DNA of 64,000 nt, from IMG/VR virus record IMGVR_UViG_3300015607_004593, positions 32,001 to 96,000 of that record; one strand, given 5' to 3'. This document shows, in pieces, positions 1 through 64,000 of the stretch; position 1 is the first letter of the stretch, and each line of letters opens with the position of its first letter. A program made the translations under genes and the position numbers. The notes beneath the pieces are model-generated. The model was not told the origin of the DNA, did not search any database, and saw only the letters and a list, made by a program, of their open reading frames with translations. The stretch comes from a virus. Taxonomy: Duplodnaviria > Caudoviricetes.

Positions 1-714
1 ATTTTCAAATCCTCTTCCACAAATTTCACTAAAAAAATCAGCAAGAATTTTATTACCTTTTCTAACATTATTAAAGTTTTGTTTATTAATATCACCGTTA
101 ATATAAAAATCACATCCAAATTTATTTTCAAGAATTTGTTTGATAGTTAATAAATTTTTTTGATCTTTATTTGAAAAGGTTATAGTAATTCCTTTTAATT
201 TCTCACCATCTTTATGATTTGAATATACACACCCATCTCCAATGAACACACCAAGAACATAAGCAAAGTTTTCATCGAGATTTATAAACCTATTGATAGA
301 ATGACTATTTTTTTGTGAATTTGATCCCCATCTACCAATAAATTTTGTTTTTAATGAAATTTTAGATTGATCAAGAATAATTTCTTGATCATGTCTTTGT
401 TTTACAAAATTTAAAAGATCAAATGTATAATCATTAGTTTCATGTTGAAAATTTAATAACATTAACTTTTGATTATTTTTAGATTCAACCCAAATACCAT
501 TTCCATTATAAAATGGATGTTCAGGTGTCACTTCAATTGAATTTGTTAATAATGAAGAAGTATAAACATCTATATTTCCTTGATAATAACGGGACATAAC
601 ATTTACAACAGCTTTCCATAATCCTTTATGTGAAAGAACAAAATCTCCAATTTTTACTTCTGAGATTTTTTTATATCCTTTATTTGTCAAAACAAAATTA
701 TTTTCTGTGAAACA
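1..714 (-). mobile_element. Intein with LAGLIDADG homing endonuclease, inserted at the first conserved Cys of NrdJ (partial)
   Basis: Starts CFTENNFVLTNKGYKKISEVKIGDFVLSHKG (block A); IEVTPEHPFY (block B); YVLGVFIGDG (LAGLIDADG block C). Confidence 0.9.
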
Positions 715-1020
715 ATTCCCTAATGAAGTCAAATGTTCATTGTTCCCGATTCCAGCCATGGGTGAACCTTGAGGAACAATGTATCTAAAATCCTTAAAGG
801 TAGAATAAATTTCTTCTTCAGTTAAAGGATTATCGTATTTTTGTTCAATTCTAGCAAATTCCTTTGCCATTCTTTTGTGCATATCATCAGGAGATTTTTC
901 TAATAAATTTCCTTCTTTATCTTTAAGAAGGTATTTGTTGACACAAACATCAGCAGCTAAAACATCATCATTAAAATAAGATTTTGTTGCTTTTAAAACT
1001 TCATCTCTTGAGTAAATCAT
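1..1020 (-). CDS. nrdJ: Adenosylcobalamin-dependent (class II) ribonucleotide reductase, N-terminal part, intein-containing; runs off the left edge
   Basis: Not in the ORF track. Hand translation from ATG at 1020 gives MIYSRDEVLKATKSYFNDDVLAADVCVNKYLLKDKEGNLLEKSPDDMHKRMAKEFARIEQKY...YIVPQGSPMAGIGN...SLGNC, the NrdJ N-terminus of the Bacteroidetes-like type; frame stays open to position 1. Confidence 0.88.
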   Translation of the reverse strand, partial: MIYSRDEVLKATKSYFNDDVLAADVCVNKYLLKDKEGNLLEKSPDDMHKRMAKEFARIEQKYDNPLTEEEIYSTFKDFRYIVPQGSPMAGIGNNEHLTSLGNCFTENNFVLTNKGYKKISEVKIGDFVLSHKGLWKAVVNVMSRYYQGNIDVYTSSLLTNSIEVTPEHPFYNGNGIWVESKNNQKLMLLNFQHETNDYTFDLLNFVKQRHDQEIILDQSKISLKTKFIGRWGSNSQKNSHSINRFINLDENFAYVLGVFIGDGCVYSNHKDGEKLKGITITFSNKDQKNLLTIKQILENKFGCDFYINGDINKQNFNNVRKGNKILADFFSEICGRGFEN

Positions 1021-1064
1021 ATTTTTTTATTATTCCTAAAAAAGTAAATTTAAAGATAAATCTT

Positions 1065-1478
1065 CTAATAAAGTTGAATTATTTTGATTCCATTTCCTCT
1101 TAAGAAATCTAATCCTGATAAATCTCTATAAGAGTGTTTAAAATAAACTTCACTGATTCCTGAACCTAATATCATCCTTGAACAAGATGGACACGGGGAA
1201 TGGGTAATAAAAATACTAGAATCTTTTAATGAAATTCCTGTTTTTGCTGAAAAGAGAATAAGATTTTCTTCAGCATGAATAACAAAAGGAAGTGTTTTTC
1301 CTTCTGAATCTTCACAAACATTGTTCATTCCGGGTGGAGTTCCGTTGAACCCACAAAGAATAATTCTTTTTTCTTTTACAGCAACGCACCCTACTTTTAA
1401 TCGTTGTGCGTAAGATAAATTAGCCGTTTCAAAGGAAACGGCCATGAAATATTCTAACCATTTTTTTGATAAAGTCAT
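1065..1478 (-). CDS. cd: dCMP deaminase
   Basis: GFNGTPPG, HAEEN and SPCPSC zinc-binding motifs. Confidence 0.93.
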   Translation of the reverse strand: MTLSKKWLEYFMAVSFETANLSYAQRLKVGCVAVKEKRIILCGFNGTPPGMNNVCEDSEGKTLPFVIHAEENLILFSAKTGISLKDSSIFITHSPCPSCSRMILGSGISEVYFKHSYRDLSGLDFLRGNGIKIIQLY

Positions 1479-1505
1479 TTTTTTCTTAACATAAGTATTA
1501 TTTTT

Positions 1506-1730
1506 TTAATTTTCTTTTAAAACTTCTATGGTGCCATCTTCATAAAGGATGGTTGTTACTACAGGAACGATTGCTGAAATTTCAGCAAACTCTATGGAAG
1601 GTTCAAAGGAACAAATTGAAAATGAAAACGAATCTGAATTATTTATTTTTCTAATAGTAGATTCGGCATCTGTGAATACTCTAGCTTCAATAATAAATCT
1701 TTGATTCTTTGAACAAAAAGTATAAAACAT
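1506..1730 (-). CDS. hypothetical protein
   Basis: ORF with GAGGTG RBS, co-oriented with neighbours. Confidence 0.6.
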   Translation of the reverse strand: MFYTFCSKNQRFIIEARVFTDAESTIRKINNSDSFSFSICSFEPSIEFAEISAIVPVVTTILYEDGTIEVLKEN

Positions 1731-1760
1731 GATTTCACCTCTCTTTTTATTTTTTCTTTC

Positions 1761-2291
1761 TCAATTATCGGTAAATTTACCAAATATAATATTTTCTTTC
1801 GTGTTTAAAATAGTCTTAGATATTGTTTTATTTTCATCATTCTTATGGTTAAGAGAATATTCAGTTATTTCTTTAATAAAATTATCATAAGTTTCTTTTG
1901 TTTCTTTATTGCACTCTCCCATATAACTTATATCACTTCGTCTTAAGATAATATAATTATCTTCCATAAACTGATTAAATCTAACAAATTGTATGTTTAT
2001 ATCAGTATGACTTATAAATTCAAGTATACGAAGAGGTTCAAAGAACATAAGTTTAAAAGAATAATCTGCATAATTCTCTATCAAATCATCATCATCTACA
2101 ATGAATGTAGCAGAAATAAATTTTTCACCTGAATTTAATTGAACAAAATATATTCCAATAAATCCTTCTTTTTCATCAATTTCATCAATTTCATCGGTAA
2201 TATTTTCAATAATCTCATCATTCCTATCAACCACATCTTTTTCATGATTTTGTTTAATTAAAATCTCATTAAGATACTGTTCTATATTCAT
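1761..2291 (-). CDS. hypothetical acidic protein
   Basis: 176-aa ORF overlapping the upstream stop by 4 nt. Confidence 0.65.
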   Translation of the reverse strand: MNIEQYLNEILIKQNHEKDVVDRNDEIIENITDEIDEIDEKEGFIGIYFVQLNSGEKFISATFIVDDDDLIENYADYSFKLMFFEPLRILEFISHTDINIQFVRFNQFMEDNYIILRRSDISYMGECNKETKETYDNFIKEITEYSLNHKNDENKTISKTILNTKENIIFGKFTDN

Positions 2292-3019
2292 GTTCTAAAA
2301 TATTCTTTCCAAAGTGATGTTTTAAAAATATCTTCAGAGATTTCTGAAGTATGAAAATAATAAAAATCTGGTGTATAGAATATAATTTCATTTCCTGAAA
2401 GTAAAGCAGATTTTAAATCGTCTGACCTAAATGCAAGTTGGTCTAAAAGAGGAAAAATATCCTCATACTTTCCATCTTGAATATTTTTTATAATATCTTT
2501 ATTTCTTTTTAGGATTATTCTTAATTCCTTTCCTTCTTTCCTTGTAGGAAAGTTCCAATTCTCTTTCTCAGGTGAATTAGAAAGAACAATATTCTTTAAA
2601 AATAAATTTAGATTAGTAACAAGAGGAGACCAAAAGAATCTAAGGTTAAAGATAGGAAAAGCAAAGATACTTTCCTCAGTTAAAGATTTTGAAGTTGAAT
2701 AAGAAGGAAATGTTTTTACTTTAGTAAGTAAACGTCCTATCTTAGTTTTGTTAATGATAGTGTAATTATCTTTTTGAGAAAATCCAAAAAAATAATTTTG
2801 CCAAGAGAATGATTTTTCTCTTAAGGCTTCAGGAACAGAATAGAAACCATTACCCATCAAATAAATGAATTTTCTTGTTGCCTTCAATTCATGAAGCAAA
2901 AGAGGAGATACATATTTCCTAATTTGTTCAACGGCAAAATAAGTAAAGTCTTTTCTTTCATTCTCTTGGAAAGAAAGAAAAGACTGTTCAAATCCTTCAG
3001 GGATTATTTTTTTTATCAT
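2288..3019 (-). CDS. hypothetical protein
   Basis: 243-aa ORF with 4-nt overlaps on both sides. Confidence 0.7.
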   Translation of the reverse strand: MIKKIIPEGFEQSFLSFQENERKDFTYFAVEQIRKYVSPLLLHELKATRKFIYLMGNGFYSVPEALREKSFSWQNYFFGFSQKDNYTIINKTKIGRLLTKVKTFPSYSTSKSLTEESIFAFPIFNLRFFWSPLVTNLNLFLKNIVLSNSPEKENWNFPTRKEGKELRIILKRNKDIIKNIQDGKYEDIFPLLDQLAFRSDDLKSALLSGNEIIFYTPDFYYFHTSEISEDIFKTSLWKEYFRT

Positions 3020-3204
3020 ACATTTATTTTCTTTTTTCGGTCATAAGAACCTTTACCCTTTTTTGATTTAACAACAATCATCTGAAATCTAGGAGTCCTA
3101 AGACTCCTAGCAACAGGTGAACGCTTTGTTTTATACGAAGGCGAGTACCCCGTTTTCATTGTAATCATCGCAAATACCATCCTCTTCTTCATCATTCCAG
3201 TCAT
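3016..3204 (-). CDS. arfA: ArfA-like alternative ribosome-rescue factor (true start probably at 3168 or 3159)
   Basis: SPVARSLRTPRFQMIVVKSKKGKGSYDRKKK aligns by eye with E. coli ArfA [31 protein letters not shown], including the KGKGS motif. Confidence 0.75.
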   Translation of the reverse strand: MTGMMKKRMVFAMITMKTGYSPSYKTKRSPVARSLRTPRFQMIVVKSKKGKGSYDRKKKINV

Positions 3205-3700
3205 TTTTCTTTCTTGGATAAGAAAGATAGAGCTTTCCTATCATAGTATCTGAATCCGGTTTCAGTGTAAACCCGAATTGCTTGACAAGAGAGCATATTT
3301 TTCGATTGGAAACAAGACAAGACATTTCAACGAATTTTAATTCTAATTCTTTAGAAAGAGAAATAAGTTCAGACATAATCTTTTTTCCTAATCCTTTGTT
3401 TTGTTGATTATCATCTACAGATATTGCAATTTCTCCACCACCATTCATGTCCAAGGTCAATTGTCCTAATCCTATAACATTTTGGTTTCTATCTTGAAAT
3501 AGAATCCAATAATGATCAAATTTAAAGTTTGTCTTGAATGAAGAAACCCACTCAGAGAGCATTTCTTCAGACCTATAATTGAAGAATCTCTGTTGATTGG
3601 AATTTCTATTCAAACGAATGAAGTGATTAGCAACTGCATCACAATGACCTTTAAACGTTTCCTTCGTTAAAAGGATTTGTTTCATTATTAATTTTCCCAA
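3131..3700 (-). CDS. GNAT-family acetyltransferase
   Basis: EIAISVDDNQQNKGLGKKIM (acetyl-CoA motif A) and N..I..L..KFGF-like motif B. Confidence 0.85.
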   Translation of the reverse strand: MGKLIMKQILLTKETFKGHCDAVANHFIRLNRNSNQQRFFNYRSEEMLSEWVSSFKTNFKFDHYWILFQDRNQNVIGLGQLTLDMNGGGEIAISVDDNQQNKGLGKKIMSELISLSKELELKFVEMSCLVSNRKICSLVKQFGFTLKPDSDTMIGKLYLSYPRKKNDWNDEEEDGICDDYNENGVLAFV

Positions 3701-3727
3701 TAATTGATAATGGTTGTGAAGGTAGTA

Positions 3728-3892
3728 TTACAGGGGTTTTAGTTCTTTTTTCTCTTCTTTCGGTGCGGGTTTTAGAACCCACAACGCAATAGATAAAAGA
3801 ACTATATTTCCTATGGTTAAAGTTCCAGTCCTGAAGAACTTTACACCAAGAAAAATTATGATGAAAATTGCTATAAGTTCTAAGATTAACAT
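3728..3892 (-). CDS. small membrane protein (54 aa, two hydrophobic segments)
   Basis: Hand translation MLILELIAIFIIIFLGVKFFRTGTLTIGNIVLLSIALWVLKPAPKEEKKELKPL; directly behind a sigma70-type promoter. Confidence 0.6.
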   Translation of the reverse strand: MLILELIAIFIIIFLGVKFFRTGTLTIGNIVLLSIALWVLKPAPKEEKKELKPL

Positions 3893-3935
3893 TTTCTTCT
3901 CACTTTCAAAGTTACTTTACACTTTTGATACATGA

Positions 3936-3964
3936 ATTATAACACAGGCTTACGAAGATGTAAA
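3936..3964 (-). promoter_or_regulatory. sigma70-type early promoter
   Basis: TTTACA-17 bp-TATAAT on the minus strand. Confidence 0.7.
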
Positions 3965-3979
3965 ATTTGAGGATGGAAA

Positions 3980-5188
3980 TTACCTCAACAATGCTGCAAC
4001 CGCGTCTGGATTTTCAGCCCAATGTACTTTTACACACTCTTCTATAACTTTAATAAATTCTTTTTTTGCTTGAAGCTCATTTAAAACTAAATTTGATGCC
4101 CTTATTTTTTCTGAAAATTTCTCTAATTCAGGAACTGGTTTTCTTTTTGTAGTTATGAGATTTCTCATTCCTGAGAGAATCATAATGGTTTCAATTTTAG
4201 ATGTATTTTCTTTAAAATCAACATAAAGAAGATAATGAGGCGCGTCTATATTTGTAGAAGAAAGAGAGAAAATTAAACTTGTATGTCCTGATTTTTCAAT
4301 AGAAAGAGTAATATTAGGATTTAGATTTACACTTTTTCCATGACAAAGATTAACTTTCCAAGACTTTAACATCTCAGGAAGAATAACATTTACAGGAGAA
4401 ATAGATTTTATTGTTGATTGAGCTTCTAAGAAAAAAGTTCTCAATCCATAAGTAGATGAAGAATTGAAAAGAGTTTCTTTTGCACCTTTCAATAATCGTG
4501 CAGAAGCAGCAAAAATAAATTTTGATGTATAATCATTAATATAATTTTTATTAGAAATGGTATCTCTTCTTTCACCTTTCAAAATAGAATTTATCCCGGC
4601 AATAGCTTGATTTCCTTTCCCAATAAAATCAAAGAAACAAACAAGATTTAAATTTTTAGGAGATTCTTTTTCTAAAAGAAGAGAAGATGAAAAAGAATTA
4701 AATGCACCAGACCCGGATAAAGAAACAACTAAGAAAGAATCAACATTAAAATTATTCTGTAAAAATTGAATAATTGGCGGCATAGATTTATCTGTTCTCT
4801 TTCCTTCAAAGACTTTTCTTAGAACAAGGTAAAAGGGTTCTTCTTCTAATTTTATTTTTGCATTTGTATCAAGATGATAAAATGATGAAAGTTTTTTCTT
4901 AATATCTTCAGAAAAGAAAACTCTAGCAACTAATGACTCTCCATTATCTTTTACTTGTAATTTTTCAAATCTAAGGTCTGTTGAATTAAACTTCGTAGGA
5001 AGATTAGGATAATTTTCTCTCAGAGTTTTAATTTCTTCATAATGAAATCTCATATATTTTTTTGCAGACATATACTTATCTGCAAAATCCTGAGACATTA
5101 AAGAATGAGCAACAATAGATAAACCAGTACCTACAGTTACCCTTGCCAATTTCCCTAATGATGAAGCAATCGCATTTGAAACAGCCAT
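3980..5188 (-). CDS. hypothetical late protein, probably virion-associated
   Basis: 402-aa ORF preceded by a perfect TATAAATA late promoter and an RBS-occluding hairpin. Confidence 0.7.
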   Translation of the reverse strand: MAVSNAIASSLGKLARVTVGTGLSIVAHSLMSQDFADKYMSAKKYMRFHYEEIKTLRENYPNLPTKFNSTDLRFEKLQVKDNGESLVARVFFSEDIKKKLSSFYHLDTNAKIKLEEEPFYLVLRKVFEGKRTDKSMPPIIQFLQNNFNVDSFLVVSLSGSGAFNSFSSSLLLEKESPKNLNLVCFFDFIGKGNQAIAGINSILKGERRDTISNKNYINDYTSKFIFAASARLLKGAKETLFNSSSTYGLRTFFLEAQSTIKSISPVNVILPEMLKSWKVNLCHGKSVNLNPNITLSIEKSGHTSLIFSLSSTNIDAPHYLLYVDFKENTSKIETIMILSGMRNLITTKRKPVPELEKFSEKIRASNLVLNELQAKKEFIKVIEECVKVHWAENPDAVAALLR

Positions 5189-5193
5189 TAAAA

Positions 5194-5275
5194 ACCCCTT
5201 TCTTTCTTTTTAATTTTTTTTAGAAACTATAAAAATATTTATAGTTTTTTCAAAAATCAAAAGAAAGAAAGGGGT
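5194..5275 (-). promoter_or_regulatory. RBS-sequestering hairpin containing a T4-type late promoter (TATAAATA, 5243-5236)
   Basis: 17-bp perfect inverted repeat 5194-5210/5259-5275; the gene-proximal arm contains the AAGGGG RBS of the gene starting at 5188. Confidence 0.75.
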
Positions 5276-5296
5276 AATTAAAAAAAGAATTATTTT

Positions 5297-5740
5297 TTAA
5301 AGAACTTTAAACTCTTTAGAAAATTTGTAAATAAAATTATCGAACAAATTTTCCTGAAATTTTTCTCTATTTTCTTTTAAATAGAGTTCTGTATCATCAA
5401 TCATCTTTCTATATTCTTCAATCAAAGTAACATCCTCAATAAAATACCATTTTTCCAAATACTCCTTTATAAATTGATGAAAACAAACCAATTTTTTGAT
5501 ATACGGCGGTGTTTTAAATTGACTCATATTATCTAAGTAAATGAAAGTATTAATAAACATTTCTTCCTCTAATACTCTAATCCTTTTGTTTTTAGAAAAC
5601 CAAAAACGTGGTCGTATATCATCTAACTTATTATAAACTTTCATTTTAAAACATGAAATCCTGTGATTAATGTTATAAAGTTCCTTCTCGATTACCTTTC
5701 CAATTATTTCACATCTTTCATTCGTCATCTTTAATGTCAT
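5297..5740 (-). CDS. hypothetical protein
   Basis: 147-aa ORF. Confidence 0.65.
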   Translation of the reverse strand: MTLKMTNERCEIIGKVIEKELYNINHRISCFKMKVYNKLDDIRPRFWFSKNKRIRVLEEEMFINTFIYLDNMSQFKTPPYIKKLVCFHQFIKEYLEKWYFIEDVTLIEEYRKMIDDTELYLKENREKFQENLFDNFIYKFSKEFKVL

Positions 5741-5760
5741 GGTTGTATCTCTAACCTTTC

Positions 5761-6261
5761 TTAAATTGTTTCTTCGAGAGAAATGTCAAGGTAATTTCTT
5801 GACATGAATTTAATGAATAAAGCAAAACAATCATTAGATAAATCATTTATCCAATTTGTGCGGTATCTTTCTATAGTTTTTTTCGGATGAGTGAATATCT
5901 CATTTTCACTTTCCGAAAATTTAACAACAATATATTCTTTCCCTTTACTTAATCTTGCATCTAAAAATTGAGATAGTACATTACTCCAAGAGTGCAAATA
6001 AGAAGGAAATAAAAATTTTTCTTTATTACTATCCACGAATAAGCTGATAAATTCTTTTTGTTGTTTAAGATTTTCAGATATACACCATTCACTTATAAAG
6101 AAACTATTAATCTTAGAGTCAAAAATACTTTCAATTCTCCTTATAAAAATATCCCTTAAGTAAAAGGAATTAATTAAACTAATTTCATGACAATAAACAT
6201 CTGAAAGAATAGATGATTGTAATTCAGCAAAAGAAACAAACAAACGATATTCAATCTTCAT
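5761..6261 (-). CDS. hypothetical protein
   Basis: 166-aa ORF. Confidence 0.65.
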   Translation of the reverse strand: MKIEYRLFVSFAELQSSILSDVYCHEISLINSFYLRDIFIRRIESIFDSKINSFFISEWCISENLKQQKEFISLFVDSNKEKFLFPSYLHSWSNVLSQFLDARLSKGKEYIVVKFSESENEIFTHPKKTIERYRTNWINDLSNDCFALFIKFMSRNYLDISLEETI

Positions 6262-6347
6262 TTTTTCACACTCAAGGTTTACAAGAAAAACAACACGAAA
6301 AAGGTATGGGTTCTATCCCTATACCTTTTCTATTTTAAAAACTACAC

Positions 6348-6995
6348 TTATCCGACGCTTTTACGAAGTTCGGTTACTGTTTTCCCCGTGTTCTGCATTA
6401 ACTCATTCAACCATTCGGGGATTCTTCCCGCCTTGTAAATTTGGTCGGGGTTGTTGGGATTTACAATCGGACTCCATGCAGTTTCTCCAAAATTCCGTTG
6501 CGCCTTTTCACCACTTGAATGTTTCAAGGAAGTGGTATGATTAGCATGTTGACCGGAGAGTGAATGAAGTTCTTCATTCAACTTAGCCATCGCTTCCTTG
6601 ATGTCATTTATCCTTTTCATTTTTAATGTCTCTAATCTTTCATTTGCTAACTCTATGAAGTTTTCAATCTCCTCAAGCTCAAATGACATTAGCATTTGAA
6701 TCATCGGATTTTTTGTATCAACAATTGAATCAGTTGCCGGTTCAACTACTGATTCAACTACCGATTCAACAACCACTTCAGTTGCCGGTTCAACTACTGA
6801 TTCAACTACCGATTCAACAACCACTTCAGTTGCCGGTTCAACTACTGATTCAGTTGCCGAAATTGTATCAAAGATTAATTGATCAACTTCTGCTTCAGTT
6901 AGAGACACAAATCGGTCATCAAACTGCCGCTCAAACGGCACCATTTCTTTGGTCTTGGATTGAGTCTTGGTTTGAGTCTTGGTTTGGGCTTTCAT
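6348..6995 (-). CDS. H-NS-like nucleoid protein with acidic repetitive N-terminal extension
   Basis: Coiled-coil segment ELEEIENFIELANERLETLKMKRINDIKEAMAKL followed by NPNNPDQIYKAGRIPEWL, resembling the H-NS C-terminal P..P..TW.G.GR.P.WL motif; AGGAG RBS. Confidence 0.65.
   Translation of the reverse strand: MKAQTKTQTKTQSKTKEMVPFERQFDDRFVSLTEAEVDQLIFDTISATESVVEPATEVVVESVVESVVEPATEVVVESVVESVVEPATDSIVDTKNPMIQMLMSFELEEIENFIELANERLETLKMKRINDIKEAMAKLNEELHSLSGQHANHTTSLKHSSGEKAQRNFGETAWSPIVNPNNPDQIYKAGRIPEWLNELMQNTGKTVTELRKSVG
6730..6858. repeat. 48-bp tandem repeat (about 2.6 copies) encoding SVVEPATEVVVESVVE
   Basis: tcagttgccggttcaactactgattcaactaccgattcaacaaccact at 6730 and 6778, partial at 6826. 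Confidence 0.95.
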
Positions 6996-7041
6996 CGTAT
7001 TCTCCTACTTCTTAGGTTGATTGTTTTGCTACGGTGAAAAC

Positions 7042-7070
7042 ATTATAGATGATCCTTTTACAAAATACAA
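7042..7070 (-). promoter_or_regulatory. sigma70-type early promoter of the H-NS-like gene
   Basis: TTGTAT-17 bp-TATAAT. Confidence 0.7.
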
Positions 7071-7152
7071 CTATCATCAATGTTTTTTTATTGTTGTACT
7101 AAAACAACAAAAATCAATACACTATTGATTTTTAAAACAATTTAAGGAAATA

Positions 7153-7193
7153 AAAAATCTACCTTCAAAAAATAATTATGAAGGTAGATTTTT
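7153..7193 (-). terminator. intrinsic terminator after the helicase gene
   Basis: aaaaatctaccttca / tgaaggtagattttt inverted repeat with A/T tracts. Confidence 0.7.
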
Positions 7194-7213
7194 CAAAGGA
7201 AAAATTTTAAAAA

Positions 7214-8638
7214 TTAGAATTTAAAATCAGAAAAAGAGGATTTTCTACCTTTGAAGTGTGACGAATCAACTTCAGGTGGTTTTTCTTTGGAATCCTCTTC
7301 ATCATCCGAGGATTTCCCTAAGAATGAATAAAGTTCATCATCATCTACTGAATAAAGTCTCATTTTTGGTCTATCAACCCCTAATAAGAATCTTCTATGT
7401 CTAGTTAAATCATCATATCTATTCTTAAGTTGAGTAAAAAGAATCCTATTCATTTGGTCTAATTGTTCATTCCTAAAACCTGCTAAAACAATATCAGCCG
7501 TATGCGTAACACCTATTGATTCAGAAATCCCGTCTAAACCCATATCTTGCTTTTCCATATTTCCCCTATTAACTTGAGAAGATGAAAGAGCGGCTAAATC
7601 ATATTCCATTGCTAAACCCCTAATTTCTTCAGCAACAGACTTTAGGTTTGTATTTGTATTGATTCCTGAATAAGCTTTATATCGTGAAGAAGCACAAATA
7701 TTAAGATAATCTATAATCATTAAATCAATCTTTACATTTTTCTTTGTTCTTAATTCTTCTAAGATATGTCTAAAGTGTTCAGAAGTTGCCGACCCGGTAG
7801 GAAATTCTTTGATGAATAATTTACCTTTACAGAATTTCTTTGCTTTATTCATTTTAGAAAGATATTCTTCTCGTGAAAGAAGAGGTATATCATTATGATC
7901 TATATCTAATATATTTGAATCTATTCTTTGACGAATACGTTCTGCTGCCATTTCCATTGTGAAATAAACTACATTAAACCCTGCTTTCATTGCAGTAGTA
8001 GCAAAATGACATTTTGAAAGAGATTTTCCTGCATTTGTTGACATTAAAAGAATAGAAAGAGATTTTCTTGGTAATCCTATATCATTTGTTATTTTGTTTA
8101 AGATAGGAATATCAAAAGGTATTCCTGATTCTTTCTTAGAATAGAAATCATATTGCTCTTCATCATCTAAAGAATAATCTATACCAATCTTTGTATCGAA
8201 TGATATTGAAAGAGATTCTTTCAAAAGTTCAGGAATAGAGTTTCTTGTTAAATCTTTAGATTCCCCCTGATAAATTTCAATAGACTTTTGAATTGAATTA
8301 TAGATTGATTGATCTTGACAAAAAGATTCAGTCATATCTATAAGAAATTGAGTAGATTTTTCTTCCCTTAATGAAAATAACTCTTCATCAATAACTTTAG
8401 AAAGAATTTTAAAATGTTCATCAGAAAAATGTTGAATCTTTGGTTTTAAAGAAATAATAAGACCTTCTTTTGAAGGTATAGATGAATACTTTGAATGATA
8501 CTCTTTTAATGTAGAAAAAAGAATCTTTGTAACTTGTGTAGTAAAATATTCTTCCTTCAAATAAGGAAGAACTTTAATTCTAAATTCTGAATTTGTAATT
8601 AAAGAAGATAATATTAAATTTTCTTTTATTTCAGACAA
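7214..8638 (-). CDS. 41: DnaB-like replicative helicase (T4 gp41)
   Basis: MSTNAGKS Walker A, YFTMEMAAERIRQRIDSN, LFIKEFPTGSA, IIDYLNICASSR, QLKNRY. Confidence 0.96.
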   Translation of the reverse strand: MSEIKENLILSSLITNSEFRIKVLPYLKEEYFTTQVTKILFSTLKEYHSKYSSIPSKEGLIISLKPKIQHFSDEHFKILSKVIDEELFSLREEKSTQFLIDMTESFCQDQSIYNSIQKSIEIYQGESKDLTRNSIPELLKESLSISFDTKIGIDYSLDDEEQYDFYSKKESGIPFDIPILNKITNDIGLPRKSLSILLMSTNAGKSLSKCHFATTAMKAGFNVVYFTMEMAAERIRQRIDSNILDIDHNDIPLLSREEYLSKMNKAKKFCKGKLFIKEFPTGSATSEHFRHILEELRTKKNVKIDLMIIDYLNICASSRYKAYSGINTNTNLKSVAEEIRGLAMEYDLAALSSSQVNRGNMEKQDMGLDGISESIGVTHTADIVLAGFRNEQLDQMNRILFTQLKNRYDDLTRHRRFLLGVDRPKMRLYSVDDDELYSFLGKSSDDEEDSKEKPPEVDSSHFKGRKSSFSDFKF

Positions 8639-8937
8639 AATAAGCTACCTTTTTATTATAGTTTTATACTGATAGAGTAAAATCATAAATGGTCATAAAA
8701 TCCTAAAGAATTCTATAACTTTTAATTCCAAATCAACTAAGGATAACTCCAAGTTAATTTGTATTAAAAATCTCATTTTTTTCTTTTCACTTCTATGCTT
8801 TCTAAAACAGGAATAAGTTTCCTCTTAAAATCTCCTCTCAAAGAGGATTCATAAATTTCCTCATTGGTCATTTTCCGAAAACTAATCTTTCGTATAATTT
8901 GAAAATATTCAGTTTCTATTTCTTCTAAAATCATATT

Positions 8938-9321
8938 TTATGTCTTTGCAACAATATAGCCATTGATAAGAAGTGTGAAATTTTTTAAAAGATGTAATCT
9001 AATAAAATTAGATGAAGAAAGAGAATCAAGAGCATGAATCTTTCTTAGTTCTGTTAATAGTCCATAACAAGCTACTTCATCATACTTTTCAGGAATTTTA
9101 AAATTATAACCTTGTGAGGTTTTTATCAGAAATTTTTGGTCATGGCAACAAAATATTGTATCGTTAAGGTCAAAAACTAATCTATTAAGTCTTTTAAACT
9201 CAGTAGTTTTATTTTGTACTTTAGCAGGCCCATAGATAGTTGAAACAGTTTGACCTATCTCAATATCGTTTAATGACACAAGCCCGTCAGGAGTTAAAAT
9301 TTTTGTTGAGGGGTGAAGCAT
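8938..9321 (-). CDS. free-standing, degenerate Hint (intein-like) domain protein
   Basis: MLHPSTKILTPDGLVSLNDIEIGQTVST (block A-like), IFCCHDQKF (block B-like), TLLINGYIV (block G-like); lacks Cys1 and terminal HN; own AAGGA RBS, in-frame TAG shortly upstream. Confidence 0.7.
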   Translation of the reverse strand: MLHPSTKILTPDGLVSLNDIEIGQTVSTIYGPAKVQNKTTEFKRLNRLVFDLNDTIFCCHDQKFLIKTSQGYNFKIPEKYDEVACYGLLTELRKIHALDSLSSSNFIRLHLLKNFTLLINGYIVAKT

Positions 9322-9433
9322 AATGTTTTCTAATCCTTCCTTGAGACGTTTAATAAAAATAAATCTATCCTACCTTGTTATTATAGAGAATAGATTTATT
9401 TTTTAAGAAAAAGTTTTTTAATAAACTGAATTA

Positions 9434-10927
9434 TTAAGTTTCTGTCTCTTCCCAATAATCAGTATTTTCATCTTCATCATTTTCATCTTCACTATTAGCT
9501 AAAACAGCACCATAAAGAAATTTAGTTGAAATTATTTTATCTAATTTTTCCATAAGGTCGTTTGTAAAAAATAATTCAGGATTTCGATTGATTTCTTTTT
9601 TGAAAACCTTCTTATCTGAAGAAGGAAAAATAAATCTATTACCTACAGACTTTACTAAGTCTGCTGAAACCATTTCATCTAAGATACCATGATAAAGAGA
9701 GAGTCCTGAAGAAAAATTGATAAAAATATCAACAGTAGAACCTTCTCTCGTAAACCTAGATTTTTCCATCTTACAATGGACAATGTTTCCTACAAATTCA
9801 GTTCCTTCTTTTTCTTTTCTTTTTGAAAGTAAACAAATAGTTGATGAAATATATTGTCCACCTGAATTATGAGAAAGTACACCATTAGAAAGAATATAAT
9901 GATGACCATCCTTTACTTCAATATCGTAGACTTCATTTCTTCCAATACTTTCAATTTTTATGATTTGAGCATTTTCATTATAAAGAGTATCCTTCGTATC
10001 TAAGTAGATTCCTTCCTTTAAATCCTTTGCTTTTATCCAATCTCCTTTGAATCTAAATTTGTGTTTCTTACTACAAACAATCGTTGAATCATCAAAAAAT
10101 GTAAGTCTGATACAATCTGGATTTGGTTCTATTAATGTAGAAGGATTCCAAACAGTAGAAACTTTACTAGCCCCATATTCAGTTTGAACTAAATCTCCCT
10201 CTTGAATTTCTTCAATACAACGAAGTGTCCCATCAGCCATTAAAATTTGAGTACCTTTCGATAAACATCCACCACCTACAACAGCTTGAGGGTAAAGTCC
10301 ATTTTGAGACATATAAATGTGATTAGTAACAATGAAAGGAACATTTAAAATTCCAAGTTTTAAAGATATGACCCTAAAGATAGATTTGATTAATTTTGCT
10401 CTTGTCATATCTTGAGTTTCTTTTCCTTCCGTTGAATCACTTACTTCCTTTACTGTAGAAAGATTTCCTAATGAATCTAAACAAATAAACAATTTTAATT
10501 CTTCTCTTTCTTTCTCAGGAATTTTTTCATATTCTTCTAATATTTGAATAGTTTGAAATCTTAATTCTTGGGCAGTAAGAATTGGACAAAACAAAACCCG
10601 TGAGGTATCAATTCCAAAATTTTCCATGGTGTCTTTTCTTTGAGCGGATTCAGTTTCAAAGAAAACAACATTTGCTTTTGGATACGTTTTTAAAAACCTT
10701 GAAATCATTGTTAGAAGAATAAAAGATTTCCCAACCCCAGGTGGCCCTGCAAGCATTGAAACTTTATTATCAGGAAATCCCTTAAACATTGAACCTGAAA
10801 TAGCAGCATTTAATAAGAAAGAGCCGGTATCAATAAACCCTGAAAGGTCGCCAACAATTCCATCTGACACAACTGAAGAATTTTTATTTCCAATCTTCTT
10901 TTGAACCATCTTTAGAAATAATGACAT
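9434..10927 (-). CDS. uvsX: RecA-like recombinase UvsX, intein-containing
   Basis: DTGSFLLN, AGPPGVGKS, FFETESA, LDSLGNLS, DMTRAK, KSRFTRE. Confidence 0.96.
   Translation of the reverse strand: MSLFLKMVQKKIGNKNSSVVSDGIVGDLSGFIDTGSFLLNAAISGSMFKGFPDNKVSMLAGPPGVGKSFILLTMISRFLKTYPKANVVFFETESAQRKDTMENFGIDTSRVLFCPILTAQELRFQTIQILEEYEKIPEKEREELKLFICLDSLGNLSTVKEVSDSTEGKETQDMTRAKLIKSIFRVISLKLGILNVPFIVTNHIYMSQNGLYPQAVVGGGCLSKGTQILMADGTLRCIEEIQEGDLVQTEYGASKVSTVWNPSTLIEPNPDCIRLTFFDDSTIVCSKKHKFRFKGDWIKAKDLKEGIYLDTKDTLYNENAQIIKIESIGRNEVYDIEVKDGHHYILSNGVLSHNSGGQYISSTICLLSKRKEKEGTEFVGNIVHCKMEKSRFTREGSTVDIFINFSSGLSLYHGILDEMVSADLVKSVGNRFIFPSSDKKVFKKEINRNPELFFTNDLMEKLDKIISTKFLYGAVLANSEDENDEDENTDYWEETET
9866..10267 (-). 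mobile_element. 134-aa mini-intein in UvsX
   Basis: VVGGG|CLSKGTQILMADG...VYDIEV...LSNGVLSHN|SGGQY; no endonuclease domain. Confidence 0.93.
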
Positions 10928-10964
10928 ATTTTATTTTCTTTTTTTATCATAGTTGATTTGTTTT

Positions 10965-12083
10965 TTAAAAAAGGTCAGACATGGAAATAGTTTCTTTTTC
11001 TTTCCATCCAACTGCCGCTAAAAGAGTTTTTATAGGATTCATGTAGCCAATTTGAAAATGCCTCTCAAAATCAATCATAGTTTCTAATTTTAATTCTTTT
11101 GGTGGGTCAGAAGATGACCAAGCAATAACATCTTCTTTTATGATATTTGGAAGTTTCAAATAAACATATTTAATTTTTTCTCCCTCTTGAATAGGTGAAT
11201 ATTTTGTCTCAAGACGATTATCCTTCAACCATTTATTAAATCGTAATGAACCCCTAACATGTAAAGGAGTTTTTGGCTCATAAAGAAAATTATTAGTTTG
11301 AGAGGAAGAAGAATATTTTTTAAGACCATTAACTGTTTTAGGAAATGCAATCTTTGAAAAATCTTTTTCTGAATATATCTTATTCTCACAATCATTAATG
11401 ATTTTAATTAAATCGTTATTAGAATGAGTAAAAAAATAATCAATAGTTTCTTTAATAAGATTTCTCATAAGTTGAGGAGTAGAAGATTTAACACATTCTA
11501 TTCCCATAATCTTCTTTTTAGGTTCTGAATACCTGATTCCCTCTTTATCATAAACATTCATAATGTAATGTTTCTTTCCTGTGATAATGATTGAAGAGCA
11601 AATATTCTCTCTTTTCATTCCCAAGATTCCTTCATTACCATTAAATCTTTTTTCAATATCCTTTAGAATTGAATTAATTTTCGGTAAAATTTTCTCCTTT
11701 GAAAAGAAATCTAAGAAGTTAATTCTTTCTTCTAAAGAAGAAAAATCTTCACCACATTGTGTTTTGAAAAGATTTGAAATATCTTCTAAGTTAATTCCAA
11801 TAGAATCTGTATCTGAAAGAATACATCTATCTTTATTATCTTTCAAAGATAGAGATAGAAACTTATTAACTCCTTTCTCCAATAATTGAATGATAACCTT
11901 TCCTGTAAGAGTAATAGCTTCTGCATTTTTAACATCAAAATAACGAAAATATTGATTTCCTAATGCTCCATAACCAGCATTTGCTAAAATTTTAAAGGAC
12001 TCTTGAGTTACAGACAATTCTGAAATTTCTCTTTCAAGATATTTCTTTCTTTCTAATAATTCTAATTTTCGGTTTTTATTCAT
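10965..12083 (-). CDS. 43: Family B DNA polymerase, C-terminal subunit (gp43B)
   Basis: KILANAGYGALGN (motif B), SDTDS (motif C), KKHY, MGIECVKSSTP. Confidence 0.95.
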   Translation of the reverse strand: MNKNRKLELLERKKYLEREISELSVTQESFKILANAGYGALGNQYFRYFDVKNAEAITLTGKVIIQLLEKGVNKFLSLSLKDNKDRCILSDTDSIGINLEDISNLFKTQCGEDFSSLEERINFLDFFSKEKILPKINSILKDIEKRFNGNEGILGMKRENICSSIIITGKKHYIMNVYDKEGIRYSEPKKKIMGIECVKSSTPQLMRNLIKETIDYFFTHSNNDLIKIINDCENKIYSEKDFSKIAFPKTVNGLKKYSSSSQTNNFLYEPKTPLHVRGSLRFNKWLKDNRLETKYSPIQEGEKIKYVYLKLPNIIKEDVIAWSSSDPPKELKLETMIDFERHFQIGYMNPIKTLLAAVGWKEKETISMSDLF

Positions 12084-12343
12084 CTTAAATGTTTAAAAAA
12101 TTAAAGTAAAATAAGTTTAACATATTTGTTTAAAAAAACAATTAAAAAATCTCCTTATGATATATGACCTAACTATTGAAATTAAAGTAAAAAATATAGT
12201 AATTGATATATTAGACATTAATGATATATGAATATCATAAAATCTAAAAATAAAAGATTGAGAAAAAAAGGAAATAATTAATCCAATTACTACATTTACT
12301 AAAGATTCTAGTAAAGAATGAAACTTAGATTGATTTCCTTCTG

Positions 12344-12838
12344 TTATCTTTGTAGAAATAAAAGCTTCTCCTCTTTTCTTCTTTCTTGTAATCCTTTAAT
12401 AACCCTTCCTTTTACAAAAACCCATGCTGAGAATTCTTCAGACGCTTTTTCATAATTACCTCGCTTTAAATGAATAAGCATTTTTGAATTTTTAAAAGAA
12501 GGAATTCCTATATTATAAATTAAAGAAATTAATGAAGAAGATTGATTTTTAGAAAGATTAATTAAATTTTCATTTTTCAAGAATAAAGAGATTTCATTAA
12601 TTTTTTCTCTCAAAAGTTTTTCTGCATCAGAACAAGACATTTTATTTTGTTTTAAACCTACAAAACCATAACCTATTGTCTTTCTCTTTTCTAAACCCAA
12701 ATAGGATTGTGTCTTACATTTTTCTTTTCTTTTAATAAAATCTTCTGTTGTTATATTTTCAGCACATAATGAGGAAGAAGAAATAAAGAATGATATTGCT
12801 AAAATAATAATCTTTTTCATAAAAGAAATTTTCTCCAA
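12344..12838 (-). CDS. GH24 lysozyme/endolysin with N-terminal signal-like segment
   Basis: TIGYG, LISLIYNIG, W....G....GL..RR..E; MKKIIILAISFFISSSSLCA N-terminus (likely start at 12820). Confidence 0.85.
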   Translation of the reverse strand: MEKISFMKKIIILAISFFISSSSLCAENITTEDFIKRKEKCKTQSYLGLEKRKTIGYGFVGLKQNKMSCSDAEKLLREKINEISLFLKNENLINLSKNQSSSLISLIYNIGIPSFKNSKMLIHLKRGNYEKASEEFSAWVFVKGRVIKGLQERRKEEKLLFLQR

Positions 12839-12893
12839 GAGTTAAATAAAAAGGAATCTATTTTAGAAAAATTAAGAAGAGGAAAAAAAGAAC

Positions 12894-13766
12894 ATGGAGC
12901 GTAAATCATTCAAAGAATTTGCACTTTTAGAAATGGCCTTTCCTGTAGGAAAATCATCTACTGATTTTCAACCAAAAGAAGGAAATTATGTTTCAGCAGA
13001 CATTCAACAAGCCTTCCTAAAAATTGGAAAAAGGGTAGGAAAGGGGTCATCACGAATTGCAATTCAAGTTGAAGTTGAACCTTCACAATTTGAATCAGAA
13101 TTACCCTTAGATATAGTTCCAAATTCTAATGGAAAAATTGATACTGTGTTTAAGATTGCCCTGAGTGCAAAAGGAATATCACAAAATCAAGCGGAAATAA
13201 GAGCATTTAAAACAATGAAGAATAAATTTAAACTTATTCTTCCAATCTTAGATTATGCCTCAAATCACACACCAATAAAGGTTGGCACGGAATCTTTTTC
13301 TCATTGGGTTTAATTTCCCCTTGTTACTCCTTTGAAAAATTCACCAAAGGGATTGAAAGAATTAAACTCTCATTTTATTGAAATGTTTGGAAATATTTCT
13401 AAATTAAAATTGAAAGAAGATTATTTTAAATTTATTTCACCTGTAACTGGAAAAAAGAAACAATTTGGTTTTGAAATATTTGGCTCTCCTTCGTTTATCA
13501 AAGAATTTTCAAAAATAAAACCCCAAGAAGGAGTTATTTCGTCTGAACAAATAGCAAATTTAAAATCACTTTATTCTTTTTGTTCTACAACAGGAATAAC
13601 CCCAACAGATTTTTCAAATCCTGAAAATTGGGGTTTAATAGGAGATAAGTTATATATCTTAGATTATAGATTTGATCAAGATACTTCTGAAATATACAAT
13701 AATACAAATTTAAAGGTAAAGATGAATGTTGCTGCTGATGGCAGTATTACATTAATTAAGAAGTAA
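12894..13766 (+). pseudogene. Protein-kinase-like fold gene with capsid-targeting-like N-terminus, interrupted by one in-frame TAA (13311-13313)
   Basis: ORFs 12894-13313 and 13332-13766 share one frame (SHWV*FPLVTPLKN); GKGSSRIA, VFKIA, GISQNQAE, DFSNPENWG and ILDYRF are kinase-like motifs. Confidence 0.7.
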
Positions 13767-14016
13767 CAGTAGTAGTATCATCATCTTCTTCATTGTTTTG
13801 TAATTTAAATTGTTTTCCTAATTTATTTTGTAATCGTTCTTTTAAAAGTGAGGAAGCAGAAATTATTTCTGCATGTTTTTCTACATACAACGGCCCTTCT
13901 TCAAAAAAGATAGAACCACAATTACCTACTACAAGACAATAAATCTCATATTTTAAAACTAATTTGTTTAAATCGTTATCCCAAACTAATTTACGTTCTA
14001 CATTCGTAGATAACAT
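13756..14016 (-). CDS. hypothetical protein
   Basis: 86-aa ORF with GGGGA RBS right after 43A. Confidence 0.6.
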   Translation of the reverse strand: MLSTNVERKLVWDNDLNKLVLKYEIYCLVVGNCGSIFFEEGPLYVEKHAEIISASSLLKERLQNKLGKQFKLQNNEEDDDTTTVTS

Positions 14017-14031
14017 CTTTTAATATCCCCT

Positions 14032-15531
14032 TTAGAGATTAGAAAGCTCTTGATTAATTTGTTCTAATTCTTTCTCATATTCATTCATCATAGATTTTGC
14101 TTTTTTTCTCTCTGACATAAGATAGAACATTATCTCAGGAATAAACCCCTTTTTATTTTTTGAGAAAAATTGACCGTTTGCCGAAAAGGTTAAATTATTT
14201 TCTTTATGTATTGTCAAGTTATCTAATTCACCTGATAAAATCCTTTCAACAAGATTACAATTTTGAATGTCTTTATCTATAATTCTTCTTTGAATTGTTT
14301 CAGGTGAAATATTTAAAAATTGAATAATTGAAGGATAAAGAGAATTCAAGTCATAAGAAACAACATCATTGTATTTTCCCGGTAATACTTCTTTAACATA
14401 AGCACCCTCAAATGATTCATTCTTTCCTTTTGGAGATAGTTCAGGAACAACAATATTTTTTGAAAAAAGAGCATTATAACAAAGAGAATCCCATGTTTTT
14501 ACAGGAGAAAATACATCTATAAAATTTTGTTTTGCAGTAAAAGAAAAAGACATAGCTAATGAAAACAATCCTAATTTTTTTTCTAATCTATAAACCAAGG
14601 CTACGTCAATAAGATTATAAAGAATAAACTTTGAAGGGTTCTTTTCCCAAAATTCTTGAATAGATTGATACTCGGAATAATCTAATTTATTTTGTCCCAA
14701 TTCAATTTCAGCAATACTATCTAATTTATAACTATCTCTTGGTTTCAGAACAAACTTTTTATAAAGGTCAATATAATCTAAATGAGGATTTCCAAAAAGG
14801 TCAATAACAATTTGTTTTCTACCATTGATCATCTTTTCTTTAACATTGCTTAAATTCCAAAATGAAAGAGAGTTAGCTTCTTTCTGTGAAAGAACCTTAG
14901 CAATTCTATAGTAAAGATAAGGAATATCAAACAATTTAGTATTCCATCCTCCTATAATATCAAATGATTCTTTTTTCCAATAAGATAGAAATTTCCTTAA
15001 TAACTCTTGTTCTGAAGAACAGAATACTAAATTCAAAGAAATAGTTTCATCTTTCCATTCTATTTCTAATTTAGATGAAGAAAGAGCAAAACAAGTAAGT
15101 ATCATTGTCTTTGTTGAAAGACAAGAAATGACTGTTATCATTTCTTTTGCTTCTTCCACAGAAGGAAATCCAAATTTTGATTCACACTCTATATCAAAAA
15201 TACCAATATTGATTAATGATTTATCATACTTTTCTGAAAGTTTCTTTTGATTGATATATTGATTTTCTATAGGAGAATCACCAAGGATTGAAAATTCTTT
15301 TCCAAAATCCCTTTTAAAATCATTCATTTCTGAAAAAGAATTAAAATGAATTTCTTTTGTATTCTCCCCAAAGATAGTTTTAAATTTTGAAGTACCATTC
15401 TTATCTTTTATAAAGAGAGAACAAGAAATATCATCCCCACCTGTTTTATAAGAAAAAGGATATGATTCATCATCATATCCTCTTACATATAATTTATCAA
15501 AATGTCTATCTACAGACGTAAAAAATGCCAT
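14032..15531 (-). CDS. 43: Family B DNA polymerase, N-terminal subunit (gp43A: exonuclease, motif A, first finger helix)
   Basis: FDIECES (ExoI), GWNTKLFDIPY (ExoII), YNLID (ExoIII), SYDLNSLYPSII (motif A), NISPET. Confidence 0.95.
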   Translation of the reverse strand: MAFFTSVDRHFDKLYVRGYDDESYPFSYKTGGDDISCSLFIKDKNGTSKFKTIFGENTKEIHFNSFSEMNDFKRDFGKEFSILGDSPIENQYINQKKLSEKYDKSLINIGIFDIECESKFGFPSVEEAKEMITVISCLSTKTMILTCFALSSSKLEIEWKDETISLNLVFCSSEQELLRKFLSYWKKESFDIIGGWNTKLFDIPYLYYRIAKVLSQKEANSLSFWNLSNVKEKMINGRKQIVIDLFGNPHLDYIDLYKKFVLKPRDSYKLDSIAEIELGQNKLDYSEYQSIQEFWEKNPSKFILYNLIDVALVYRLEKKLGLFSLAMSFSFTAKQNFIDVFSPVKTWDSLCYNALFSKNIVVPELSPKGKNESFEGAYVKEVLPGKYNDVVSYDLNSLYPSIIQFLNISPETIQRRIIDKDIQNCNLVERILSGELDNLTIHKENNLTFSANGQFFSKNKKGFIPEIMFYLMSERKKAKSMMNEYEKELEQINQELSNL

Positions 15532-15572
15532 AAGTTTTATTTGTTTCCTTTTTCTAAAATTATTTTTAATAA

Positions 15573-15794
15573 TTACTCAACTTGAGAAAAACTTTTCTGA
15601 CAATGGGGACAAATTATAAGAGAAAGTTCATCTTCTTTCAATGTTTTTTTCAATTGCCTAGTTTCTTTGATAAGAAGTTTTAGAAACCTTTTTTCTTTTT
15701 CTTTAAGATTCTTTTTATTATTTAAATATTTCCTAATTTTTTTCTTTCTGGATTCTAATTTATCTTTAAAAATTTTAAACATAGCTTTGTTCAT
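15573..15794 (-). CDS. small basic protein with CPHC motif
   Basis: 73-aa ORF, GAGGA RBS. Confidence 0.55.
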   Translation of the reverse strand: MNKAMFKIFKDKLESRKKKIRKYLNNKKNLKEKEKRFLKLLIKETRQLKKTLKEDELSLIICPHCQKSFSQVE

Positions 15795-15884
15795 ATCTTT
15801 CCTCTTTCTTTTTAAAGAAAGTAAACAAATAAAAAGAGTAGAGAAAGAAAATGAAATTCCCTTATTCTCTACTCTTTCTTTATC

Positions 15885-16133
15885 TTAAAGATAAGAAACT
15901 AACTTAGAAGTAAAATCAGTTAGATTGATAACACCGTAAAAACCTTTTTGATGATTTTCTTCTATGAAGTTTCTCACTACTTCATTCTTTGATTCTTCGT
16001 CACCTTCACCAATTTTAACACCTTTGAAAAAAATATCAAACCAATACTTTTTCTTGTTTTCCGTAAGCATCTTAACTCCTTTTTCAACGATTCCATTTAG
16101 AATTTTCGTCATCTTCATCATCATGATTATCAA
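15885..16133 (-). CDS. hypothetical protein (likely start MLTENK at 16070)
   Basis: AGGAG RBS before the internal ATG. Confidence 0.55.
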   Translation of the reverse strand: MIIMMMKMTKILNGIVEKGVKMLTENKKKYWFDIFFKGVKIGEGDEESKNEVVRNFIEENHQKGFYGVINLTDFTSKLVSYL

Positions 16134-16578
16134 ACACAGAAGCTAATGAAGAATAAGGTTTATGATTAGGATTATAAAATCCTAAATGATATTTTGCAAC
16201 TAATCTCCAATGAGATTTTTCTTTTGAAGAAACAATCTTTAAAAGTTTCATGTAATGGTCTTGAACAGGAAACTTATCAGGAGAAGCAATGGTTAATAAA
16301 CCCCAATCCTCTAATAGTTTTGCTATCTGATTTCTCCTATTCTTATCAGTTTCATCTAATGTTGATTCCTTTCCATCTAAAAGAAATAATTCTTTGAAAT
16401 GGGTAATGTATGTTTTTCCATACAAGGATAAAAGATGACATGACTGATAAAGGATTGTCTTTCCTCTTGGAGATACACCTAAACGAGTTAATGTTTCTTT
16501 AACAATTAAAGTTTTACTAGGTTCAACTTTAACTTCTAAAAAGGTATCTAAAATACTTTGTAATTCATTTACGTTCAT
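16084..16578 (-). CDS. regA: Translational repressor RegA
   Basis: KETLTRLGV, LYQSCHLL, YITHFKELFLLDGK, RRNQIAKLLEDWGL. Confidence 0.95.
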   Translation of the reverse strand: MNVNELQSILDTFLEVKVEPSKTLIVKETLTRLGVSPRGKTILYQSCHLLSLYGKTYITHFKELFLLDGKESTLDETDKNRRNQIAKLLEDWGLLTIASPDKFPVQDHYMKLLKIVSSKEKSHWRLVAKYHLGFYNPNHKPYSSLASVFDNHDDEDDENSKWNR

Positions 16579-16662
16579 AGTTACTTTTCTCTCTCTCTTT
16601 TTTCACACAATGAAGTTTTAGAAATTTAATAATTTAAAGATTAATTCTTAAGATAAACATAT

Positions 16663-17094
16663 TTATTTTTTACTTTTTTGCAATCCTCCTTTCATAAAAC
16701 TTAGAGATTGTTTTTCTTCATCTGATAATAAAGAATAAATGACTTCTGATTCTTTTCTTGAAACATTTAATTGTTTTGATATAAGGATTATAGATTCTTG
16801 GGGTGGTGGTGGTTTAAACCACTTTGAATAACGACTTTTCTTTGTTACTCCAAATAGATAAAAATCCATTTGCATTTCTTTATCTAAAAAATTAAACTCA
16901 TTCATTTCATTTGCAAGAAATAAAGTCTCAGGAAACTTAGAGAAGAATTTTCTAACCATAAAAGAATCAAATAAATCTATATCCCCTTCCGTTAATTCTT
17001 TTGTTTTTGAAAGAGCATTGATAACATCAAACAATCCTCTTGGTTTTTCTTCTTTCTCTCCGATTTCATTCTTCTTTACTTTTTTAGGATTCAT
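16663..17094 (-). CDS. 62: Clamp loader small subunit (gp62)
   Basis: LFDVINAL..TK, ANEMN, MQMDFY, RYSKWFK, terminal KGG; lies between 44 and regA. Confidence 0.88.
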   Translation of the reverse strand: MNPKKVKKNEIGEKEEKPRGLFDVINALSKTKELTEGDIDLFDSFMVRKFFSKFPETLFLANEMNEFNFLDKEMQMDFYLFGVTKKSRYSKWFKPPPPQESIILISKQLNVSRKESEVIYSLLSDEEKQSLSFMKGGLQKSKK

Positions 17095-17326
17095 ATTCTA
17101 TCCATGTTGAACGGTCTGAATCTCTATTCTTCTTTTCTAAAATTCTTATATAACACTTAACGACTGTATTGGATTCATGAGGCATCATTACATCTTTCCA
17201 ATAAAAAAATCTTTCTTTTCTTAAAAAGAAATTTAAAATTTTTTGAAAAAAGGTAAATTGTTTCTCTTGAGCAACAAATAAAGTTTTATCACAATTTGAT
17301 ATAATTCTATATTGTTTTCTTTTCAT
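17084..17326 (-). CDS. hypothetical protein inserted between 44 and 62
   Basis: 80-aa ORF overlapping both neighbours. Confidence 0.55.
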   Translation of the reverse strand: MKRKQYRIISNCDKTLFVAQEKQFTFFQKILNFFLRKERFFYWKDVMMPHESNTVVKCYIRILEKKNRDSDRSTWIEYES

Positions 17327-18720
17327 TTAAATCTTACCTCAGAAAGAATTTCAGTCAAACAAGCTAATAGATTGATTGATTTATCCATCATTGATGGGTG
17401 TCTAAATTCATATTGAGCTAGAGCTAAAATTATAGCAGGTAAACACTCAGGTTGTACAACTGATTTTAATTCTTTATAAAAATTTTTATAGAACATTTCA
17501 AAATTCATGTCTGAATTTTTTTCTACCCACTCTACTATTGAGTTAAATCTCTTTTCTTTCATAAAGAAAAGAATATCTTTAAAATCTAATTCTTTAGAGT
17601 AAGTTAAGAGTCCTTCATCAATCTTTCCTGAAATAGAATACTTTTGTAATTCATTTATAATTCTTCTAAAATCAGGAAAGTATCTATTGATTAATTCAAC
17701 AACCACTTCTTTTTTAAATTCAATATTCTCATTCTTTAAAATATCTTTAACTCGGTGAAAGAATTTTGTTTTTAAATCCTTATAATCTTCTTTAGGCCAT
17801 GTAAAGTCTATCACAGAACACCGTGAAAGAAGTTGAGGCATCATCTTCTCGATATAATTACAAGAGAAGAAAAATGTTATTTTTGAGTATTGTTCTATGA
17901 ATCCTCTTAAAGCCGTTTGAGTAGGCATAAGCATAGCATCACATTCATCAAAAATAACAGCCTTTGACCTTCCTTCTAAAGAAAGTGTAGTTACAAACGA
18001 AGTAACATCTTGTCTCAAAACTTCTATTGACCTTTGTTCAGAAGAATTGATAAAGAGATATTCAAAATCTAATTGATTACAGAGGGCTTTGATGCAAGTT
18101 GTGTTGTGATGAACAAATCCATTAGGCGTCACATAAAGATGGGGACTTTCGATAGAAATATCATAAACATCTCCAAAAGGAATTTCTTCTTTATATACAA
18201 TCTTTGAAAAATCACCAAGTAAAACATTATAAACATCTTCTGCTTCTTCAGCAAAAACAAGACCTTTAGATGAAGAAACAATATGTTTTCTTCCACAAAT
18301 AAAAGGATTCAAGTCATCATTAAAATGTAGTTTTATTTTTTTATCTTGTTTCTTAATCAATCCTTCTATTGGAACCCAAACATTTTCAGGAGTCTTTACA
18401 AAAACCTCTTCTTTATCAAATTCCTTTAATTCATTATAAGGAACTTCATCCATTTCAAAATAACTGAATAAATGTTCTAATGTAACTGTTATTTCTTTTC
18501 CTTTATAAAATTTATCTGAAAAAATAATATCTATTTCTTCAAACGGGTCTAAACATTTTCCACTTCCACCATTCGGTGAAGAGAACATTAGATTTGGACA
18601 ATGACCTGAGATAACAAAATTTTCAAGTGTTTTTTTAATAGCTTCAGGAAAAATACAATCTTTAATTTGTTTAGGGCGATACTTTTCTACCCAAATACGT
18701 TCATTAAGATTTACAGACAT
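17323..18720 (-). CDS. 44: Clamp loader large subunit (gp44), intein-containing
   Basis: WVEKYRP, GGSGK|TT Walker A split by intein, FDECD, SRC, FPDFRRIINELQ. Confidence 0.96.
   Translation of the reverse strand: MSVNLNERIWVEKYRPKQIKDCIFPEAIKKTLENFVISGHCPNLMFSSPNGGSGKCLDPFEEIDIIFSDKFYKGKEITVTLEHLFSYFEMDEVPYNELKEFDKEEVFVKTPENVWVPIEGLIKKQDKKIKLHFNDDLNPFICGRKHIVSSSKGLVFAEEAEDVYNVLLGDFSKIVYKEEIPFGDVYDISIESPHLYVTPNGFVHHNTTCIKALCNQLDFEYLFINSSEQRSIEVLRQDVTSFVTTLSLEGRSKAVIFDECDAMLMPTQTALRGFIEQYSKITFFFSCNYIEKMMPQLLSRCSVIDFTWPKEDYKDLKTKFFHRVKDILKNENIEFKKEVVVELINRYFPDFRRIINELQKYSISGKIDEGLLTYSKELDFKDILFFMKEKRFNSIVEWVEKNSDMNFEMFYKNFYKELKSVVQPECLPAIILALAQYEFRHPSMMDKSINLLACLTEILSEVRFK
18103..18555 (-). mobile_element. 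151-aa mini-intein in the gp44 P-loop
   Basis: GK|CLDPFEEI...VYDISIE...YVTPNGFVHHN|TT. Confidence 0.93.
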
Positions 18721-18856
18721 TTTTATTTCCTTTTCTTCTTTTCAAAAAAGATAAAAGCATTATATAACAAAAAATAAAAAATCCTAGAATTTTCTAGGAT
18801 TTTTGTTTTTAGAAAACTACCTAACCTTGTTGTTGGTTTAGGTAGTTTCAAAAAAA

Positions 18857-19555
18857 TTATTGATTATGATTATTCAAAGCCTTATTCAGCTTTGATAATG
18901 TTTTAAAGTTGAAAAAAAATCTACAAACATTTACACCATTCTTTGGGATATTTCGATAACCCCTAGCTTTATCAATAACACTTGATACTGCACTTAAAAC
19001 CCACATTATCGTACTATCCTTCCAATAAGAATTAATGAAAGGAAATTCACCTTTAACAATGGTTAAAAAATCTAAAGCATCTAAACTTAGAATTGGATGA
19101 ATATAATCTTTCCAAAAAACCCTAAACTCTTCACTTTGATTGAAGAGAATGTAAGCCTTGGGTAAGGTGGTCGGCATAGTAAACCCAAAATTTGGATGGG
19201 TATGCTCACCATCAACTTGCTCATAAACTTTTCTCCTAAGAAACTCTAATTTAGGAAAAACATAATTATCACCATAATCAAGTGATTGAGGTGAGAAACA
19301 AATAACACATTGAATCATTTTCTTGTTTTCTTTTTTATCCTCATGGTCAAAACCATAAGTAACTGATGGTTTATCAACATTTTTATTATTATTGGTATCA
19401 GGTGTATTAAAACTGATACTCTTTAAAACAGTTTGAAATGCTTCTTCATAAGCCGTTTCTCCTTTGCACAAAAGATGCTCAGTCCATTCAACCGGCAACT
19501 TATGTGATTGGAGTTGGAAAGAAATAAGATTACGAATCAATTCTGACTGTGACAT
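18857..19555 (-). CDS. hypothetical early protein
   Basis: 232-aa ORF downstream of a sigma70 promoter, followed by a hairpin. Confidence 0.7.
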   Translation of the reverse strand: MSQSELIRNLISFQLQSHKLPVEWTEHLLCKGETAYEEAFQTVLKSISFNTPDTNNNKNVDKPSVTYGFDHEDKKENKKMIQCVICFSPQSLDYGDNYVFPKLEFLRRKVYEQVDGEHTHPNFGFTMPTTLPKAYILFNQSEEFRVFWKDYIHPILSLDALDFLTIVKGEFPFINSYWKDSTIMWVLSAVSSVIDKARGYRNIPKNGVNVCRFFFNFKTLSKLNKALNNHNQ

Positions 19556-19732
19556 AATAATTCACTCACTGTTGATGAAAAAAGAAAAAAGTTTAAACCC
19601 ACTAGGAAAAAAGAATCCTAAAATGTTTAGGAATTCACTCCTATCTTATCTTTACGCAAAGTTTCGTAAAGATGAAAAAAAAGTGTAAAAATCATTTTTC
19701 TAGTTTTAGACCTACATTCTTCAACTGAACCA

Positions 19733-19761
19733 AGTATACAAAAATACAACAACCGATGCAA
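19733..19761 (-). promoter_or_regulatory. sigma70-type early promoter
   Basis: TTGCAT-17 bp-TATACT with TG just upstream of the -10 box. Confidence 0.7.
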
Positions 19762-19806
19762 CTATTTTTTACCAACAAAAAAAATAAATTTTTACACCTT
19801 TCGTTC

Positions 19807-20838
19807 TTAAAAAGAAACAATTCCCTCCACATTCCACATCAACCATTCTCTAAGCTCTTCTTCAGAAAGAGAAAGAATAAAAGTATTAAAATTTTCAATT
19901 GTATGAAATCCTGACTTTAAAATGCTTATGAAATTACCTAATTCTTTCCCTTTAAGTCCTGTAATATCAGAAACTTTTTGACCATAAAACTTCTCCTTTA
20001 CTTTCCTTGAAATGAAAAGTTTTTCTTTTGCATTATCATAACTTTCTTTAAACCCCGGAAAACTCAGAAATGCCTTTTCTTTCCATTCTTCAACTTCTTT
20101 ATATCCACCTCTTTCATCAAACGATTCCCAATGATAATGATTTAATATACTTTCTTTTTCCTTACACCAAGAAAGAAATTCATTATAAACTTTTCTCTTT
20201 CTATCTCTTACCCTAGAAGTATGGCATCTATTGTGTAAAAGATATATATCAGGTGAAAAGAAAGGAGAAGAAGCAACAAATTTAAAAATATCTTCAAGGT
20301 TATCAAATCCCTTTGAATAAACTTCATAATCATAATCAAGAAATTCTAATATTTTTTTCCAATCCTTAGAAACAATGATTTCTTGAAAAACATAATTACC
20401 AACCCTTACAATAAAAATTAATCCCCTATGAGAAAACTTAAATCCTGTTTTATGAAATACCCTACCAATTAAATTTGAAATGTCTGAGAAAGAAAAATAA
20501 TGTAAAGAAGTTTCCATATCTTCTGTATTTGTAAAGATTAAATCTAATTGAAAATCTTCATTAACCTTCAAAGAAACAACATGATTATTATTTGAAATCT
20601 CATGAGGAATAAAAAGTTTCTTAAAAAAAGATAAGTATTCTTCTCTTTTAGAAGAATCTATTAAAATATCCATATCCCCAAATGTTTCTTTTTCCCTAAA
20701 AGAAGGAATAATCTTAAAATCTTCTTCTTTATAAAATTCTTCTTCTTTCAAATGAGTTAAAATAACATTCATAATTTCGTTATACTCTTCTTTAGAGTAT
20801 CTCTTTAAACCTTGAAATACATTTCCACCCATCTTCAT
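19807..20838 (-). CDS. Pol-beta superfamily nucleotidyltransferase
   Basis: MGGNVF start, PSFREKETFGDMDILI (DxD), FQLDLI (third Asp). Confidence 0.75.
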   Translation of the reverse strand: MKMGGNVFQGLKRYSKEEYNEIMNVILTHLKEEEFYKEEDFKIIPSFREKETFGDMDILIDSSKREEYLSFFKKLFIPHEISNNNHVVSLKVNEDFQLDLIFTNTEDMETSLHYFSFSDISNLIGRVFHKTGFKFSHRGLIFIVRVGNYVFQEIIVSKDWKKILEFLDYDYEVYSKGFDNLEDIFKFVASSPFFSPDIYLLHNRCHTSRVRDRKRKVYNEFLSWCKEKESILNHYHWESFDERGGYKEVEEWKEKAFLSFPGFKESYDNAKEKLFISRKVKEKFYGQKVSDITGLKGKELGNFISILKSGFHTIENFNTFILSLSEEELREWLMWNVEGIVSF

Positions 20839-20885
20839 TCTCTCTTATATTCTTAAAATAACAATTGTTTAGACAACACTCAAGA

Positions 20886-21681
20886 CGTAGGGTTATATAA
20901 GTAGTATAACCAAGTTCTAGCTTCCTTATTAAAACTATAGTTAAACAACTCTTATATAACCCTATTGATAGCATTCCCAATTTTATTTTTCTTAAATTCT
21001 TAATTTCTTTTCAATGTACTTCTTTTATATTATACAAAGAAAAGAACTGATAATTGAATTTAAGAAAAAATAATTACTTTTCTTTTTATTCTCTCTTATA
21101 AAGAGAAAAACCTCTTAAAGAAGAAAAAAGAAAAGTAATAAATTAGAAACTCTATCCAAGATTTTAGAAGATTTGTTGTTCATAAATTTCCTTTTTTCTC
21201 TTTCTCTTCTCTTTTTACAAATCTTCTAAAAAACTTACTTCTATATTTTATCAGGTCGGTTTTTACTGTTCTTCTTCTTTCTTTTCTTTAAAAGAAAAGG
21301 GAAGAAAGAAACACTCAGACCGCCATAGTTATGTCCTCAGACATAACTATAACTGAGATATTCTTAAAGATAAGAATTATAACCCCTTTCAGGAACCTGT
21401 TTTAAGATTAATCGAAGTGGCCTAATCTGCACGGCGTCTTGACGCGAAGCGATTTTTATTAACCGTGTCCATGTCGAAATCGGTCTTTCTAATGGATGCT
21501 TTTTATAGTCCGCTCTTTTTAGACTGAGATTGCTTTTCTTTTCCATGTATGAGGCACAATCTTAAGACCCTTATTGTAGGACAATGAAATAATAATGTCC
21601 CCCTCTATTTTTTCCTTGAGGTAAATTGTTTTCTTTTGGGTTTTTTGTGAGAAGAGAATTGAGAACACCAAAAAAAACAAT
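20886..21681. other. Long non-coding tract of consecutive stem-loops with a multibranched core (candidate large ncRNA or replication origin)
   Basis: Perfect inverted repeats 20888-20901/20951-20964, 20986-20999/21056-21069, 21073-21087/21125-21139, 21162-21176/21217-21231, 21325-21335/21340-21350, plus nested stems in 21401-21566. Confidence 0.6.
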
Positions 21682-21706
21682 CTTTTTTTATTTAGAAAAT
21701 AAAAAT

Positions 21707-22153
21707 TTAACTTTTGGTTTTCTTTTCAAGAATAGATTTTATTTTTTCTAAATCTTTCTTCATTTCCCAAATAGTTTCAGCCATCTCAAAGATACTTTTG
21801 GCATGATATTCTTTGTTCAGGTATCCTTTATGGAAAAAGGTTTTTATTAAGAATTGAATTTCTATTCTTTTTTCAAGGTCGTCTACAACGAGAAGATGAA
21901 TATCTTCTTCTTCCTCATTCTTCTTCTTTAAAGACCAAATTTCAAGAACTCCCCCAAATCCTTCTTTTTTGAAGAAAATCTTTTCTAGGAAAAACCCTCG
22001 TTCTAAGATTTGTTCTCTGTCAGAGTATCGTAAAGGATATTGACAAAGGAAATCCCAATCTGAACCTTCCTTTGCATTGTTGAAAAACCGTGAACCTGTA
22101 ATAACCCATGAAGGAAAATCATCCATCAAAGTTTGTATAATTGAAGGAATCAT
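21707..22153 (-). CDS. minimal nucleotidyltransferase-domain protein
   Basis: ITGSRFF...SDWDFL (GS...DxD), DIHLL. Confidence 0.7.
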   Translation of the reverse strand: MIPSIIQTLMDDFPSWVITGSRFFNNAKEGSDWDFLCQYPLRYSDREQILERGFFLEKIFFKKEGFGGVLEIWSLKKKNEEEEDIHLLVVDDLEKRIEIQFLIKTFFHKGYLNKEYHAKSIFEMAETIWEMKKDLEKIKSILEKKTKS

Positions 22154-22284
22154 TTTTTTTAATCCTCTTTTTAATTAAGTATTATTGATAACAATAAAAA
22201 AGAGAGAGAAAAAGAAAAACTTTTTCTCTCTCTTTTTTTACTAAGATTTAGATAAGGTCAAGATTACAACAATACATCTTTTCT

Positions 22285-22545
22285 TCAGAAACAAAAAGAA
22301 GTATTGTTGTTGTTGTGATATTTTGCTACTAATTTCATACGAGAAGGTTTTCTCATATTTGAAGATTCTCGCTTTGGGTTTGAGGTTCGATGGCGAGAAT
22401 ATGAAATATGAAATTGATTACAGATTCCACATTTGTAGACCATCATATTCCTTTCTGTTGCAGAAATAGACGGAACGACAGCCCATGCTTGAGGTGCTGT
22501 CTCATAAGAAATCTTTCCAGAATCACAAAACGTAATCTTCTTCAT
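22285..22545 (-). CDS. small Zn-binding phage protein
   Basis: C..GK.SY and YKCGICNQFHIS motifs. Confidence 0.6.
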   Translation of the reverse strand: MKKITFCDSGKISYETAPQAWAVVPSISATERNMMVYKCGICNQFHISYSRHRTSNPKRESSNMRKPSRMKLVAKYHNNNNTSFCF

Positions 22546-22728
22546 AGCAAAAAAGAACTCCTAGAGAAAAAAAGAGAAAGAGAAAAAACTTACCTACCAA
22601 AAAAATCAAACTTCACCTTTCTGAATCAAAAATGTGATTTTTTCAGCAATTTCATTATAAATGAAAAAAGGTGAGGAAATCAAGTAAAATTTCCTCACCC
22701 TAAGAAAAAATTTTTTTGCTTCCTCTTT

Positions 22729-23022
22729 TCAGATTTCAGAAATCACTTTCAAAGAAATATTTTTTCTCCTATCCACAACAATTTCACAGTCAGACACTTT
22801 GTTACATCTAAGTAATTCTTCTGCTGAAATCTCAAAAGCTACGCATCTTATGTATCTTTCTGGAATGAATGATGAATTGTTGAATTTCCCATCTCGTACT
22901 CTTTCTTGAATAAAAGAAAGAGAAGGGGAAAAATATTTGAATCGTTTTTTAGAAAAATCAGGACTCTTTTTTTTCATAGTTCTTATGAATTCTTCTTCAC
23001 TCATAGCTCTAAAAACTTTCAT
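22729..23022 (-). CDS. hypothetical protein
   Basis: 97-aa ORF. Confidence 0.65.
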   Translation of the reverse strand: MKVFRAMSEEEFIRTMKKKSPDFSKKRFKYFSPSLSFIQERVRDGKFNNSSFIPERYIRCVAFEISAEELLRCNKVSDCEIVVDRRKNISLKVISEI

Positions 23023-23033
23023 GAAATTCTCTC

Positions 23034-23597
23034 TTAAAAATCTTTTGGAAAAGAAAGAATTGATTTCACGGGATAACCATCTATTTCTTCTATCTCTGAA
23101 CGATTAATCATAACCATGATAGAAATATCTTGAGTATATCGTTTAACTAAATTTAATGATTTTCTTATAGCCTTTCCTGTAACAAAGACATCATCAACAA
23201 TGAGAACTGATTTATTTCTTAAATCACACCCAACATAATCTCCTTTTTCTCCATGTTGTTTGAAATTTTCTTTTCGGTCGAAAGCAAAAGAAAGATTGTA
23301 ATCTTTATGATTGTCACCAAAAATATATGAATAGAGACATGCCGATGAAACAAGAATGATGCCTTTTGTAGCAACGCCAAAAATAACATCCGGTAAAACT
23401 TTCATTTCATGGATTTCCGTCCAAATGACAAATCCTAATTCAACAAGTCCCTCTGAATCTGAAAATTTTGAAAAATCAAAATAGAAAGGTGAAATCTCAC
23501 CTGAATTGAGAACGAAATTTCCTTCTTTTAGAAGTACATTTCTGTCATTGATTTTTGTTTTCAAATAATTGGATACTTTAGAGCCATTCATTGTCAT
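23034..23597 (-). CDS. pyrE: Orotate phosphoribosyltransferase
   Basis: GNFVLNSGEISPFYFD, FGVATKGI, FDRKE.KQHGEKG, VLIVDDVFVTG (PRPP-binding loop). Confidence 0.92.
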   Translation of the reverse strand: MTMNGSKVSNYLKTKINDRNVLLKEGNFVLNSGEISPFYFDFSKFSDSEGLVELGFVIWTEIHEMKVLPDVIFGVATKGIILVSSACLYSYIFGDNHKDYNLSFAFDRKENFKQHGEKGDYVGCDLRNKSVLIVDDVFVTGKAIRKSLNLVKRYTQDISIMVMINRSEIEEIDGYPVKSILSFPKDF

Positions 23598-23610
23598 GAT
23601 ATTGTCTCTT

Positions 23611-23907
23611 TTAGAGAGTATGGTGAGAAAAAAGATTTATTGTTTTTGAATCATTCCACATGACAAATTTTATATCTTTAGAATCTTTAAAAGAAAAGAA
23701 ATATTTTTTCTGTATCTTTCCCCTAAATGTCATACCTATTGATTGAGGTATTTTTTCAATAAAAGAAAGAAAAAAATCTTCTACTTTTTTACACTCCTCT
23801 TCTGATGCTCCTTTTTCAAATTTAATTCTAACATTACCTGAAGAAGTAACTGTTAGTCTAAAGGATTGGTTTACATTATAAATTCTTACTATCGAAGAAA
23901 TTTTCAT
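23611..23907 (-). CDS. hypothetical protein
   Basis: 98-aa ORF. Confidence 0.55.
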   Translation of the reverse strand: MKISSIVRIYNVNQSFRLTVTSSGNVRIKFEKGASEEECKKVEDFFLSFIEKIPQSIGMTFRGKIQKKYFFSFKDSKDIKFVMWNDSKTINLFSHHTL

Positions 23908-23954
23908 CAGTCTTTCTCACTTTTTGCTTAGTTCAAAGAAAAGAAAAGAAAAAT

Positions 23955-24245
23955 TCAATCTTCCCAAAACGTATCAACAAAATCTTTCATAGCTTTCAAT
24001 TTTTTTTCAGTGATATTTTGTTTCTTCAATTCCTCTTTGATTTCTTCTAAGGATGAAGATTCATCATTCAACAATCTCTCGATATTAAAGAGTATAGCAG
24101 AAAAATCAAGGTGTGTCATTTCAAGGTAAATAAAAATACTTCTATCCAAGAGTGAAGTCTTAAAATCCTTTTTTATACCTCCATTTGTTTTTTGAATAAA
24201 TTCTTCATAAAAATCTCTATAGATAGTAAATGCAGGATTTATCAT
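23955..24245 (-). CDS. hypothetical protein
   Basis: 96-aa ORF, 4-nt overlap with upstream gene. Confidence 0.6.
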   Translation of the reverse strand: MINPAFTIYRDFYEEFIQKTNGGIKKDFKTSLLDRSIFIYLEMTHLDFSAILFNIERLLNDESSSLEEIKEELKKQNITEKKLKAMKDFVDTFWED

Positions 24246-24562
24246 ACTTTATTTTCCTTATTCATTACATCAGACGGAATTAAAGAATATTGTAATTGAA
24301 TTAATTTTGCATATTCATTCAAATGGTGAGGTTCACCCACTAAAGAATAAAGTGAACATCGTAATAGAGCCATAGACCATCCCATATCCTCATGAAATAC
24401 TGTATCTGTTTCCTTTGGGAATATTCCTTTGTTGATTAAACTCTGAAGAACTAAAATATAAACATCATCAACAATTTTATCTAAATGTTTTTTAGTTAAT
24501 TGTTGATTATTTTTATTGTTATTGAGCTTTGGAAGTTGAAACTTTAGAATATTTTTTTTCAT
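24242..24562 (-). CDS. hypothetical protein
   Basis: 106-aa ORF. Confidence 0.6.
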   Translation of the reverse strand: MKKNILKFQLPKLNNNKNNQQLTKKHLDKIVDDVYILVLQSLINKGIFPKETDTVFHEDMGWSMALLRCSLYSLVGEPHHLNEYAKLIQLQYSLIPSDVMNKENKV

Positions 24563-24655
24563 TTGTTTCTTATCTTAAAAAGGAGAGAAAAAAATTACCG
24601 ATTGATTCGGTAATTTAATTTTACACCAAATGAAAAATTTTTAAAAGGAATTTTT

Positions 24656-26116
24656 TCAGTTTCCGGTTTTTATCATCTCTTCATAGCATTGTGTCGAATA
24701 ATTAATAATCCAAGAAAAATATTCATCTTGCCAAAGAGTAGGAGAAGTTGATGCTATCAGAATATAAAGAAACCATTCCATTGAAAGAAGATTTGCTTCT
24801 TCTTTATCACCAAAATAATCATTTCCCATTAATCTAAATTCTATAAACCCTTCACCATTCTTATTGTATTTTGAAAAATTGATAGACATTCTTTTCTGAT
24901 TACTTATAGCCGTCTTTAAAGTATAAATGTAATGTCTTTTTAAAAGGTCATCAATCGTTAAGGGTCGTTTAAATGATCTAGTTAGAGTTTTAATTGAATC
25001 TTTAACACTCACTAATTGAGAAACACAATATTTGTTAAACTGTCGTCCAATTCTTCTTAAGAAAAAATTATCTTGCCCTAAGATAACTAATTTTAAAAAA
25101 TCTATTTCAGAATTTTGTTTTGCATCATTGAAAGAAACTGAAAAATGAACTCCTGTAGATGTATTTGTCTTAGGTTCAAATCCTGCATTTGAAAGGCATT
25201 TCTTTGTTCTAAAGAAAATATCTCTAAATGATTTTGCCGAATATGTTTTTGAAATAATTTCAATAGGAATAAAATTTGATGATGGAATCTGATTTAAAGA
25301 TTCATCTTCTTCTAAAGTCCAAGCATTGTGATAATCTTTTTTAAATTGGATTGATGATTTTCTTTTTGTCCAATTTACCTTTGTATCAAATTCATCCTGA
25401 AGAACAGAAGAAACTTTTGAATAAAAAATATCTTTATCATTTTTATTTTTAGAAGAAGGTGAAAAGGTATCCGTTGATACAGTTTTTAATAGATAACCTT
25501 CATCATCTATATAATAGTTAGAACCATCTAAGAAATTAAAATCTTCTAATAAATCTTCTATTTTAAATTCAGAAGATAAGAATGTTGAGAATGAATATTC
25601 TTCATCATCTCGATATTGTTCTGCAAATTCATCTTGCAATTTTCTTTGAATTTCTAATTTCTTTTTTTGTCGCTTATTTTCATCTTTTTCATTTTCTTTT
25701 TTCAATTCATCATTTACATCATTTATATCAATCATTTCATACATTCTTTCTTGAAACCATTTATCATATTCTCTCTTTAATCCTTTATAAGAAAGATGAT
25801 GATTATTTTCAGGAAAATGACTCATTAAGAAATTTAAATAATTTTCTGGAAATATTTCTTCTAGGTCTATTCTCTCAATGATTTTTTTATTAGATAAAGA
25901 TTCACTATCCTTTAGATAACATTCAAATTCAAATCCTATTTTCATAGAAGAAAGAGAATCAAGAATTTGTTTTGCTATTCCTTCCTGTGATGTAAAGGTA
26001 TTATCTGATATATCAGATGAAAAAGTTTTTCTTAATTGTGATAATTCACCAGTTTTAAAATTTTTATAAATTGGATTTTGTTTTATTTCTAAAAGAAATC
26101 TCTGATAATCTTTCAT
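24656..26116 (-). CDS. Putative amidoligase (COOH-NH2 ligase) family protein with capsid-targeting-like N-terminus
   Basis: IGFEFEC, WTLEEDESL, EIISK, TNTSTGVHFSVS, IEFRLMG; N-terminus MKDYQRFLLE. Confidence 0.8.
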   Translation of the reverse strand: MKDYQRFLLEIKQNPIYKNFKTGELSQLRKTFSSDISDNTFTSQEGIAKQILDSLSSMKIGFEFECYLKDSESLSNKKIIERIDLEEIFPENYLNFLMSHFPENNHHLSYKGLKREYDKWFQERMYEMIDINDVNDELKKENEKDENKRQKKKLEIQRKLQDEFAEQYRDDEEYSFSTFLSSEFKIEDLLEDFNFLDGSNYYIDDEGYLLKTVSTDTFSPSSKNKNDKDIFYSKVSSVLQDEFDTKVNWTKRKSSIQFKKDYHNAWTLEEDESLNQIPSSNFIPIEIISKTYSAKSFRDIFFRTKKCLSNAGFEPKTNTSTGVHFSVSFNDAKQNSEIDFLKLVILGQDNFFLRRIGRQFNKYCVSQLVSVKDSIKTLTRSFKRPLTIDDLLKRHYIYTLKTAISNQKRMSINFSKYNKNGEGFIEFRLMGNDYFGDKEEANLLSMEWFLYILIASTSPTLWQDEYFSWIINYSTQCYEEMIKTGN

Positions 26117-26122
26117 AACTCC

Positions 26123-26467
26123 TTAAGACTCCTTCGTAGAAAGTATCTTTTCAATTTTTTCCCAAACTTCATTGCCATAAGTATTTTTTACAATCATTTG
26201 AAATTGTGCATTTACTAAAAGTTTCTTTGCAAACATTGGAATTAATTTAGGTGGAACTTTCATGATAAATCCATGTCTCTTTGATTGAATAGGATTACCG
26301 TCAACCCATGATTGAATATAAGCAATGAATTCAGAGGGGGATTGAGAAAGATGAACCTCAGTTTCTAAATCAAAGGCTTTAGATTCATTTCTATCTTGGA
26401 CAAGGATATGAGGCATTTCTAATAAAAGACTTTCAAATAAAAATTCTAAGTAATTTGTTTTTTTCAT
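26123..26467 (-). CDS. hypothetical protein with capsid-targeting-like N-terminus
   Basis: MKKTNYLEFLFESLLLEMP; CTAAATA late-type motif at 26545-26539. Confidence 0.65.
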   Translation of the reverse strand: MKKTNYLEFLFESLLLEMPHILVQDRNESKAFDLETEVHLSQSPSEFIAYIQSWVDGNPIQSKRHGFIMKVPPKLIPMFAKKLLVNAQFQMIVKNTYGNEVWEKIEKILSTKES

Positions 26468-26598
26468 AGGTTATATACTTCTTATTTTCTCTTGATTGTT
26501 TATTTTTTATTTTTGAAAGTAAAGTTGAGGAATAAATTTATTTAGAATTTATCTAAGTTTAATTTGTTGAAAAGAAAGAGATTTAAAATATTTAACCT

Positions 26599-26758
26599 TT
26601 TGTTTTTCAAGAGTTTTTTAAAAAAATGAAAATTTTGAAAAAAAGAGTACCTAGACTACCACCTCGTAAAAAAACGTAAAAATGACCCTTGTAAGTCTTT
26701 GAATTAAAACAAGAAAAAAATGAAAAAAATTCATTTTTTGACAAACCTAGACTTTTTT
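26599..26758 (+). repeat. dispersed ~160-bp intergenic element, copy A
   Basis: ...aaaatgaaaattttgaaaaaaagagtacctagactaccac...aaaatgacccttgtaagtctttgaattaaaac...caaacctagactttttt. Confidence 0.92.
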
Positions 26759-26814
26759 AAAAACCAAAAAAAGGGTGAGAAGAAATCTCACCCTTTTCAT
26801 ACTTACCTACTTAC

Positions 26815-27207
26815 TTAAATTTCAAAATACTCCCATCTTGACTCCTCATTATTAAAAACATACAAAAATTCACAATTTGCTTTTTGTGCTGACCTCTTTA
26901 ATTCATAGTAAGTATAATATTTCCTAGCTTGAGTGCCCTTATCTCCCCTATCTCTCCCGTAAGCAACCGTGTGTCCTTTCACTGGTGAAGAGAAGGTATG
27001 ACCTTCAGGCTTCTCTATTGAGGGATAAAGTGCTGATAAATCCCCTAAAGCTAGAAGTTCTTTGATTCTTTCTACGTTTGCAAAGGAGCTAGTCAGAGTA
27101 GGAAGCATCGCTTCAGGGTATCCATCCCAGTGGCAATAAATTGACGTGTAATAGTCAGTACCATTGGTTCCGGTCTGCTTAAGAGCAATCATTGAACGTG
27201 TTGCCAT
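26815..27207 (-). CDS. conserved phage early protein (MATRS...YCHWDGYP family)
   Basis: MATRSMIA, IYCHWDGYP, LGDLSAL, AYGRDRGD; AGGAG RBS. Confidence 0.8.
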   Translation of the reverse strand: MATRSMIALKQTGTNGTDYYTSIYCHWDGYPEAMLPTLTSSFANVERIKELLALGDLSALYPSIEKPEGHTFSSPVKGHTVAYGRDRGDKGTQARKYYTYYELKRSAQKANCEFLYVFNNEESRWEYFEI

Positions 27208-27279
27208 TGTAGCAATCTCCTAGAGAGTTTAAAGGTTTGGTTCCTTTTTTAAAACTTCCTTTCCCTAAACTGCAAAAAG

Positions 27280-27308
27280 ATTATAATCTTTTTTTTAAGA
27301 TTGATCAA
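27280..27308 (-). promoter_or_regulatory. sigma70-type early promoter
   Basis: TTGATC-17 bp-TATAAT. Confidence 0.65.
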
Positions 27309-27406
27309 CCTTTTTTTTGAAAAAATAAAAAAAATCCTACCTCGAAAATGTTACACTCCCGAAGTAGGATTTTGAAGATTATTTCTTAAAAATAAAAAGC
27401 ATGTGA

Positions 27407-28287
27407 TTAAGGCTTATCAATAACTCCACGCCCATTGCAATGAGGACAATTAATCAAAGGTCTATTAATAATTCCCATCAATTCATCTAAAAACTCCTGA
27501 ACCTTATTTTTTAAATCTTCAAATGACTTTCCCGTGATAGGTTGTATCACTGGATAGTTTTGATAGGCTTTAGGTGCCATCTTAAAAATTTCAACATCCC
27601 TAGTGTCAATAATGTTGTTATTTACATGACAACCATCATTGTCATTCTTATTAAAACTTGGAATGTGTTTCTTAACAGCAAAACAAAAATCATAATCTGA
27701 AGAAACAAAAGCAACTGATTTATCAATATGAGTTTTGATGTATTCTCTAGTATGATTAAACATCCACAATGAATCAAGAGTAGATGATGTATCTTGTAAC
27801 AAATCAGGATTTGTTATTATTTCATCTATAAGATTATGCTTGATGTTTTGAAAAGGAGCTTTTACAAAATTCCAATCTGTTTCTTTTGTTGCAATACATT
27901 CAATACTAAATTCCTCTTCTTTAAAATTTTCAGGAATGATTTCATAAACAGGCTCATAAAGGTTGAAAAGAGGATGTTCAAAATCATATTCTGTATCATT
28001 TTCATAACACCACTTTTCAAAAAAATCAGATGCTAATGTCTTAAAGGTATAGATTCAGATGGTGTATAATCATCATTCAAAGTATAAGAAATAATAATAC
28101 TTTGTTTAAAAATAATTTATTCTACTTTCTTAGGTATAGAAGATACTTTAACCCAATTATGCTTAAATGTTTCTTCAGGTTGTTGTCCATCAAATAGAAG
28201 ATTACTTAAAGGAATAAATTTAGTATTATTCTTAGAATAAGAAAGAAAAACAGATGAATGGGTATAAATCATATCAAAATAAAGCAT
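27407..28287 (-). pseudogene. disrupted phage gene (in-frame stop plus frameshift)
   Basis: ATG at 28287 (MLYFDMIYTH...), TAA at 28119-28117, frameshift near 28040, then an open frame into the tracked ORF 27407-27802 (SSDYDFCFAVKK...CPHCNGRG). Confidence 0.65.
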
Positions 28288-28493
28288 GAAAAAATTAAAC
28301 CTCTTTGTTTGTTTGCATTAAAAACTTTTTTTCTTACTTTCTTTTAAAAATTTTCTTAATCTTTTTCTTAAAAAGAAAAAAGATAAATCTAGGAAAGTAA
28401 ACGATTAAAAAATAGATAACTACTAAGAAAATTAACCAATCAATAATTATCATAGGGAATTTATAATCCTAAGTTAAGTTAGATAAAATTTTT

Positions 28494-28799
28494 CTACAGG
28501 AAACTATTTTTAGAAATAATAAAATTAATTTTTTCATCTAGTTCTTTTCTTATATCAGGAGGGTAAATATCAACGAATAATTCATGTATAGTACTTTTAA
28601 TCTTTTTTTCAGACCATCCTGCTTTTAAAGCATCTTGAGTAAAATGAACCCATGATATAACAAAATTATATTTTTGCGTAATATCATAAATGACTTGAAG
28701 GGGTAAACCATAAGTATCATAAAGTAAAAAAATATTAGAAATTACATTAAACCCTTCTTTTGTTTTCCCAACTACATCAAAATTAAATTTCTTTTTCAT
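28494..28799 (-). CDS. protein resembling an alanyl-tRNA synthetase helical fragment
   Basis: IFLLYDTYGLPLQVI resembles AlaRS AFxLYDTYGFPxDL; only 101 aa, no catalytic core. Confidence 0.55.
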   Translation of the reverse strand: MKKKFNFDVVGKTKEGFNVISNIFLLYDTYGLPLQVIYDITQKYNFVISWVHFTQDALKAGWSEKKIKSTIHELFVDIYPPDIRKELDEKINFIISKNSFL

Positions 28800-28868
28800 T
28801 TTTTTTCCTTTATAAAAAGAAAAGTCTATACATCTCTAAAAAGAGAATATATAGACCTTTTAAAGAAT

Positions 28869-28943
28869 TGGTAGGCGCGGATGGAATCGAACCATCTTAG
28901 CCGGATTAAAAGTCCGGTACTTCACCGAAAAAGTTTCACGCCC
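28869..28943 (-). tRNA. tRNA-Lys(TTT)
   Basis: GGGCGTG...CCGGA CT TTT AA TCCGG...GGTTCGATTCC...CGCGCCTACCA; encoded CCA. Confidence 0.92.
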
Positions 28944-28948
28944 AAAAT

Positions 28949-29025
28949 TGGCGTCCCAGGAGAGATTTGAACTCCCGACCCACATCTTAGAAGGATGTTG
29001 CTCTATCCAACTGAGCTACTGGGAC
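28949..29025 (-). tRNA. tRNA-Arg(TCT)
   Basis: GTCCCAGTAGCTCAGTTGGATAGAGC, ACATC CT TCT AA GATGT, GTTCAAATC, CCA end. Confidence 0.95.
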
Positions 29026-29054
29026 AATTTTAATTTAAATTATTTATTTCAATT

Positions 29055-29131
29055 TGGTGGCCCTTGTAGGATTTGAACCTACAACCAAAGAATTATGAGT
29101 TCTCTGCTCTAACCACTTGAGCTAAAGGGCC
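29055..29131 (-). tRNA. tRNA with CAT anticodon, most likely tRNA-Ile2 (lysidine, reads AUA)
   Basis: GGCCCTTTAGCTCAAGTGGTTAGAGCA...CTCATAAT...AAGGGCCACCA closely resembles enterobacterial ileX/ileY; paired G1-C72, so not an initiator. Confidence 0.88.
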
Positions 29132-29180
29132 ATTCTTTTTTCATACTGTTTTTGTTCTTACATCAAAACAGTATGAAAAT

Positions 29181-29209
29181 ATTTTAAATCATCCCGATGA
29201 AAAAAGCAA
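29181..29209 (-). promoter_or_regulatory. sigma70-type promoter of the tRNA cluster
   Basis: TTGCTT-17 bp-TAAAAT about 50 nt upstream of the first tRNA. Confidence 0.6.
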
Positions 29210-29238
29210 CCCCTTTTTAAACATTTTTCATTTTCCCC

Positions 29239-29502
29239 TCACTCCACATATTGAGCGCAAATAACCGGCGTTGTTTTTATCTTAGGTGCATTTCCTAGCA
29301 AAATAACTTCCGTTTCATGTGGATAAACCCAAAGATTAATCCACTCAGAATTTTGTTTACAATCTTCCTTTTCACTATAAATTCTAGAGATTGTTGGATG
29401 CGTTTTTCTTGCAACCTCTTCAGATTCAGCAATGACTTTAATAAAAATAAATCCACGTTGTGTGGGATTTTTTCTATTAACTTGCCACAAAAATAAATTC
29501 AC
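29239..29502 (-). CDS. hypothetical protein
   Basis: 87-aa ORF, GTG start with GAGGA RBS. Confidence 0.6.
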   Translation of the reverse strand: MNLFLWQVNRKNPTQRGFIFIKVIAESEEVARKTHPTISRIYSEKEDCKQNSEWINLWVYPHETEVILLGNAPKIKTTPVICAQYVE

Positions 29503-29532
29503 TTTTTTATCCTCTTAAAAAAGAAAAAAAGA

Positions 29533-30210
29533 TTAATCAAAAAGAAAAGAATCTATTTCTTCAGCAATCTCTTTAGGCTTAAGAATAAATTCTATACCTG
29601 TTCCTTTGATTTGAGGAGAAACATTTAAATCAATAGCTAATAGATTTCCAGATGAAGTTTCCTCAACAAAATCTATAGCTAAAAGAGGAAAAGAATTTCT
29701 TTCTTTCATGATTGAAGAAGAAAGGTCAAGGTAATAATGTTCAATTGGATTGAGAATTTGAATATCAACATTATCTCCACAATTTGATCTCCACTTGTCT
29801 GAAGATTGATAAGAAAGCCAAAAAATATGTTGTCCTATAAAAAGTAATCTTATTGAAATAGGAAAATCTCTAGGTTGAATAAACTCGGAAGCAAAGTGAT
29901 GATTAAATTCTTTAATATCATTTTCATTGGGGTAAACAAGTATTTTTCCTTCACCTTGATGAGAAGATTCATTAAGATAAATGACAAGTGGTGTTCCTTC
30001 TGGTAATTCTAATAATAAATCTTTAACTTTTCCAAACCTTGGAGTAAGAATATTTCTTTCTTTAAACCAAGTAAACATCTCACTTCTACTCATTCCACCG
30101 AAAGAGTTTCTTTGAAAGATATTATCTGTCTTTCGTCTCATTGGTCTGATAGAATCAATAAACCAATGGTCATAACAATCTCTAAAATCAGACTCAAGAA
30201 TTGCTCTCAT
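29533..30210 (-). CDS. ATP-grasp-like protein
   Basis: SHQGEGKIL, ASEFI, WRSN, AIDFV...LLAIDLNVSP resemble ATP-grasp motifs. Confidence 0.55.
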   Translation of the reverse strand: MRAILESDFRDCYDHWFIDSIRPMRRKTDNIFQRNSFGGMSRSEMFTWFKERNILTPRFGKVKDLLLELPEGTPLVIYLNESSHQGEGKILVYPNENDIKEFNHHFASEFIQPRDFPISIRLLFIGQHIFWLSYQSSDKWRSNCGDNVDIQILNPIEHYYLDLSSSIMKERNSFPLLAIDFVEETSSGNLLAIDLNVSPQIKGTGIEFILKPKEIAEEIDSFLFD

Positions 30211-30237
30211 TGTAATAGATACTCCTCAAAAAATGAT

Positions 30238-30774
30238 TTAAGAAAACAACAAAGAATAAACTTTAGAAACATCACAAGCATCTACTTCCACAAAAGGAAT
30301 TGAAAACTCAAGCAAAATAGATTTTAATTCTTCATCTATCTTCTTTGCTTCTTCTTCCGTTTGCAATCTTCCACGTTGTTCATATATTTCATCTTTATTT
30401 CTTCTTAAAAAGAAATTAACATTATCAAACTCATGATAAGAAGAAATGATCATTTCTTCTGTTTTTTGTTTATCTGAAACATTATCAGGATAAAATCTAT
30501 TGTAATAGATTCCAAGAGCTATCGGTGAATCTGTAATAATGAAATCTACATGGTCTTTTAGAATAGAAATCTTTGAATATTGTTTCCTAGAAACATAATA
30601 TTGATTCTTTAATGTTTCATAATCCTTTTTCCAAACTAATGTCTTAGCGTATTCAGGAACAAATTCAGCAACATGTCCATTCATTTTTAATTTAGCAAAC
30701 AAAAGACATGAAGTGATGGTTTTTCCTATTCCCGGCCCACCAAAAAAATTAATGACTTTTGTTTTATGAGACAT
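30238..30774 (-). CDS. P-loop kinase/ATPase (NadR/AAA_28-like)
   Basis: INFFGGPGIGKT, EFVPEYAK, IITDSP, GRLQTEEEA. Confidence 0.8.
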   Translation of the reverse strand: MSHKTKVINFFGGPGIGKTITSCLLFAKLKMNGHVAEFVPEYAKTLVWKKDYETLKNQYYVSRKQYSKISILKDHVDFIITDSPIALGIYYNRFYPDNVSDKQKTEEMIISSYHEFDNVNFFLRRNKDEIYEQRGRLQTEEEAKKIDEELKSILLEFSIPFVEVDACDVSKVYSLLFS

Positions 30775-30821
30775 CGAAATTTACTCCTCTTGATAAGTTT
30801 TAGTTGAAGTTAAAAAAGATT

Positions 30822-31634
30822 TTAGTCTAAAGAAAAGTATTCAGTAAAATCATCTTCACTCATCTTTGTCCAATCAGTAAAGATTGAAAGTTGAGGTTGT
30901 TTTTGAAGAATAAGTTTCCAATCTTCACCATTTAATTTATCCCAATTACATAATTCAGAAAATTGAGGTTGTTTTTGAAGAAGTATACACCAATCATAAC
31001 CACTTATACTCTCCCAATTTGAAAAGAAAGAAGAGAATTGAGGATTGTTGGAAAGAATATGCACCCAATGAATATCAGACAATGTTTCTTTTCTACAAAA
31101 AGGAAAGAAGTCAGGATGTGCTTTAAGTAGGTCAATCCAATAACATCCCTTTATTTGTTTCCAATTACAATAAACATTAAACTTAGGTTGTTTTATTAGA
31201 AGTTCAACCCAATGCCAAGGGTTTAATGTATCCCAATTGCAATGAATATGCAAATGAGGTTGTTCAGTTAATAATTTCAACCAATCAGAACCTTCAAAAT
31301 AATTCCAATGTTTGAATTTTTTACTTAGATGTGGTTGGTGTACAAATAACGTTGCATAATTTTCACCTACACCTATACTCCAAAAATCAGGGTTGTATTG
31401 TTCACATTGAACAATATATTGAGGTTTTTCAGAAAGCAACATTATCCAATTCCAATGAGAAAAATCTTTCCATGGGCAATTTTTCTCAAAAAGAGAATAA
31501 TCATTACAAAGACACCAAACTCTAAAATCTAAAGGCATCTCTTCAGTCAACAACATCTCTAAAGGTTTTTCTCCTTCTTCTTTAGAAGAAGAGGTAGAAT
31601 TTTCAAACAATTTTTGAAAGGTTGAATTAGTCAT
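30822..31634 (-). CDS. Trp-rich ~22-aa tandem repeat protein
   Basis: about 9 units like W..LL..QPQF...CNW..L.G.. Confidence 0.75.
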   Translation of the reverse strand: MTNSTFQKLFENSTSSSKEEGEKPLEMLLTEEMPLDFRVWCLCNDYSLFEKNCPWKDFSHWNWIMLLSEKPQYIVQCEQYNPDFWSIGVGENYATLFVHQPHLSKKFKHWNYFEGSDWLKLLTEQPHLHIHCNWDTLNPWHWVELLIKQPKFNVYCNWKQIKGCYWIDLLKAHPDFFPFCRKETLSDIHWVHILSNNPQFSSFFSNWESISGYDWCILLQKQPQFSELCNWDKLNGEDWKLILQKQPQLSIFTDWTKMSEDDFTEYFSLD

Positions 31635-31754
31635 AACAATTTATCCTCTTTCTTTCGTTTCTTTGTTTTTCAAACAATCATTGAATTTTAAAACCAAAAA
31701 AACCCTTAACTTATTTTATCATGAATAAGCTAAGGGCAATGGTTTCTCCAACTA

Positions 31755-31973
31755 TTACACAATCAAATCAAAAGTTTGATCGCGTTTCTTGATATTGCGC
31801 GAAACAGGATTAATCGGCTCTACTTTACAGAAAAGAAAAGATTCAAAAATCGTATCGGGTAGTTTCTCTTTTAAAAGCATCTCAAATACTAAAGGATTAC
31901 CATGATGCTGGTAAGTTACTTTGTATTTGAATTGTTTTTTAACAGCGGAACAACCTTCTTGGAGATTTTTCAT
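31755..31973 (-). CDS. hypothetical protein
   Basis: 72-aa ORF followed by a hairpin. Confidence 0.5.
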   Translation of the reverse strand: MKNLQEGCSAVKKQFKYKVTYQHHGNPLVFEMLLKEKLPDTIFESFLFCKVEPINPVSRNIKKRDQTFDLIV

Positions 31974-32063
31974 CTTGAGTGGTTTACTCTTCAGGTTGGT
32001 GGTTAGGAACTAAAGGGTTTCTTTACTTTCCCCCTTAAAGGGGGAAAGGGATTATTATTTTTT

Positions 32064-32609
32064 TTATTTTGTTCTAAAACTTCTTACCGTTGATGATACT
32101 ACACCAAAGGCATCTAAAGTTTGATTTTGGTTGTAATTAAAGGTTTTATTTTGATAAAACCCTAAACGTTTCCCAACAGCCCAAGCATCTTGATTTGCTG
32201 CTAAAAAGATAACATCCCATCCATATTTTTCTTGATGATGTTTCATCAAATCATTAATTTGTTCCTTCGTAAATTCATGAGAGGCATTTTCTTGTCCATC
32301 GGTAAGAATAGCCATAACAACTTTCTCAGGAGACTCTTTTGAGAATCTATCAGAGACATGAGAAAATGTTTTTCCCATTGAATCTAGGAGTGCAGTCATT
32401 CCCCCTGAAGGCCATGAAGTCAAAGGTTTCATTTCTGATAATTTACCTTCATAAAATACATCAAAGGTATCATCAAAAAAGATGATGGTTAAATTTGCCT
32501 CTCCAATTTCTTGTTGTGCTTTCAAGAAAGCATTAAATCCACCAACATTATCATTGTGGTAAGCTTGCATTGAACCGGATTTGTCAAGAACTACAATTAT
32601 TTCTTGCAT
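32064..32609 (-). CDS. von Willebrand factor A domain protein
   Basis: VVLDKSGSM (MIDAS DxSxS), GMTALLD, ILTDGQENAS. Confidence 0.9.
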   Translation of the reverse strand: MQEIIVVLDKSGSMQAYHNDNVGGFNAFLKAQQEIGEANLTIIFFDDTFDVFYEGKLSEMKPLTSWPSGGMTALLDSMGKTFSHVSDRFSKESPEKVVMAILTDGQENASHEFTKEQINDLMKHHQEKYGWDVIFLAANQDAWAVGKRLGFYQNKTFNYNQNQTLDAFGVVSSTVRSFRTK

Positions 32610-32708
32610 AACAATTTACTCCGAAAGAATGAAATTAAGCCGATTTAAGAGGTGAAAAAGAGAATTCAAATTTTCTTTTCACCTCTTTCTTTACTTCACA
32701 TCAACCCA

Positions 32709-33224
32709 TCAATAATTCCGAAAGTGTTTAACGGCAATATCACCGTATGCCGTTAAACTTCTAATGAATTTATTTGATGGTTTACAATACGGATTTCCAC
32801 CCTGAAGAATTGATGAAAGCCCATAAAGATAATACCTCATTGTTCTTTCATTAACATCCGGGTAGAAATGTCTAATGAAAAAGTCTCTAAATTTATCATT
32901 TGAATAATAAGAAATAATTATTTGCAGAGAAGAAATTCTATCTTGTTTTGTTTGAGTTTCTACGGCTTTCTTAACTTCAAGTAAAGACATAGACTTATGT
33001 TTATTTTTTTCATACAACCTAACGTTGATTAATGAAAATTTTTTCCTTTTAGGAAATGAAGAATGTTTCTTCACTGATACTACAGTAGTAGTAGGTTTAA
33101 ATTTTTCTTTTTTGATATTTGATTCTGAGCTATCTTTGATAGCTTTGATAGATGCAAAGGGAATGAACATAGAAGGGGAATGATTGAAATTAACTTCATG
33201 GGATAACGACATGATTAAAATCAC
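32709..33224 (-). CDS. hypothetical basic protein
   Basis: 171-aa ORF; TTTACA/TATAAT promoter-like element at about 33351-33378. Confidence 0.6.
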   Translation of the reverse strand: MILIMSLSHEVNFNHSPSMFIPFASIKAIKDSSESNIKKEKFKPTTTVVSVKKHSSFPKRKKFSLINVRLYEKNKHKSMSLLEVKKAVETQTKQDRISSLQIIISYYSNDKFRDFFIRHFYPDVNERTMRYYLYGLSSILQGGNPYCKPSNKFIRSLTAYGDIAVKHFRNY

Positions 33225-33414
33225 CTCTTAAAAAAGGAAACAAAAGGAATTGTTTGACTCAACTTTTTTCATTCTCACAAAGATTTCAATAAAACATGGA
33301 TATAGTCTCCTTCTAAAACTGTTATTCGGCTTTGTTTTTAAATTTAAGACATTATACACACAAATTTATGCTTGTAAATAGACCTTTTTTAAATTTTTTT
33401 ATGTTCATTTTTAG

Positions 33415-34071
33415 TTACACCCTATGCCTGAATGATTTTTTTATGTCGAATCCGGCCGCAGTAATTTTATTTTCATTTGCAACCTCAACCGGCGGTTTAA
33501 CATCAGGATTTTCTCTTAAGACATTTGAAATATAACTATATACATCTTGAAAAAGTATCTCAGGGGATTTTATTTTCATAAATCCAATTTTTTCTAAGGA
33601 TGGAATTCTTTTCTCTAAAGAACATAGAGAGTATTTTAAATTATTTTTTATTATACTTATATGAGAAATAATAAAAACAGGTTGTTGAATTTGTTTTGAA
33701 ATCTCTTCAGCAGTTATACTTTTTACTGCAAAAGAATGTTCAAATCTTTGTCTATTAAAAAAATAACTTTCTTCAGATAAAATTAATGACATATCATTCT
33801 TTGTTAATAATCTAAAAGGTTCAGAACTTCCTGTTTTTTGATTCTTGAGAGAAATCAAAGGATAAACATATCCACAAACAACTAAGTATTTTTTTGAAAC
33901 TCTTTCTGGTGAAATTCTCAAAGAAGGTAAATCATTATCGCTTTTAATTCTTATCTCTAATGAAGAAGGAGATAATTCCTTTCTCAAATAAACAATTTTC
34001 TTATCACCACCACAAAAAAGAGTATGTGCAATGTAATCATAATAATCTTTAAAAGAAGAAATGATTTTCAT
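33415..34071 (-). CDS. conserved phage hypothetical protein
   Basis: MKIISSFKDYYD start and GFD.K.SFR end. Confidence 0.7.
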   Translation of the reverse strand: MKIISSFKDYYDYIAHTLFCGGDKKIVYLRKELSPSSLEIRIKSDNDLPSLRISPERVSKKYLVVCGYVYPLISLKNQKTGSSEPFRLLTKNDMSLILSEESYFFNRQRFEHSFAVKSITAEEISKQIQQPVFIISHISIIKNNLKYSLCSLEKRIPSLEKIGFMKIKSPEILFQDVYSYISNVLRENPDVKPPVEVANENKITAAGFDIKKSFRHRV

Positions 34072-34141
34072 TTTTTTTCCAAAAAAAAGGTGATAAGCCT
34101 AAAAAGAAAAATCTTTAGACTTATCAACAAAGAGAATAAAT

Positions 34142-34579
34142 TTATTTAGTATTTTTAATGCGTTTTAAAATTTCATCAACACAATCAATAAATTCAGTTA
34201 AAAATACTTTATCGGGTAAATCATGAAGAACAAAATTATTACCATTAACTATTTTTGAAATTTTCTCTAGTTCTTTGTGAATTTTATCACCAGTTAAATT
34301 CATACCTACATTTAACGTCATGTCATGATAAATATAAGAAGCAAATCCCTCAATATCTTTAAAGAGGGTTGTTGAAGAGAAAATAATCTTCAACTTATCT
34401 AAATTTTTATTAATGAGTTCTAAATTATAAAAATAATTTGAATTTGTACTTAATGATTTTTCTAATTCCTCTGCTTCTTTCTTGAGGTCAAGAATACGTT
34501 CCTTGACTTCAACATATTCGTTTAATTTATTAATAGTATCTCTTGAGAGATTATCTACATCAAGAATGATTAATTTCAT
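34142..34579 (-). CDS. hypothetical protein
   Basis: 145-aa ORF. Confidence 0.6.
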   Translation of the reverse strand: MKLIILDVDNLSRDTINKLNEYVEVKERILDLKKEAEELEKSLSTNSNYFYNLELINKNLDKLKIIFSSTTLFKDIEGFASYIYHDMTLNVGMNLTGDKIHKELEKISKIVNGNNFVLHDLPDKVFLTEFIDCVDEILKRIKNTK

Positions 34580-34617
34580 AGCTCAGTTCTCTACCTTTTG
34601 GTTTTAGAAAAAAAAGA

Positions 34618-35346
34618 TTAAGTGTTTAAAGATGTCCAATATTTAACATTGTAAGTTGAATTAACTAAACGAAGAATATAGATTGTATTCTGATTTCTAA
34701 CCATCCTAGCAATAACAAATTCATAATCTCCATCTAAAATCTTCAAAGTTTCCATTTGTACAAAAAAATTAAAATCTTGGATTACATCATCTTCATTCAA
34801 AGCTCTTATAGTATCTTCTGATTCATTAATAGCAATCTCCTTTGAATCTTTATTTGTTAAAGATAACATAATTTTCCCATTCTTTGAGAAAATACACAAG
34901 TGCTTAAGATAAGCAGCAATAGTACACATAGAACGAAGTTTTGCAAACAACTTTTCATTAACAGAAAAACGAAGAATTACATCTTCATGATCATAGGGTT
35001 TCTTTGGAGGAAGAACAATTACAGATTTATCAGCATAATGATACTTAAAACTTGATTTTGAGTTTTTAATTAGAATATATCCGTCATAAAATTCTAATTC
35101 AGCATCATCAAACTTATCATAAAATTTTAAAAATGTATCTAAACCATAAATAGCAAAACTTCTCGGAAAACTCTCCTCAAGAGTTGCTTGACAAATGATA
35201 GTGTTGATTGATGAAACCGTATATTGAATATTCCCCTCTTCAAAAAACATCCCCGGATTGTTTATTGCGAAATTGGAAAGAATTTTTTGTGTTTTTGGTG
35301 AAAGTTTCAAACCCATCTTAGTTTCTCTCTCTTTGTTAAAAGACAA
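34618..35346 (-). CDS. 45: Sliding clamp (gp45)
   Basis: LKLSPKTQKILSNFAINNPG, FPRSFAIYGLDTFL, YHYADKSVI..PPK, LKILDGDY, KYW. Confidence 0.92.
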   Translation of the reverse strand: MSFNKERETKMGLKLSPKTQKILSNFAINNPGMFFEEGNIQYTVSSINTIICQATLEESFPRSFAIYGLDTFLKFYDKFDDAELEFYDGYILIKNSKSSFKYHYADKSVIVLPPKKPYDHEDVILRFSVNEKLFAKLRSMCTIAAYLKHLCIFSKNGKIMLSLTNKDSKEIAINESEDTIRALNEDDVIQDFNFFVQMETLKILDGDYEFVIARMVRNQNTIYILRLVNSTYNVKYWTSLNT

Positions 35347-35438
35347 TAAAGTTATTTCTGATACAGAACCAACAAAAAAATTATAACACGCTTTGTTAGA
35401 AAAAAAAATAAATAATTATTAATTTTTCTTCATATAAA

Positions 35439-38036
35439 ATGCCTATACAAAACCTTTTTATCTATACTCATGGAATTCAAAAAAATCATTCATCCATAGT
35501 CTTAGATGAAAATATTTCTGAACAAGATGACATTTCATCAGTTCATCTTGAAGGAAATGAATTAGAAATTTTAATTGTTTCTTATTCACAATTCTTTGAG
35601 ATTACTTTGGGAAATAAGATTTCAGAATATACAGAATATTCTGCTTATCTTAGATTTAAAGAACAATACTCTTTATCCTCTATTAATTTTCTTTCACAGA
35701 GAAATAGTTTTTCACTTGTGTGGAAAACATCGGTTAAAACTATTGCATCATCTATTGTTTCAACAAGACAAAATTCACCTATTTCTTGTTTTATTCATTG
35801 TATCTTCTTAGACCAAAGAAATTCTATTGTTTCATCTAAACAGATTTCAACTTTAAGTAATGCTATAAAAACATCTTTTTATGTACCTAAATTAAATTCT
35901 TTTATAAAAACATCCGATTATTCTTCTCTTTTAAATTCTTCTTTATTTACATCCATCTTTGAATCATTTAATCTTGAAACTTTCCTTAGACAAGTTTCTA
36001 ACATCAATGCTTTTCATTCAGCAATTCTTTTAGAAAAATTTAATCTTTTATTTTCTTTTCTTCAAAAAGAAGAAATACTTTCAGGAATTTTTGCAACAAC
36101 ACTTTCTTCTGAACTTTATGGAGACATTAAAAAGAATACAACTATTTCAGAAGAAATAATACTTTCTTATTCTATTTCTGAAATAAATGAATTTTCATCT
36201 TTTATAAATCTATCTCCTAAAGAAAAAATAACAGGTACATTCTTTGGAACAACATTAGAATATTCTTTATTTTGTGATATGGCTGTTTACATTCATTCTT
36301 ATCTTTCTTGTTATATTAATTCATCTATCTATGATATTTTCTCTTCTAAATTTTCTTTCAAACAAAGAAATAATTTTAATCTTTTTATTCTAAAGAAATC
36401 AAGAGATAATATTATCAATTGTACTTCACAAAGATTTGTATTCAAACAAATCTCCTCTTGTTCCATCAATGAAAAGTTTCCTTTATCTCTTTCTTTCTCA
36501 AGAGAGAATCATACTCTTTCTTGTGCTATTCATGCTCTTAATGCTAATGAAATAAATTGCTCTTTTTTGTTTTCAAGAAATTCTCATGATTGTTGGATAA
36601 AGGTTGTACAAGGTTATTCACTTACAGCTATCATTGCTCCAATTGGAAATTTAATCATTTGTTCCTTGAAGGGTCTTTATTATTCATCATTATCATCATC
36701 TTTTGCAAAACAAAATTCAAGGCTTTCTTTAGCATTTCAAGATACAAAATATGCAGCAACTCTATCTGCTTCTTTTCCTCGTTTCAAAGAAAAATTAAAT
36801 TGTACGTTTGGAAATGTTTTTGAAGTTCATTTTAGAAATACAATCATTTCTTCAAGAGGGTTTGGTTTCATTCCTGTTAGATTAAATGCCTTTACAATAA
36901 GAGAACCAAAGAATGCTTTCATTTCTTCAAAAGAAAGATTTAGAATTTCTTCTTCTTTTTATAAAACAAGAGCTAGAAGTGAAATAAATGTTACTTTTGC
37001 TTTTAAACTAGGAATCCTTTCTTGTTCTATTACATCTTCACCATTTTCAATTATTACTCTTTCTTTTGCAAGACAATTATTTTCAATTTCTGCTTTCATT
37101 TCTTGTTTAATACCCTATGAAGTCACATGCTCTTATCCTAAACAGAAAGAAAACATTTCTTGTACATTCGCAAAGGTCATAGAAACTTTTACAAAGACAG
37201 CCTTTATTTCTTCAAGAGGGTTTGGTTTCATTCCTGTTAGATTAGATGCCTTTACAATAAGAGAACCAAAGATTGCTTTCATTTCTTCAAAAGAAAGAAC
37301 AAGATTTTCATCCTTAGCCTTCGTTGATGTAAAACCTCTTTATGATTTTACTGTAACATTTGCATTTGATTTAGAAAAGATAACATTAAATCTATTCTGC
37401 ATAGAAGCAAATTATCTTACTGCTTCTTTTGCAAAACAAATAAAATCACTTTCTTGCTTCATTCATTGTTTAGAAACAAGGCAAATACTTGGTGGGTTTG
37501 TAGGACAAAAATTCAATTGTCTTTGTTTTTGGGAAACAAGATTAAAGTATGAAGTAACTGCAATTGTTCTATCAAAACCTTCTGATGAACTAAAAATAAG
37601 GTGTCCTGTTTCTTTTTCTACTTCTTTTTCTTGTGATTTCTCTTGTACAGAAAGAGAAAGAATATCATGTTTTATGCTTGCTCTTTTTCAAGATTCAATT
37701 TCTTGTGACCTTAAGAAAAAAGCTATAGAAGAAATATCTTCATCTTATTCTTCTACTTCTCTTATCTATCCTTTAGATTCTTATCTAAGAATAAAAGAAA
37801 GACAAGAAATAACATTTTCTTTAGATATGGCTATAAGAGAAATTATTTTTTCAGATATGAGAAAAATTGATTCTTCAGAAATTCCTTTCTTCATTCGTTG
37901 TCCTAAACCTTATAATGTTTTTTATTCAAGAGATTGTAGAATCATTTGTCAAAGACAATATCTGTCAACTTATCCTGAAGAGCAAGTCGTTGAGCTTGAA
38001 TTTCCTGAATATAAAATTTTACAATCGGATTTATAA
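35439..38036 (+). CDS. large Ser/Phe/Cys-rich repetitive protein, probably late/virion
   Basis: 865-aa ORF with recurring short (I/L)SC/xSF motifs and an internal duplication; ATAAATA upstream. Confidence 0.7.
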   Translation: MPIQNLFIYTHGIQKNHSSIVLDENISEQDDISSVHLEGNELEILIVSYSQFFEITLGNKISEYTEYSAYLRFKEQYSLSSINFLSQRNSFSLVWKTSVKTIASSIVSTRQNSPISCFIHCIFLDQRNSIVSSKQISTLSNAIKTSFYVPKLNSFIKTSDYSSLLNSSLFTSIFESFNLETFLRQVSNINAFHSAILLEKFNLLFSFLQKEEILSGIFATTLSSELYGDIKKNTTISEEIILSYSISEINEFSSFINLSPKEKITGTFFGTTLEYSLFCDMAVYIHSYLSCYINSSIYDIFSSKFSFKQRNNFNLFILKKSRDNIINCTSQRFVFKQISSCSINEKFPLSLSFSRENHTLSCAIHALNANEINCSFLFSRNSHDCWIKVVQGYSLTAIIAPIGNLIICSLKGLYYSSLSSSFAKQNSRLSLAFQDTKYAATLSASFPRFKEKLNCTFGNVFEVHFRNTIISSRGFGFIPVRLNAFTIREPKNAFISSKERFRISSSFYKTRARSEINVTFAFKLGILSCSITSSPFSIITLSFARQLFSISAFISCLIPYEVTCSYPKQKENISCTFAKVIETFTKTAFISSRGFGFIPVRLDAFTIREPKIAFISSKERTRFSSLAFVDVKPLYDFTVTFAFDLEKITLNLFCIEANYLTASFAKQIKSLSCFIHCLETRQILGGFVGQKFNCLCFWETRLKYEVTAIVLSKPSDELKIRCPVSFSTSFSCDFSCTERERISCFMLALFQDSISCDLKKKAIEEISSSYSSTSLIYPLDSYLRIKERQEITFSLDMAIREIIFSDMRKIDSSEIPFFIRCPKPYNVFYSRDCRIICQRQYLSTYPEEQVVELEFPEYKILQSDL
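36846..37298 (+). repeat. 93-bp direct repeat, two copies 360 bp apart (36846-36938 and 37206-37298)
   Basis: Identical except two positions; encodes ISSRGFGFIPVRL(N/D)AFTIREPK(N/I)AFISSKER. Confidence 0.95.
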
Positions 38037-38038
38037 TT

Positions 38039-38200
38039 CTTTGTTTTTCAAGAGGTTTTTAAAAAAATGAAAATTTTGAAAAAAAAGAGTACCTAGACTA
38101 CCACCCCTTAAAAAAACGTAAAAATGACCCTTGTAACTCTTTGAATTAAAACAATAAAAAAATGAAAAAAATTCATTTTTTAGCAAACCTAGACTTTTTT
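38039..38200 (+). repeat. dispersed intergenic element, copy B
   Basis: Near-identical to copy A, with gagtacctagactaccac and caaacctagactttttt. Confidence 0.92.
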
Positions 38201-38491
38201 ATTTTCTTCTATAAGAAGAAGATAAATTACTTCTTAAATAATCTTATTATTGTCAACCTTATTCTTAATAATAAGAATAAAAATTTATTAATTTAAACTT
38301 CTATTCTTTGTTTATTAAAATAATTACTTCTTAGAATAGATTATAATATAAATGTTTTTTTAATCTTTTAGTTTTATATAAAACTAAAAGACAATTATTA
38401 GAAGAAGAAATTAATTTTATAAAAGAGAATAATATCTATATTAAATAACCTATATATTAATTTTCCTATAAAGAAATTATTTTCTAAAACA

Positions 38492-39172
38492 ATGACTAAT
38501 GAAAGATTAACCATTACTGAAGATATACAAATTACAGGTGGACATACCTGTAATTTGTTAAATACTTCTCATCTTTTTAAAGAAAATATTTGGTATATCA
38601 TAGAATGTGAAGAAACTTATCTTCTAAATTCTTATTTTATTTCTATTTGCTCCCAAGAAGTAGAAGTAACTCAACAAGGAAAAAAGAAATTTCTTTTTAG
38701 AATTAATCAATCTTCTACTCAAGACAATGTTATAAAGATAAATGTACCTCTTCTTTCTTCAGTCATTATAAAAAAGATAAAGATTTATATTCTTGGACTT
38801 CTTGATTATGGTTTTACTACTTATTTACCTAATAAACCTATTCAAAAAAATAGATTTATAGAAAATGAAAAATTCAAAATAAATCCTTCTCCATTTTCTT
38901 CTTCATCCTTTAGATGGGATGGTTATTTTATTTTTGGTTCCTTTTCAACCTCTCATCAAAATTTAGTCTTTTCAGAAAAGACATATTTCAGACTTGTTTG
39001 TTCTTCTCTTTCTTTAGAATCCTTTCAACAACTTGTTGCATGGATAAAACGAACATATAGAAATTCTTCTATTGAGATTGGACATGAATTGTTTTTTGTT
39101 TTTGGTGCAGATGGAGTTCCACCGGAAATGATTGTTATGGAGAATGGAGATATAATTCACTTTACCCCTTAA
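38492..39172 (+). CDS. hypothetical late protein
   Basis: 226-aa ORF, TTAAATA at 38441. Confidence 0.6.
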   Translation: MTNERLTITEDIQITGGHTCNLLNTSHLFKENIWYIIECEETYLLNSYFISICSQEVEVTQQGKKKFLFRINQSSTQDNVIKINVPLLSSVIIKKIKIYILGLLDYGFTTYLPNKPIQKNRFIENEKFKINPSPFSSSSFRWDGYFIFGSFSTSHQNLVFSEKTYFRLVCSSLSLESFQQLVAWIKRTYRNSSIEIGHELFFVFGADGVPPEMIVMENGDIIHFTP

Positions 39173-39192
39173 AGATAGAGAATTTAAACAAC

Positions 39193-39519
39193 ATGGCAAT
39201 TTCATTTAGTAATTTTTTTATTGTAGGTTCTGATGGAAATTCATATCGTGGAATTAGACCTAGTTTGGTTCCAAGTCCCTTTAAGCATATTGAGATTTCT
39301 TGTAGGAACGGAAAGAAGATTAAACCAATTCACAATCCTGAAAAAAAAGAAGAGGATATTTTAGGTTTTTATGGTTCCATCAAAGTTTTAGCTGATGTTC
39401 TTTCTTCAGTTTCAGACCCTAACTATTTTTATAGACTTGTTGTTCTGTATAAAGATGAAACTAAATGGTCTGTATTCTATGACTTTGATGGAAATATTTT
39501 AGGAGGGGAGTGGGGTTGA
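39193..39519 (+). CDS. hypothetical protein
   Basis: 108-aa ORF. Confidence 0.6.
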   Translation: MAISFSNFFIVGSDGNSYRGIRPSLVPSPFKHIEISCRNGKKIKPIHNPEKKEEDILGFYGSIKVLADVLSSVSDPNYFYRLVVLYKDETKWSVFYDFDGNILGGEWG

Positions 39520-39530
39520 AATCATTTTTC

Positions 39531-39761
39531 CTATTCTTCTTCCTTTTCATCTTCTTTAGTTTCTTGTTTCTTTAAATTATCAGGCAATGTTGAACCTATA
39601 ATACCAATAACCCCAAGAATAATAAAGACAAGGTTTGATGTAAGACTCTCAGAAGGGTTATAACCAAAACAAGATGAAAAGAAAAGAATAAGTGATTTTA
39701 TTGTAGATGTTTCATGAAGTCTATCGAAAGCATAAGTAATAATTTTTGTCCTGATGTCCAT
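39531..39761 (-). CDS. putative holin
   Basis: RLHETSTIKSLILFF...LVFIILGVIGIIGSTLPD: two hydrophobic segments, charged C-terminal tail, RLxExST motif seen in small phage holin-like proteins; AGGAG RBS. Confidence 0.6.
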   Translation of the reverse strand: MDIRTKIITYAFDRLHETSTIKSLILFFSSCFGYNPSESLTSNLVFIILGVIGIIGSTLPDNLKKQETKEDEKEEE

Positions 39762-39807
39762 ATCTAAGAAACTCCTTTTTTGTTTTTTTTTGTTCTCTTG
39801 CTTATTT

Positions 39808-39950
39808 AAAAAATTAAAATTTTAATTTTTTTATCTTTTTAATTCAAAAACTTATAAGGGTAATTTTTACGTTTTTTCTTGATCTGGTAGTCTAGGTACT
39901 CTTTTTTATCAAAATTTTCATATTTTTGAAAACAGGTTAAAAAACAAAAG
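39808..39950 (-). repeat. dispersed intergenic element, copy C (inverted, more diverged, lacks the second ACCTAGAC)
   Basis: Reverse complement reads atgaaaattttgataaaaaagagtacctagactaccag...aaaaaacgtaaaaattacccttataagtttttgaattaaaa. Confidence 0.88.
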
Positions 39951-39985
39951 ATTAAAAATTCACTTTGAAAAAAACATAAACTTAT

Positions 39986-39993
39986 TATAAATA
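39986..39993 (+). promoter_or_regulatory. T4-type late promoter
   Basis: TATAAATA 45 nt upstream of ATG 40038. Confidence 0.65.
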
Positions 39994-40037
39994 AATTTAC
40001 TTATTTTTAAAAAAAAGGATTTATAAGAGAAACTACT

Positions 40038-40604
40038 ATGCCAAGATCATTGCATGAAAAACCTAAATTTCTTTCTGAAGTAGAAAAACAAGCAACCTTT
40101 GCATCAAGAAAAGGATGGGTAAGACAAAAGGCCGATGGCTCTCAAGAAATCATTGTAGCGATTTCAAGATTGTCATCAAAACAAGTTCCCGGAATTCGTT
40201 CAATCAAAACTGAAAAATTAAATTACAATTTAAAAGTAGATAATGAGATAAAGTTTATTGTAACTTATTCTTTTCCTGTATCCTCAGATACTTTAACATC
40301 AGAATCTAAATTATCTTTCTTATTAGGAATTGTGCCTTTAGAAGCATCATTCACAGAACAAAAAGAAGAACAAGAATTAATTTTTACTTATTCTATTCCT
40401 TCAACGCCTCTTGAAAGAGATTCTATTTTAGAAAAGGACTCATTAGTTACACTTCTCGGATTAACTGATATTTCTTTATCAGAAGGAGAAAAGATTTATC
40501 TAGACAATGAAAACTATACAGATGAATCTTCAATCAAAGCATCTTTAAATCTTCCTTATTCATTCATTCAAGTAAATATTTCAAGACCTTCTGATGATGT
40601 ATAA
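40038..40604 (+). CDS. hypothetical late/virion protein
   Basis: 188-aa ORF behind a late promoter, beta-rich C-terminal part. Confidence 0.65.
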   Translation: MPRSLHEKPKFLSEVEKQATFASRKGWVRQKADGSQEIIVAISRLSSKQVPGIRSIKTEKLNYNLKVDNEIKFIVTYSFPVSSDTLTSESKLSFLLGIVPLEASFTEQKEEQELIFTYSIPSTPLERDSILEKDSLVTLLGLTDISLSEGEKIYLDNENYTDESSIKASLNLPYSFIQVNISRPSDDV

Positions 40605-40635
40605 AAAATAATATAATTTATTTTTTTAAAAAAAG

Positions 40636-40671
40636 AAAAACCTACTTCTCAAAAAGAGAAGTAGGTTTTTT
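40636..40671. terminator. bidirectional intrinsic terminator
   Basis: aaaaacctacttctc-aaaaa-gagaagtaggttttt between convergent genes. Confidence 0.8.
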
Positions 40672-40681
40672 CATAAAACTC

Positions 40682-40873
40682 TTATGAAGAAATTTCAATC
40701 CTTTCTCCACAGATACAACATCTTTCAAATCTCTTCAATCCATTCATAGTTATTTCTTCATGAAGGCAATGACCTTCTACTCTACATGATTTTAATTCAG
40801 GTTGATATGATTTTAAGTAAAAGAATATTTGAATTACATTTTCCCTTTGCTTCCTGATTTGATGTTCTAACAT
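40682..40873 (-). CDS. small Cys/His-containing hypothetical protein
   Basis: 63-aa ORF ending just before the terminator; overlaps the upstream gene. Confidence 0.4.
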   Translation of the reverse strand: MLEHQIRKQRENVIQIFFYLKSYQPELKSCRVEGHCLHEEITMNGLKRFERCCICGERIEISS

Positions 40874-41996
40874 TTTCTAATATCTTTTGTATATCTTCAT
40901 TTTTTTTACAATTGATTAGACTAAAAAGTATAGAAGGAATTTTATTAGGAGAAATTCTTTTAGAGTAACTTTTTTCAAAATCAATATTTTGAATAGACAT
41001 ACCCTTTATAAAGAATGGTTGATTATTTAAAGAAACAAGTCTAATAAGTTTATTATAAGAAGTATCAAATAAAAATATATCCTTTGCTTTTAATAAAGAT
41101 GAAAGAGAAAAAGATTCAAATTGTTCAAATGATTTTAGATATTTAAATTTTGAAAATGTTTCTGAGGTAACATTCTTATTAGTATTTTGCTTCCTTTGTT
41201 TCTCTATACCCTTAGATGAAGAAATAGTTTTATTAGAGTTTAGTTTTTTTTCTGAAGAAGAAGAAGAAGTTTCTTTAGAAAGAATCTTTGAAATAATTTT
41301 TAATATATCTTTATAGAATGTACAAAGAAGTTTCTTTTGTTCAGAAGTAAAATTTGAATAGGATTCAATATCATCATCTAAAGATGAAGAAATTAATTTA
41401 ATTTCTTTTTTAAAAGATAATTCAATCCATGATTTTAAAATAACTAATTCTTCTTTTCCTGAGTTTTTTAATTCAAAAGGTATAGAAATACTTTCTTTTA
41501 AAGAAATGAATTTTTCAATTTGATGGTCAAGAAGAGAAAAAAGAGCTTCAGCTTTAATTAATGATTGTTGTTTCTGATTTGTGGTTGTTGATATTATTTT
41601 TCTTTCTTGAAAAGGTTTTTCTTTTTCTAAAGAAGAAGAAAAAGAAGAAGAATAAAGATTTAAATTATTGTCATCATTTATTTTTGAAAGGATTAATTTC
41701 TTGGTGTAAGTTTCATCATAAGGAGAAGGTAATATGAATCCTTCATCTAAAAGATGACACAATGAACCAAGAGAAGAAAGATAATATTCTTTTATTTTTT
41801 CTAATGAATCTATATCCGATTTAGGAAAATTCCTTTTCTTCATATAAGAGATAACCCATTTCTTTTGTGTCTTTTGTTCATGTGTTTCAGACAAAGAAGA
41901 AAGTGTTTTACAAAGGTCTAACCATGAAAGATTCTTATTGATTATTTCTTTATTGTTTTTTGTAGTAGTACCATTAACTTTATTTTTTTTTATCAT
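40797..41996 (-). CDS. hypothetical protein of a type seen in T4-like phages
   Basis: 399-aa ORF; C-terminal FDTSYNKL...IKGMSIQN...SYSKRI...GKCNSNILLLK. Confidence 0.7.
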   Translation of the reverse strand: MIKKNKVNGTTTKNNKEIINKNLSWLDLCKTLSSLSETHEQKTQKKWVISYMKKRNFPKSDIDSLEKIKEYYLSSLGSLCHLLDEGFILPSPYDETYTKKLILSKINDDNNLNLYSSSFSSSLEKEKPFQERKIISTTTNQKQQSLIKAEALFSLLDHQIEKFISLKESISIPFELKNSGKEELVILKSWIELSFKKEIKLISSSLDDDIESYSNFTSEQKKLLCTFYKDILKIISKILSKETSSSSSEKKLNSNKTISSSKGIEKQRKQNTNKNVTSETFSKFKYLKSFEQFESFSLSSLLKAKDIFLFDTSYNKLIRLVSLNNQPFFIKGMSIQNIDFEKSYSKRISPNKIPSILFSLINCKKNEDIQKILENVRTSNQEAKGKCNSNILLLKIIST

Positions 41997-42089
41997 TTGA
42001 TTTGAACTTCTTTTTGAAAAATTATTGTTTTAATAAACAAAAAACCACGAAAATTTCTTTTCGTGGTTTTATAGCTACTTTTGTTTTGC

Positions 42090-43193
42090 TTAAGCAAACA
42101 TTCGCCGTGACTTGTTAGAACAAAGGGTAATCTTTGCGACTCGACTCCAATTAGAGTCGAATGTTTTTAATAAGTCACAGATTTTAGTTATAAGGCGTAT
42201 TGAGATTTCTCGGATAATATCTGAGTTTTCTTGAACCCAAGAGCAAATTTCATTAACTTGCTCTTGGGTGACTTTATGTTCAACACAAAATTCTTCAGTT
42301 TGAGCAACTTGCATGACTCGAATAAGTTGCTCTCTTTTTGTGTACAGAGTCACATCAATATAATGCGCCCTTGATATGAACGCATCAATATGAGGTTTAA
42401 GCTTGGAAGAATTTTTTCCTCTTTCTAGGTTGACATTTGAAAGATAGATTAATCCTCCTTTGAATTCAAAGGAATTTGGAATATCGTTCTCTTCCAAATA
42501 AGTTGATAGTTTGTTATAGGATATTGTTCTTCTTCGAGAAGAATCTGTTGCTGCTTTAAGCATATTAAAACATTCAACATCCTCAATATCACAGTCATCA
42601 ACAATTACAACACAATTCCTTTCTCTACATTCCCAAAGTATGGAATAGAGCTTAATTGCGGAAACAGTTCCCTTTATCACATTGTAATAAAAGTTTGGAT
42701 TATTTCTCTCCGCTTCTTTCATCATTTTATCAATTCCGTATGACTTACCTGTACCAGGTGAACCAGTCACCACTAAAGACTTAACTTGCCCTTCTGCAAT
42801 TCCCTTTGAAATCAATTCAAGGATGAAGAATTTTTCCTTCAATTCTTCTCTGATTTCATCGTCTGTCTTTTCTTCAATCGGCTCTATAAAATCGTCCGGT
42901 TCTTCATTATCAACCTTAAAATTGTTTTTTTCATCATTGGTGAGGGTATATTCAACCGGCTCCTCAGTATTCATTTCAAAATGGGTTTCAGAAATAAAAA
43001 ACACCCTTGCTTTTTTCTGTTGCCTAAATCCTTGGATTCCTCTTAAGTCAAAGAATCCAACATAGTTTGTCTTAAACGGCCCATTTGCTTGAGTAATCGG
43101 TAAGGTCATCGGAAGAACTATATTTTCCAGCATTTCACCATTGTTTAAAAATCCTTTAATAATCTTTACGTTTTGCATTGTAAATTTCCTCAC
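42090..43193 (-). CDS. AAA+ ATPase
   Basis: VTGSPGTGKS (Walker A), VIVDDCD (Walker B), NMLKAATD, FEFKGGLIYLSN, SR finger. Confidence 0.88.
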   Translation of the reverse strand: MRKFTMQNVKIIKGFLNNGEMLENIVLPMTLPITQANGPFKTNYVGFFDLRGIQGFRQQKKARVFFISETHFEMNTEEPVEYTLTNDEKNNFKVDNEEPDDFIEPIEEKTDDEIREELKEKFFILELISKGIAEGQVKSLVVTGSPGTGKSYGIDKMMKEAERNNPNFYYNVIKGTVSAIKLYSILWECRERNCVVIVDDCDIEDVECFNMLKAATDSSRRRTISYNKLSTYLEENDIPNSFEFKGGLIYLSNVNLERGKNSSKLKPHIDAFISRAHYIDVTLYTKREQLIRVMQVAQTEEFCVEHKVTQEQVNEICSWVQENSDIIREISIRLITKICDLLKTFDSNWSRVAKITLCSNKSRRMFA

Positions 43194-43230
43194 TGGTTTA
43201 GTTAAACATCAACTTTACTACATTGAAAGT

Positions 43231-43259
43231 ATTATACAATAAAAAAATAAAAAAAACAA
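43231..43259 (-). promoter_or_regulatory. sigma70-type early promoter
   Basis: TTGTTT-17 bp-TATAAT with TG just upstream of the -10 box. Confidence 0.6.
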
Positions 43260-43362
43260 TTTTTTTCAGATTAAAATAAATTTATCTAAGTTTATGAAAA
43301 CATTGAAATTTTAAAATGTCAAGTCTAATTTAAAAAAAATATGATTATTTTTTTTTTTGATA

Positions 43363-45390
43363 TTACATTGAATCAGGAAGTATCGGGCCAATGATAACAT
43401 TCTTCAAAGAATTTTCAATCGTTAAAACATAATAAGCATCATAATGTAAATTTTGAAATGAATAATTACCTGAAGCATCCGATTGTGTTGTAGAAATCTT
43501 TTTATAAGAAGAATCTAAAAGAAGAACATTTACAAATCCTGTAACAACAAGATTTATATAAGTCACACCCTCAATCTTATAAGAACCTAAGACATTAGAA
43601 GAATAGAAAAGATTGTCAATTAATGTTTGGTCTACAGAAGGAACTTTAAAAATACCCGATTGAGACATATAACCGACAAATTGTTGATTGATAGATGATG
43701 TAACTATTGAACCTGCTAAAGGGTCTAAATTAGTAGAAACTCCAATAACAACATCTTTTAATGCTCCCTTTGATGTTTCGTAATCCTCACAAATTAATTG
43801 ATAATAATCTTTCTTTATATCATTGAAAGAAAAATATCCGAGTGAATCAGACCATACCACCCTTGTTATAAATTTATTATACTTCTCTAAAAGAAAAACC
43901 TTTCTTTTAGCAGGAACTCCATGAAGAGTGATATATCCATCAATTAAAACATAAGGTTGTTTCTGATAAGTTGAATCAGAAAGAAGATAACATGAATATC
44001 GCGTATCAATTATTGAATTTAATGGTGTTTTTACGTTTTTCCTTGGATAAGTAAGATTAGAATCATTAATAATAATAGGATAGTTTGTTTTATTGTAAGT
44101 AGGAGGGTTGATTGAAAAAGCCCAATTGTATAATTCTTGATTTTCTTTGTATGAAATAGATTTAGATAAAACTGATACTTCATCAAGTGTGCCCGTTAAA
44201 GGCCCAATAACAAGAGGTTGAGTTGCCGCGTCTGTAATTGAAAATGTTCCATTTAAAAAAGAATCTAAAACTCCATTGTAACAAATAGAAAGTCTTGATG
44301 TTTGAAAGCTTACAGAAATAAATCGAATTACATCATCAGTGAAAGAAATAGAAGATGTAAGTGTATTTCCTGAAATAGTAAATGTAAGAAATCCTGATGA
44401 ATTCAAACCTATAGAAAAGACACCAGATTTTGATAATATCGTTTGTGAATTTGTTGTTGTTTTTAAAAAAAATACAAAAGAAAGAGAGGAGAAAGCATTG
44501 AATGATGCAAAGATTCCTGATGTTGATGTTTGACCACTAAATTGAATTGAATAATCATCAGACCACGAGGGTAAAGGACTTTGAAAAAACGAAGGAGTTC
44601 CACCTGATATTGTAAGTGGATAACTACCCACAGAATCGGCTAAAGTTGTTCCTGATGATTCTGCTAATTGATAATGAGCAATGATAGATGATAAGAATCT
44701 ATTAATCCAAATACCAAAGAATTTTGGATAAGAAGGAAATGCTTGAGTGGGTGGAGTAAAGTTTGAAGTATATCTTACTATTCCACCTTGAGTTACTCTA
44801 AATGAATCAAGATAACCATTTAATTCATAAGTATAATATTTACCAAAAACAAGAATATAAGATGGTAAATCAGTTGATGTTAATGTTCCCGTTAATTCTA
44901 AATTTCCGTCATAATATAGTTTTACTGTTGTTCCTGATTTTGTAACAGTATAAAAATGCCACACATTGTTAGTTACTGTCGTTGTTCCTACTAAAGAAAA
45001 TCCTGCACCACCACCGCCAAATGTTGAATTTCCTGTAAAATTTAGTTTTCCTGTTCCGTTTAGTTGAATATTTAAATTTCTTAATGAACTAGAAGTGCTT
45101 GATGATAACGTTAAAATTTCTGAATATGTTGTAGATGTATTGTAATAAAAAAATTCTATAGTGAAATCACTTGCTTGATTTATAAAAGGAACCCATATTG
45201 ATGTAGTATATGCAGAAAGACCGGCAAATGAAGTAGAACCAAATTTAACTTGTGTATTTGAAAGTTTTCCTGTTCCGACAACAGTTAATGGTTTTAAATT
45301 TATATCATTAAGAATAGTTGTTGAGTTATTACTTCCTTCAAAATTGCAAAGTGTTGTTACTTTATCGTAATAAGAATCTGAAATAGTCAT
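43363..45390 (-). CDS. tail fibre/receptor-binding protein with two LamG (concanavalin A-like) domains and two C-terminal beta-sandwich modules
   Basis: DFTIEFF, NNVWHFY...VKLYYDG, LNGYLDSFRVT...RYTSNFTPPT, YQLAESSGTTLADS, GTLDEV, SDSLGYFSF, SDASGNYSF. Confidence 0.8.
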   Translation of the reverse strand: MTISDSYYDKVTTLCNFEGSNNSTTILNDINLKPLTVVGTGKLSNTQVKFGSTSFAGLSAYTTSIWVPFINQASDFTIEFFYYNTSTTYSEILTLSSSTSSSLRNLNIQLNGTGKLNFTGNSTFGGGGAGFSLVGTTTVTNNVWHFYTVTKSGTTVKLYYDGNLELTGTLTSTDLPSYILVFGKYYTYELNGYLDSFRVTQGGIVRYTSNFTPPTQAFPSYPKFFGIWINRFLSSIIAHYQLAESSGTTLADSVGSYPLTISGGTPSFFQSPLPSWSDDYSIQFSGQTSTSGIFASFNAFSSLSFVFFLKTTTNSQTILSKSGVFSIGLNSSGFLTFTISGNTLTSSISFTDDVIRFISVSFQTSRLSICYNGVLDSFLNGTFSITDAATQPLVIGPLTGTLDEVSVLSKSISYKENQELYNWAFSINPPTYNKTNYPIIINDSNLTYPRKNVKTPLNSIIDTRYSCYLLSDSTYQKQPYVLIDGYITLHGVPAKRKVFLLEKYNKFITRVVWSDSLGYFSFNDIKKDYYQLICEDYETSKGALKDVVIGVSTNLDPLAGSIVTSSINQQFVGYMSQSGIFKVPSVDQTLIDNLFYSSNVLGSYKIEGVTYINLVVTGFVNVLLLDSSYKKISTTQSDASGNYSFQNLHYDAYYVLTIENSLKNVIIGPILPDSM

Positions 45391-45396
45391 TTTCTT

Positions 45397-47076
45397 TTAT
45401 GACCATTGAACAGTTGGAGTTACAAGGTAAAACGTTCCTGTAAAATAAGCGGATGATGACGAATAACTTCTTATGTACATATAAGTATTTCCATCTTTGA
45501 CAAATGATTTATCAAAAGAAGTAAACCACCACTGAGTTTGATTAATTGGCGCATAAAATCCGGGCATCCTACCCCTAACTGAAGTTGTTGGTTGAAATAC
45601 CCAAACATAATCTATATAAGTTCCATTATCAGAAGGGTTAGGAAATGTTGTAGTATTAAGATGCCCTGAAGCGGTTACGTTAGACAAAGACCATCTTGTG
45701 AAATTTGTTTGAGAACCTAGTTGATTATAACTTCTCATAATAAATGAACCAGCAACAACGTTATTATTAGTTGACCAAAATGAGTTATAAGAGATTGAAC
45801 AAAAGTATGTAGAAGATAAAGCCGATGATGTAGAACCTGAAATAGCACAATGATAAGCATCGCCGGGTTTTAATGAAATAATATCTCCAAAGAAATAAGA
45901 ATCAAAAGCCAAATGAGTTTGTAATGATTGAGTATTTCCTTGCCAATTAGGATTTGAACCTGTAAACCAAGATGATCCAAAATAAAATCTTTTTGAGTCT
46001 CCAATGATAAACCAAGGTCTTATAGCCGAAGATGATGTATCTGATTTTACCCAATAAACGTCTTGTCTGTTAATTAAACCCGTTGTGAAATCCGTATAAC
46101 CTTCTAACATTGAAACCGTCATATAATTAGCATTTGAATCATCTACTCTTAGAAACCACTGAGTAGATTCTACATCCGTAGATTTATAAATTGCTTGATT
46201 TGTTCCTGAAAAAGTTTTTGTCCAAGAGGTAGTCAAAGCTCCTGAAGATGCTTTTGCTCCAACAGGAGGATTTCTAAATGACATAGTTCCCGACGCAGGG
46301 GTTGTAGGAGTTCCAGAAACTTCAAAGGTTAAAGTTGTTGAAGTTGGAACAGAAGTAACAACATAAGCATCATTCCAAGTGGTATCATTTGTTACACCAT
46401 AAACTCCAATAATATCTCCAATAGCATATCCATGAGGTGATGCTGTCGTCATTGTTGCTGTTGTTGAAGCTCTTGTTAAAGACGAAATAGAAACATTTGT
46501 CAACGTCATTCCATTAACATGAGTAGATGAAGCAGGGGTTGTTTGAGATGAAACTGTGAAAGTTAAAGTATCTGTCGTTGTGCCGGTAACTACCCAAAAT
46601 CCATTCCAATTAGTATCGTTTGTTACTCCCCAAACATGAATTGTTGAACCATTTGCAATTCCATGAGATTGAGCAGTCAAAGTTGCCGTTGTTCCCGACC
46701 TTGTAATAGATGTTACATTCCTTGAAACAATTGGAGCAGTAAAAACCGCTGGGGTTGTTTGTGTTGTTACTGTAAACGTTAAAGTATCTGAAGTAGGCGT
46801 TGTAAGTACAGTATAAGCTCCATTCCACGTTGGGTTAGCGTCATTTGTGACGCCTGATATTAAAATTACATTTCCCGCAACAAAACCATGTGAAGAACAA
46901 GTTAAGGTTGCCGTTGTACCAGAACGAGTTAATGAAGTAATAATTTTTCCTGAAGATGGTGGAAATCCGCTTAGAAGTAAAGCATCAAAAAGCATAATTC
47001 CTGAATTTACAAGACCGGCTAAAGAAATAACTCTTGTTGAATTAGTTGAATTATAATTATAATTATAGATTGTCAT
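45397..47076 (-). CDS. tail-fibre-like protein with three ~75-aa Thr-rich beta repeats
   Basis: Three units of SLTRSGTTATLT...HG...G..I...GVTND..WNG.Y.V......TLTF.V; C-terminal WTKTFSGTNQAIYKS...FLRVDDS...RGRMPG. Confidence 0.75.
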   Translation of the reverse strand: MTIYNYNYNSTNSTRVISLAGLVNSGIMLFDALLLSGFPPSSGKIITSLTRSGTTATLTCSSHGFVAGNVILISGVTNDANPTWNGAYTVLTTPTSDTLTFTVTTQTTPAVFTAPIVSRNVTSITRSGTTATLTAQSHGIANGSTIHVWGVTNDTNWNGFWVVTGTTTDTLTFTVSSQTTPASSTHVNGMTLTNVSISSLTRASTTATMTTASPHGYAIGDIIGVYGVTNDTTWNDAYVVTSVPTSTTLTFEVSGTPTTPASGTMSFRNPPVGAKASSGALTTSWTKTFSGTNQAIYKSTDVESTQWFLRVDDSNANYMTVSMLEGYTDFTTGLINRQDVYWVKSDTSSSAIRPWFIIGDSKRFYFGSSWFTGSNPNWQGNTQSLQTHLAFDSYFFGDIISLKPGDAYHCAISGSTSSALSSTYFCSISYNSFWSTNNNVVAGSFIMRSYNQLGSQTNFTRWSLSNVTASGHLNTTTFPNPSDNGTYIDYVWVFQPTTSVRGRMPGFYAPINQTQWWFTSFDKSFVKDGNTYMYIRSYSSSSAYFTGTFYLVTPTVQWS

Positions 47077-47103
47077 TCTTTTCTTCTATCTAAAAGGATT
47101 GGT

Positions 47104-47808
47104 TTAAATTGAAATAGTATCTTTTAATGTTCTGTTTTGCCATGTTTTGATTTGAGAAGTAGAAATCCAAATAGAAAACATAGTAAATGTTTCAGAAAGA
47201 AAGAGAGTTGTAAAATTAGAATTATTGACAACAAATTGATCATCAATAATTTCAATTTTATATTTTGAAAGATTTTCAAAAAGAACAACATTAACAAGAG
47301 AAGAAGATTTCTTTTTCAAAACCCAACAAAAAAGAATTCCAGACCCTATTTCTAGGGAGGAATTTGTTTGAAAAATGCCTTGAGAATAAGAAAACCACTC
47401 AACAACGTTTTCACCAGAAACAAGAACTAAAGATGTTAATAACTCAGTATAATCAATTCCAACTTTTGAAACATACGATGACCCTTCTCTTAAAAAAACA
47501 GGGTCATTTTTTAACCATGATTTATCAGTTTCTACAGGAAGAGAACCTAACGAAAATGAAAATGAATTTGAAGTATTGTATGTTATACCTTCACACTTTA
47601 TCATTTCATTAAAAACTTTTAGATAATAAATGTTGTCTGTAACTGAATCTAAAACTGATTTTATTAACTCAAAAGTATACTTGTAAACTCCAGATGAAAT
47701 TATAGAAGAAGAATCAGGAGTTATATGATTCAAAGATGAATCATAAAGGTCTATCGTAGAAACTGAGCTTGGAGATATTATTTCTCCAACAAGGATTAAA
47801 TTTTTCAA
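47104..47808 (-). CDS. hypothetical protein, probably tail-associated
   Basis: 234-aa ORF upstream of the fibre genes. Confidence 0.6.
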   Translation of the reverse strand: MKNLILVGEIISPSSVSTIDLYDSSLNHITPDSSSIISSGVYKYTFELIKSVLDSVTDNIYYLKVFNEMIKCEGITYNTSNSFSFSLGSLPVETDKSWLKNDPVFLREGSSYVSKVGIDYTELLTSLVLVSGENVVEWFSYSQGIFQTNSSLEIGSGILFCWVLKKKSSSLVNVVLFENLSKYKIEIIDDQFVVNNSNFTTLFLSETFTMFSIWISTSQIKTWQNRTLKDTISI

Positions 47809-47838
47809 GAAATTTTAGAATTCCTTTTCTTTTTATTA

Positions 47839-49278
47839 TTATTGTTGATAAAGATTTTCTGAACACATAAAAGGAAGTTTTGAAAAAAGAAATATTTTAC
47901 TTTTTCTTGTGAAAGGTCTTAATCTTCCTATAACTTGTACTAAAGATGATCTTATTTGATCAAGATGTTGTTGTGTTAGCCACGGATGTTGAAATGTCCG
48001 ATATTTAATTTTTATACCTTCTACATCAATATCTTTTTCAATCATCAAAAAATCATCTTTTCTAAAAGAAATTTTATTATTCAAAATACATTGATCATAG
48101 AAAAATGAAAGAGGAAACATTGGAGTTCCTATTACAGCCAATGAATCTTTTTCTGCATATTTATTAGTTCCCTCTGAATTTCCAAAATAAACATCAGAAA
48201 CTTGATTTCTAAAATATACATCCTTATAAGAAATAGAAATTTCAATGTTATTCATCTTTATAATATTATTTATTTCTTTTTGTCTTTCTTTTGAAGAAAG
48301 AGATACCTTTGATGTAGAAATTGGTATATGAATGATAGAAGATAATAGTTTAGGAATAGGGGATGAAAGTATTTTAAATTTATGTAGTTTGAATAATTCT
48401 TTGTTAGGAGTTGCAGAAAAACAAATGATTTTTTTATTCTCAGGAAATTCATTTCTTGAGAATGTTGATATTGTTAAAGAAAGATAATTGCAAATAAAAG
48501 TATCAGATTGAAGAATTGAAATTGTGTTTGTAAATATTTTTGTGAATGATTGATTGTCTTTAAATTGTTTTAAGATTAATCTTTGTTCATTTGAAAGATT
48601 ATTCAAAATTCTTTTAAAAATAATTCCATCTTCAGAATGAAGAAAAGGATTACATCGTTTAATTTTCTTTTCTAAATCTTCTAATGCTTTTATGATTTCA
48701 TCTTTTTGTTCAAACATATTCCCTTGAAGAATAAAAATTAATTCTGATATAGAAAAAATAGATTCAGAAACGATTTGTCCAAATAGTTTTGAAGGAACTT
48801 CATCAAAGATGATAAGACTTTGATGAATAAATCTATGTGAAGCACAAAGAAAAGCATCATGGGTTGTAACAATATTCTCATGAAAATTTATAGAATTCTC
48901 AAGAGAAGAATAAAAATCAGGAAATTTATTTTTAATCTTTGAAAAAAACAATGAAGGGTTTTCTTTGAAATCATTTTTTATTTTTTGTAAAAAAGAAGAA
49001 AGAGAAGAAGGTGGTCTAGGGGTTGAAAAGAAAAGACTTTTGTTTTTGACTGAAGATAAAAATTCTTCTTTTAAATCATGTGTAGGAAAACAGATTACAG
49101 CTTTCTCATGAGTAAAAGAACAAAGATGTCTTAGGCATTCTGTTTTTCCTAAACCGACTACTCCATCTAAAAGAAATTTATTAGATTTAGTTGAAGAAAG
49201 AGCTTTCCTAAAATTAGAAGAGAAAATTTCTCTAGTTTCTTCTAAAGAAGAATAATTTAAAGGTTGTTGTGTTTGCAT
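47839..49278 (-). CDS. SF2-like helicase-domain protein
   Basis: GVVGLGKT (I), FPTHDL (Ia), IIFDEVP (II), FSATP (III), QVIGRLR (VI). Confidence 0.78.
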   Translation of the reverse strand: MQTQQPLNYSSLEETREIFSSNFRKALSSTKSNKFLLDGVVGLGKTECLRHLCSFTHEKAVICFPTHDLKEEFLSSVKNKSLFFSTPRPPSSLSSFLQKIKNDFKENPSLFFSKIKNKFPDFYSSLENSINFHENIVTTHDAFLCASHRFIHQSLIIFDEVPSKLFGQIVSESIFSISELIFILQGNMFEQKDEIIKALEDLEKKIKRCNPFLHSEDGIIFKRILNNLSNEQRLILKQFKDNQSFTKIFTNTISILQSDTFICNYLSLTISTFSRNEFPENKKIICFSATPNKELFKLHKFKILSSPIPKLLSSIIHIPISTSKVSLSSKERQKEINNIIKMNNIEISISYKDVYFRNQVSDVYFGNSEGTNKYAEKDSLAVIGTPMFPLSFFYDQCILNNKISFRKDDFLMIEKDIDVEGIKIKYRTFQHPWLTQQHLDQIRSSLVQVIGRLRPFTRKSKIFLFSKLPFMCSENLYQQ

Positions 49279-49351
49279 AAATTTTCATTTTTAAATATAA
49301 GAAAGAGATAAAAATTTTTTAATTTTATAAAAAGGAAAATAAAATAAATTT

Positions 49352-49837
49352 ATGAATTATATCATTTCAACATTAGAAAATTTTTCATTACAAGACATTA
49401 TAACGCTTTTAAAATTAAATTCTAATCTTTTATATGAAATTGATACTCAAAAATTTCCTAATGATTCTATCTACTATAGAAAGTATCTAAAAGAAATATT
49501 TCCAAAGAAACAGAATGATGTTTTGAATGTAGTAGATACTTTCCAAGATGAACTTTATTCAAATAATTTATCTGATACTTTTTTTGATTATATCCTTTCA
49601 TTTTCATATTTCAGAGTAAACGATAAACTTTTCAAATTACCTGAAAATAGAAATGAAATATCAAAGGATATATTTTATTCGGAATGTCTTGAATATTTCA
49701 CATGCCAAGAAGTTTCATCTTTTGATGATTCTATTCAATATACAACAGACGTTATTGTTTTCAGAAATCCAAAAGTTGCAGTTTTTTCAATCCTAGAATT
49801 AGAAAAAGAATTAAAAATGAAGAGAGTTAAAAAATGA
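49352..49837 (+). CDS. hypothetical protein
   Basis: 161-aa ORF. Confidence 0.6.
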   Translation: MNYIISTLENFSLQDIITLLKLNSNLLYEIDTQKFPNDSIYYRKYLKEIFPKKQNDVLNVVDTFQDELYSNNLSDTFFDYILSFSYFRVNDKLFKLPENRNEISKDIFYSECLEYFTCQEVSSFDDSIQYTTDVIVFRNPKVAVFSILELEKELKMKRVKK

Positions 49838-50358
49838 ATAATTTTATCTCTTCTTTTCAAGAATTCTTAAAACCACAAATTATTTCTTTGTCTGAATTGA
49901 AAGTCTTTCCTGATGTCATTTATATCAGGAAAGACCAAAGGAATGAAGGGAAAAAATTCTTTTTCTTTTTGAAAGACGGAATTCTTCATTTAAAATCATT
50001 TCAAGATGGAAATGAAATTTCCATTTCAAAGAATCTAAAAAATGTATTTTTTCAAATGTTTGAAAATCATTTGTCGCTCTTCGGCAAAGAAATCCTTTTT
50101 GAGATTACTATCTTAAATTCAGATATATTTTCTTTTGAAGATGTTTTTACTTCTTTTTCACATCCAATCAATACAGCAAGAAAAAGATTTGCTTTTTTAC
50201 AAAAACTTTTTAGAGAAACACAAATAAATTCTCTTTTTAATTTTAACCTACCATTTCTAAAATCTCCACATGAAATTATAGAAAAAGAACAATATAAAGG
50301 ATTTGATCTTTTTCCTTTTACATCTTCTACTCCCTTGAGAGTAGAAACCACCAACTAA
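49834..50358 (+). CDS. hypothetical protein
   Basis: 174-aa ORF, 4-nt overlap with upstream gene. Confidence 0.6.
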   Translation: MNNFISSFQEFLKPQIISLSELKVFPDVIYIRKDQRNEGKKFFFFLKDGILHLKSFQDGNEISISKNLKNVFFQMFENHLSLFGKEILFEITILNSDIFSFEDVFTSFSHPINTARKRFAFLQKLFRETQINSLFNFNLPFLKSPHEIIEKEQYKGFDLFPFTSSTPLRVETTN

Positions 50359-50394
50359 AAGAACAACTTAAGAATTTAAGGATAAATTTTTAAA

Positions 50395-50628
50395 ATGTTA
50401 ATATCTACTATGAATAGAAAAAGAAGAGATAGAATTAATCAATGGACTCCTCAAACTATTACTTCTAATAATGGTCATTTTTTTATGTATGACAAAGAAA
50501 AAACATTCAAAGATGAATATGCTCAAACAAGACCTGATGAAAATGATTCTATTTCATTAGTAGAAAATATTTCAGGAAGGCATCAAGTCTCAACAAATGT
50601 CGTTAGAAAAATACTTTCTTCACCTTAA
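50395..50628 (+). CDS. hypothetical protein
   Basis: 77-aa ORF, AAGGA RBS. Confidence 0.55.
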   Translation: MLISTMNRKRRDRINQWTPQTITSNNGHFFMYDKEKTFKDEYAQTRPDENDSISLVENISGRHQVSTNVVRKILSSP

Positions 50629-50707
50629 ATGATAAAAACGCTAAATAAAACAAATAAAAATTATTTTGGATAAATCTAAAAAACGATAAAATAAGGAAAA
50701 TAAAACA

Positions 50708-51355
50708 ATGGCTGTTACAAAATCTTTTAAGGTTGGAACTACTTCTGTTTCCGGTAATACAACCTCTTCTTTCGATTACACGGTACTTGATACAGATGTT
50801 TTTACATTTTCAAGACGTTGGGATGTTATTGAAGGCGTTCTTTTAAACGAATGGGCACCCAATCTCCTTATTACCGATGCTACAATGACAACTATTAATA
50901 AAGCATCTAAGTCTACCGTCTATGTAGATGCTACTCATGTAGGATTGACAAATGGTGCAGATGGGACTGTTAATTCTGTCGTTTTGAATGATACCAATGT
51001 TCAGACAACAGATTGTGTTGTTCAATTCAATTGGACTGATTCATCAGTTACTACAGCCCTTTCACAAGGAAGATTTTATGCTTATGATAAAGTTAATGTC
51101 AATAACGCACCAGCAAATACAACAGTAGTCGCGTTTGAACGCGCCGCATCTACTTTGAGAAAGAATCGAGTTGGTGGTGACGTTTCTGGAAATGCTTGGA
51201 ACGCTTCGTATGGAGTAGGCGGACGTGCAAATGCTTTATCATTGGCTGACCAAGCCACAGGCTCGGTTCATACCTATTATCTAGGCTTCTCGGCTCGCCC
51301 GAATTCATACGGTTCAAGTCAATTCGGATTAATTTGTGAATTTGATGTTTCTTAA
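50708..51355 (+). CDS. virion structural protein (Thr/Val/Ser-rich, beta-type)
   Basis: CTAAATA at 50641, TAAGGA RBS, composition typical of phage structural proteins, terminator follows. Confidence 0.7.
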   Translation: MAVTKSFKVGTTSVSGNTTSSFDYTVLDTDVFTFSRRWDVIEGVLLNEWAPNLLITDATMTTINKASKSTVYVDATHVGLTNGADGTVNSVVLNDTNVQTTDCVVQFNWTDSSVTTALSQGRFYAYDKVNVNNAPANTTVVAFERAASTLRKNRVGGDVSGNAWNASYGVGGRANALSLADQATGSVHTYYLGFSARPNSYGSSQFGLICEFDVS

Positions 51356-51381
51356 TCCTGATTCTAAAGAGATAGTCTAAT

Positions 51382-51411
51382 AAAAAACCCTCAAAGAAAT
51401 TTGAGGGTTTT
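51382..51411. terminator. bidirectional intrinsic terminator
   Basis: aaaaccctcaaa-gaaa-tttgagggtttt between convergent genes. Confidence 0.8.
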
Positions 51412-51415
51412 ATCT

Positions 51416-53242
51416 TTAGTATTTTATAAAAACTTTGTTTCCGCAATCCCAAACCCTATCAAAACCATGTTCAATCAAATTTTCCCATGCGCTCTTACTT
51501 TCAATAAAATTCTCTAATATATTTTTTAATTTGTGTTTTTGAAAAACAATCCTAGACTTTAATTGAAGATTGTTTGAAGAAGAAGAATTTCTTTGAAAAT
51601 AATAACTATTTGGTGGAGAATCTTTTTCTTCTTTCATTCCAAGTTGATTTTTATACAAAGAACCTGAAGAAAATCTTTTATCTGCATAAGAAATAATACT
51701 TCCTTTTGGTCTTTTTGAAAACAATTTAGATGCTCCACCGACAACAGAAACACCTTTTTTATTACAAAATCTAAGTAATTCCCAATCTATGTTTTTTCTA
51801 TACCTAGATTGTATAAATGTCATAAGACAAACTAATTCTTCTTCATAATAAAGTCCAAAACAACATTGAGAAGGTGTGTATCCTTGCAAATGATTTTCAT
51901 CTAAAAACTTCTTTTCTTCTTCAGAAGAAGAAATTTCTTTTAAGATAGTTTTTCTTGCACTAATTTTAATACTCTTCTTTAAATGATTTTTAATGATAGA
52001 TGATACAATCTCAAGTTTATTAAGAATTTCTATATCCCAAAAATGTAAAAGTTTTATTCCCTTATTTTCACATCTTTTCAATTTATCTAAATGATAATTT
52101 TTATCTTTTCCTGATAATTCTGAGTGCCAAAAAATTCCATTGATTTCTATAGCTAAATTTAAATGAGGAATAAAAATATCTAATTCTAAGGGGTTGATGA
52201 TAGTTCTATCATTAATTAAAAAGGAAACATCTAAAGATTTTAATATATCAATAACAATTTGATGAGGAGTAGATATAGTACCTAATCCAACTAAATCAGG
52301 TCTAAATTTTTTAGTGTAGATGTTGATTGTAGAAGATACCATAAAAGGTAAAAGTTTAAGTTTCACTTCAGACACTTCAGTAAAATCTTTCCACCAATCA
52401 AATTCAGAAATAGTTGTCAAAATTTCCTTCAAATGTCTTTGAGACGTAGAAGAAACCCCATACTTTTCAAAGTTTGTTTTTCTTATTTTTTCTTTTACTT
52501 CTTCAGATTGGAAAGTATATTCAACTCCATATCTTTCAAGATTTGTTTTTCTTGTATTTTCTTTTATTTCTTCTGACTTAGAAACATTTTCAACCCCATA
52601 TCTTTCAAGATTTGTCTTTCTTATTTTTTCTTTTACCTCTTCAGATTGGAAAGTATATTCAACTCCATATCTTTCAAGATTTGTTTTCTTTCCTTTATTT
52701 CTGACTTCTTCAGATTGAAGAACACATTCAACCCCATACTTTTCAAAGTTTGTTTTTCTTATTTTTTCCTTTATTTGTTCTGACTTAGAAACATTTTCAA
52801 CCCCATACCTTTCAAGATTTGTTTTCTTTCCTTTATTTCTAACTTCTTCAGATTGAAGAGAAAATTCAACCCCTCTTTTCTTTAAATTTGTTGCCTTTTG
52901 CTTTTCCATTACCTCTTTAGATTGTGTAGGAAATTCAACCCCTCTTTTCCTTAGATTTGTTTCTTTTTGTTTCTTTAAAAACTCAGGGGTCTTTGAATGA
53001 TATTCAACCCCATATTTTTCTAATTGTGTTCTTTTTGATTTTTCTTTTTTAGATTCTAGTTTTGCAGGATTTTCTACTCCAAATCTTTTTAAGTTTGTTT
53101 GTTTTCTTTTTTCATTTGCAATGAAAATAAGTTTAGGATTTCTTTTCAAACAATTATTTGAACAGAAAAAACTCTTTAAAATATTAGAGAATATACCTTT
53201 TCCATCAATTTCTGAATTACAAGTTTTACATACTACAGGCAT
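51416..53242 (-). CDS. Hef-like free-standing homing endonuclease with N-terminal Zn finger and KxTNLERYGVE repeats
   Basis: CxxC...FCS..C; about ten 23-aa repeats; ELDIFIPHLNLAIEINGIFWHS (PD-(D/E)xK/Vsr-like); FLDENHLQG, ELLRFC, VVGGASKL, ISYADKR, WDCG. Confidence 0.85.
   Translation of the reverse strand: MPVVCKTCNSEIDGKGIFSNILKSFFCSNNCLKRNPKLIFIANEKRKQTNLKRFGVENPAKLESKKEKSKRTQLEKYGVEYHSKTPEFLKKQKETNLRKRGVEFPTQSKEVMEKQKATNLKKRGVEFSLQSEEVRNKGKKTNLERYGVENVSKSEQIKEKIRKTNFEKYGVECVLQSEEVRNKGKKTNLERYGVEYTFQSEEVKEKIRKTNLERYGVENVSKSEEIKENTRKTNLERYGVEYTFQSEEVKEKIRKTNFEKYGVSSTSQRHLKEILTTISEFDWWKDFTEVSEVKLKLLPFMVSSTINIYTKKFRPDLVGLGTISTPHQIVIDILKSLDVSFLINDRTIINPLELDIFIPHLNLAIEINGIFWHSELSGKDKNYHLDKLKRCENKGIKLLHFWDIEILNKLEIVSSIIKNHLKKSIKISARKTILKEISSSEEEKKFLDENHLQGYTPSQCCFGLYYEEELVCLMTFIQSRYRKNIDWELLRFCNKKGVSVVGGASKLFSKRPKGSIISYADKRFSSGSLYKNQLGMKEEKDSPPNSYYFQRNSSSSNNLQLKSRIVFQKHKLKNILENFIESKSAWENLIEHGFDRVWDCGNKVFIKY
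52457..53110. repeat. 69-bp period tandem repeat array inside the endonuclease gene
   Basis: Recurring tcaaccccatatctttcaagatttgtttt-like units at 69-nt spacing, some units near-identical. Confidence 0.85.
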
Positions 53243-53318
53243 TTATTCCTCTCTTATTTTTAATTTATTTCTAAATAATCTTATTATAATTTGAACCAAA
53301 ATAAAATTTTATTTTAAA

Positions 53319-54263
53319 ATGAAAACATTACAAGAATTTATTACAGAATCTAAAAAAAGTACAACTGATTTTAAAATGTACAATTACGTTGTTAGAATTC
53401 TTCATACAAAAAGTTATATCATGCGTTTGTTATCTACCAATAACAAATATGATTATTTTTTAGAAATAGTTAAAGACTCTATAAAGCGTTTCTATCCTAA
53501 ATTGAGATTGATTTCAGATGAAGAAAATACATCTTTAGCAAAGAAGAAATACAGTGAATCTATCGAACTCATTAGAACAGATTACCTTAAACCTATAGAC
53601 AAAGCTAAATTTATCACTACCCTTCCTATGACAAAGGAAGGAACTTATTGTATAGGTTATAAAGGAGATAGCATAGCAAACAAACGTTTTTGTTTTCAGC
53701 ATCCAAATATCAAAACAAGAAACGATGATGGGTCAGTTAATGAAGATGCTTATAATTTAAATTATAGAATTTATCCAGAAGTTGTTGAGAATTTAGAACG
53801 TATGTGTTTTTCTTATTTTTGGTGTAAAGATAAATCATTTAAACCAATAATTCAAACTAAAGAAGAAGATATTTTTGACATATGTTATAAGAGCATAATT
53901 TTAAATGAATTGAACCTTAGTAAAAGTTTTAATTTTGTATCTCTGGATGTAATTGAATATTTCTTTCCTTCACTAAGGAAAGCTAGAATTATTTCTATTC
54001 CTGATTCAATATTTGAAGATGGTAAAAAACTTAAATTAACTGCTTTAAATGATAGATTTTATTTTGAATTTCCATCTTTTTTTTATGCTTATAAATTTCA
54101 AAAGAAAATAAATTTGAATAATAAAGATAAGGAAATTGTTTCTGATTATCTAACAAATTATTTTAAAGATATTTTTGAAAAGGATGGTTTTACTTTTAAA
54201 TACAAAGAGACAGAATTCAACATGAGAGAAAATGTAATTTATGTTACATGGGAGATAAGTTAA
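53319..54263 (+). CDS. putative internal head protein, paralog 1 of 3
   Basis: MKTLQEFITE N-terminus; shares LHTKSY, KRFYP, ISDEENT, FQHPNIKTRN.DGSVNEDAYNLN with next two ORFs; CTAAATA at 53271. Confidence 0.8.
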   Translation: MKTLQEFITESKKSTTDFKMYNYVVRILHTKSYIMRLLSTNNKYDYFLEIVKDSIKRFYPKLRLISDEENTSLAKKKYSESIELIRTDYLKPIDKAKFITTLPMTKEGTYCIGYKGDSIANKRFCFQHPNIKTRNDDGSVNEDAYNLNYRIYPEVVENLERMCFSYFWCKDKSFKPIIQTKEEDIFDICYKSIILNELNLSKSFNFVSLDVIEYFFPSLRKARIISIPDSIFEDGKKLKLTALNDRFYFEFPSFFYAYKFQKKINLNNKDKEIVSDYLTNYFKDIFEKDGFTFKYKETEFNMRENVIYVTWEIS

Positions 54264-54265
54264 AA

Positions 54266-55198
54266 ATGAAAAATTTAAAAGAATTTCTTTTAGAAGCTAA
54301 AAAATCTAATTTGGAAATGTTTAAGTATGCAGTAAGAAAGCTTCATACAAAAAGTTATTTTATACCAATGATGAATTCAAAGGATAGATTTGAAATATTT
54401 TTAGAATTAGCTAAAGAGTGTATGAAGCGTTTCTATCCTAATCTAAAACTTATTTCAGACGAAGAAAATACAGCTTTAGCAAAAAAAGCATACAATGAAT
54501 CTACTGAACAAATTAGAAAAGATTATCTTAGACCTTTAAACCAAAATAATTTTATCACTACCTTTCCTATGACAAAGGAAGGAACTTACTCGTTAGGATT
54601 TATTAACAATAATGTTTTTAGATATTTTTGTTTTCAGCATCCAAATATCAAAACAAGAAATCCTGATGGGTCAGTTAATGAAGATGCTTATAATTTAAAT
54701 TTTAAAGTCTATCCTGAAGTTGCTGAGAATTTAGAACGAATTTTCATTTCTTTCTTTTACTTTCGGGATAACGCATTAAAAAAATCAGAACAGATTATAG
54801 AAGAAGATATTTTTGATAAATGTTATCAATTCCAAACCGTATTACCAATATATGCATTGATTCCATTTAATTATTCTGCTGTTCTTTACTTCTTTCCTTT
54901 TATTAAGGATGCCGACTCAATTATTATTCCTGATAAGATAAATTCTTATAATATTATTAAAAATTTTAAATTAGGTTTATTTTTTAAAACTTTTTATCTT
55001 AATTCATATCTTCATTTATTTTATAGATATAAGATAAATATAAGATTGGATGAGAATAATGAAACTATTATTTCTGAACATTTACAGGAACACTTAAAGA
55101 ATCTCTTTGAAAAAAATGGTTTTAAATTTGAGTTTAAAGAAATTCATTTTAATCTAAAAGACAAAAGTGTTCAACTCTCAGCAAAGATAGATATTTAA
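54266..55198 (+). CDS. putative internal head protein, paralog 2 of 3
   Basis: Start moved to ATG 54266 by identity with paralog 3 (MKNLKEFLLEAKK). Confidence 0.8.
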   Translation: MKNLKEFLLEAKKSNLEMFKYAVRKLHTKSYFIPMMNSKDRFEIFLELAKECMKRFYPNLKLISDEENTALAKKAYNESTEQIRKDYLRPLNQNNFITTFPMTKEGTYSLGFINNNVFRYFCFQHPNIKTRNPDGSVNEDAYNLNFKVYPEVAENLERIFISFFYFRDNALKKSEQIIEEDIFDKCYQFQTVLPIYALIPFNYSAVLYFFPFIKDADSIIIPDKINSYNIIKNFKLGLFFKTFYLNSYLHLFYRYKINIRLDENNETIISEHLQEHLKNLFEKNGFKFEFKEIHFNLKDKSVQLSAKIDI

Positions 55199-55200
55199 AA

Positions 55201-56139
55201 ATGAAAAATTTAAAAGAATTTCTTTTAGAAGCTAAAAAATCTAATTTGGAAATGTATAAGTATGTAGTAAGGATGCTTCATACAAAAAGTTATTTTATAC
55301 CAATGATGAATTCAAAGGATGATAGAATTGAAACGTTTTTAGAATTAGTTAAAGACTGTATGAAGAGGTTTTACCCTAATCTAAAACTTATTTCAGACGA
55401 AGAAAATACAGCTTTAGCAAAAAAAGCATATGAACAATCTACTGAACAAATTAGAAAAGATTATCTTAGACCTTTAAACCAAAATAATTTTATCACTACC
55501 TTTCCTATGACAAAGGCTGGAACTTATTCAATAAAAATTAAAACAACAAAAAATAATTATAATTATATTTATTTTCAATATCCAAATATCAAAACAAGAA
55601 ATCCTGATGGGTCAGTTAATGAAGATGCTTATAATTTAAATTTTAGAATTTATCCTGAAGTTGCTGAGAATTTAGAACGTATGTGCATTTCTTTCTTTTG
55701 GTATCAAGATAAACCACTTAGAACGTTATCTTATCTTAAAGAAGAAGATATTTTTGATACATGCTATCAATTTTATATTATGAAGCAAAGCTATGAAATT
55801 GGGAATGTGTTTACTTATTCAGGCATCAAATATTTCTTTCCTTTTATCAAAGATGCTATTTCAATTATTGTTCCTTTGAAAAATCCTAATAATACTATTA
55901 AAAAATTTAAATTAACTTTATTGAATGGTAGTTTTTATCTTAATTCACACTTTAATTTAATTTATAATTACAAAACCAAAATAGAAATGGATGAAAATAA
56001 TAAAACTATTATTTCTGAACATTTACAGGAACACTTAAAGAATCTCTTTGAAAAAAATGGTTTTAAATTTGAGTTTAAAGAAATTCATTTTAATTTTAAT
56101 GTCAAAGCTATTAAAATTTTATTTAAAGTAGAGATTTAA
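55201..56139 (+). CDS. putative internal head protein, paralog 3 of 3
   Basis: MKNLKEFLLEAKK; long blocks identical to paralog 2 at DNA level. Confidence 0.8.
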   Translation: MKNLKEFLLEAKKSNLEMYKYVVRMLHTKSYFIPMMNSKDDRIETFLELVKDCMKRFYPNLKLISDEENTALAKKAYEQSTEQIRKDYLRPLNQNNFITTFPMTKAGTYSIKIKTTKNNYNYIYFQYPNIKTRNPDGSVNEDAYNLNFRIYPEVAENLERMCISFFWYQDKPLRTLSYLKEEDIFDTCYQFYIMKQSYEIGNVFTYSGIKYFFPFIKDAISIIVPLKNPNNTIKKFKLTLLNGSFYLNSHFNLIYNYKTKIEMDENNKTIISEHLQEHLKNLFEKNGFKFEFKEIHFNFNVKAIKILFKVEI

Positions 56140-56184
56140 AAATGAAAAAACAATGAGATTACTTCCTTTTAAGAAAACAAAAAG

Positions 56185-57009
56185 ATGCTTTCATTTCAAC
56201 AATTCCTAGTAGAAAGAAATCTTCTCGAAAGAGATACTATTCTCTCTATCTCTAATTCTTTGCTGGAAACTCTAAAAACTTCTACGATAAAATTCTATTC
56301 ATTAAAACTACCGGAATTTTTAAGTAAAAGATATTCTGAAGGATTCTTAGCACTCTTAAGAATATCAAAAGAACAATTGAATCAAGAATTTCTTTCTCAA
56401 ATCAATTTAAGCACCAGCAAAGACCTTTTCATAATCTTTTCAAAAGAAAAAAACAAAACTATTCAAGAAAGAGAACATTTTAATATTGAATTAAATTCAT
56501 TGAGACTTTTTGCAAAAAAAGCAGGAAAGGTACATATAGTTAAATCTCTTGATGATAACAAAGATATTTTTATTCATGAGATAGGGCATTATTTTCAATT
56601 ACTAAAAAGTCCTAATTCTAATTCTTTACCATCAGCAGAAGCACATGGTGGTTATTACGACAAATACAATCAATCTTCATCCTCTTCTCTTTCTTATTTC
56701 TTTGACGATGAAGAATTAGATGCTGAATTGTTTTCTATAAAAAATATTATAAAAAATAATCAACTTCATCTTAGTATTCTTCTTCAAAATAACAAAGAAC
56801 TTACATTTGAAAATTATGTAAAAAACTATATCATGAAGATTCCTGAACTTATAAAATTTAAAGATTTATTTGAATTTATTCTTTATCCTGATAGATATAA
56901 GGATAACTCTTGGAAAAAACTTTATAAGAAAATGACAGATAGATTGAAAAAGGTTTTACAATTTGAGTTTACTTTATTTTTAAGAAAACAAAAAAACCCC
57001 TCTATTTAA
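56185..57009 (+). CDS. zincin-like metalloprotease-motif protein with capsid-targeting-like N-terminus
   Basis: MLSFQQFLVE; FIHEIGHYFQ (HExxH) and downstream Y....EELDA third-ligand motif. Confidence 0.7.
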   Translation: MLSFQQFLVERNLLERDTILSISNSLLETLKTSTIKFYSLKLPEFLSKRYSEGFLALLRISKEQLNQEFLSQINLSTSKDLFIIFSKEKNKTIQEREHFNIELNSLRLFAKKAGKVHIVKSLDDNKDIFIHEIGHYFQLLKSPNSNSLPSAEAHGGYYDKYNQSSSSSLSYFFDDEELDAELFSIKNIIKNNQLHLSILLQNNKELTFENYVKNYIMKIPELIKFKDLFEFILYPDRYKDNSWKKLYKKMTDRLKKVLQFEFTLFLRKQKNPSI

Positions 57010-57021
57010 GAGGGGTTTTTT
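56991..57021. terminator. bidirectional intrinsic terminator
   Basis: aaaaaacccctct-attta-agaggggtttttt between convergent genes. Confidence 0.8.
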
Positions 57022-57043
57022 ATTATTATGATTTTTCTTTTAT

Positions 57044-57586
57044 TTAAGAATCTTCAAATTCATCTTCATCATAAGGGAAATCAAAGTCAACATCATCTTC
57101 ATCATCAAACAATGAATGAGGCATAACATCAATGATAGTTGTGTCAATATTGATTTCTCCAAAACAATGGGATAGATTTTTATCTAACGAAAAACGACAA
57201 ATAAATTCATCATCAAAAGCTACAAGTTTTCCTTCTGGTGTATCTACTTCAACTTTTAAATTATTCAAATAATTTTCGTCTGCTGTTTTTTGTAAATCAT
57301 CCCATGATATTATTCCTAAAATTCCTGAAGGGCAATAGTAAATACTCCCTTCATTATCATAATAATGTTCATTTTGACCATATGCTGCTGGAAAAGCATA
57401 AAGTGTGAAATTAAATTTTTTAATTTCACACTCAGAAAATCCGAAAACTAAAGAGACAATTTCCATGAAATCTTCTTCTTCACTGAAGAAATTAATTGGG
57501 TCGCCTATAACATAGCTTCCAGACGGTAATCTAAATTCATTATTGTTAAGCATTGTTAAATCCTCTAAAATAGTCACTTTAACCAC
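57044..57586 (-). CDS. acidic hypothetical protein, paralog of 57647-58129
   Basis: LPSGSYVIGDP, AYG, SGILGI, FGEINIDT, acidic tail. Confidence 0.7.
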   Translation of the reverse strand: MVKVTILEDLTMLNNNEFRLPSGSYVIGDPINFFSEEEDFMEIVSLVFGFSECEIKKFNFTLYAFPAAYGQNEHYYDNEGSIYYCPSGILGIISWDDLQKTADENYLNNLKVEVDTPEGKLVAFDDEFICRFSLDKNLSHCFGEINIDTTIIDVMPHSLFDDEDDVDFDFPYDEDEFEDS

Positions 57587-57646
57587 ATCATCTTCTTCTT
57601 TTTCTCAAATACTTCTTAGAAGAAGATAATGAATATTTCATCAACC

Positions 57647-58129
57647 TTATGAGTTATCTTCTTCATCATCTTCATCATCTTCATAATCATCCTCATACTC
57701 ACGTTCATAAGTATAATCACTGGTAATTGTATCAATACAAATGTTTCCAAATGTATGAGTTGGGTCATTTTCATCATCAAAAATGACCTTAAAATTATCT
57801 TTAAATTCTATCAATCTTCCAAGAAAATTTCTTCTATTTTCAAGAATTTCCTTTATTCTTTCTTCAGATGCAACTTTTCTCACTAAAGAGAATGGCATGA
57901 TTCCAATCAATCCCGAATCTACTCCGTATTCAACATCAAAATCATCATAATAAATCCCATCCCCAAATGAAGTGTTGAAGGCATATACAAATTCACCTTC
58001 AAGCTTTCCTATTCCTTCTTTAAAATTATCTTCACCCAACAACTCTTTCCAGTTTTCATTGGATTTTACACTATAACAAGGGTCGCCAACAACATAATTA
58101 CCAGCACTTAAATAAAATTCTTTCTTCAT
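57647..58129 (-). CDS. acidic early protein (G.Y.VGDPCY...T.FGDG...VDSGLIG family)
   Basis: LSAGNYVVGDPCY, TSFGDG, VDSGLIGI, FGNICIDT. Confidence 0.75.
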   Translation of the reverse strand: MKKEFYLSAGNYVVGDPCYSVKSNENWKELLGEDNFKEGIGKLEGEFVYAFNTSFGDGIYYDDFDVEYGVDSGLIGIMPFSLVRKVASEERIKEILENRRNFLGRLIEFKDNFKVIFDDENDPTHTFGNICIDTITSDYTYEREYEDDYEDDEDDEEDNS

Positions 58130-58204
58130 TTCAAAACACTCTCATTTAAGGAAAAGGAAGGGATTTTGAACGTTCCTTGTTCTTACCTACATTCCATGTA
58201 AACT

Positions 58205-58233
58205 ATTATACATAGTTACTTCACAAAAAACAA
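58205..58233 (-). promoter_or_regulatory. sigma70-type early promoter
   Basis: TTGTTT-17 bp-TATAAT with TG just upstream of the -10 box. Confidence 0.6.
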
Positions 58234-58265
58234 TATACTTTTTACAAAAAATACCTCTTGACTTT

Positions 58266-59222
58266 TTATGTTTTTTGATTTTCTAAAATTTTTAGAATCT
58301 CTGAAAGATTTGCAAAAAACAAATTATTAAATTCACGTTGCCAAGATATGTGCATTTTATATTGCTCACAAGTAATCTCTTTCGGACAACTTGATTTACA
58401 GGTACTATTAATATCTCTAAGAAAATTTATCATAATAAATTTAAACCATTTCCAGTCAGGATATAATTTCAAGAAAGAAGAAACAATATCATCATAATAA
58501 TTAGTTGAAAATATTTTCTTAAGTAATTCTATATTTTTTGGATTAGAACAGGAAAGAATTAAATCTATCTTGACATTAAAATAATTGGTTTCATTCCTTT
58601 TATATGAAGAAAAATAATTTTGATTTTGTGCAATAAAAACTAATTCATTAAAATGATGAGAACCTATTCTTTGAATAATTTCATTAAAGGAAGAAAGTAT
58701 CTCTTCATATTCAGAAATAATTTTTTTATTAGGAAAAAGAAAAATGGTTTTATTTTTTATATGCAACGTATTTTCAATAATAGTATCATCTATTTTATTT
58801 TTAAAATATTCATCTATGACAACAAAATCAAAATTTATTCCTCTAAAATTTTGTAGATTAAATGTTCTAAAAAAGAATGTTGTATTGAATATTTCAAATG
58901 TATCATTACTTTTTTGTATTTGCCCATGAGTAAAAAGTCGTTTTACTCTATCATAGTTTGATTCATTACATTTATTTTTTTCCGTTAGGAAAAGAACATT
59001 TTTTTGCCCACACCTGTTTAAATTTTTAAACACAATATAAAGATATATATTATCTATTGTTGATGATAAATTTATATATTCTTCTTTTGATAGATAAAAA
59101 GAAGATTCATCATTTTCAAGATGAGAAAATAATAACTCAACATCATCAGTTATCTTAAAATTTGGAAAAAGATTATTAATAAGATTTTTGTTTGTATTAT
59201 TTTCAAATATAGTATGAGTCAT
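58266..59222 (-). CDS. hypothetical protein with a Walker B-like motif
   Basis: 318-aa ORF; FRGINFDFVVIDE. Confidence 0.55.
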   Translation of the reverse strand: MTHTIFENNTNKNLINNLFPNFKITDDVELLFSHLENDESSFYLSKEEYINLSSTIDNIYLYIVFKNLNRCGQKNVLFLTEKNKCNESNYDRVKRLFTHGQIQKSNDTFEIFNTTFFFRTFNLQNFRGINFDFVVIDEYFKNKIDDTIIENTLHIKNKTIFLFPNKKIISEYEEILSSFNEIIQRIGSHHFNELVFIAQNQNYFSSYKRNETNYFNVKIDLILSCSNPKNIELLKKIFSTNYYDDIVSSFLKLYPDWKWFKFIMINFLRDINSTCKSSCPKEITCEQYKMHISWQREFNNLFFANLSEILKILENQKT

Positions 59223-59426
59223 AAAATAACCTTAAGGAAAAAAGAAAAAATGAAAAAAAATCTTTCCTTAGAAGAAAAGATTTTGTTTATTGAGGATGCT
59301 TCTTATGAAGCACTTTTAGAGATTGCTAAAGAAGATGAAATGGGTTCATTTTTCTCCGAAGAAATTTCAACAAATGCCTTCATTAAAAAAATGAAGGCAT
59401 TTAGAACTATTCAGGAAATGAATTAA
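59214..59426 (+). CDS. hypothetical protein (likely start near 59250)
   Basis: TAAGGA RBS before MKKNLSLEEKILF. Confidence 0.5.
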   Translation: MSHKITLRKKEKMKKNLSLEEKILFIEDASYEALLEIAKEDEMGSFFSEEISTNAFIKKMKAFRTIQEMN

Positions 59427-59431
59427 AAGGC

Positions 59432-59902
59432 TTAGAAGAAATAGGCTTGACAATCAATATTACATTCTAAGAATGATATATCAGAAATATATGTTTCTGT
59501 GAATCTATTGATAGATTCACGTTTGAACTCTTGTACCTGCTTACTGACTTCAAAGAGAACAGAATCAGAAAACTTTACTCCATAGTACGGACTATTATTT
59601 CTCATATCCATTGATATTCTCAGAAGAGATAACCAAGTGATATAGGAATGATTTAGATAACTAATATGTCCTCTTACAGAAAGAGGATTTGCAATTAATC
59701 TCTTCATTGCAAGTTCATTTCCCTTTTTCTTTGTAAACACACTATCAGATTTATTGAATACGGCATATCCAACAGTGATGATACCTGTATCTTTACATAC
59801 ATGTTTAGCAAGGGTTAGCTTAAATCCACTTTCACCCAAAGTAATGTGTTGATATTTGATTTTTTCACATTCATACCGTGAAATACTTTTCTCAGTTTTC
59901 AT
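59432..59902 (-). CDS. hypothetical phage protein
   Basis: 156-aa ORF; GYA....D.F.KKKG..LA..RL motif. Confidence 0.65.
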   Translation of the reverse strand: MKTEKSISRYECEKIKYQHITLGESGFKLTLAKHVCKDTGIITVGYAVFNKSDSVFTKKKGNELAMKRLIANPLSVRGHISYLNHSYITWLSLLRISMDMRNNSPYYGVKFSDSVLFEVSKQVQEFKRESINRFTETYISDISFLECNIDCQAYFF

Positions 59903-59941
59903 CTTTTCTCACTCTCTCGTTTGCTTGAAGTAAAGGAGTTA

Positions 59942-60166
59942 TTATTGCCGTAAGAATTTTTCAACAAATTCTTTATAAGAAGATTTAAGATTACCAATAG
60001 CATAAGATATATCTGAAAGAGCATGGATATAAACAATATCACTAAATTCTTTACTTTCGAGTAGGTTAGTTTCAGGATTTAAAAATTGAAAAGTTTTTGT
60101 TCCCGTTACTTTGTAGGAGCCGTTGGTTTGTTGGGAAACAGAGTAATTCAATTCTTCGTTAATCAT
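59942..60166 (-). CDS. hypothetical protein
   Basis: 74-aa ORF, GGAG RBS. Confidence 0.6.
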   Translation of the reverse strand: MINEELNYSVSQQTNGSYKVTGTKTFQFLNPETNLLESKEFSDIVYIHALSDISYAIGNLKSSYKEFVEKFLRQ

Positions 60167-60205
60167 GTTTCATCTCCAAAAATGAAAAAAAGTTGTGAGT
60201 TTAAA

Positions 60206-60520
60206 TTACTTAACCCCTGAAAGCCTTGCGACTCTCTGAGAAAAATATGTTTGTAGCACACAATCAACAAAAGGCAGGGATAATAGCTCTTCAGAGAGTG
60301 GTGAATCTACACTCGAATAAGGTAAAATCCAATCAACTAATTCCCTATCATCTTCGTACCTTTCTGCTTTCCGAAAAAATTTATAAGTTTTATCAGGAAC
60401 AAGTTTTAGTTTTGCTACATCAGGCAAACTTCTAAAATACGAAGTTCGATTAGCAATAAATCCATCTTGTTGTAATTTACTCAGCAATAAAAAGTTATCA
60501 CCATTGACTTTCAACAACAT
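60206..60520 (-). CDS. hypothetical early protein
   Basis: 104-aa ORF, GAGGAG RBS, TTGCTT-17-TAAAAT promoter at 60602-60574. Confidence 0.65.
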   Translation of the reverse strand: MLLKVNGDNFLLLSKLQQDGFIANRTSYFRSLPDVAKLKLVPDKTYKFFRKAERYEDDRELVDWILPYSSVDSPLSEELLSLPFVDCVLQTYFSQRVARLSGVK

Positions 60521-60626
60521 TATAGCGTCTCCTCTTCAACAACGGTATGAACATAATTTGAATTTACAAATTCATTTTACTGTTTTTAACAATAAAAAGC
60601 AACAACAAAAAAGGGAAATTTTATTT

Positions 60627-60914
60627 TTAGAGCAACCCGGAATCAAGGCACCCGGTACATTTTAACCGATGTTCCAAGGCTTCCATGGACGCATAAAGAA
60701 GAAAAAAAGACTGAGGAAGGGATTGCATAGATGAATGAAAATCTCTTTCACCGTAAAATGAGGGACAACAGATTCTTTCACCACAGTATTCATATCTAAA
60801 ATCATGTTGACGGGGGAATGAATGACTAAAATAAGATGTATTCGGTTTTAATGAAAAATTCTTTTTATTTAATTTTTCTTTGAAAACTATTTCTAATGTC
60901 ATGATAAACAACAT
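60627..60914 (-). CDS. hypothetical protein
   Basis: 95-aa ORF. Confidence 0.45.
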   Translation of the reverse strand: MLFIMTLEIVFKEKLNKKNFSLKPNTSYFSHSFPRQHDFRYEYCGERICCPSFYGERDFHSSMQSLPQSFFLLYASMEALEHRLKCTGCLDSGLL

Positions 60915-60945
60915 CCTTGTTGTTTTTTATAAAAGGATAAAATCT

Positions 60946-61140
60946 TTAAGTGAAATTTAAAATCCTTTCTTCTAAAATATCTGAATAAGCTTTCATCAAA
61001 TCTCTTTGTTTTTCTAAACGTTGTTGTTCTAAAGAATCAAGTCCCTTAAAGATGTTTGAAGAATCTATGAAAGTGATTAGAGCCTTTAATTTTACATCTA
61101 ATTCAGTTTTTTCTGTCTTTACTCTTTCTTGAAAATCCAT
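60946..61140 (-). CDS. small coiled-coil phage protein (crAss001_48-related type)
   Basis: QERVKTEKTEL..KL..L..FI....F..L...EQ.RL..Q...M.AY..IL.ERI..F pattern; GAGGT RBS. Confidence 0.7.
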   Translation of the reverse strand: MDFQERVKTEKTELDVKLKALITFIDSSNIFKGLDSLEQQRLEKQRDLMKAYSDILEERILNFT

Positions 61141-61184
61141 AACGATACCTCTTTTTTTATTTTAATGTTTTATTTATTTTTTAT

Positions 61185-61339
61185 TTTTTTCAATGACTTA
61201 AAAAAATGAAAATTTTTAAAAAAAAGAGTACCTAAGATACCCCTAAGAAAAAATTAAGGAAAATGACCCCTATAAGTCTTTGAATTAAAACAAGAAAAAA
61301 ATTAAAAAAATTAATTTTTTAGCAAACCTAGACTTTTTT
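61185..61339 (+). repeat. dispersed intergenic element, copy D
   Basis: aaaatgaaaatttttaaaaaaaagagtacctaagatacc...aaatgacccctataagtctttgaattaaaacaagaaaaaa...agcaaacctagactttttt. Confidence 0.9.
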
Positions 61340-61345
61340 GTTCTC

Positions 61346-62341
61346 TCATTCCCTTTCCCATCTTTTAAATTCCAATTGAGCCTTTAATCCTTTGAATACT
61401 TTTTTTTCTATTTCATCTTGAATATTCAAATATTGATTCTGAAGAATCATATTATTAATATCTTTTCCCTTCAAAGGGAAAGAAGAAAAAATAACAATAA
61501 ATTCACCTTCATTTATATATTTCATCATTTGTTTTTTTATTTGAGTATTTCTAGGTTCATTATCAAAAAGAAGAACATACTCTAATGAATGTTCTTTACA
61601 AAAAGAAATTGCAAAATCAAAACTAGACGAACATGCCGCAAGTGAATTATCTAAAAACAAAGAATCTATAATACCTTCAACAATAAAAACTCTCTTCTTA
61701 AAATTCAAACTTCCTTGACCAAAGAGTAAAGAATTCTCACTTGAAATTTTCATATTAAAATATCGAATAGGGTCTTTATCGTTGATAGCCCTTGTAACAA
61801 AACCCGATAACGATGAATCTAATAATCTTACAGGAAAAACAATTCGTTGAGAACGATAGCTCAACTTTTCATAACCTTTATTTGGAATATATTCAATAAG
61901 GTTATTAACATCTTCTATATAAAATATTTCAGAACATTTGTTCTTAGGTAATTTTCTTTTTTTAATAAATGTTCTTGCTTCTTCAGATTCTTGATAAGGT
62001 ATCAAACAATCAAAAGAAGAAAGAAAAATTGATTCTTCTTTTCTTTTCTCTTCTTCTTTTTGATTATGAACATTTCTTTTTTGAAAAGAAGAAAAATAAT
62101 GTCTTGAATAGATATGAGGAAAATAATCTTTTACAAAGGATTTAAGAGAAGAAGAATAGGAACAGTTATGACATTTATAAAGATAAGTTCCTTGAAAGAG
62201 ATAAATGTTTCCTCTTGTTTTATATTTTGATTTTTTTGAATCTCCACAAATAGGACACCTAAATTCAAAAAGTCCATTTCTCTTTTTTTTAAACCTATCC
62301 AAATAAAGAGATATTTCATCAATTAGATTATCGTAGTTCAT
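61346..62341 (-). CDS. 61: DNA primase (T4 gp61)
   Basis: FRCPICGDSKK, YKCHNC Zn ribbon, RIVFP, IVEGIIDSLFL, FDNEPRN, KDINNMIL. Confidence 0.96.
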   Translation of the reverse strand: MNYDNLIDEISLYLDRFKKKRNGLFEFRCPICGDSKKSKYKTRGNIYLFQGTYLYKCHNCSYSSSLKSFVKDYFPHIYSRHYFSSFQKRNVHNQKEEEKRKEESIFLSSFDCLIPYQESEEARTFIKKRKLPKNKCSEIFYIEDVNNLIEYIPNKGYEKLSYRSQRIVFPVRLLDSSLSGFVTRAINDKDPIRYFNMKISSENSLLFGQGSLNFKKRVFIVEGIIDSLFLDNSLAACSSSFDFAISFCKEHSLEYVLLFDNEPRNTQIKKQMMKYINEGEFIVIFSSFPLKGKDINNMILQNQYLNIQDEIEKKVFKGLKAQLEFKRWERE

Positions 62342-62636
62342 TTATTTCTTGTTCAAATTTTTTAATAAAGATTTCTGTGAGTTTTTCCCAATCAATATCA
62401 TCAATAGCTGTTGTTAAAATATGTTGAATAAATCTTAGATTTTTTTCCGCTTCTTTGTTGATAAGTTCTGAATAAAAATCATGTAATCTTCTTTCAAATA
62501 GTTTCTTATTAGGTTTACAGACAAACCATTCATTTTTCCATTTAATAAAATTATCAGTATGATAGAGTACCTCATTTTTTATAGCAATGGAAGAACATAA
62601 CCAAGGTTTTTCTAAGAATGTTTCTTCTTTTTTCAT
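62328..62636 (-). CDS. hypothetical protein
   Basis: 102-aa ORF overlapping the primase start. Confidence 0.6.
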   Translation of the reverse strand: MKKEETFLEKPWLCSSIAIKNEVLYHTDNFIKWKNEWFVCKPNKKLFERRLHDFYSELINKEAEKNLRFIQHILTTAIDDIDWEKLTEIFIKKFEQEINELR

Positions 62637-62716
62637 AAACGTATCTCTTAAGATATAGTTTCAATCCTTTTTTGTTGGAAACTTTTTAAAAATATTTAAA
62701 AAAAAGGTTTGAATCC

Positions 62717-62745
62717 TTGTGTATCGTTTGAATATTTTGTATAAT
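62717..62745 (+). promoter_or_regulatory. sigma70-type early promoter
   Basis: TTGTGT-17 bp-TATAAT with TG just upstream of the -10 box. Confidence 0.7.
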
Positions 62746-62788
62746 GTATTTGCTTGAATGATCAAGCAAACAACGAGGAACGAAGTAA

Positions 62789-62974
62789 ATGAGACTAAAA
62801 CGTAAATTTTTGATCAACTTGTTAATTTCACATCTCCCTCAATTATCCACGTTAGAAATTTGTGAGGTACGCGACGCAGCGAATCGCATCATCATGATGC
62901 GGAATGAAGCTGAAGAAAATTTGAAAGTTGAAATTAACTGGTTTGACCCGAAATATTGGAAAGACCTTGAATAA
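62789..62974 (+). CDS. small early protein in its own transcription unit
   Basis: 61-aa ORF with promoter, GAGGA RBS and terminator (62989-63021). Confidence 0.6.
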   Translation: MRLKRKFLINLLISHLPQLSTLEICEVRDAANRIIMMRNEAEENLKVEINWFDPKYWKDLE

Positions 62975-62988
62975 CTAGGAATCTCAAC

Positions 62989-63021
62989 AACCCTACTTTG
63001 TAGCAGCAAAGTAGGGTTTTT
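62989..63021. terminator. intrinsic terminator
   Basis: aaccctactttg-tagcag-caaagtagggttttt. Confidence 0.8.
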
Positions 63022-63046
63022 CTTAACCTAAAATTTCTTTAGGTTA

Positions 63047-63523
63047 TCAACTTTTCCCATCCTCGCCTTCAGACGGGGAATTGTTGGCTATCAATTTCTT
63101 CAAGTCATCTAAGGGCATATTCTCCAATTCTTCCATTTCTTTCTTACGAATTATTTCAGAAATAGTTTCATTTGTCTGTAAAATCCTTTTCCTTTCGATT
63201 TCTTTATCCCTTTCCTTAATTTTTACTGCAATAACATGTTTGACAATATCCAATTGCAATTGAAGTAAGGAATTAGGACTATTCTTTCCTTCATTTACGA
63301 AGGAAACTTCTTCAGAATCCTTAAGACGACGATGCAAATATTTTGCTAAGTTATCTAAAGAAAGAGGTGGAAAAGAATCTAACCCATCGTGATTATTTCT
63401 CCTCGATTTAGGAGAAGCTGTTAATGGAATATCCCAAAGTTCTTCATCACTAAAACTTCCCGTATTAGGATAAGTAAAACGAAGTTTATTTCGAGAAGCA
63501 ATTTCAAACAAATTGGTACTCAT
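63047..63523 (-). CDS. conserved large-phage hypothetical protein
   Basis: NLFEIASRNKLRF...EELWDIPL...SFV...LDIVKHVI..K pattern; AAGGAG RBS. Confidence 0.75.
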   Translation of the reverse strand: MSTNLFEIASRNKLRFTYPNTGSFSDEELWDIPLTASPKSRRNNHDGLDSFPPLSLDNLAKYLHRRLKDSEEVSFVNEGKNSPNSLLQLQLDIVKHVIAVKIKERDKEIERKRILQTNETISEIIRKKEMEELENMPLDDLKKLIANNSPSEGEDGKS

Positions 63524-63579
63524 TTTTCATCTCCTTCAGAATTTACACAGTTTAAGAGTTTAAAACCATTTTCTCTTTT

Positions 63580-64000
63580 TTAAAAGAGAACCTTTAACAT
63601 CCTTGTAAAGTTTCCTTCTACCTTAACAACAAGTGAATTTTCTTGTGTAGAAGAAAATCCTAGCCCGGATAATTGATTATCCGTTTCTTCCGTTCTAACC
63701 TTTGAACCTAATAACTCCATAGCTTTCCTATACTTATTAAACTTTGGGTTTAGAAATTCATTATAAAATCCCCTTGCAGAACCATCATTTTTACATCCTC
63801 GAATAAAAAAGAAGTAATGTTTATTACCAGTTCCTACTTCACTATCCCAATGATTGGGAGAAAGCATAAAAGCATCTACAGGATAAAGATTTTCTGTAGT
63901 TAAATTCCAGACTGTTCTATGCTTTGGTTTCATCGGTATAGATGAAACCAAAATCATTTCTTTAGTCCGTTTACAATAACGAAAAGTTGCAACCGTTATT
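63580..64000 (-). CDS. C-terminal part of a conserved large-phage protein (runs off the right edge)
   Basis: Frame is open from 63957 to the window end; LSPNHWD, GNKHYFF, RGFYNEFL, QLSGLGFSST. Confidence 0.7.
   Translation of the reverse strand, partial: ITVATFRYCKRTKEMILVSSIPMKPKHRTVWNLTTENLYPVDAFMLSPNHWDSEVGTGNKHYFFFIRGCKNDGSARGFYNEFLNPKFNKYRKAMELLGSKVRTEETDNQLSGLGFSSTQENSLVVKVEGNFTRMLKVLF

Follow-up and report, generated by a model that had tools for sequence, protein, structure and literature searches.

Genes that are mostly unrelated to one another begin here with nearly the same short peptide, which raises the question of whether that peptide marks their products for packaging into the phage head. 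The locus lies in a 64,000-nucleotide stretch of DNA (the window) from an uncultured, metagenomically assembled T4-like phage with a genome of 222 kb and 27% GC. The first-pass annotation had described at least seven dispersed genes with a T4-type capsid-targeting N-terminus, and all seven N-termini that it listed read as claimed in the translations (Table 1). The genes at 53319, 54266 and 55201 are, however, tandem paralogues with 47–70% identity between members, and the window therefore contains five independent families rather than seven. We consider it likely that these peptides of 10–13 residues are T4-type capsid-targeting sequences, and that the proteins bearing them are late products that would be loaded into the prohead, cut by gp21 and injected as cargo.

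Table 1. Predicted cargo genes, their tags and neighbouring signals in the window; a slash marks a predicted cut
Feature	Position	Strand	Tag or context
TTAAATA late-promoter-like motif	12842..12848	+	45 nt upstream of the kinase-like gene
Kinase-like cargo gene	12894..13766	+	Single frame broken by TAA at 13311-13313
Tag of the kinase-like gene	12894..12932	+	MERKSFKEFALLE; predicted cut after Glu13 (E/MAFP)
Terminator of the amidoligase-like gene	24616-24592	-	
486-aa amidoligase-like cargo gene	24656..26116	-	MKDYQRFLLE at 26087-26116
114-aa cargo gene	26123..26467	-	MKKTNYLEFLFE at 26432-26467
CTAAATA late-promoter-like motif	26539..26545	-	Heads the two-gene cassette
Terminator	26798-26768	-	Just upstream of the 26539-26545 motif
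CTAAATA late-promoter-like motif	53271..53277	+	Heads the four-gene cassette; 41 nt upstream of ATG 53319
314-aa cargo gene, paralogue 1	53319..54263	+	MKTLQEFITE at 53319-53348
310-aa cargo gene, paralogue 2	54266..55198	+	MKNLKEFLLE at 54266-54295
312-aa cargo gene, paralogue 3	55201..56139	+	MKNLKEFLLE at 55201-55230
274-aa HExxH (zincin-like) cargo gene	56185..57009	+	MLSFQQFLVE at 56185-56214
Bidirectional intrinsic terminator, 13-bp stem	56991..57021	.	Closes the four-gene cassette

A shared N-terminal tag across the genome

Scanning the whole genome extended the set beyond the window: 13 tags are clean, 2 are partial, and a gp67-like core protein comes in addition. The tag-bearing genes number about 15 genome-wide, 7 of them within the window. 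The tag begins at the initiator Met and follows the consensus M-K-x-F-K-E-F-[LI]-x-E; four proteins of this phage start with MKTFKEF or MKSFKEF. An [YFL]-x-x-F pair in register is present in the 7 window proteins and in 8 outside it, some with 2–3 extra leading residues, and the [LI]-x-E processing end in the same 7 and in 6 outside. A proper [LI]-x-E is missing in two candidates, at genome positions 100435 (MKSFKEFKTLLLMGG) and 204849 (MKTFKEFYDKDIE). For the candidate at 100435, an alternative start is possible at Met13. Position by position, the conserved residues are Y/F/L4, F7, L/I8 and E10; of these positions, 4 and 7 are the ones on which targeting depends in T4, and 8 and 10 those on which processing depends (PMC9026906).

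We derived a strict motif in the T4 register, M..[YFLW]..[FY][ILV].E, from T4 mutagenesis of these four positions. It occurs at 7 N-termini, against 0.12 expected from internal rates and 0.10 expected when residues 2–14 are shuffled, and at none of 721 internal Met positions. Counting 5 independent strict-motif hits, the Poisson P is ~2e-7, and a looser form of the core motif shows an 11-fold excess within the first 25 residues (P = 6e-8). In favour of a resemblance arising from chance or paralogy alone, one can point to the paralogue trio among the seven window genes. Against the strict-motif counts, and given that the 5 window families, and at least 11 families genome-wide, have nothing but the tag in common, we regard this explanation as extremely improbable. 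Leaving aside the three paralogues, the tagged proteins have no relationship to one another past residue 16, just as T-even internal proteins have none past their tag.

Head machinery and the predicted cut site

The phage encodes T4-type gp20, gp21 (Peptidase_S77), gp22, gp23 and gp55. Pfam matches include Peptidase_S77 (E = 2e-31), T4_CASP (E = 3e-40), Gp23 and Portal_T4, and the gp55 homologue matches with E = 5e-14. Identity to T4 is 39–42% in gp21 and gp23 (39% for gp21). The capsid protein reads TFLTE/AAP where T4 gp23 reads SFLTE/AEIGG, the cut position being placed by homology, and the F-L-x-E with which the tag ends is the same as that of this capsid maturation site.

In T4 itself (NC_000866), ipII and ipIII start with MKTYQEFIAE and ipI with MKTFKEF..ITE, the MKTFKEF start of IPI being identical in this phage. 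The likeness to IPI, IPII and IPIII extends to a tag of 10–19 residues in which position 4 is hydrophobic or aromatic, position 7 is Phe, position 8 is Leu or Ile, and the cut follows Glu (Mullaney & Black 1996, reviewed in PMC9026906 and PMC3012670), and the two phages also share the gp21-type protease, the gp22 scaffold and late-promoter motifs. No cargo protein shows homology to IPI, IPII or IPIII. The tag is nearly identical to that of T4 at about 40% head-protein identity, which suggests that its receptor in the scaffolding core is conserved.

Late-promoter context

The late-type motifs that had been reported upstream of the tag clusters are present at all three places (Table 1). CTAAATA, a published late promoter in the T4-like phage Aeh1 (PMC1524935), is strongly depleted here, with 13 copies genome-wide against 131 expected and 5 in the window against 23.5 in window shuffles. 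Eight of its sites lie between genes and are oriented towards one of them, gp23 and two tag cassettes included, and the extended form of the motif heading the two-gene cassette, CTAAATAAAT, is identical to that upstream of the gp23 gene. The TTAAATA before the kinase-like gene is the weakest of the three cases, being a weak and common variant (74 copies against 328 expected genome-wide). NTAAATA precedes 6 of the 8 first genes of tag units, compared with 39 of 256 other genes (P = 4e-4). The motif is absent upstream of the tag gene at genome position 204849, and the remaining tag genes come after gp13-like or gp14/gp15-like genes. This arrangement, behind NTAAATA or inside late structural operons, supports the tag genes as candidates for late expression.

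Tagged proteins in the window

The 486-aa protein had been labelled amidoligase-like. This label finds some backing in the ESM Atlas, where 29 of the 30 nearest clusters carry Amidoligase_2 (score 0.92, TM 0.52). In hmmscan, neither the protein nor its homologues matched Amidoligase_2 (PF12224) at E <= 10, and a six-frame search of the genome with PF12224 gave no match. Its AlphaFold2 model is poor (pLDDT 44). The family conserves the motifs GFEFE, TGxHFSxSF and FIEFR, which we take to be compatible with an amidoligase. The assignment, which follows from the ESM Atlas similarity, is thus among the weaker ones. Homologues P0002 and P0003 (36% and 32% identity) are tagged, with IKFTEFLNKSSHLITE and MIQFKQYLTE. 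The 114-aa protein encoded by the other gene of the cassette had no match in Pfam or PHROG. Its YLEFLxE form of the tag also heads P0008–P0010, which are orthologues of the HExxH protein.

The three paralogues of the four-gene cassette have no outside homologue among 1.8 billion representatives, P0004 being the phage's own paralogue 2, and no function is recognisable from their sequences. For paralogue 2 the longest open reading frame begins at 54248, and the tag Met at 54266 is preceded by a GGGAG Shine-Dalgarno sequence. The HExxH reported for the last gene of the cassette is borne out: the protein contains HEIGH, and in five sequences of the family H131, E132 and H135 of HE[IL]GH are invariant, together with H154 and an acidic block, DDEELDAE. 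Its orthologues P0008–P0011 (41–46% identity) are all tagged, the tag ending at E/RNLL. Searches of Pfam, PHROG and PDB gave no match to this protein, and its structural neighbours are weak (SprT/M48-like, TM ~0.3); zincin-like is accordingly a weaker assignment, made from the conserved motif.

The kinase-like label for the 12894 product likewise holds in part. Motifs of kinase type (Gly-rich loop, beta3 Lys, alphaC Glu, catalytic D..N and a DFG-like motif) occur in the correct order and are conserved across five sequences as GKGSSRIA, VFKIAL, QNQAEI, DxSNPxNWG and ILDYGFD. These motifs are what the label is drawn from; no Pfam or PDB profile matched the protein, its AlphaFold2 model is poor (pLDDT 45), and this copy carries an in-frame TAA. 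The intact homologues, of 272–289 aa, have Gln at that position (HWVQFPL). The orthologues P0012–P0015 start with MKTFKQFLNE/MALP, MKKFKEFLLE/MALP and MKIKSFIQFLNE/MPLP.

Probable selection on the tag and its retention in orthologues

We considered whether the shared N-terminus could instead be a translation-initiation or mRNA element favoured in an AT-rich genome, or a cassette that brings genes under late promoters by recombination, with only some or none of the products packaged. AT-rich genomes often have MK-rich, A-rich gene starts, and promoter-plus-leader cassettes could spread through recombination. Moreover, T4 gp61.1, encoded by a small gene beside the primase and not annotated as a virion protein, also begins with MKTFKEFIKE, so the motif alone is not proof of packaging. 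The pattern of change within the tags, however, is one in which residue properties are kept: codons alternate between TTT and TTC, between GAA and GAG and among four Leu codons, and position 4 varies conservatively among Y, F and L. Because the synonymous codons vary, selection appears to act on the tag at the protein level. Metagenomic orthologues of three cargo proteins, at 32–65% identity, retain the tag while its residues vary. A narrow DNA pattern for the tag found no gene-start tag in Campylobacter phage CP220, which we take to be another low-GC phage; in two distant T4-like IMG/VR genomes it found about one apiece. Together with the match between the tag end and the capsid site, these observations make a purely translational or recombinational origin improbable.

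Tags added to proteins that lack them elsewhere

Two tagged proteins outside the window, one of 365 aa (NTase-like) and one of 551 aa (ligase-like/cytidylyltransferase-like), have homologues of 28–29% identity over nearly their full length in other phages, namely CP220 gp026 and UOK16974 and UOK16979 of Vibrio phage phiKT1024. These homologues lack the tag. They begin at the conserved domain (MGGN..., MSKQHLDISI...), whereas the proteins of this phage carry 12–20 additional N-terminal residues that include it. Residue 13 (MGGN) of the 365-aa protein aligns with residue 1 (MGGN) of the phiKT1024 homologue, and residue 21 of the 551-aa protein aligns with residue 6 of its homologue. The alignments support the tag being an add-on to two proteins that are untagged in other phages.

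These homologues also bear on a further possibility, that the tag does load proteins into the prohead core but that they are assembly or scaffold parts, or DNA-condensing filler, which are later degraded or retained instead of reaching the host as active effectors. T4 internal proteins belong to the scaffolding core, and gp21 cuts gp22, gp67 and gp68. One product of the head operon here, a gp67-like protein of 62 aa, also begins in tag-like fashion (..LKDFLNE), and most tagged proteins are basic (pI ~9). Against this possibility, several tagged proteins conserve catalytic-looking motifs: HExxH and the kinase-like D..N/DYG in the window, and GS..DID and KxDG outside it. The untagged homologues of two members presumably work outside the head, and a tandem triplication followed by divergence fits conflict-driven cargo better. 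We therefore judge the filler explanation unlikely.

Discussion

The reading of the tags as T4-type targeting sequences draws its support from the head machinery, the cut site, the orthologues, the added tags and the promoters; describing the set as protein-modifying enzymes, as the first-pass annotation did, goes beyond this evidence. In the proposed scheme, late transcription of the tagged genes would start at gp55-dependent NTAAATA promoters or reach them as the last genes of late structural operons. The tag would bind the nascent gp22/gp21 scaffolding core, so that the proteins are built into the prohead, and the gp21-type serine protease would then cut it after the Glu of [LI]-x-E, as it would cut the capsid protein at FLTE/A. 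The mature proteins would remain in the head with the DNA and exit with it at infection. A large set of proteins is thus probably carried by this phage and delivered by injection.

The annotation had also called the set apparently uncharacterised, but diverse T-even internal proteins that share a tag and act against host defence are an established concept (PMC3012670, PMC9026906). What differs is the extent: about 13–15 tagged genes here compared with three classic ones in T4, and proteins mostly of 270–550 aa, several of which look like enzymes, compared with classic T4 internal proteins of 95–193 aa. Alt, which T4 packages as well, is far larger. This ADP-ribosyltransferase is packaged in the head, processed by gp21 with propeptides at both termini, and injected (PMC9026906). 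In its packaging and processing, as described, it is a precedent for enzymatic cargo; no ART domain turned up among the tagged proteins of this phage. The giant phages SPN3US and phiKZ package ejection proteins in their heads and remove the propeptides with a prohead protease (PMC5694885, PMC7411985); these are different lineages, alike by description in having many packaged, processed and ejected proteins. By analogy with IPI*, IPIII and Alt, a role of the cargo in first-response host takeover or anti-defence seems likely.

A bolder proposal, which we offer tentatively and consider possible rather than probable, is that the T4 head-loading tag has become a general means of enzyme delivery. 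It would have been grafted onto two ordinary cytoplasmic enzymes, the nucleotidyltransferase (Pol-beta-type) and the RNA-ligase-like/cytidylyltransferase-like protein whose Vibrio and Campylobacter phage counterparts have no tag, and onto protein-modifying enzymes (amidoligase-like, kinase-like and zincin-like). RNA-repair and host-modifying activities might then arrive together with the DNA, ahead of phage gene expression, and pre-empt first-response defences, for example anticodon nucleases.

The value of this phage lies in the scale and the particular cargo rather than in a new principle. The near-identity of the tags suggests that T4 could be a surrogate for testing them. About a dozen proteins, some of them enzymes that are untagged elsewhere, are nominated as candidate first-response anti-defence or takeover factors, and if the tags work as they do in T4, the set of proteins that an uncultured phage packages and injects would be readable directly from its sequence.

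A distant T4-like phage with T4-type head genes

The source record (221,970 bp, GC ~27%) is rated complete by CheckV, and its gene content points to a T4-like phage. The window contains a piece of a DNA polymerase, UvsX, a gp41-like helicase, the gp44 clamp loader and baseplate proteins. Outside it lie Gp23, the T4 scaffold (T4_CASP), a Peptidase_S77 prohead protease and a T4 portal, arranged in the T4 order, and the genome also encodes the gp55 late sigma factor and gp13-, gp14- and gp15-like neck and tail genes. Identity to T4 is ~42% for gp23 and ~39% for gp21. Across phage and IMG/VR collections the capsid protein has a best identity of ≤49%, which left synteny comparisons without a close sister genome. 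Nucleotide searches of cultured phages with window 43363-47076 (tail-region genes) and 53200-57100 (the four-gene tag cluster) gave no match, and the phage is distant from all cultured phages. A 499-aa ORF at window 14032-15531(-) matches only the N-terminal half of a T4-type DNA polymerase (phrog_262 positions 7-495 of 856), and the polymerase therefore appears split. Three tRNA genes (Lys-UUU, Arg-UCU and Met-CAU) cluster at window 28869-29131(-).

Tagged N-termini across the genome

The first-pass annotation had described at least seven window genes sharing a T4-type capsid-targeting N-terminus (tag). All seven are present, with N-termini exactly as it gave them, but three (53319, 54266 and 55201) are tandem paralogues with 47-70% identity. 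With residues 1-16 left out, no other pair of tagged proteins is related. The whole-genome scan that the annotation had proposed, which we ran, revealed further tags outside the window (Table). The Glu site is absent from two candidates, and one candidate is without a promoter motif.

Tagged genes, tag cassettes and CTAAATA sites (window coordinates unless marked as genome)
Feature	Position	Strand	Detail
Tagged gene	12894		kinase-like
Tagged gene	26116 to 24656	-	486 aa, amidoligase-like
Tagged gene	26467	-	114 aa
Tagged genes	53319, 54266, 55201		310-314 aa
Tagged gene	56185		274 aa, HExxH
Tag MKTFKEFILLSEE	genome 24972	-	whole-genome scan
Tag MIIKGFKEFLTE	genome 101557		whole-genome scan
Tag MKTFKEFLIE	genome 102962		whole-genome scan
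Tag MKTFKVFLLE	genome 176794	-	whole-genome scan
Tag MSLYKQFKEFLNE	genome 200751		whole-genome scan
Tag MMTFKQFLILE	genome 206986	-	whole-genome scan
Partial tag MKSFKEFKTLLLMGG	genome 100435		whole-genome scan
Partial tag MKTFKEFYDKDIE	genome 204849	-	whole-genome scan
..LKDFLNE in 62-aa gp67-like protein	between portal and protease genes		whole-genome scan
Cassette 1	26798-26768; 26545; 24616-24592	-	terminator; promoter-like CTAAATA, two genes; terminator
Cassette 2	53271; 56991-57021	+	promoter-like CTAAATA, four genes; bidirectional terminator
CTAAATA sites	21689, 26539, 34143, 50641, 53271		

Mutagenesis of the T4 tag found positions 4 and 7 to be important for targeting, and positions 8 and 10 to be important for processing (PMC9026906). 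A strict motif, set beforehand from these four positions, was found at 7 N-termini against 0.1 expected, and at 0 of 721 internal Met positions, while within the N-terminal 25 residues a looser core motif was enriched 11-fold (P = 6e-8). A narrow DNA pattern recovered ipI, ipII and ipIII in T4; two further T4-like genomes, both distant, yielded approximately one gene-start tag apiece. The same pattern found no gene-start tag in Campylobacter phage CP220, itself of low GC.

Likeness to the T4 tag and its cleavage site

As read from NC_000866, T4 ipII and ipIII start MKTYQEFIAE and ipI starts MKTFKEF...ITE. Three proteins of the present phage begin with precisely the MKTFKEF of ipI and a fourth with MKSFKEF, and F-[LI]-x-E forms the end of the tags. 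In the capsid protein of this phage, the predicted gp21-type cut after Glu falls at TFLTE/AAP, and T4 gp23 has SFLTE/AEIGG at the same position; given this match, the preferred site of the protease appears conserved and fits the tag end. The phage's own gp21 has the start MKLIVE, a parallel to the LIE site described for T4 gp21 (PMC9026906).

Metagenomic orthologues retain the tag while its residues drift. With the predicted cut marked by a slash, the amidoligase-like homologues start MIQFKQYLTE/IKQN and ..IKFTEFLNKSSHLITE/LVQN, the HExxH orthologues MKTTTYLEFLQE/RNLL and MKTFKTFLLQE/RNLL, and the kinase-like orthologues MKTFKQFLNE/MALP, MKKFKEFLLE/MALP and MKIKSFIQFLNE/MPLP. Codons inside the tag vary synonymously, evidence against an element at the level of DNA or RNA and for selection on the peptide.

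T4 gp61.1 (L098:667-831(-), a stretch of T4; NC_000866 18966-19130), a 54-aa hypothetical protein whose gene adjoins the primase gene, starts MKTFKEFIKE. This is a full tag-like start on a protein without annotation as a virion or internal protein; either gp61.1 is a small head protein that has gone unrecognised, or it warns against relying on the motif by itself. The motif is strong evidence for packaging, short of proof.

Predicted late-promoter context and cassette organization

xTAAATA heptamers are 5-10-fold depleted genome-wide, with CTAAATA observed 13 times (131 expected) and TATAAATA 8 times (117 expected). In the window there are 5 copies of CTAAATA, whereas dinucleotide-preserving shuffles give 23.5. 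The T4-like phage Aeh1 has CTAAATA as its published late-promoter consensus (PMC1524935). Eight of the 13 sites are intergenic and aimed at a gene 48-149 nt downstream; the targets include gp23, the cassettes 26467 to 24656 and 53319 to 57009, and a uvsW-like/gp13-like operon that ends in three tagged genes at genome 100435-104617. The targets also include two putative late genes of unknown function, one at window 50708 (215 aa) and one at 33415 (218 aa, phrog_4243). An NTAAATA motif lies within 100 nt of 6 of 8 first genes of tag units, compared with 39 of 256 other genes (P = 4e-4). Each tag cluster had been credited with an upstream late-type motif; all three motifs are present, CTAAATA at 26545 and 53271, and at 12842 the commoner TTAAATA variant, which is weaker evidence.

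Both tag cassettes in the window are, from their predicted signals, insulated. Elsewhere, a 395-aa tagged gene closes the gp14/gp15 operon. A 608-aa homing/HNH endonuclease-like gene (window 51416-53242(-)) lies directly upstream of the four-gene cassette and is divergent from it.

The tag as a separable add-on

The three tagged genes at genome 100435-104617 (L011:4435-8617, a stretch of the same genome) encode proteins of 365, 466 and 551 aa and lie downstream of the uvsW-like helicase and gp13-like neck genes. A fourth tRNA, Gly-UCC, follows the 551-aa gene at genome 104636. The NTase-like 365-aa and ligase-like 551-aa genes also occur as a pair, untagged, in Vibrio phage phiKT1024, and a homologue of the 551-aa gene is found in Campylobacter phages too. 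Residue 13 of the 365-aa protein (MGGN) aligns to residue 1 (MGGN) of its phiKT1024 homologue, residue 21 of the 551-aa protein aligns to residue 6 of its counterpart there, and the Campylobacter CP220 homologue is likewise without an N-terminal extension. Such alignments provide direct evidence that the tag is a separable add-on, grafted onto proteins whose counterparts in other phages lack it. In phiKT1024 itself, a 61-aa ORF (L016:7488-7673, a stretch of that phage) has the tag-like start MSKRGFKKFLEEE.

In the 365-aa protein there is a GS...GDID motif, as is typical of Pol-beta-type nucleotidyltransferases, and in the 551-aa protein a KTDG motif of ligase type together with a weak cytidylyltransferase-like C-terminus; both are putative members of these families, and the two may form an RNA-repair pair. 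In tblastn searches against phages, the 466-aa and 395-aa tagged proteins had no match.

Identities of the predicted window cargo

The identities of the cargo proteins are softer than the tag finding. Pfam and PHROG scans of the seven window proteins returned no match save one marginal PHROG of unknown function, PDB sequence searches with three profiles (A1, A2 and A4) and two single proteins gave no meaningful match, and locus searches in viral and metagenome contigs found no relatives of the 314-aa, 486-aa and HExxH families.

The 12894 gene forms one frame to 13766, broken by a single in-frame TAA at 13311-13313. All four intact homologues have Gln there (HWVQFPL), and the stop looks like a single CAA-to-TAA change. 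Reading of this TAA by a suppressor tRNA was rejected, the genome's tRNAs being Lys, Arg, Met and Gly only; the gene is thus a nonsense allele or an assembly variant. Conserved motifs of the family (a Gly-rich loop, VFKIAL, QNQAEI, DxSNPxNWG and ILDYGFD, in that order) fit a small kinase-like fold, for which these motifs are the whole support; the first-pass annotation had called the gene kinase-like, and the AlphaFold2 model was unusable (pLDDT 45).

For the 486-aa protein, the amidoligase-like reading agrees with the ESM Atlas, where 29 of the 30 nearest clusters are Amidoligase_2 (score 0.92, TM 0.52), but the Pfam HMM fails even at E = 10. Pfam Amidoligase_2 searched against the whole genome gave no match, and the AlphaFold2 model was again unusable (pLDDT 44). 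In the 274-aa protein, HE[IL]GH is invariant among orthologues and acidic blocks are conserved, but the protein has no family or PDB match; its zincin-like structural neighbours are weak, and tblastn against phages gave no match. Neither the 114-aa protein nor the 310-314-aa family has homologues outside its own genome. Searched exhaustively with HMMER against 1.8 billion representatives, the 314-aa family matched only the own-genome paralogue and low-complexity sequences. Within the paralogues, the N-terminal two-thirds is conserved and the C-terminal third is the most divergent.

Relation to T4 internal proteins

Among T4 internal proteins, IPI* blocks GmrSD and IPIII is required on E. coli ECOR17. 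The tag set described here, as read from sequence, fits this known kind. It differs from the T4 set in number (~13-15 tagged genes against three), in the size and enzyme-like motifs of its cargo, in the evolutionary distance of the phage from T4, and in the evidence for grafting onto proteins untagged in other phages. The initial observation of a dispersed tagged set is thus confirmed, while its interpretation as an apparently uncharacterised payload of injected enzymes is borne out only partly: the set is, by these predictions, a large example of the known T4-type internal-protein kind.

Follow-up and report, generated by a model that had tools for sequence, protein, structure and literature searches.

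A ten-member family of intergenic repeats

The 222-kb genome of a T4-type phage from wastewater (221,970 bp) carries a family of ten intergenic repeats, combining phased A/T tracts with direct copies of a short GC-containing box at a rigid spacing. As far as sequence can tell, and with somewhat less than even confidence, we favor reading the element as a curved protein-binding platform that was spread and homogenized by homologous recombination, and which would act as a cis-acting site and not as a gene. A profile built from the copies returned exactly ten matches in the genome (E values from 5e-29 to 7e-51), the match ranked after them having an E value of 0.11, and the same search found no decayed relics of the element. 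The original prediction had placed four copies in the window, the 64,000-nt stretch of this genome that was analyzed; their coordinates hold, and the count for the whole genome is ten. All ten are intergenic, with pairwise identities of 72–96% and distances between neighboring copies of 2–41 kb (~22 kb on average). One copy, c7, contains 19 N, an assembly gap attributable to the repeat copies. The sequencing-run listing comprises 18 DNA runs from 8 wastewater or activated-sludge studies and no RNA run. Copies in the window, their parts and adjoining features are as follows.

26599..26758, plus strand: copy A (genome copy c2), full 160-bp core
38040..38200, plus strand: copy B (c3), full 161-bp core
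39808..39948, minus strand: copy C (c4), lacking the AT hairpin, box 2 and the last ~18 bp
About 61178..61339, plus strand: copy D (c5), divergent full copy with 72–80% identity to the others
26648..26657, plus strand: box 1 of copy A, TACCTAGACT
38090-38099 (plus), 39889-39898 (minus) and 61229-61238 (plus, TACCTAAGAT): box 1 equivalents
26744..26758, plus strand: box 2 of copy A, AACCTAGACTTTTTT
38186-38200 (plus) and 61325-61339 (plus): box 2 equivalents, none in copy C
26679..26704, plus strand: central block of copy A, AAAATGACCC-N3-TAAGTCTTTGAAT, including an IHF-like 13-mer with one mismatch
38121-38146 (plus), 39842-39867 (minus) and 61260-61285 (plus): central block equivalents
26714..26739, plus strand: A/T-only inverted repeat and phased A-tract cluster 3 of copy A, AAAAAAATGAA / TTCATTTTTT
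38156-38181 and 61295-61320: equivalents of the A/T inverted repeat
26768..26798, minus strand: canonical GC-stem terminator belonging to the minus-strand gene upstream, immediately beyond copy A
39984..40011, minus strand: sigma-70-like site TTTAAA-16-TATAAT, just beyond the 5' end of copy C
39986-39993, plus strand: late-promoter motif TATAAATA for a 188-aa gene, overlapping the sigma-70-like site on the opposite strand

Copies often lie 0–40 nt from a stop codon: copy B starts 4 nt past the stop of an 865-aa gene, and the primase stop codon lies 6 nt from the 3' end of copy D. At the 3' end of copy C, the RBS and start of a 76-aa gene (39531-39761, minus strand) stand instead of the missing part. 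Orientation proved independent of flanking transcription, as had been proposed: four copies are antisense in minus-strand operons and a single one is in the sense direction, while divergent genes flank two others and convergent genes the remaining three. A gene start lies ahead of c3, c4 and c8 only. Strand-switch junctions hold five of the ten copies, compared with 18% of junctions, a modest enrichment (binomial P about 0.02).

Paired boxes and invariant spacing

The shared layout described in the original prediction was borne out, with ACCTAGACT present as two direct copies per element, 95 bp apart, save that copy C has no second box and that the first box of copy D is degenerate (TACCTAAGAT). 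The TAA(GTCT/CTCT/GTTT)TTGAAT 13-mer and the additional TTTCAATGACTTA of copy D are both present. Outside the elements, the CCTAGAC core was seen 6 times against 8.4 expected, all 6 in coding sequence, and CTAGACT once. A separation of 95 bp corresponds to about nine helical turns, which puts the two boxes on the same face of the helix.

Fixed-length variable linkers alternate with conserved blocks, and eight of the nine full copies measure 160–161 bp. We counted at least 66 substitution events against two 1-nt indels, in DNA that consists largely of homopolymer runs, and the spacing box1-31-central-19-TTTGAATT-46-box2 is invariant, including in copy D with its 72–80% identity. Element length and spacing are constrained; gene conversion alone could account for much of the identity of the copies and the scarcity of indels.

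IHF boxes had been proposed for the central 13-mer and the TTTCAATGACTTA of copy D, each of which is one mismatch from WATCAANNNNTTR, and the variable bases of the central 13-mer coincide with the N positions of the IHF consensus. In each copy three conserved 13-mers differ from WATCAANNNNTTR by one mismatch, and no copy has an exact match. One-mismatch matches occur 0.66 times per 165 bp in the whole genome and 0.89 times in intergenic DNA, so the matches are no more than chance would give. The phage genome has no HU/IHF gene, and nothing in the phage or the element backs the proposal independently. The IHF-box reading of the sequence is weak.

Phased A-tracts and predicted curvature

Each element contains three A/T-tract clusters phased at about 9.4 bp. 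When 11,091 genome windows of 160 bp were ranked by AAA/TTT periodicity, element windows took the top ~20 places, with a power of 3.5–4.5, where non-element windows average 0.39 and the 99.9th percentile stands at 2.21, the ten copies being non-independent samples in this statistic. Such power was reached neither by the 103 other intergenic windows nor by any of 1000 shuffles. The earlier suggestion of a DNA-level, probably bent site is supported by the strongest A/T-tract phasing in the genome. Since 9.4 bp departs from the helical repeat of 10.5 bp, the DNA would follow a superhelical path and not a planar bend. The AT content of the element (74–82%) is no higher than that of other intergenic DNA (76%), so it provides no special unwinding signal.

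Iteron-type origins with bent DNA, such as lambda ori, pSC101 and SPP1 oriL/oriR, likewise combine intrinsic curvature with a short box in direct repeats, between which a bending protein may have its site. The copies could accordingly be pictured as multiple identical sites for initiating replication or recombination, whether as iteron-type origins or by helicase or clamp loading, a reading we hold to be distinctly unlikely. In T4-type phages replication starts from several origins, SPP1 carries its origin boxes in two copies, and the copies here are dispersed around the genome with gp46 and primase genes adjoining some of them. However, the element has just two boxes, adjoins no initiator gene, contains no AT-rich unwinding region that stands out from background and carries no conserved promoter, which the R-loop primer of T4 requires, and we know of no precedent for ten identical origins.

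Transcription, RNA and coding signals

The original prediction doubted a promoter or leader RNA, and we found no promoter, RNA fold or ORF conserved across copies. The best sigma-70 candidate kept in most copies matches at 8 of 12 positions, with its −35 in a variable linker, and copy C alone reaches 9 of 12. The late-promoter motif NTAAATA is enriched upstream of the phage's genes and absent inside the element; late-promoter-like occurrences adjoin c2, c4 and c5, immediately beyond their 5' side. A middle promoter was rejected on the lack of a MotA gene in the phage, which has only one sigma-like gene. A Bacteroidota-type TAnnTTTG, noticed by eye on the reverse strand of box 2, has no accompanying −33 TTTG that is conserved, and promoters in this genome are of the TATAAT type. 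At the three copies lying at convergent gene ends, no promoter would be needed. Terminator function was likewise rejected: the hairpins of the element are A/T-only, GC-stem terminators stand separately beside c2, c6, c7 and c10, and the presence of such a terminator beside copy A indicates that the element itself is not the terminator. Small ORFs are disrupted by an A7/A8 difference that shifts the frame, and the reverse-strand ATG is missing in two copies.

A small RNA gene present in several copies, or else a UTR module conserved for its action as RNA, is the least probable of the explanations weighed here. Strong conservation and independent orientation would fit a self-contained gene, the terminators beside c2, c6, c7 and c10 are bidirectional and could end a short transcript, and the 5' end of the c9 element provides the AAGGG and ATG of an 82-aa ORF. 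Folding, though, was no better than in shuffled sequences on either strand (z = −0.98 and +0.43), none of 18 predicted pairs showed compensatory change, and Rfam gave no match even at E ≤ 1; such a gene would also have neither a conserved promoter nor a terminator of its own, and its short ATG frames shift with A7/A8.

Mosaic copies, ragged ends and the search for relatives

All four gametes were present in 61 of 136 site pairs, so the copies are mosaic, which points to gene conversion. Their ends are ragged, with ~15 extra 3' nt common to c1 and c2 and extra 5' nt common to c6 and c9. The phage encodes UvsX, and exchange of sequence between copies by homologous recombination would keep them alike, a proposal better supported than any particular function.

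No terminal inverted repeats were found, the 5' end TTTGTTTTT and the 3' end ACCTAGACTTTTTT not being complementary, and no target-site duplications flank the copies. The earlier observation that the window holds no recombinase extends to the entire genome for the Y1, serine and tyrosine recombinases and GIY-YIG enzymes (PF01797, PF00239, PF00589 and PF01541); these four families define the search. Among INPHARED genomes there was no match to the element, IMG/VR yielded only chance 16–25-mers and JGI metagenome contigs only three chance matches. The element was absent from 185,579 prokaryote genomes in GTDB, from the closest phage contigs (48–70% amino-acid identity) and from 30 distant T4-like loci. 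A 164-bp repeat of contig L046, considered as a relative, proved to be coding paralogues. As no relative among those searched has the element, conservation across species cannot serve as evidence.

The original prediction also entertained a non-autonomous mobile element, a reading that fails because the copies have no terminal inverted repeats, no target duplications and no precise ends. Dispersal in both orientations, a sharp drop-off in similarity, the lack of relics, the frequent proximity to stop codons and left flanks that mostly finish in TAA(C/T/G/A) would suit a MITE or PATE-like element with a transposase supplied in trans; the missing end structures, the ragged ends, the lack of the enzymes searched for and the absence of the element from the prokaryote, virus and metagenome sets nevertheless make this very unlikely. 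We also consider it very improbable that the repeat is a functionless by-product of ectopic recombination, tolerated between genes and homogenized by gene conversion. Lineage specificity, mosaicism and the enrichment at strand-switch junctions, which tolerate insertions, agree with such an origin. Against it stand the extreme A-tract phasing and the invariant spacing, the only truncation being the 3' end of copy C; moreover, direct 160-bp repeats would be expected to cost deletions in a highly recombining phage.

Comparison with known repeat systems

To our knowledge, dispersed intergenic repeats in T4-type phages are known only as PeSL (promoter-early stem-loop) cassettes, which are promoter/terminator units roughly 70 bp long, or as arrays in Campylobacter phages. 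PeSL cassettes, described from T4, RB49/phi1 and KVP40/nt-1, consist of a stem-loop, a sigma-70-like (or Mot-box) promoter and an SD/start, and always point the same way as the gene downstream (Arbiol et al. 2010, PMC2839356; Comeau et al. 2014, PMC4122927). Like the present element, PeSL/PmSL cassettes are repeated, conserved intergenic sequences that offer portable homology in T4-type genomes, lie beside swapped or accessory genes, differ slightly between copies and come without a transposase (PMC2839356, PMC4122927).

That the element is itself a PeSL-type cassette, a composite terminator/promoter unit controlling its neighbors and spread by recombination, is unlikely. The phage is of T4 type, its copies are strictly intergenic, mosaic and ragged at their ends, a segment of three genes lies between copies B and C, and NTAAATA stands just outside c2, c4 and c5. 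In addition, c1 sits in the gp46|X|196-aa slot, which is the sole synteny break against the relative contig L033 (one locus compared) and holds different lysis cassettes in the two: the element with a T4-lysozyme-type endolysin in this phage, and an SLT-like 161-aa gene with a 225-aa gene, and no element, in L033. However, the element, at 161 bp, is about twice the length of a PeSL, and its most prominent features are phased A-tracts and the two direct boxes; it has no GC stem-loop, conserved sigma-70 promoter, internal NTAAATA or SD/start, canonical terminators being separate from it beside several copies. Its orientation is not linked to genes, with three copies at convergent ends, and the middle-promoter version would lack its MotA gene.

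Group II Campylobacter phages (CP21/CP220), which like this phage are low-GC and T4-related, have non-coding repeats with a short core consensus (13 bp); the 72–86-bp units form arrays at four sites, with as many as 18 units on each arm (Hammerl et al. 2015, PMC4546147). These repeats are direct and inverted, separate invertible modules and are thought to drive inversions and shuffling; single units occur elsewhere too, and the phages carry transposases and homing endonucleases (PMC4546147). Here, in contrast, single 161-bp units occupy ten sites without arrays, and, going by the lack of an INPHARED match, we saw no sequence similarity to the Campylobacter repeats. REP/BIME sequences are dispersed extragenic repeats that include an IHF-containing RIP/RIB type; they often follow gene ends or lie between convergent genes, and some bind architectural proteins such as IHF or gyrase (PMC3333891). 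Whereas REPs are GC-rich palindromes moved by RAYT Y1 transposases, the hairpins of the element are A/T-only and RAYT is absent. With its phased A-tracts, same-face boxes, rigid spacing and lack of transcription signals, the family differs in anatomy from both PeSLs and the Campylobacter arrays.

A possible chromosome-marking site

Under the protein-binding platform that we favor, the 161-bp element would form an intrinsically curved scaffold, its three A/T-tract clusters phased at about 9.4 bp, displaying two direct ACCTAGACT boxes on one face, 95 bp apart, with the conserved central block AAAATGACCC...TTTGAATT between them. A sequence-specific DNA-binding protein of phage or host may occupy the boxes, and the curved A-tract DNA may let the protein complex wrap or loop. 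The result would be ten identical nucleoprotein sites, 2–41 kb apart around the chromosome, which could be architectural or boundary sites or loading points for replication or recombination proteins. We see a small chance that they specifically organize the chromosome, a factor on the paired boxes, possibly H-NS-like (the phage has a weak H-NS-like gene), dividing the 222 kb into about ten domains, or that they load replication, clamp or recombination proteins, for instance by offering fixed points of entry to the sliding clamp, the activator of T4-type late transcription. With such sites, the phage would have its own equivalent of the REP/BIME or matS-like systems of bacteria, of which we know no description in T4-type phages.

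As portable homologies of 160 bp, the copies may in addition allow cassettes to be exchanged and segments to be inverted, a role that PeSLs have in other T4-type phages. In this genome, essential genes (terminase, polymerase, gp46) are already scattered in pieces. At a minimum, inversions and cassette swaps are likely to have their breakpoints in the ten homologies. If the element is indeed a protein-binding platform, a large lytic phage would be seen to place the same architectural or loading site repeatedly along its chromosome, and the element would offer a handle on the organization, replication and rearrangement of 200-kb phage genomes.

Ten copies of an intergenic element

The original prediction had placed four copies of a ~160-bp intergenic repeat (the element) in the window, and direct reading found the same sequence at all four intervals, three times on the plus strand and once on the minus strand; a repeat finder likewise recovered these copies, grouping them under family D5 and the inverted pairs I1-I3. 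The window covers positions 32001-96000 of an IMG/VR virus record 221,970 bp long; BLAST and a copy-derived profile HMM, run over the whole record, yielded exactly ten copies (E 5e-29 to 7e-51). The next match in the genome had E 0.11, and there are therefore no decayed relics of the element.

Copies of the element (genome coordinates)
17224-17390, plus strand: c1
58597-58760, plus strand: c2 (copy A of the window)
70040-70201, plus strand: c3 (copy B)
71808-71960, minus strand: c4 (copy C)
93178-93340, plus strand: c5 (copy D)
118718-118889, plus strand: c6
151344-151503, minus strand: c7, with a run of 19 N in the record
175883-176049, minus strand: c8
195005-195177, plus strand: c9
201374-201533, minus strand: c10

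The 19-N stretch in c7 (151405-151385 region, outside the window) probably reflects a gap in assembly or scaffolding due to the ten-copy repeat.

By its Pfam and PHROG matches, the phage (28.6% GC, CheckV 100%) is a distant T4-type myovirus, with a split family-B polymerase gp43, gp44 clamp loader, gp41-like helicase, intein-bearing UvsX, gp46, gp61 primase and gp55-like sigma. Its nearest isolates by polymerase are cyanomyoviruses, at merely 40% identity, and the sequencing runs containing its DNA are wastewater and activated-sludge metagenomes. Both the T4-type late promoter NTAAATA(A) and TATAAT-type sigma-70 sites are enriched upstream of its genes.

Other features of the window (window coordinates)
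6348-6995, minus strand: gene with 12-bp tandem repeats at 6718-6883 and a weak C-terminal H-NS-domain match (PF00816, 20.3 bits, below cut-off)
28869-29131, minus strand: three clustered tRNA genes (Lys-TTT, Arg-TCT, Met-CAT)
35439-38036: large 865-aa gene without Pfam or PHROG match, ending 4 nt before copy B, with an internal duplication at 36846-37312 (360-bp spacing, 107 bp at 93% identity)
51416-53242, minus strand: homing-endonuclease-like 608-aa gene (PHROG 3339/559 HNH, Pfam DUF7487) with at least eight copies of a 69-bp (23-aa) unit in tandem at 52385-53114, an array that could be a modular DNA-reading domain
53319-56139: three tandem paralogues (314, 316, 312 aa; ~940-bp period, 64-83% DNA identity), then a 274-aa gene

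Fixed spacing and phased A-tracts

Alignment of the copies gives a 161-bp core from TTTGTTTTT to ACCTAGACTTTTTT, 160 or 161 bp long in 8 of the 9 full copies, in which conserved blocks are interleaved with variable linkers of fixed length.

Blocks of the element, in order
1: T-tract
2: 12-nt variable block, in several discrete versions
3: AAAAAAATGAAAATTTTG-A8
4: GAGTACCTAGACTACC (box 1)
5: 7-nt variable block
6: A7CGTAAAAATGACCC
7: 3-nt variable block
8: TAA-NNNN-TTGAATTAAAAC
9: two A7 tracts and TTCATTTTTT
10: AGCAAACCTAGACTTTTTT (box 2)

The two halves, with the pattern AAAAWWTT.A-N6-AG..ACCTAGACT, look like an old internal duplication. No copy departs from a spacing of 31, 19 and 46 nt (box 1 to AAAATKACCC, on to TTTGAATT and on to box 2), not even copy D, which is just 72-80% identical to the others. 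At least 66 substitution events across the family compare with two single-base indels, in DNA consisting largely of homopolymer runs. We regard a functionless repeat that the genome tolerates as very doubtful. Elsewhere in the genome, CCTAGAC, the core of the boxes, is found 6 times against 8.4 expected from composition, always within genes (6/6), and is therefore absent as a free-standing motif; CTAGACT occurs there once. The tetramer CTAG is itself strongly avoided genome-wide (207 observed, 575 expected from composition), and the ten elements hold 16, a density ~11-fold that of the remaining genome.

The A/T tracts recur with a phase of 9.3-9.5 bp. When 11,091 overlapping 160-bp windows were scanned, the top ~20 were element windows without exception, with a phasing power of 3.5-4.5 compared to a non-element mean of 0.39 and 99.9th percentile of 2.21; this power was matched by 0 of 103 other intergenic windows and 0 of 1000 shuffles, the ten copies being non-independent observations from one genome. 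AT content (74-82%) equals that of other intergenic DNA (76%). As DNA, the element is a distinct unit of constrained length and strong A-tract phasing, whose two boxes are directly repeated on one face of the helix.

The IHF-box-like arms originally proposed fared less well. Each copy does carry three conserved 13-mers that differ from WATCAANNNNTTR at one position, and in the central one the bases that vary coincide with the consensus N positions, the sole point for IHF; none of the three is exact, one-mismatch matches occur at a background rate of 0.66-0.89 per 165 bp of the phage genome, and no HU/IHF gene was found in that genome.

Placement relative to genes, promoters and RNA signals

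All ten copies are intergenic, and their orientation is, as predicted, independent of flanking transcription: four are antisense between co-directional minus-strand genes (c1, c2, c5, c9), one is in sense orientation between plus-strand genes (c3), two lie between divergent gene starts (c4, c8) and three between convergent gene ends (c6, c7, c10). Strand switches host 5/10 copies versus ~18% of junctions (binomial p ~0.02). Neighbours mix core and accessory genes: gp46 and the endolysin, primase and a 64-aa gene, the tail-tube end, the divergent exonuclease and Hsp20 genes, the terminase N-fragment and an 82-aa gene, the end of an ADP-ribosyltransferase-like gene, and a three-gene segment bracketed by copies B and C. 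Canonical GC-stem terminators adjoin c2, c6, c7 and c10 as separate features.

Within the element, the best conserved sigma-70 candidate scores 8/12 with its -35 inside a variable linker, and the late-promoter motif NTAAATA is absent; the phage genome lacks MotA and has a single sigma-like gene. Beside copy C, TTTAAA-16-TATAAT (window 39984-40011, minus strand) is directed through the copy toward a 76-aa gene, and the plus strand of the same AT-rich stretch bears the late-promoter motif TATAAATA (39986-39993) for a 188-aa gene; the two may form a compact divergent early/late promoter pair.

A small RNA or UTR module is highly improbable: fold energies were no different from dinucleotide shuffles on the two strands (z -0.98 and +0.43), 0/18 pairs were compensatory in the fold of the alignment, and no Rfam match appeared even at E<=1. 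Nor is a small ORF maintained, since ATG-led frames shift with A7/A8 or lose their start in two copies. Placement is orientation-free, and transcription and RNA signals are absent.

Spread and exchange of copies

Pairwise identity reaches 87-96% within a group of seven copies; for C and D it is 72-82%. Because all four gametes occur in 61/136 pairs of 17 informative sites, the copies are mosaics, of the kind that gene conversion through the phage's own recombination machinery would be expected to produce. Their sequences thus record recombination among the copies. The earlier suggestion of a non-autonomous mobile element is not borne out, and we now consider it very unlikely: the element has neither terminal inverted repeats nor target duplications, and its ends are ragged, with ~15 extra 3' nt common to c1 and c2 and extra 5' nt to c6 and c9. 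No cognate recombinase had been seen in the window, and over the whole genome Y1, serine and tyrosine recombinases and a GIY-YIG enzyme are absent. As for a host origin, the specific two-block pattern had 0 matches in 185,579 prokaryote genomes.

A search for the element in relatives returned nothing from INPHARED, IMG/VR or JGI metagenome contigs, and it is missing from the closest related contigs available (48-70% amino-acid identity) and from 30 more distant T4-like loci. One related contig, L033, is collinear with the c1 region except in the slot between gp46 and a 196/204-aa gene. Here our phage has the element and a T4-lysozyme-type endolysin (genome 16736-17390), whereas in L033 (9680-10941) an SLT-like 161-aa gene and a 225-aa gene follow gp46 after 8 nt, and the element is absent. 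The difference looks like functional replacement of a lysis-type cassette and is, in this single case, what exchange in the style of PeSLs (promoter-early stem-loops, repeated intergenic cassettes of T4-type phages) would leave.

Discussion

In the way it works, the element most resembles PeSLs (PMC2839356, PMC4122927) and the repeats of Campylobacter group II phages (PMC4546147), as recombination-prone intergenic homology in T4-related genomes. PeSLs are nevertheless defined by a promoter, a stem-loop and co-orientation, all of which the element lacks, and a PeSL-type regulatory cassette is accordingly unlikely; the Campylobacter repeats are arrays of 72-86-bp units, unlike the element. The element likewise tested negative as a MITE, a REP/BIME and a structured RNA. 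Because the defining features of every one of these families are wanting, the element is a member of none of them.

Our preferred reading, to which we give slightly less than an even chance, is that the element is a protein-binding platform on pre-curved DNA, spread by homologous recombination. A sequence-specific DNA-binding protein would occupy it, and the site might then serve as an architectural or boundary site or load replication or recombination proteins; that the copies are instead repeated replication origins seems quite unlikely. Homologous recombination would account for both the spread and the uniformity of the copies, which, as a side-effect, may offer the phage portable stretches of homology through which inversions and cassette swaps can occur.
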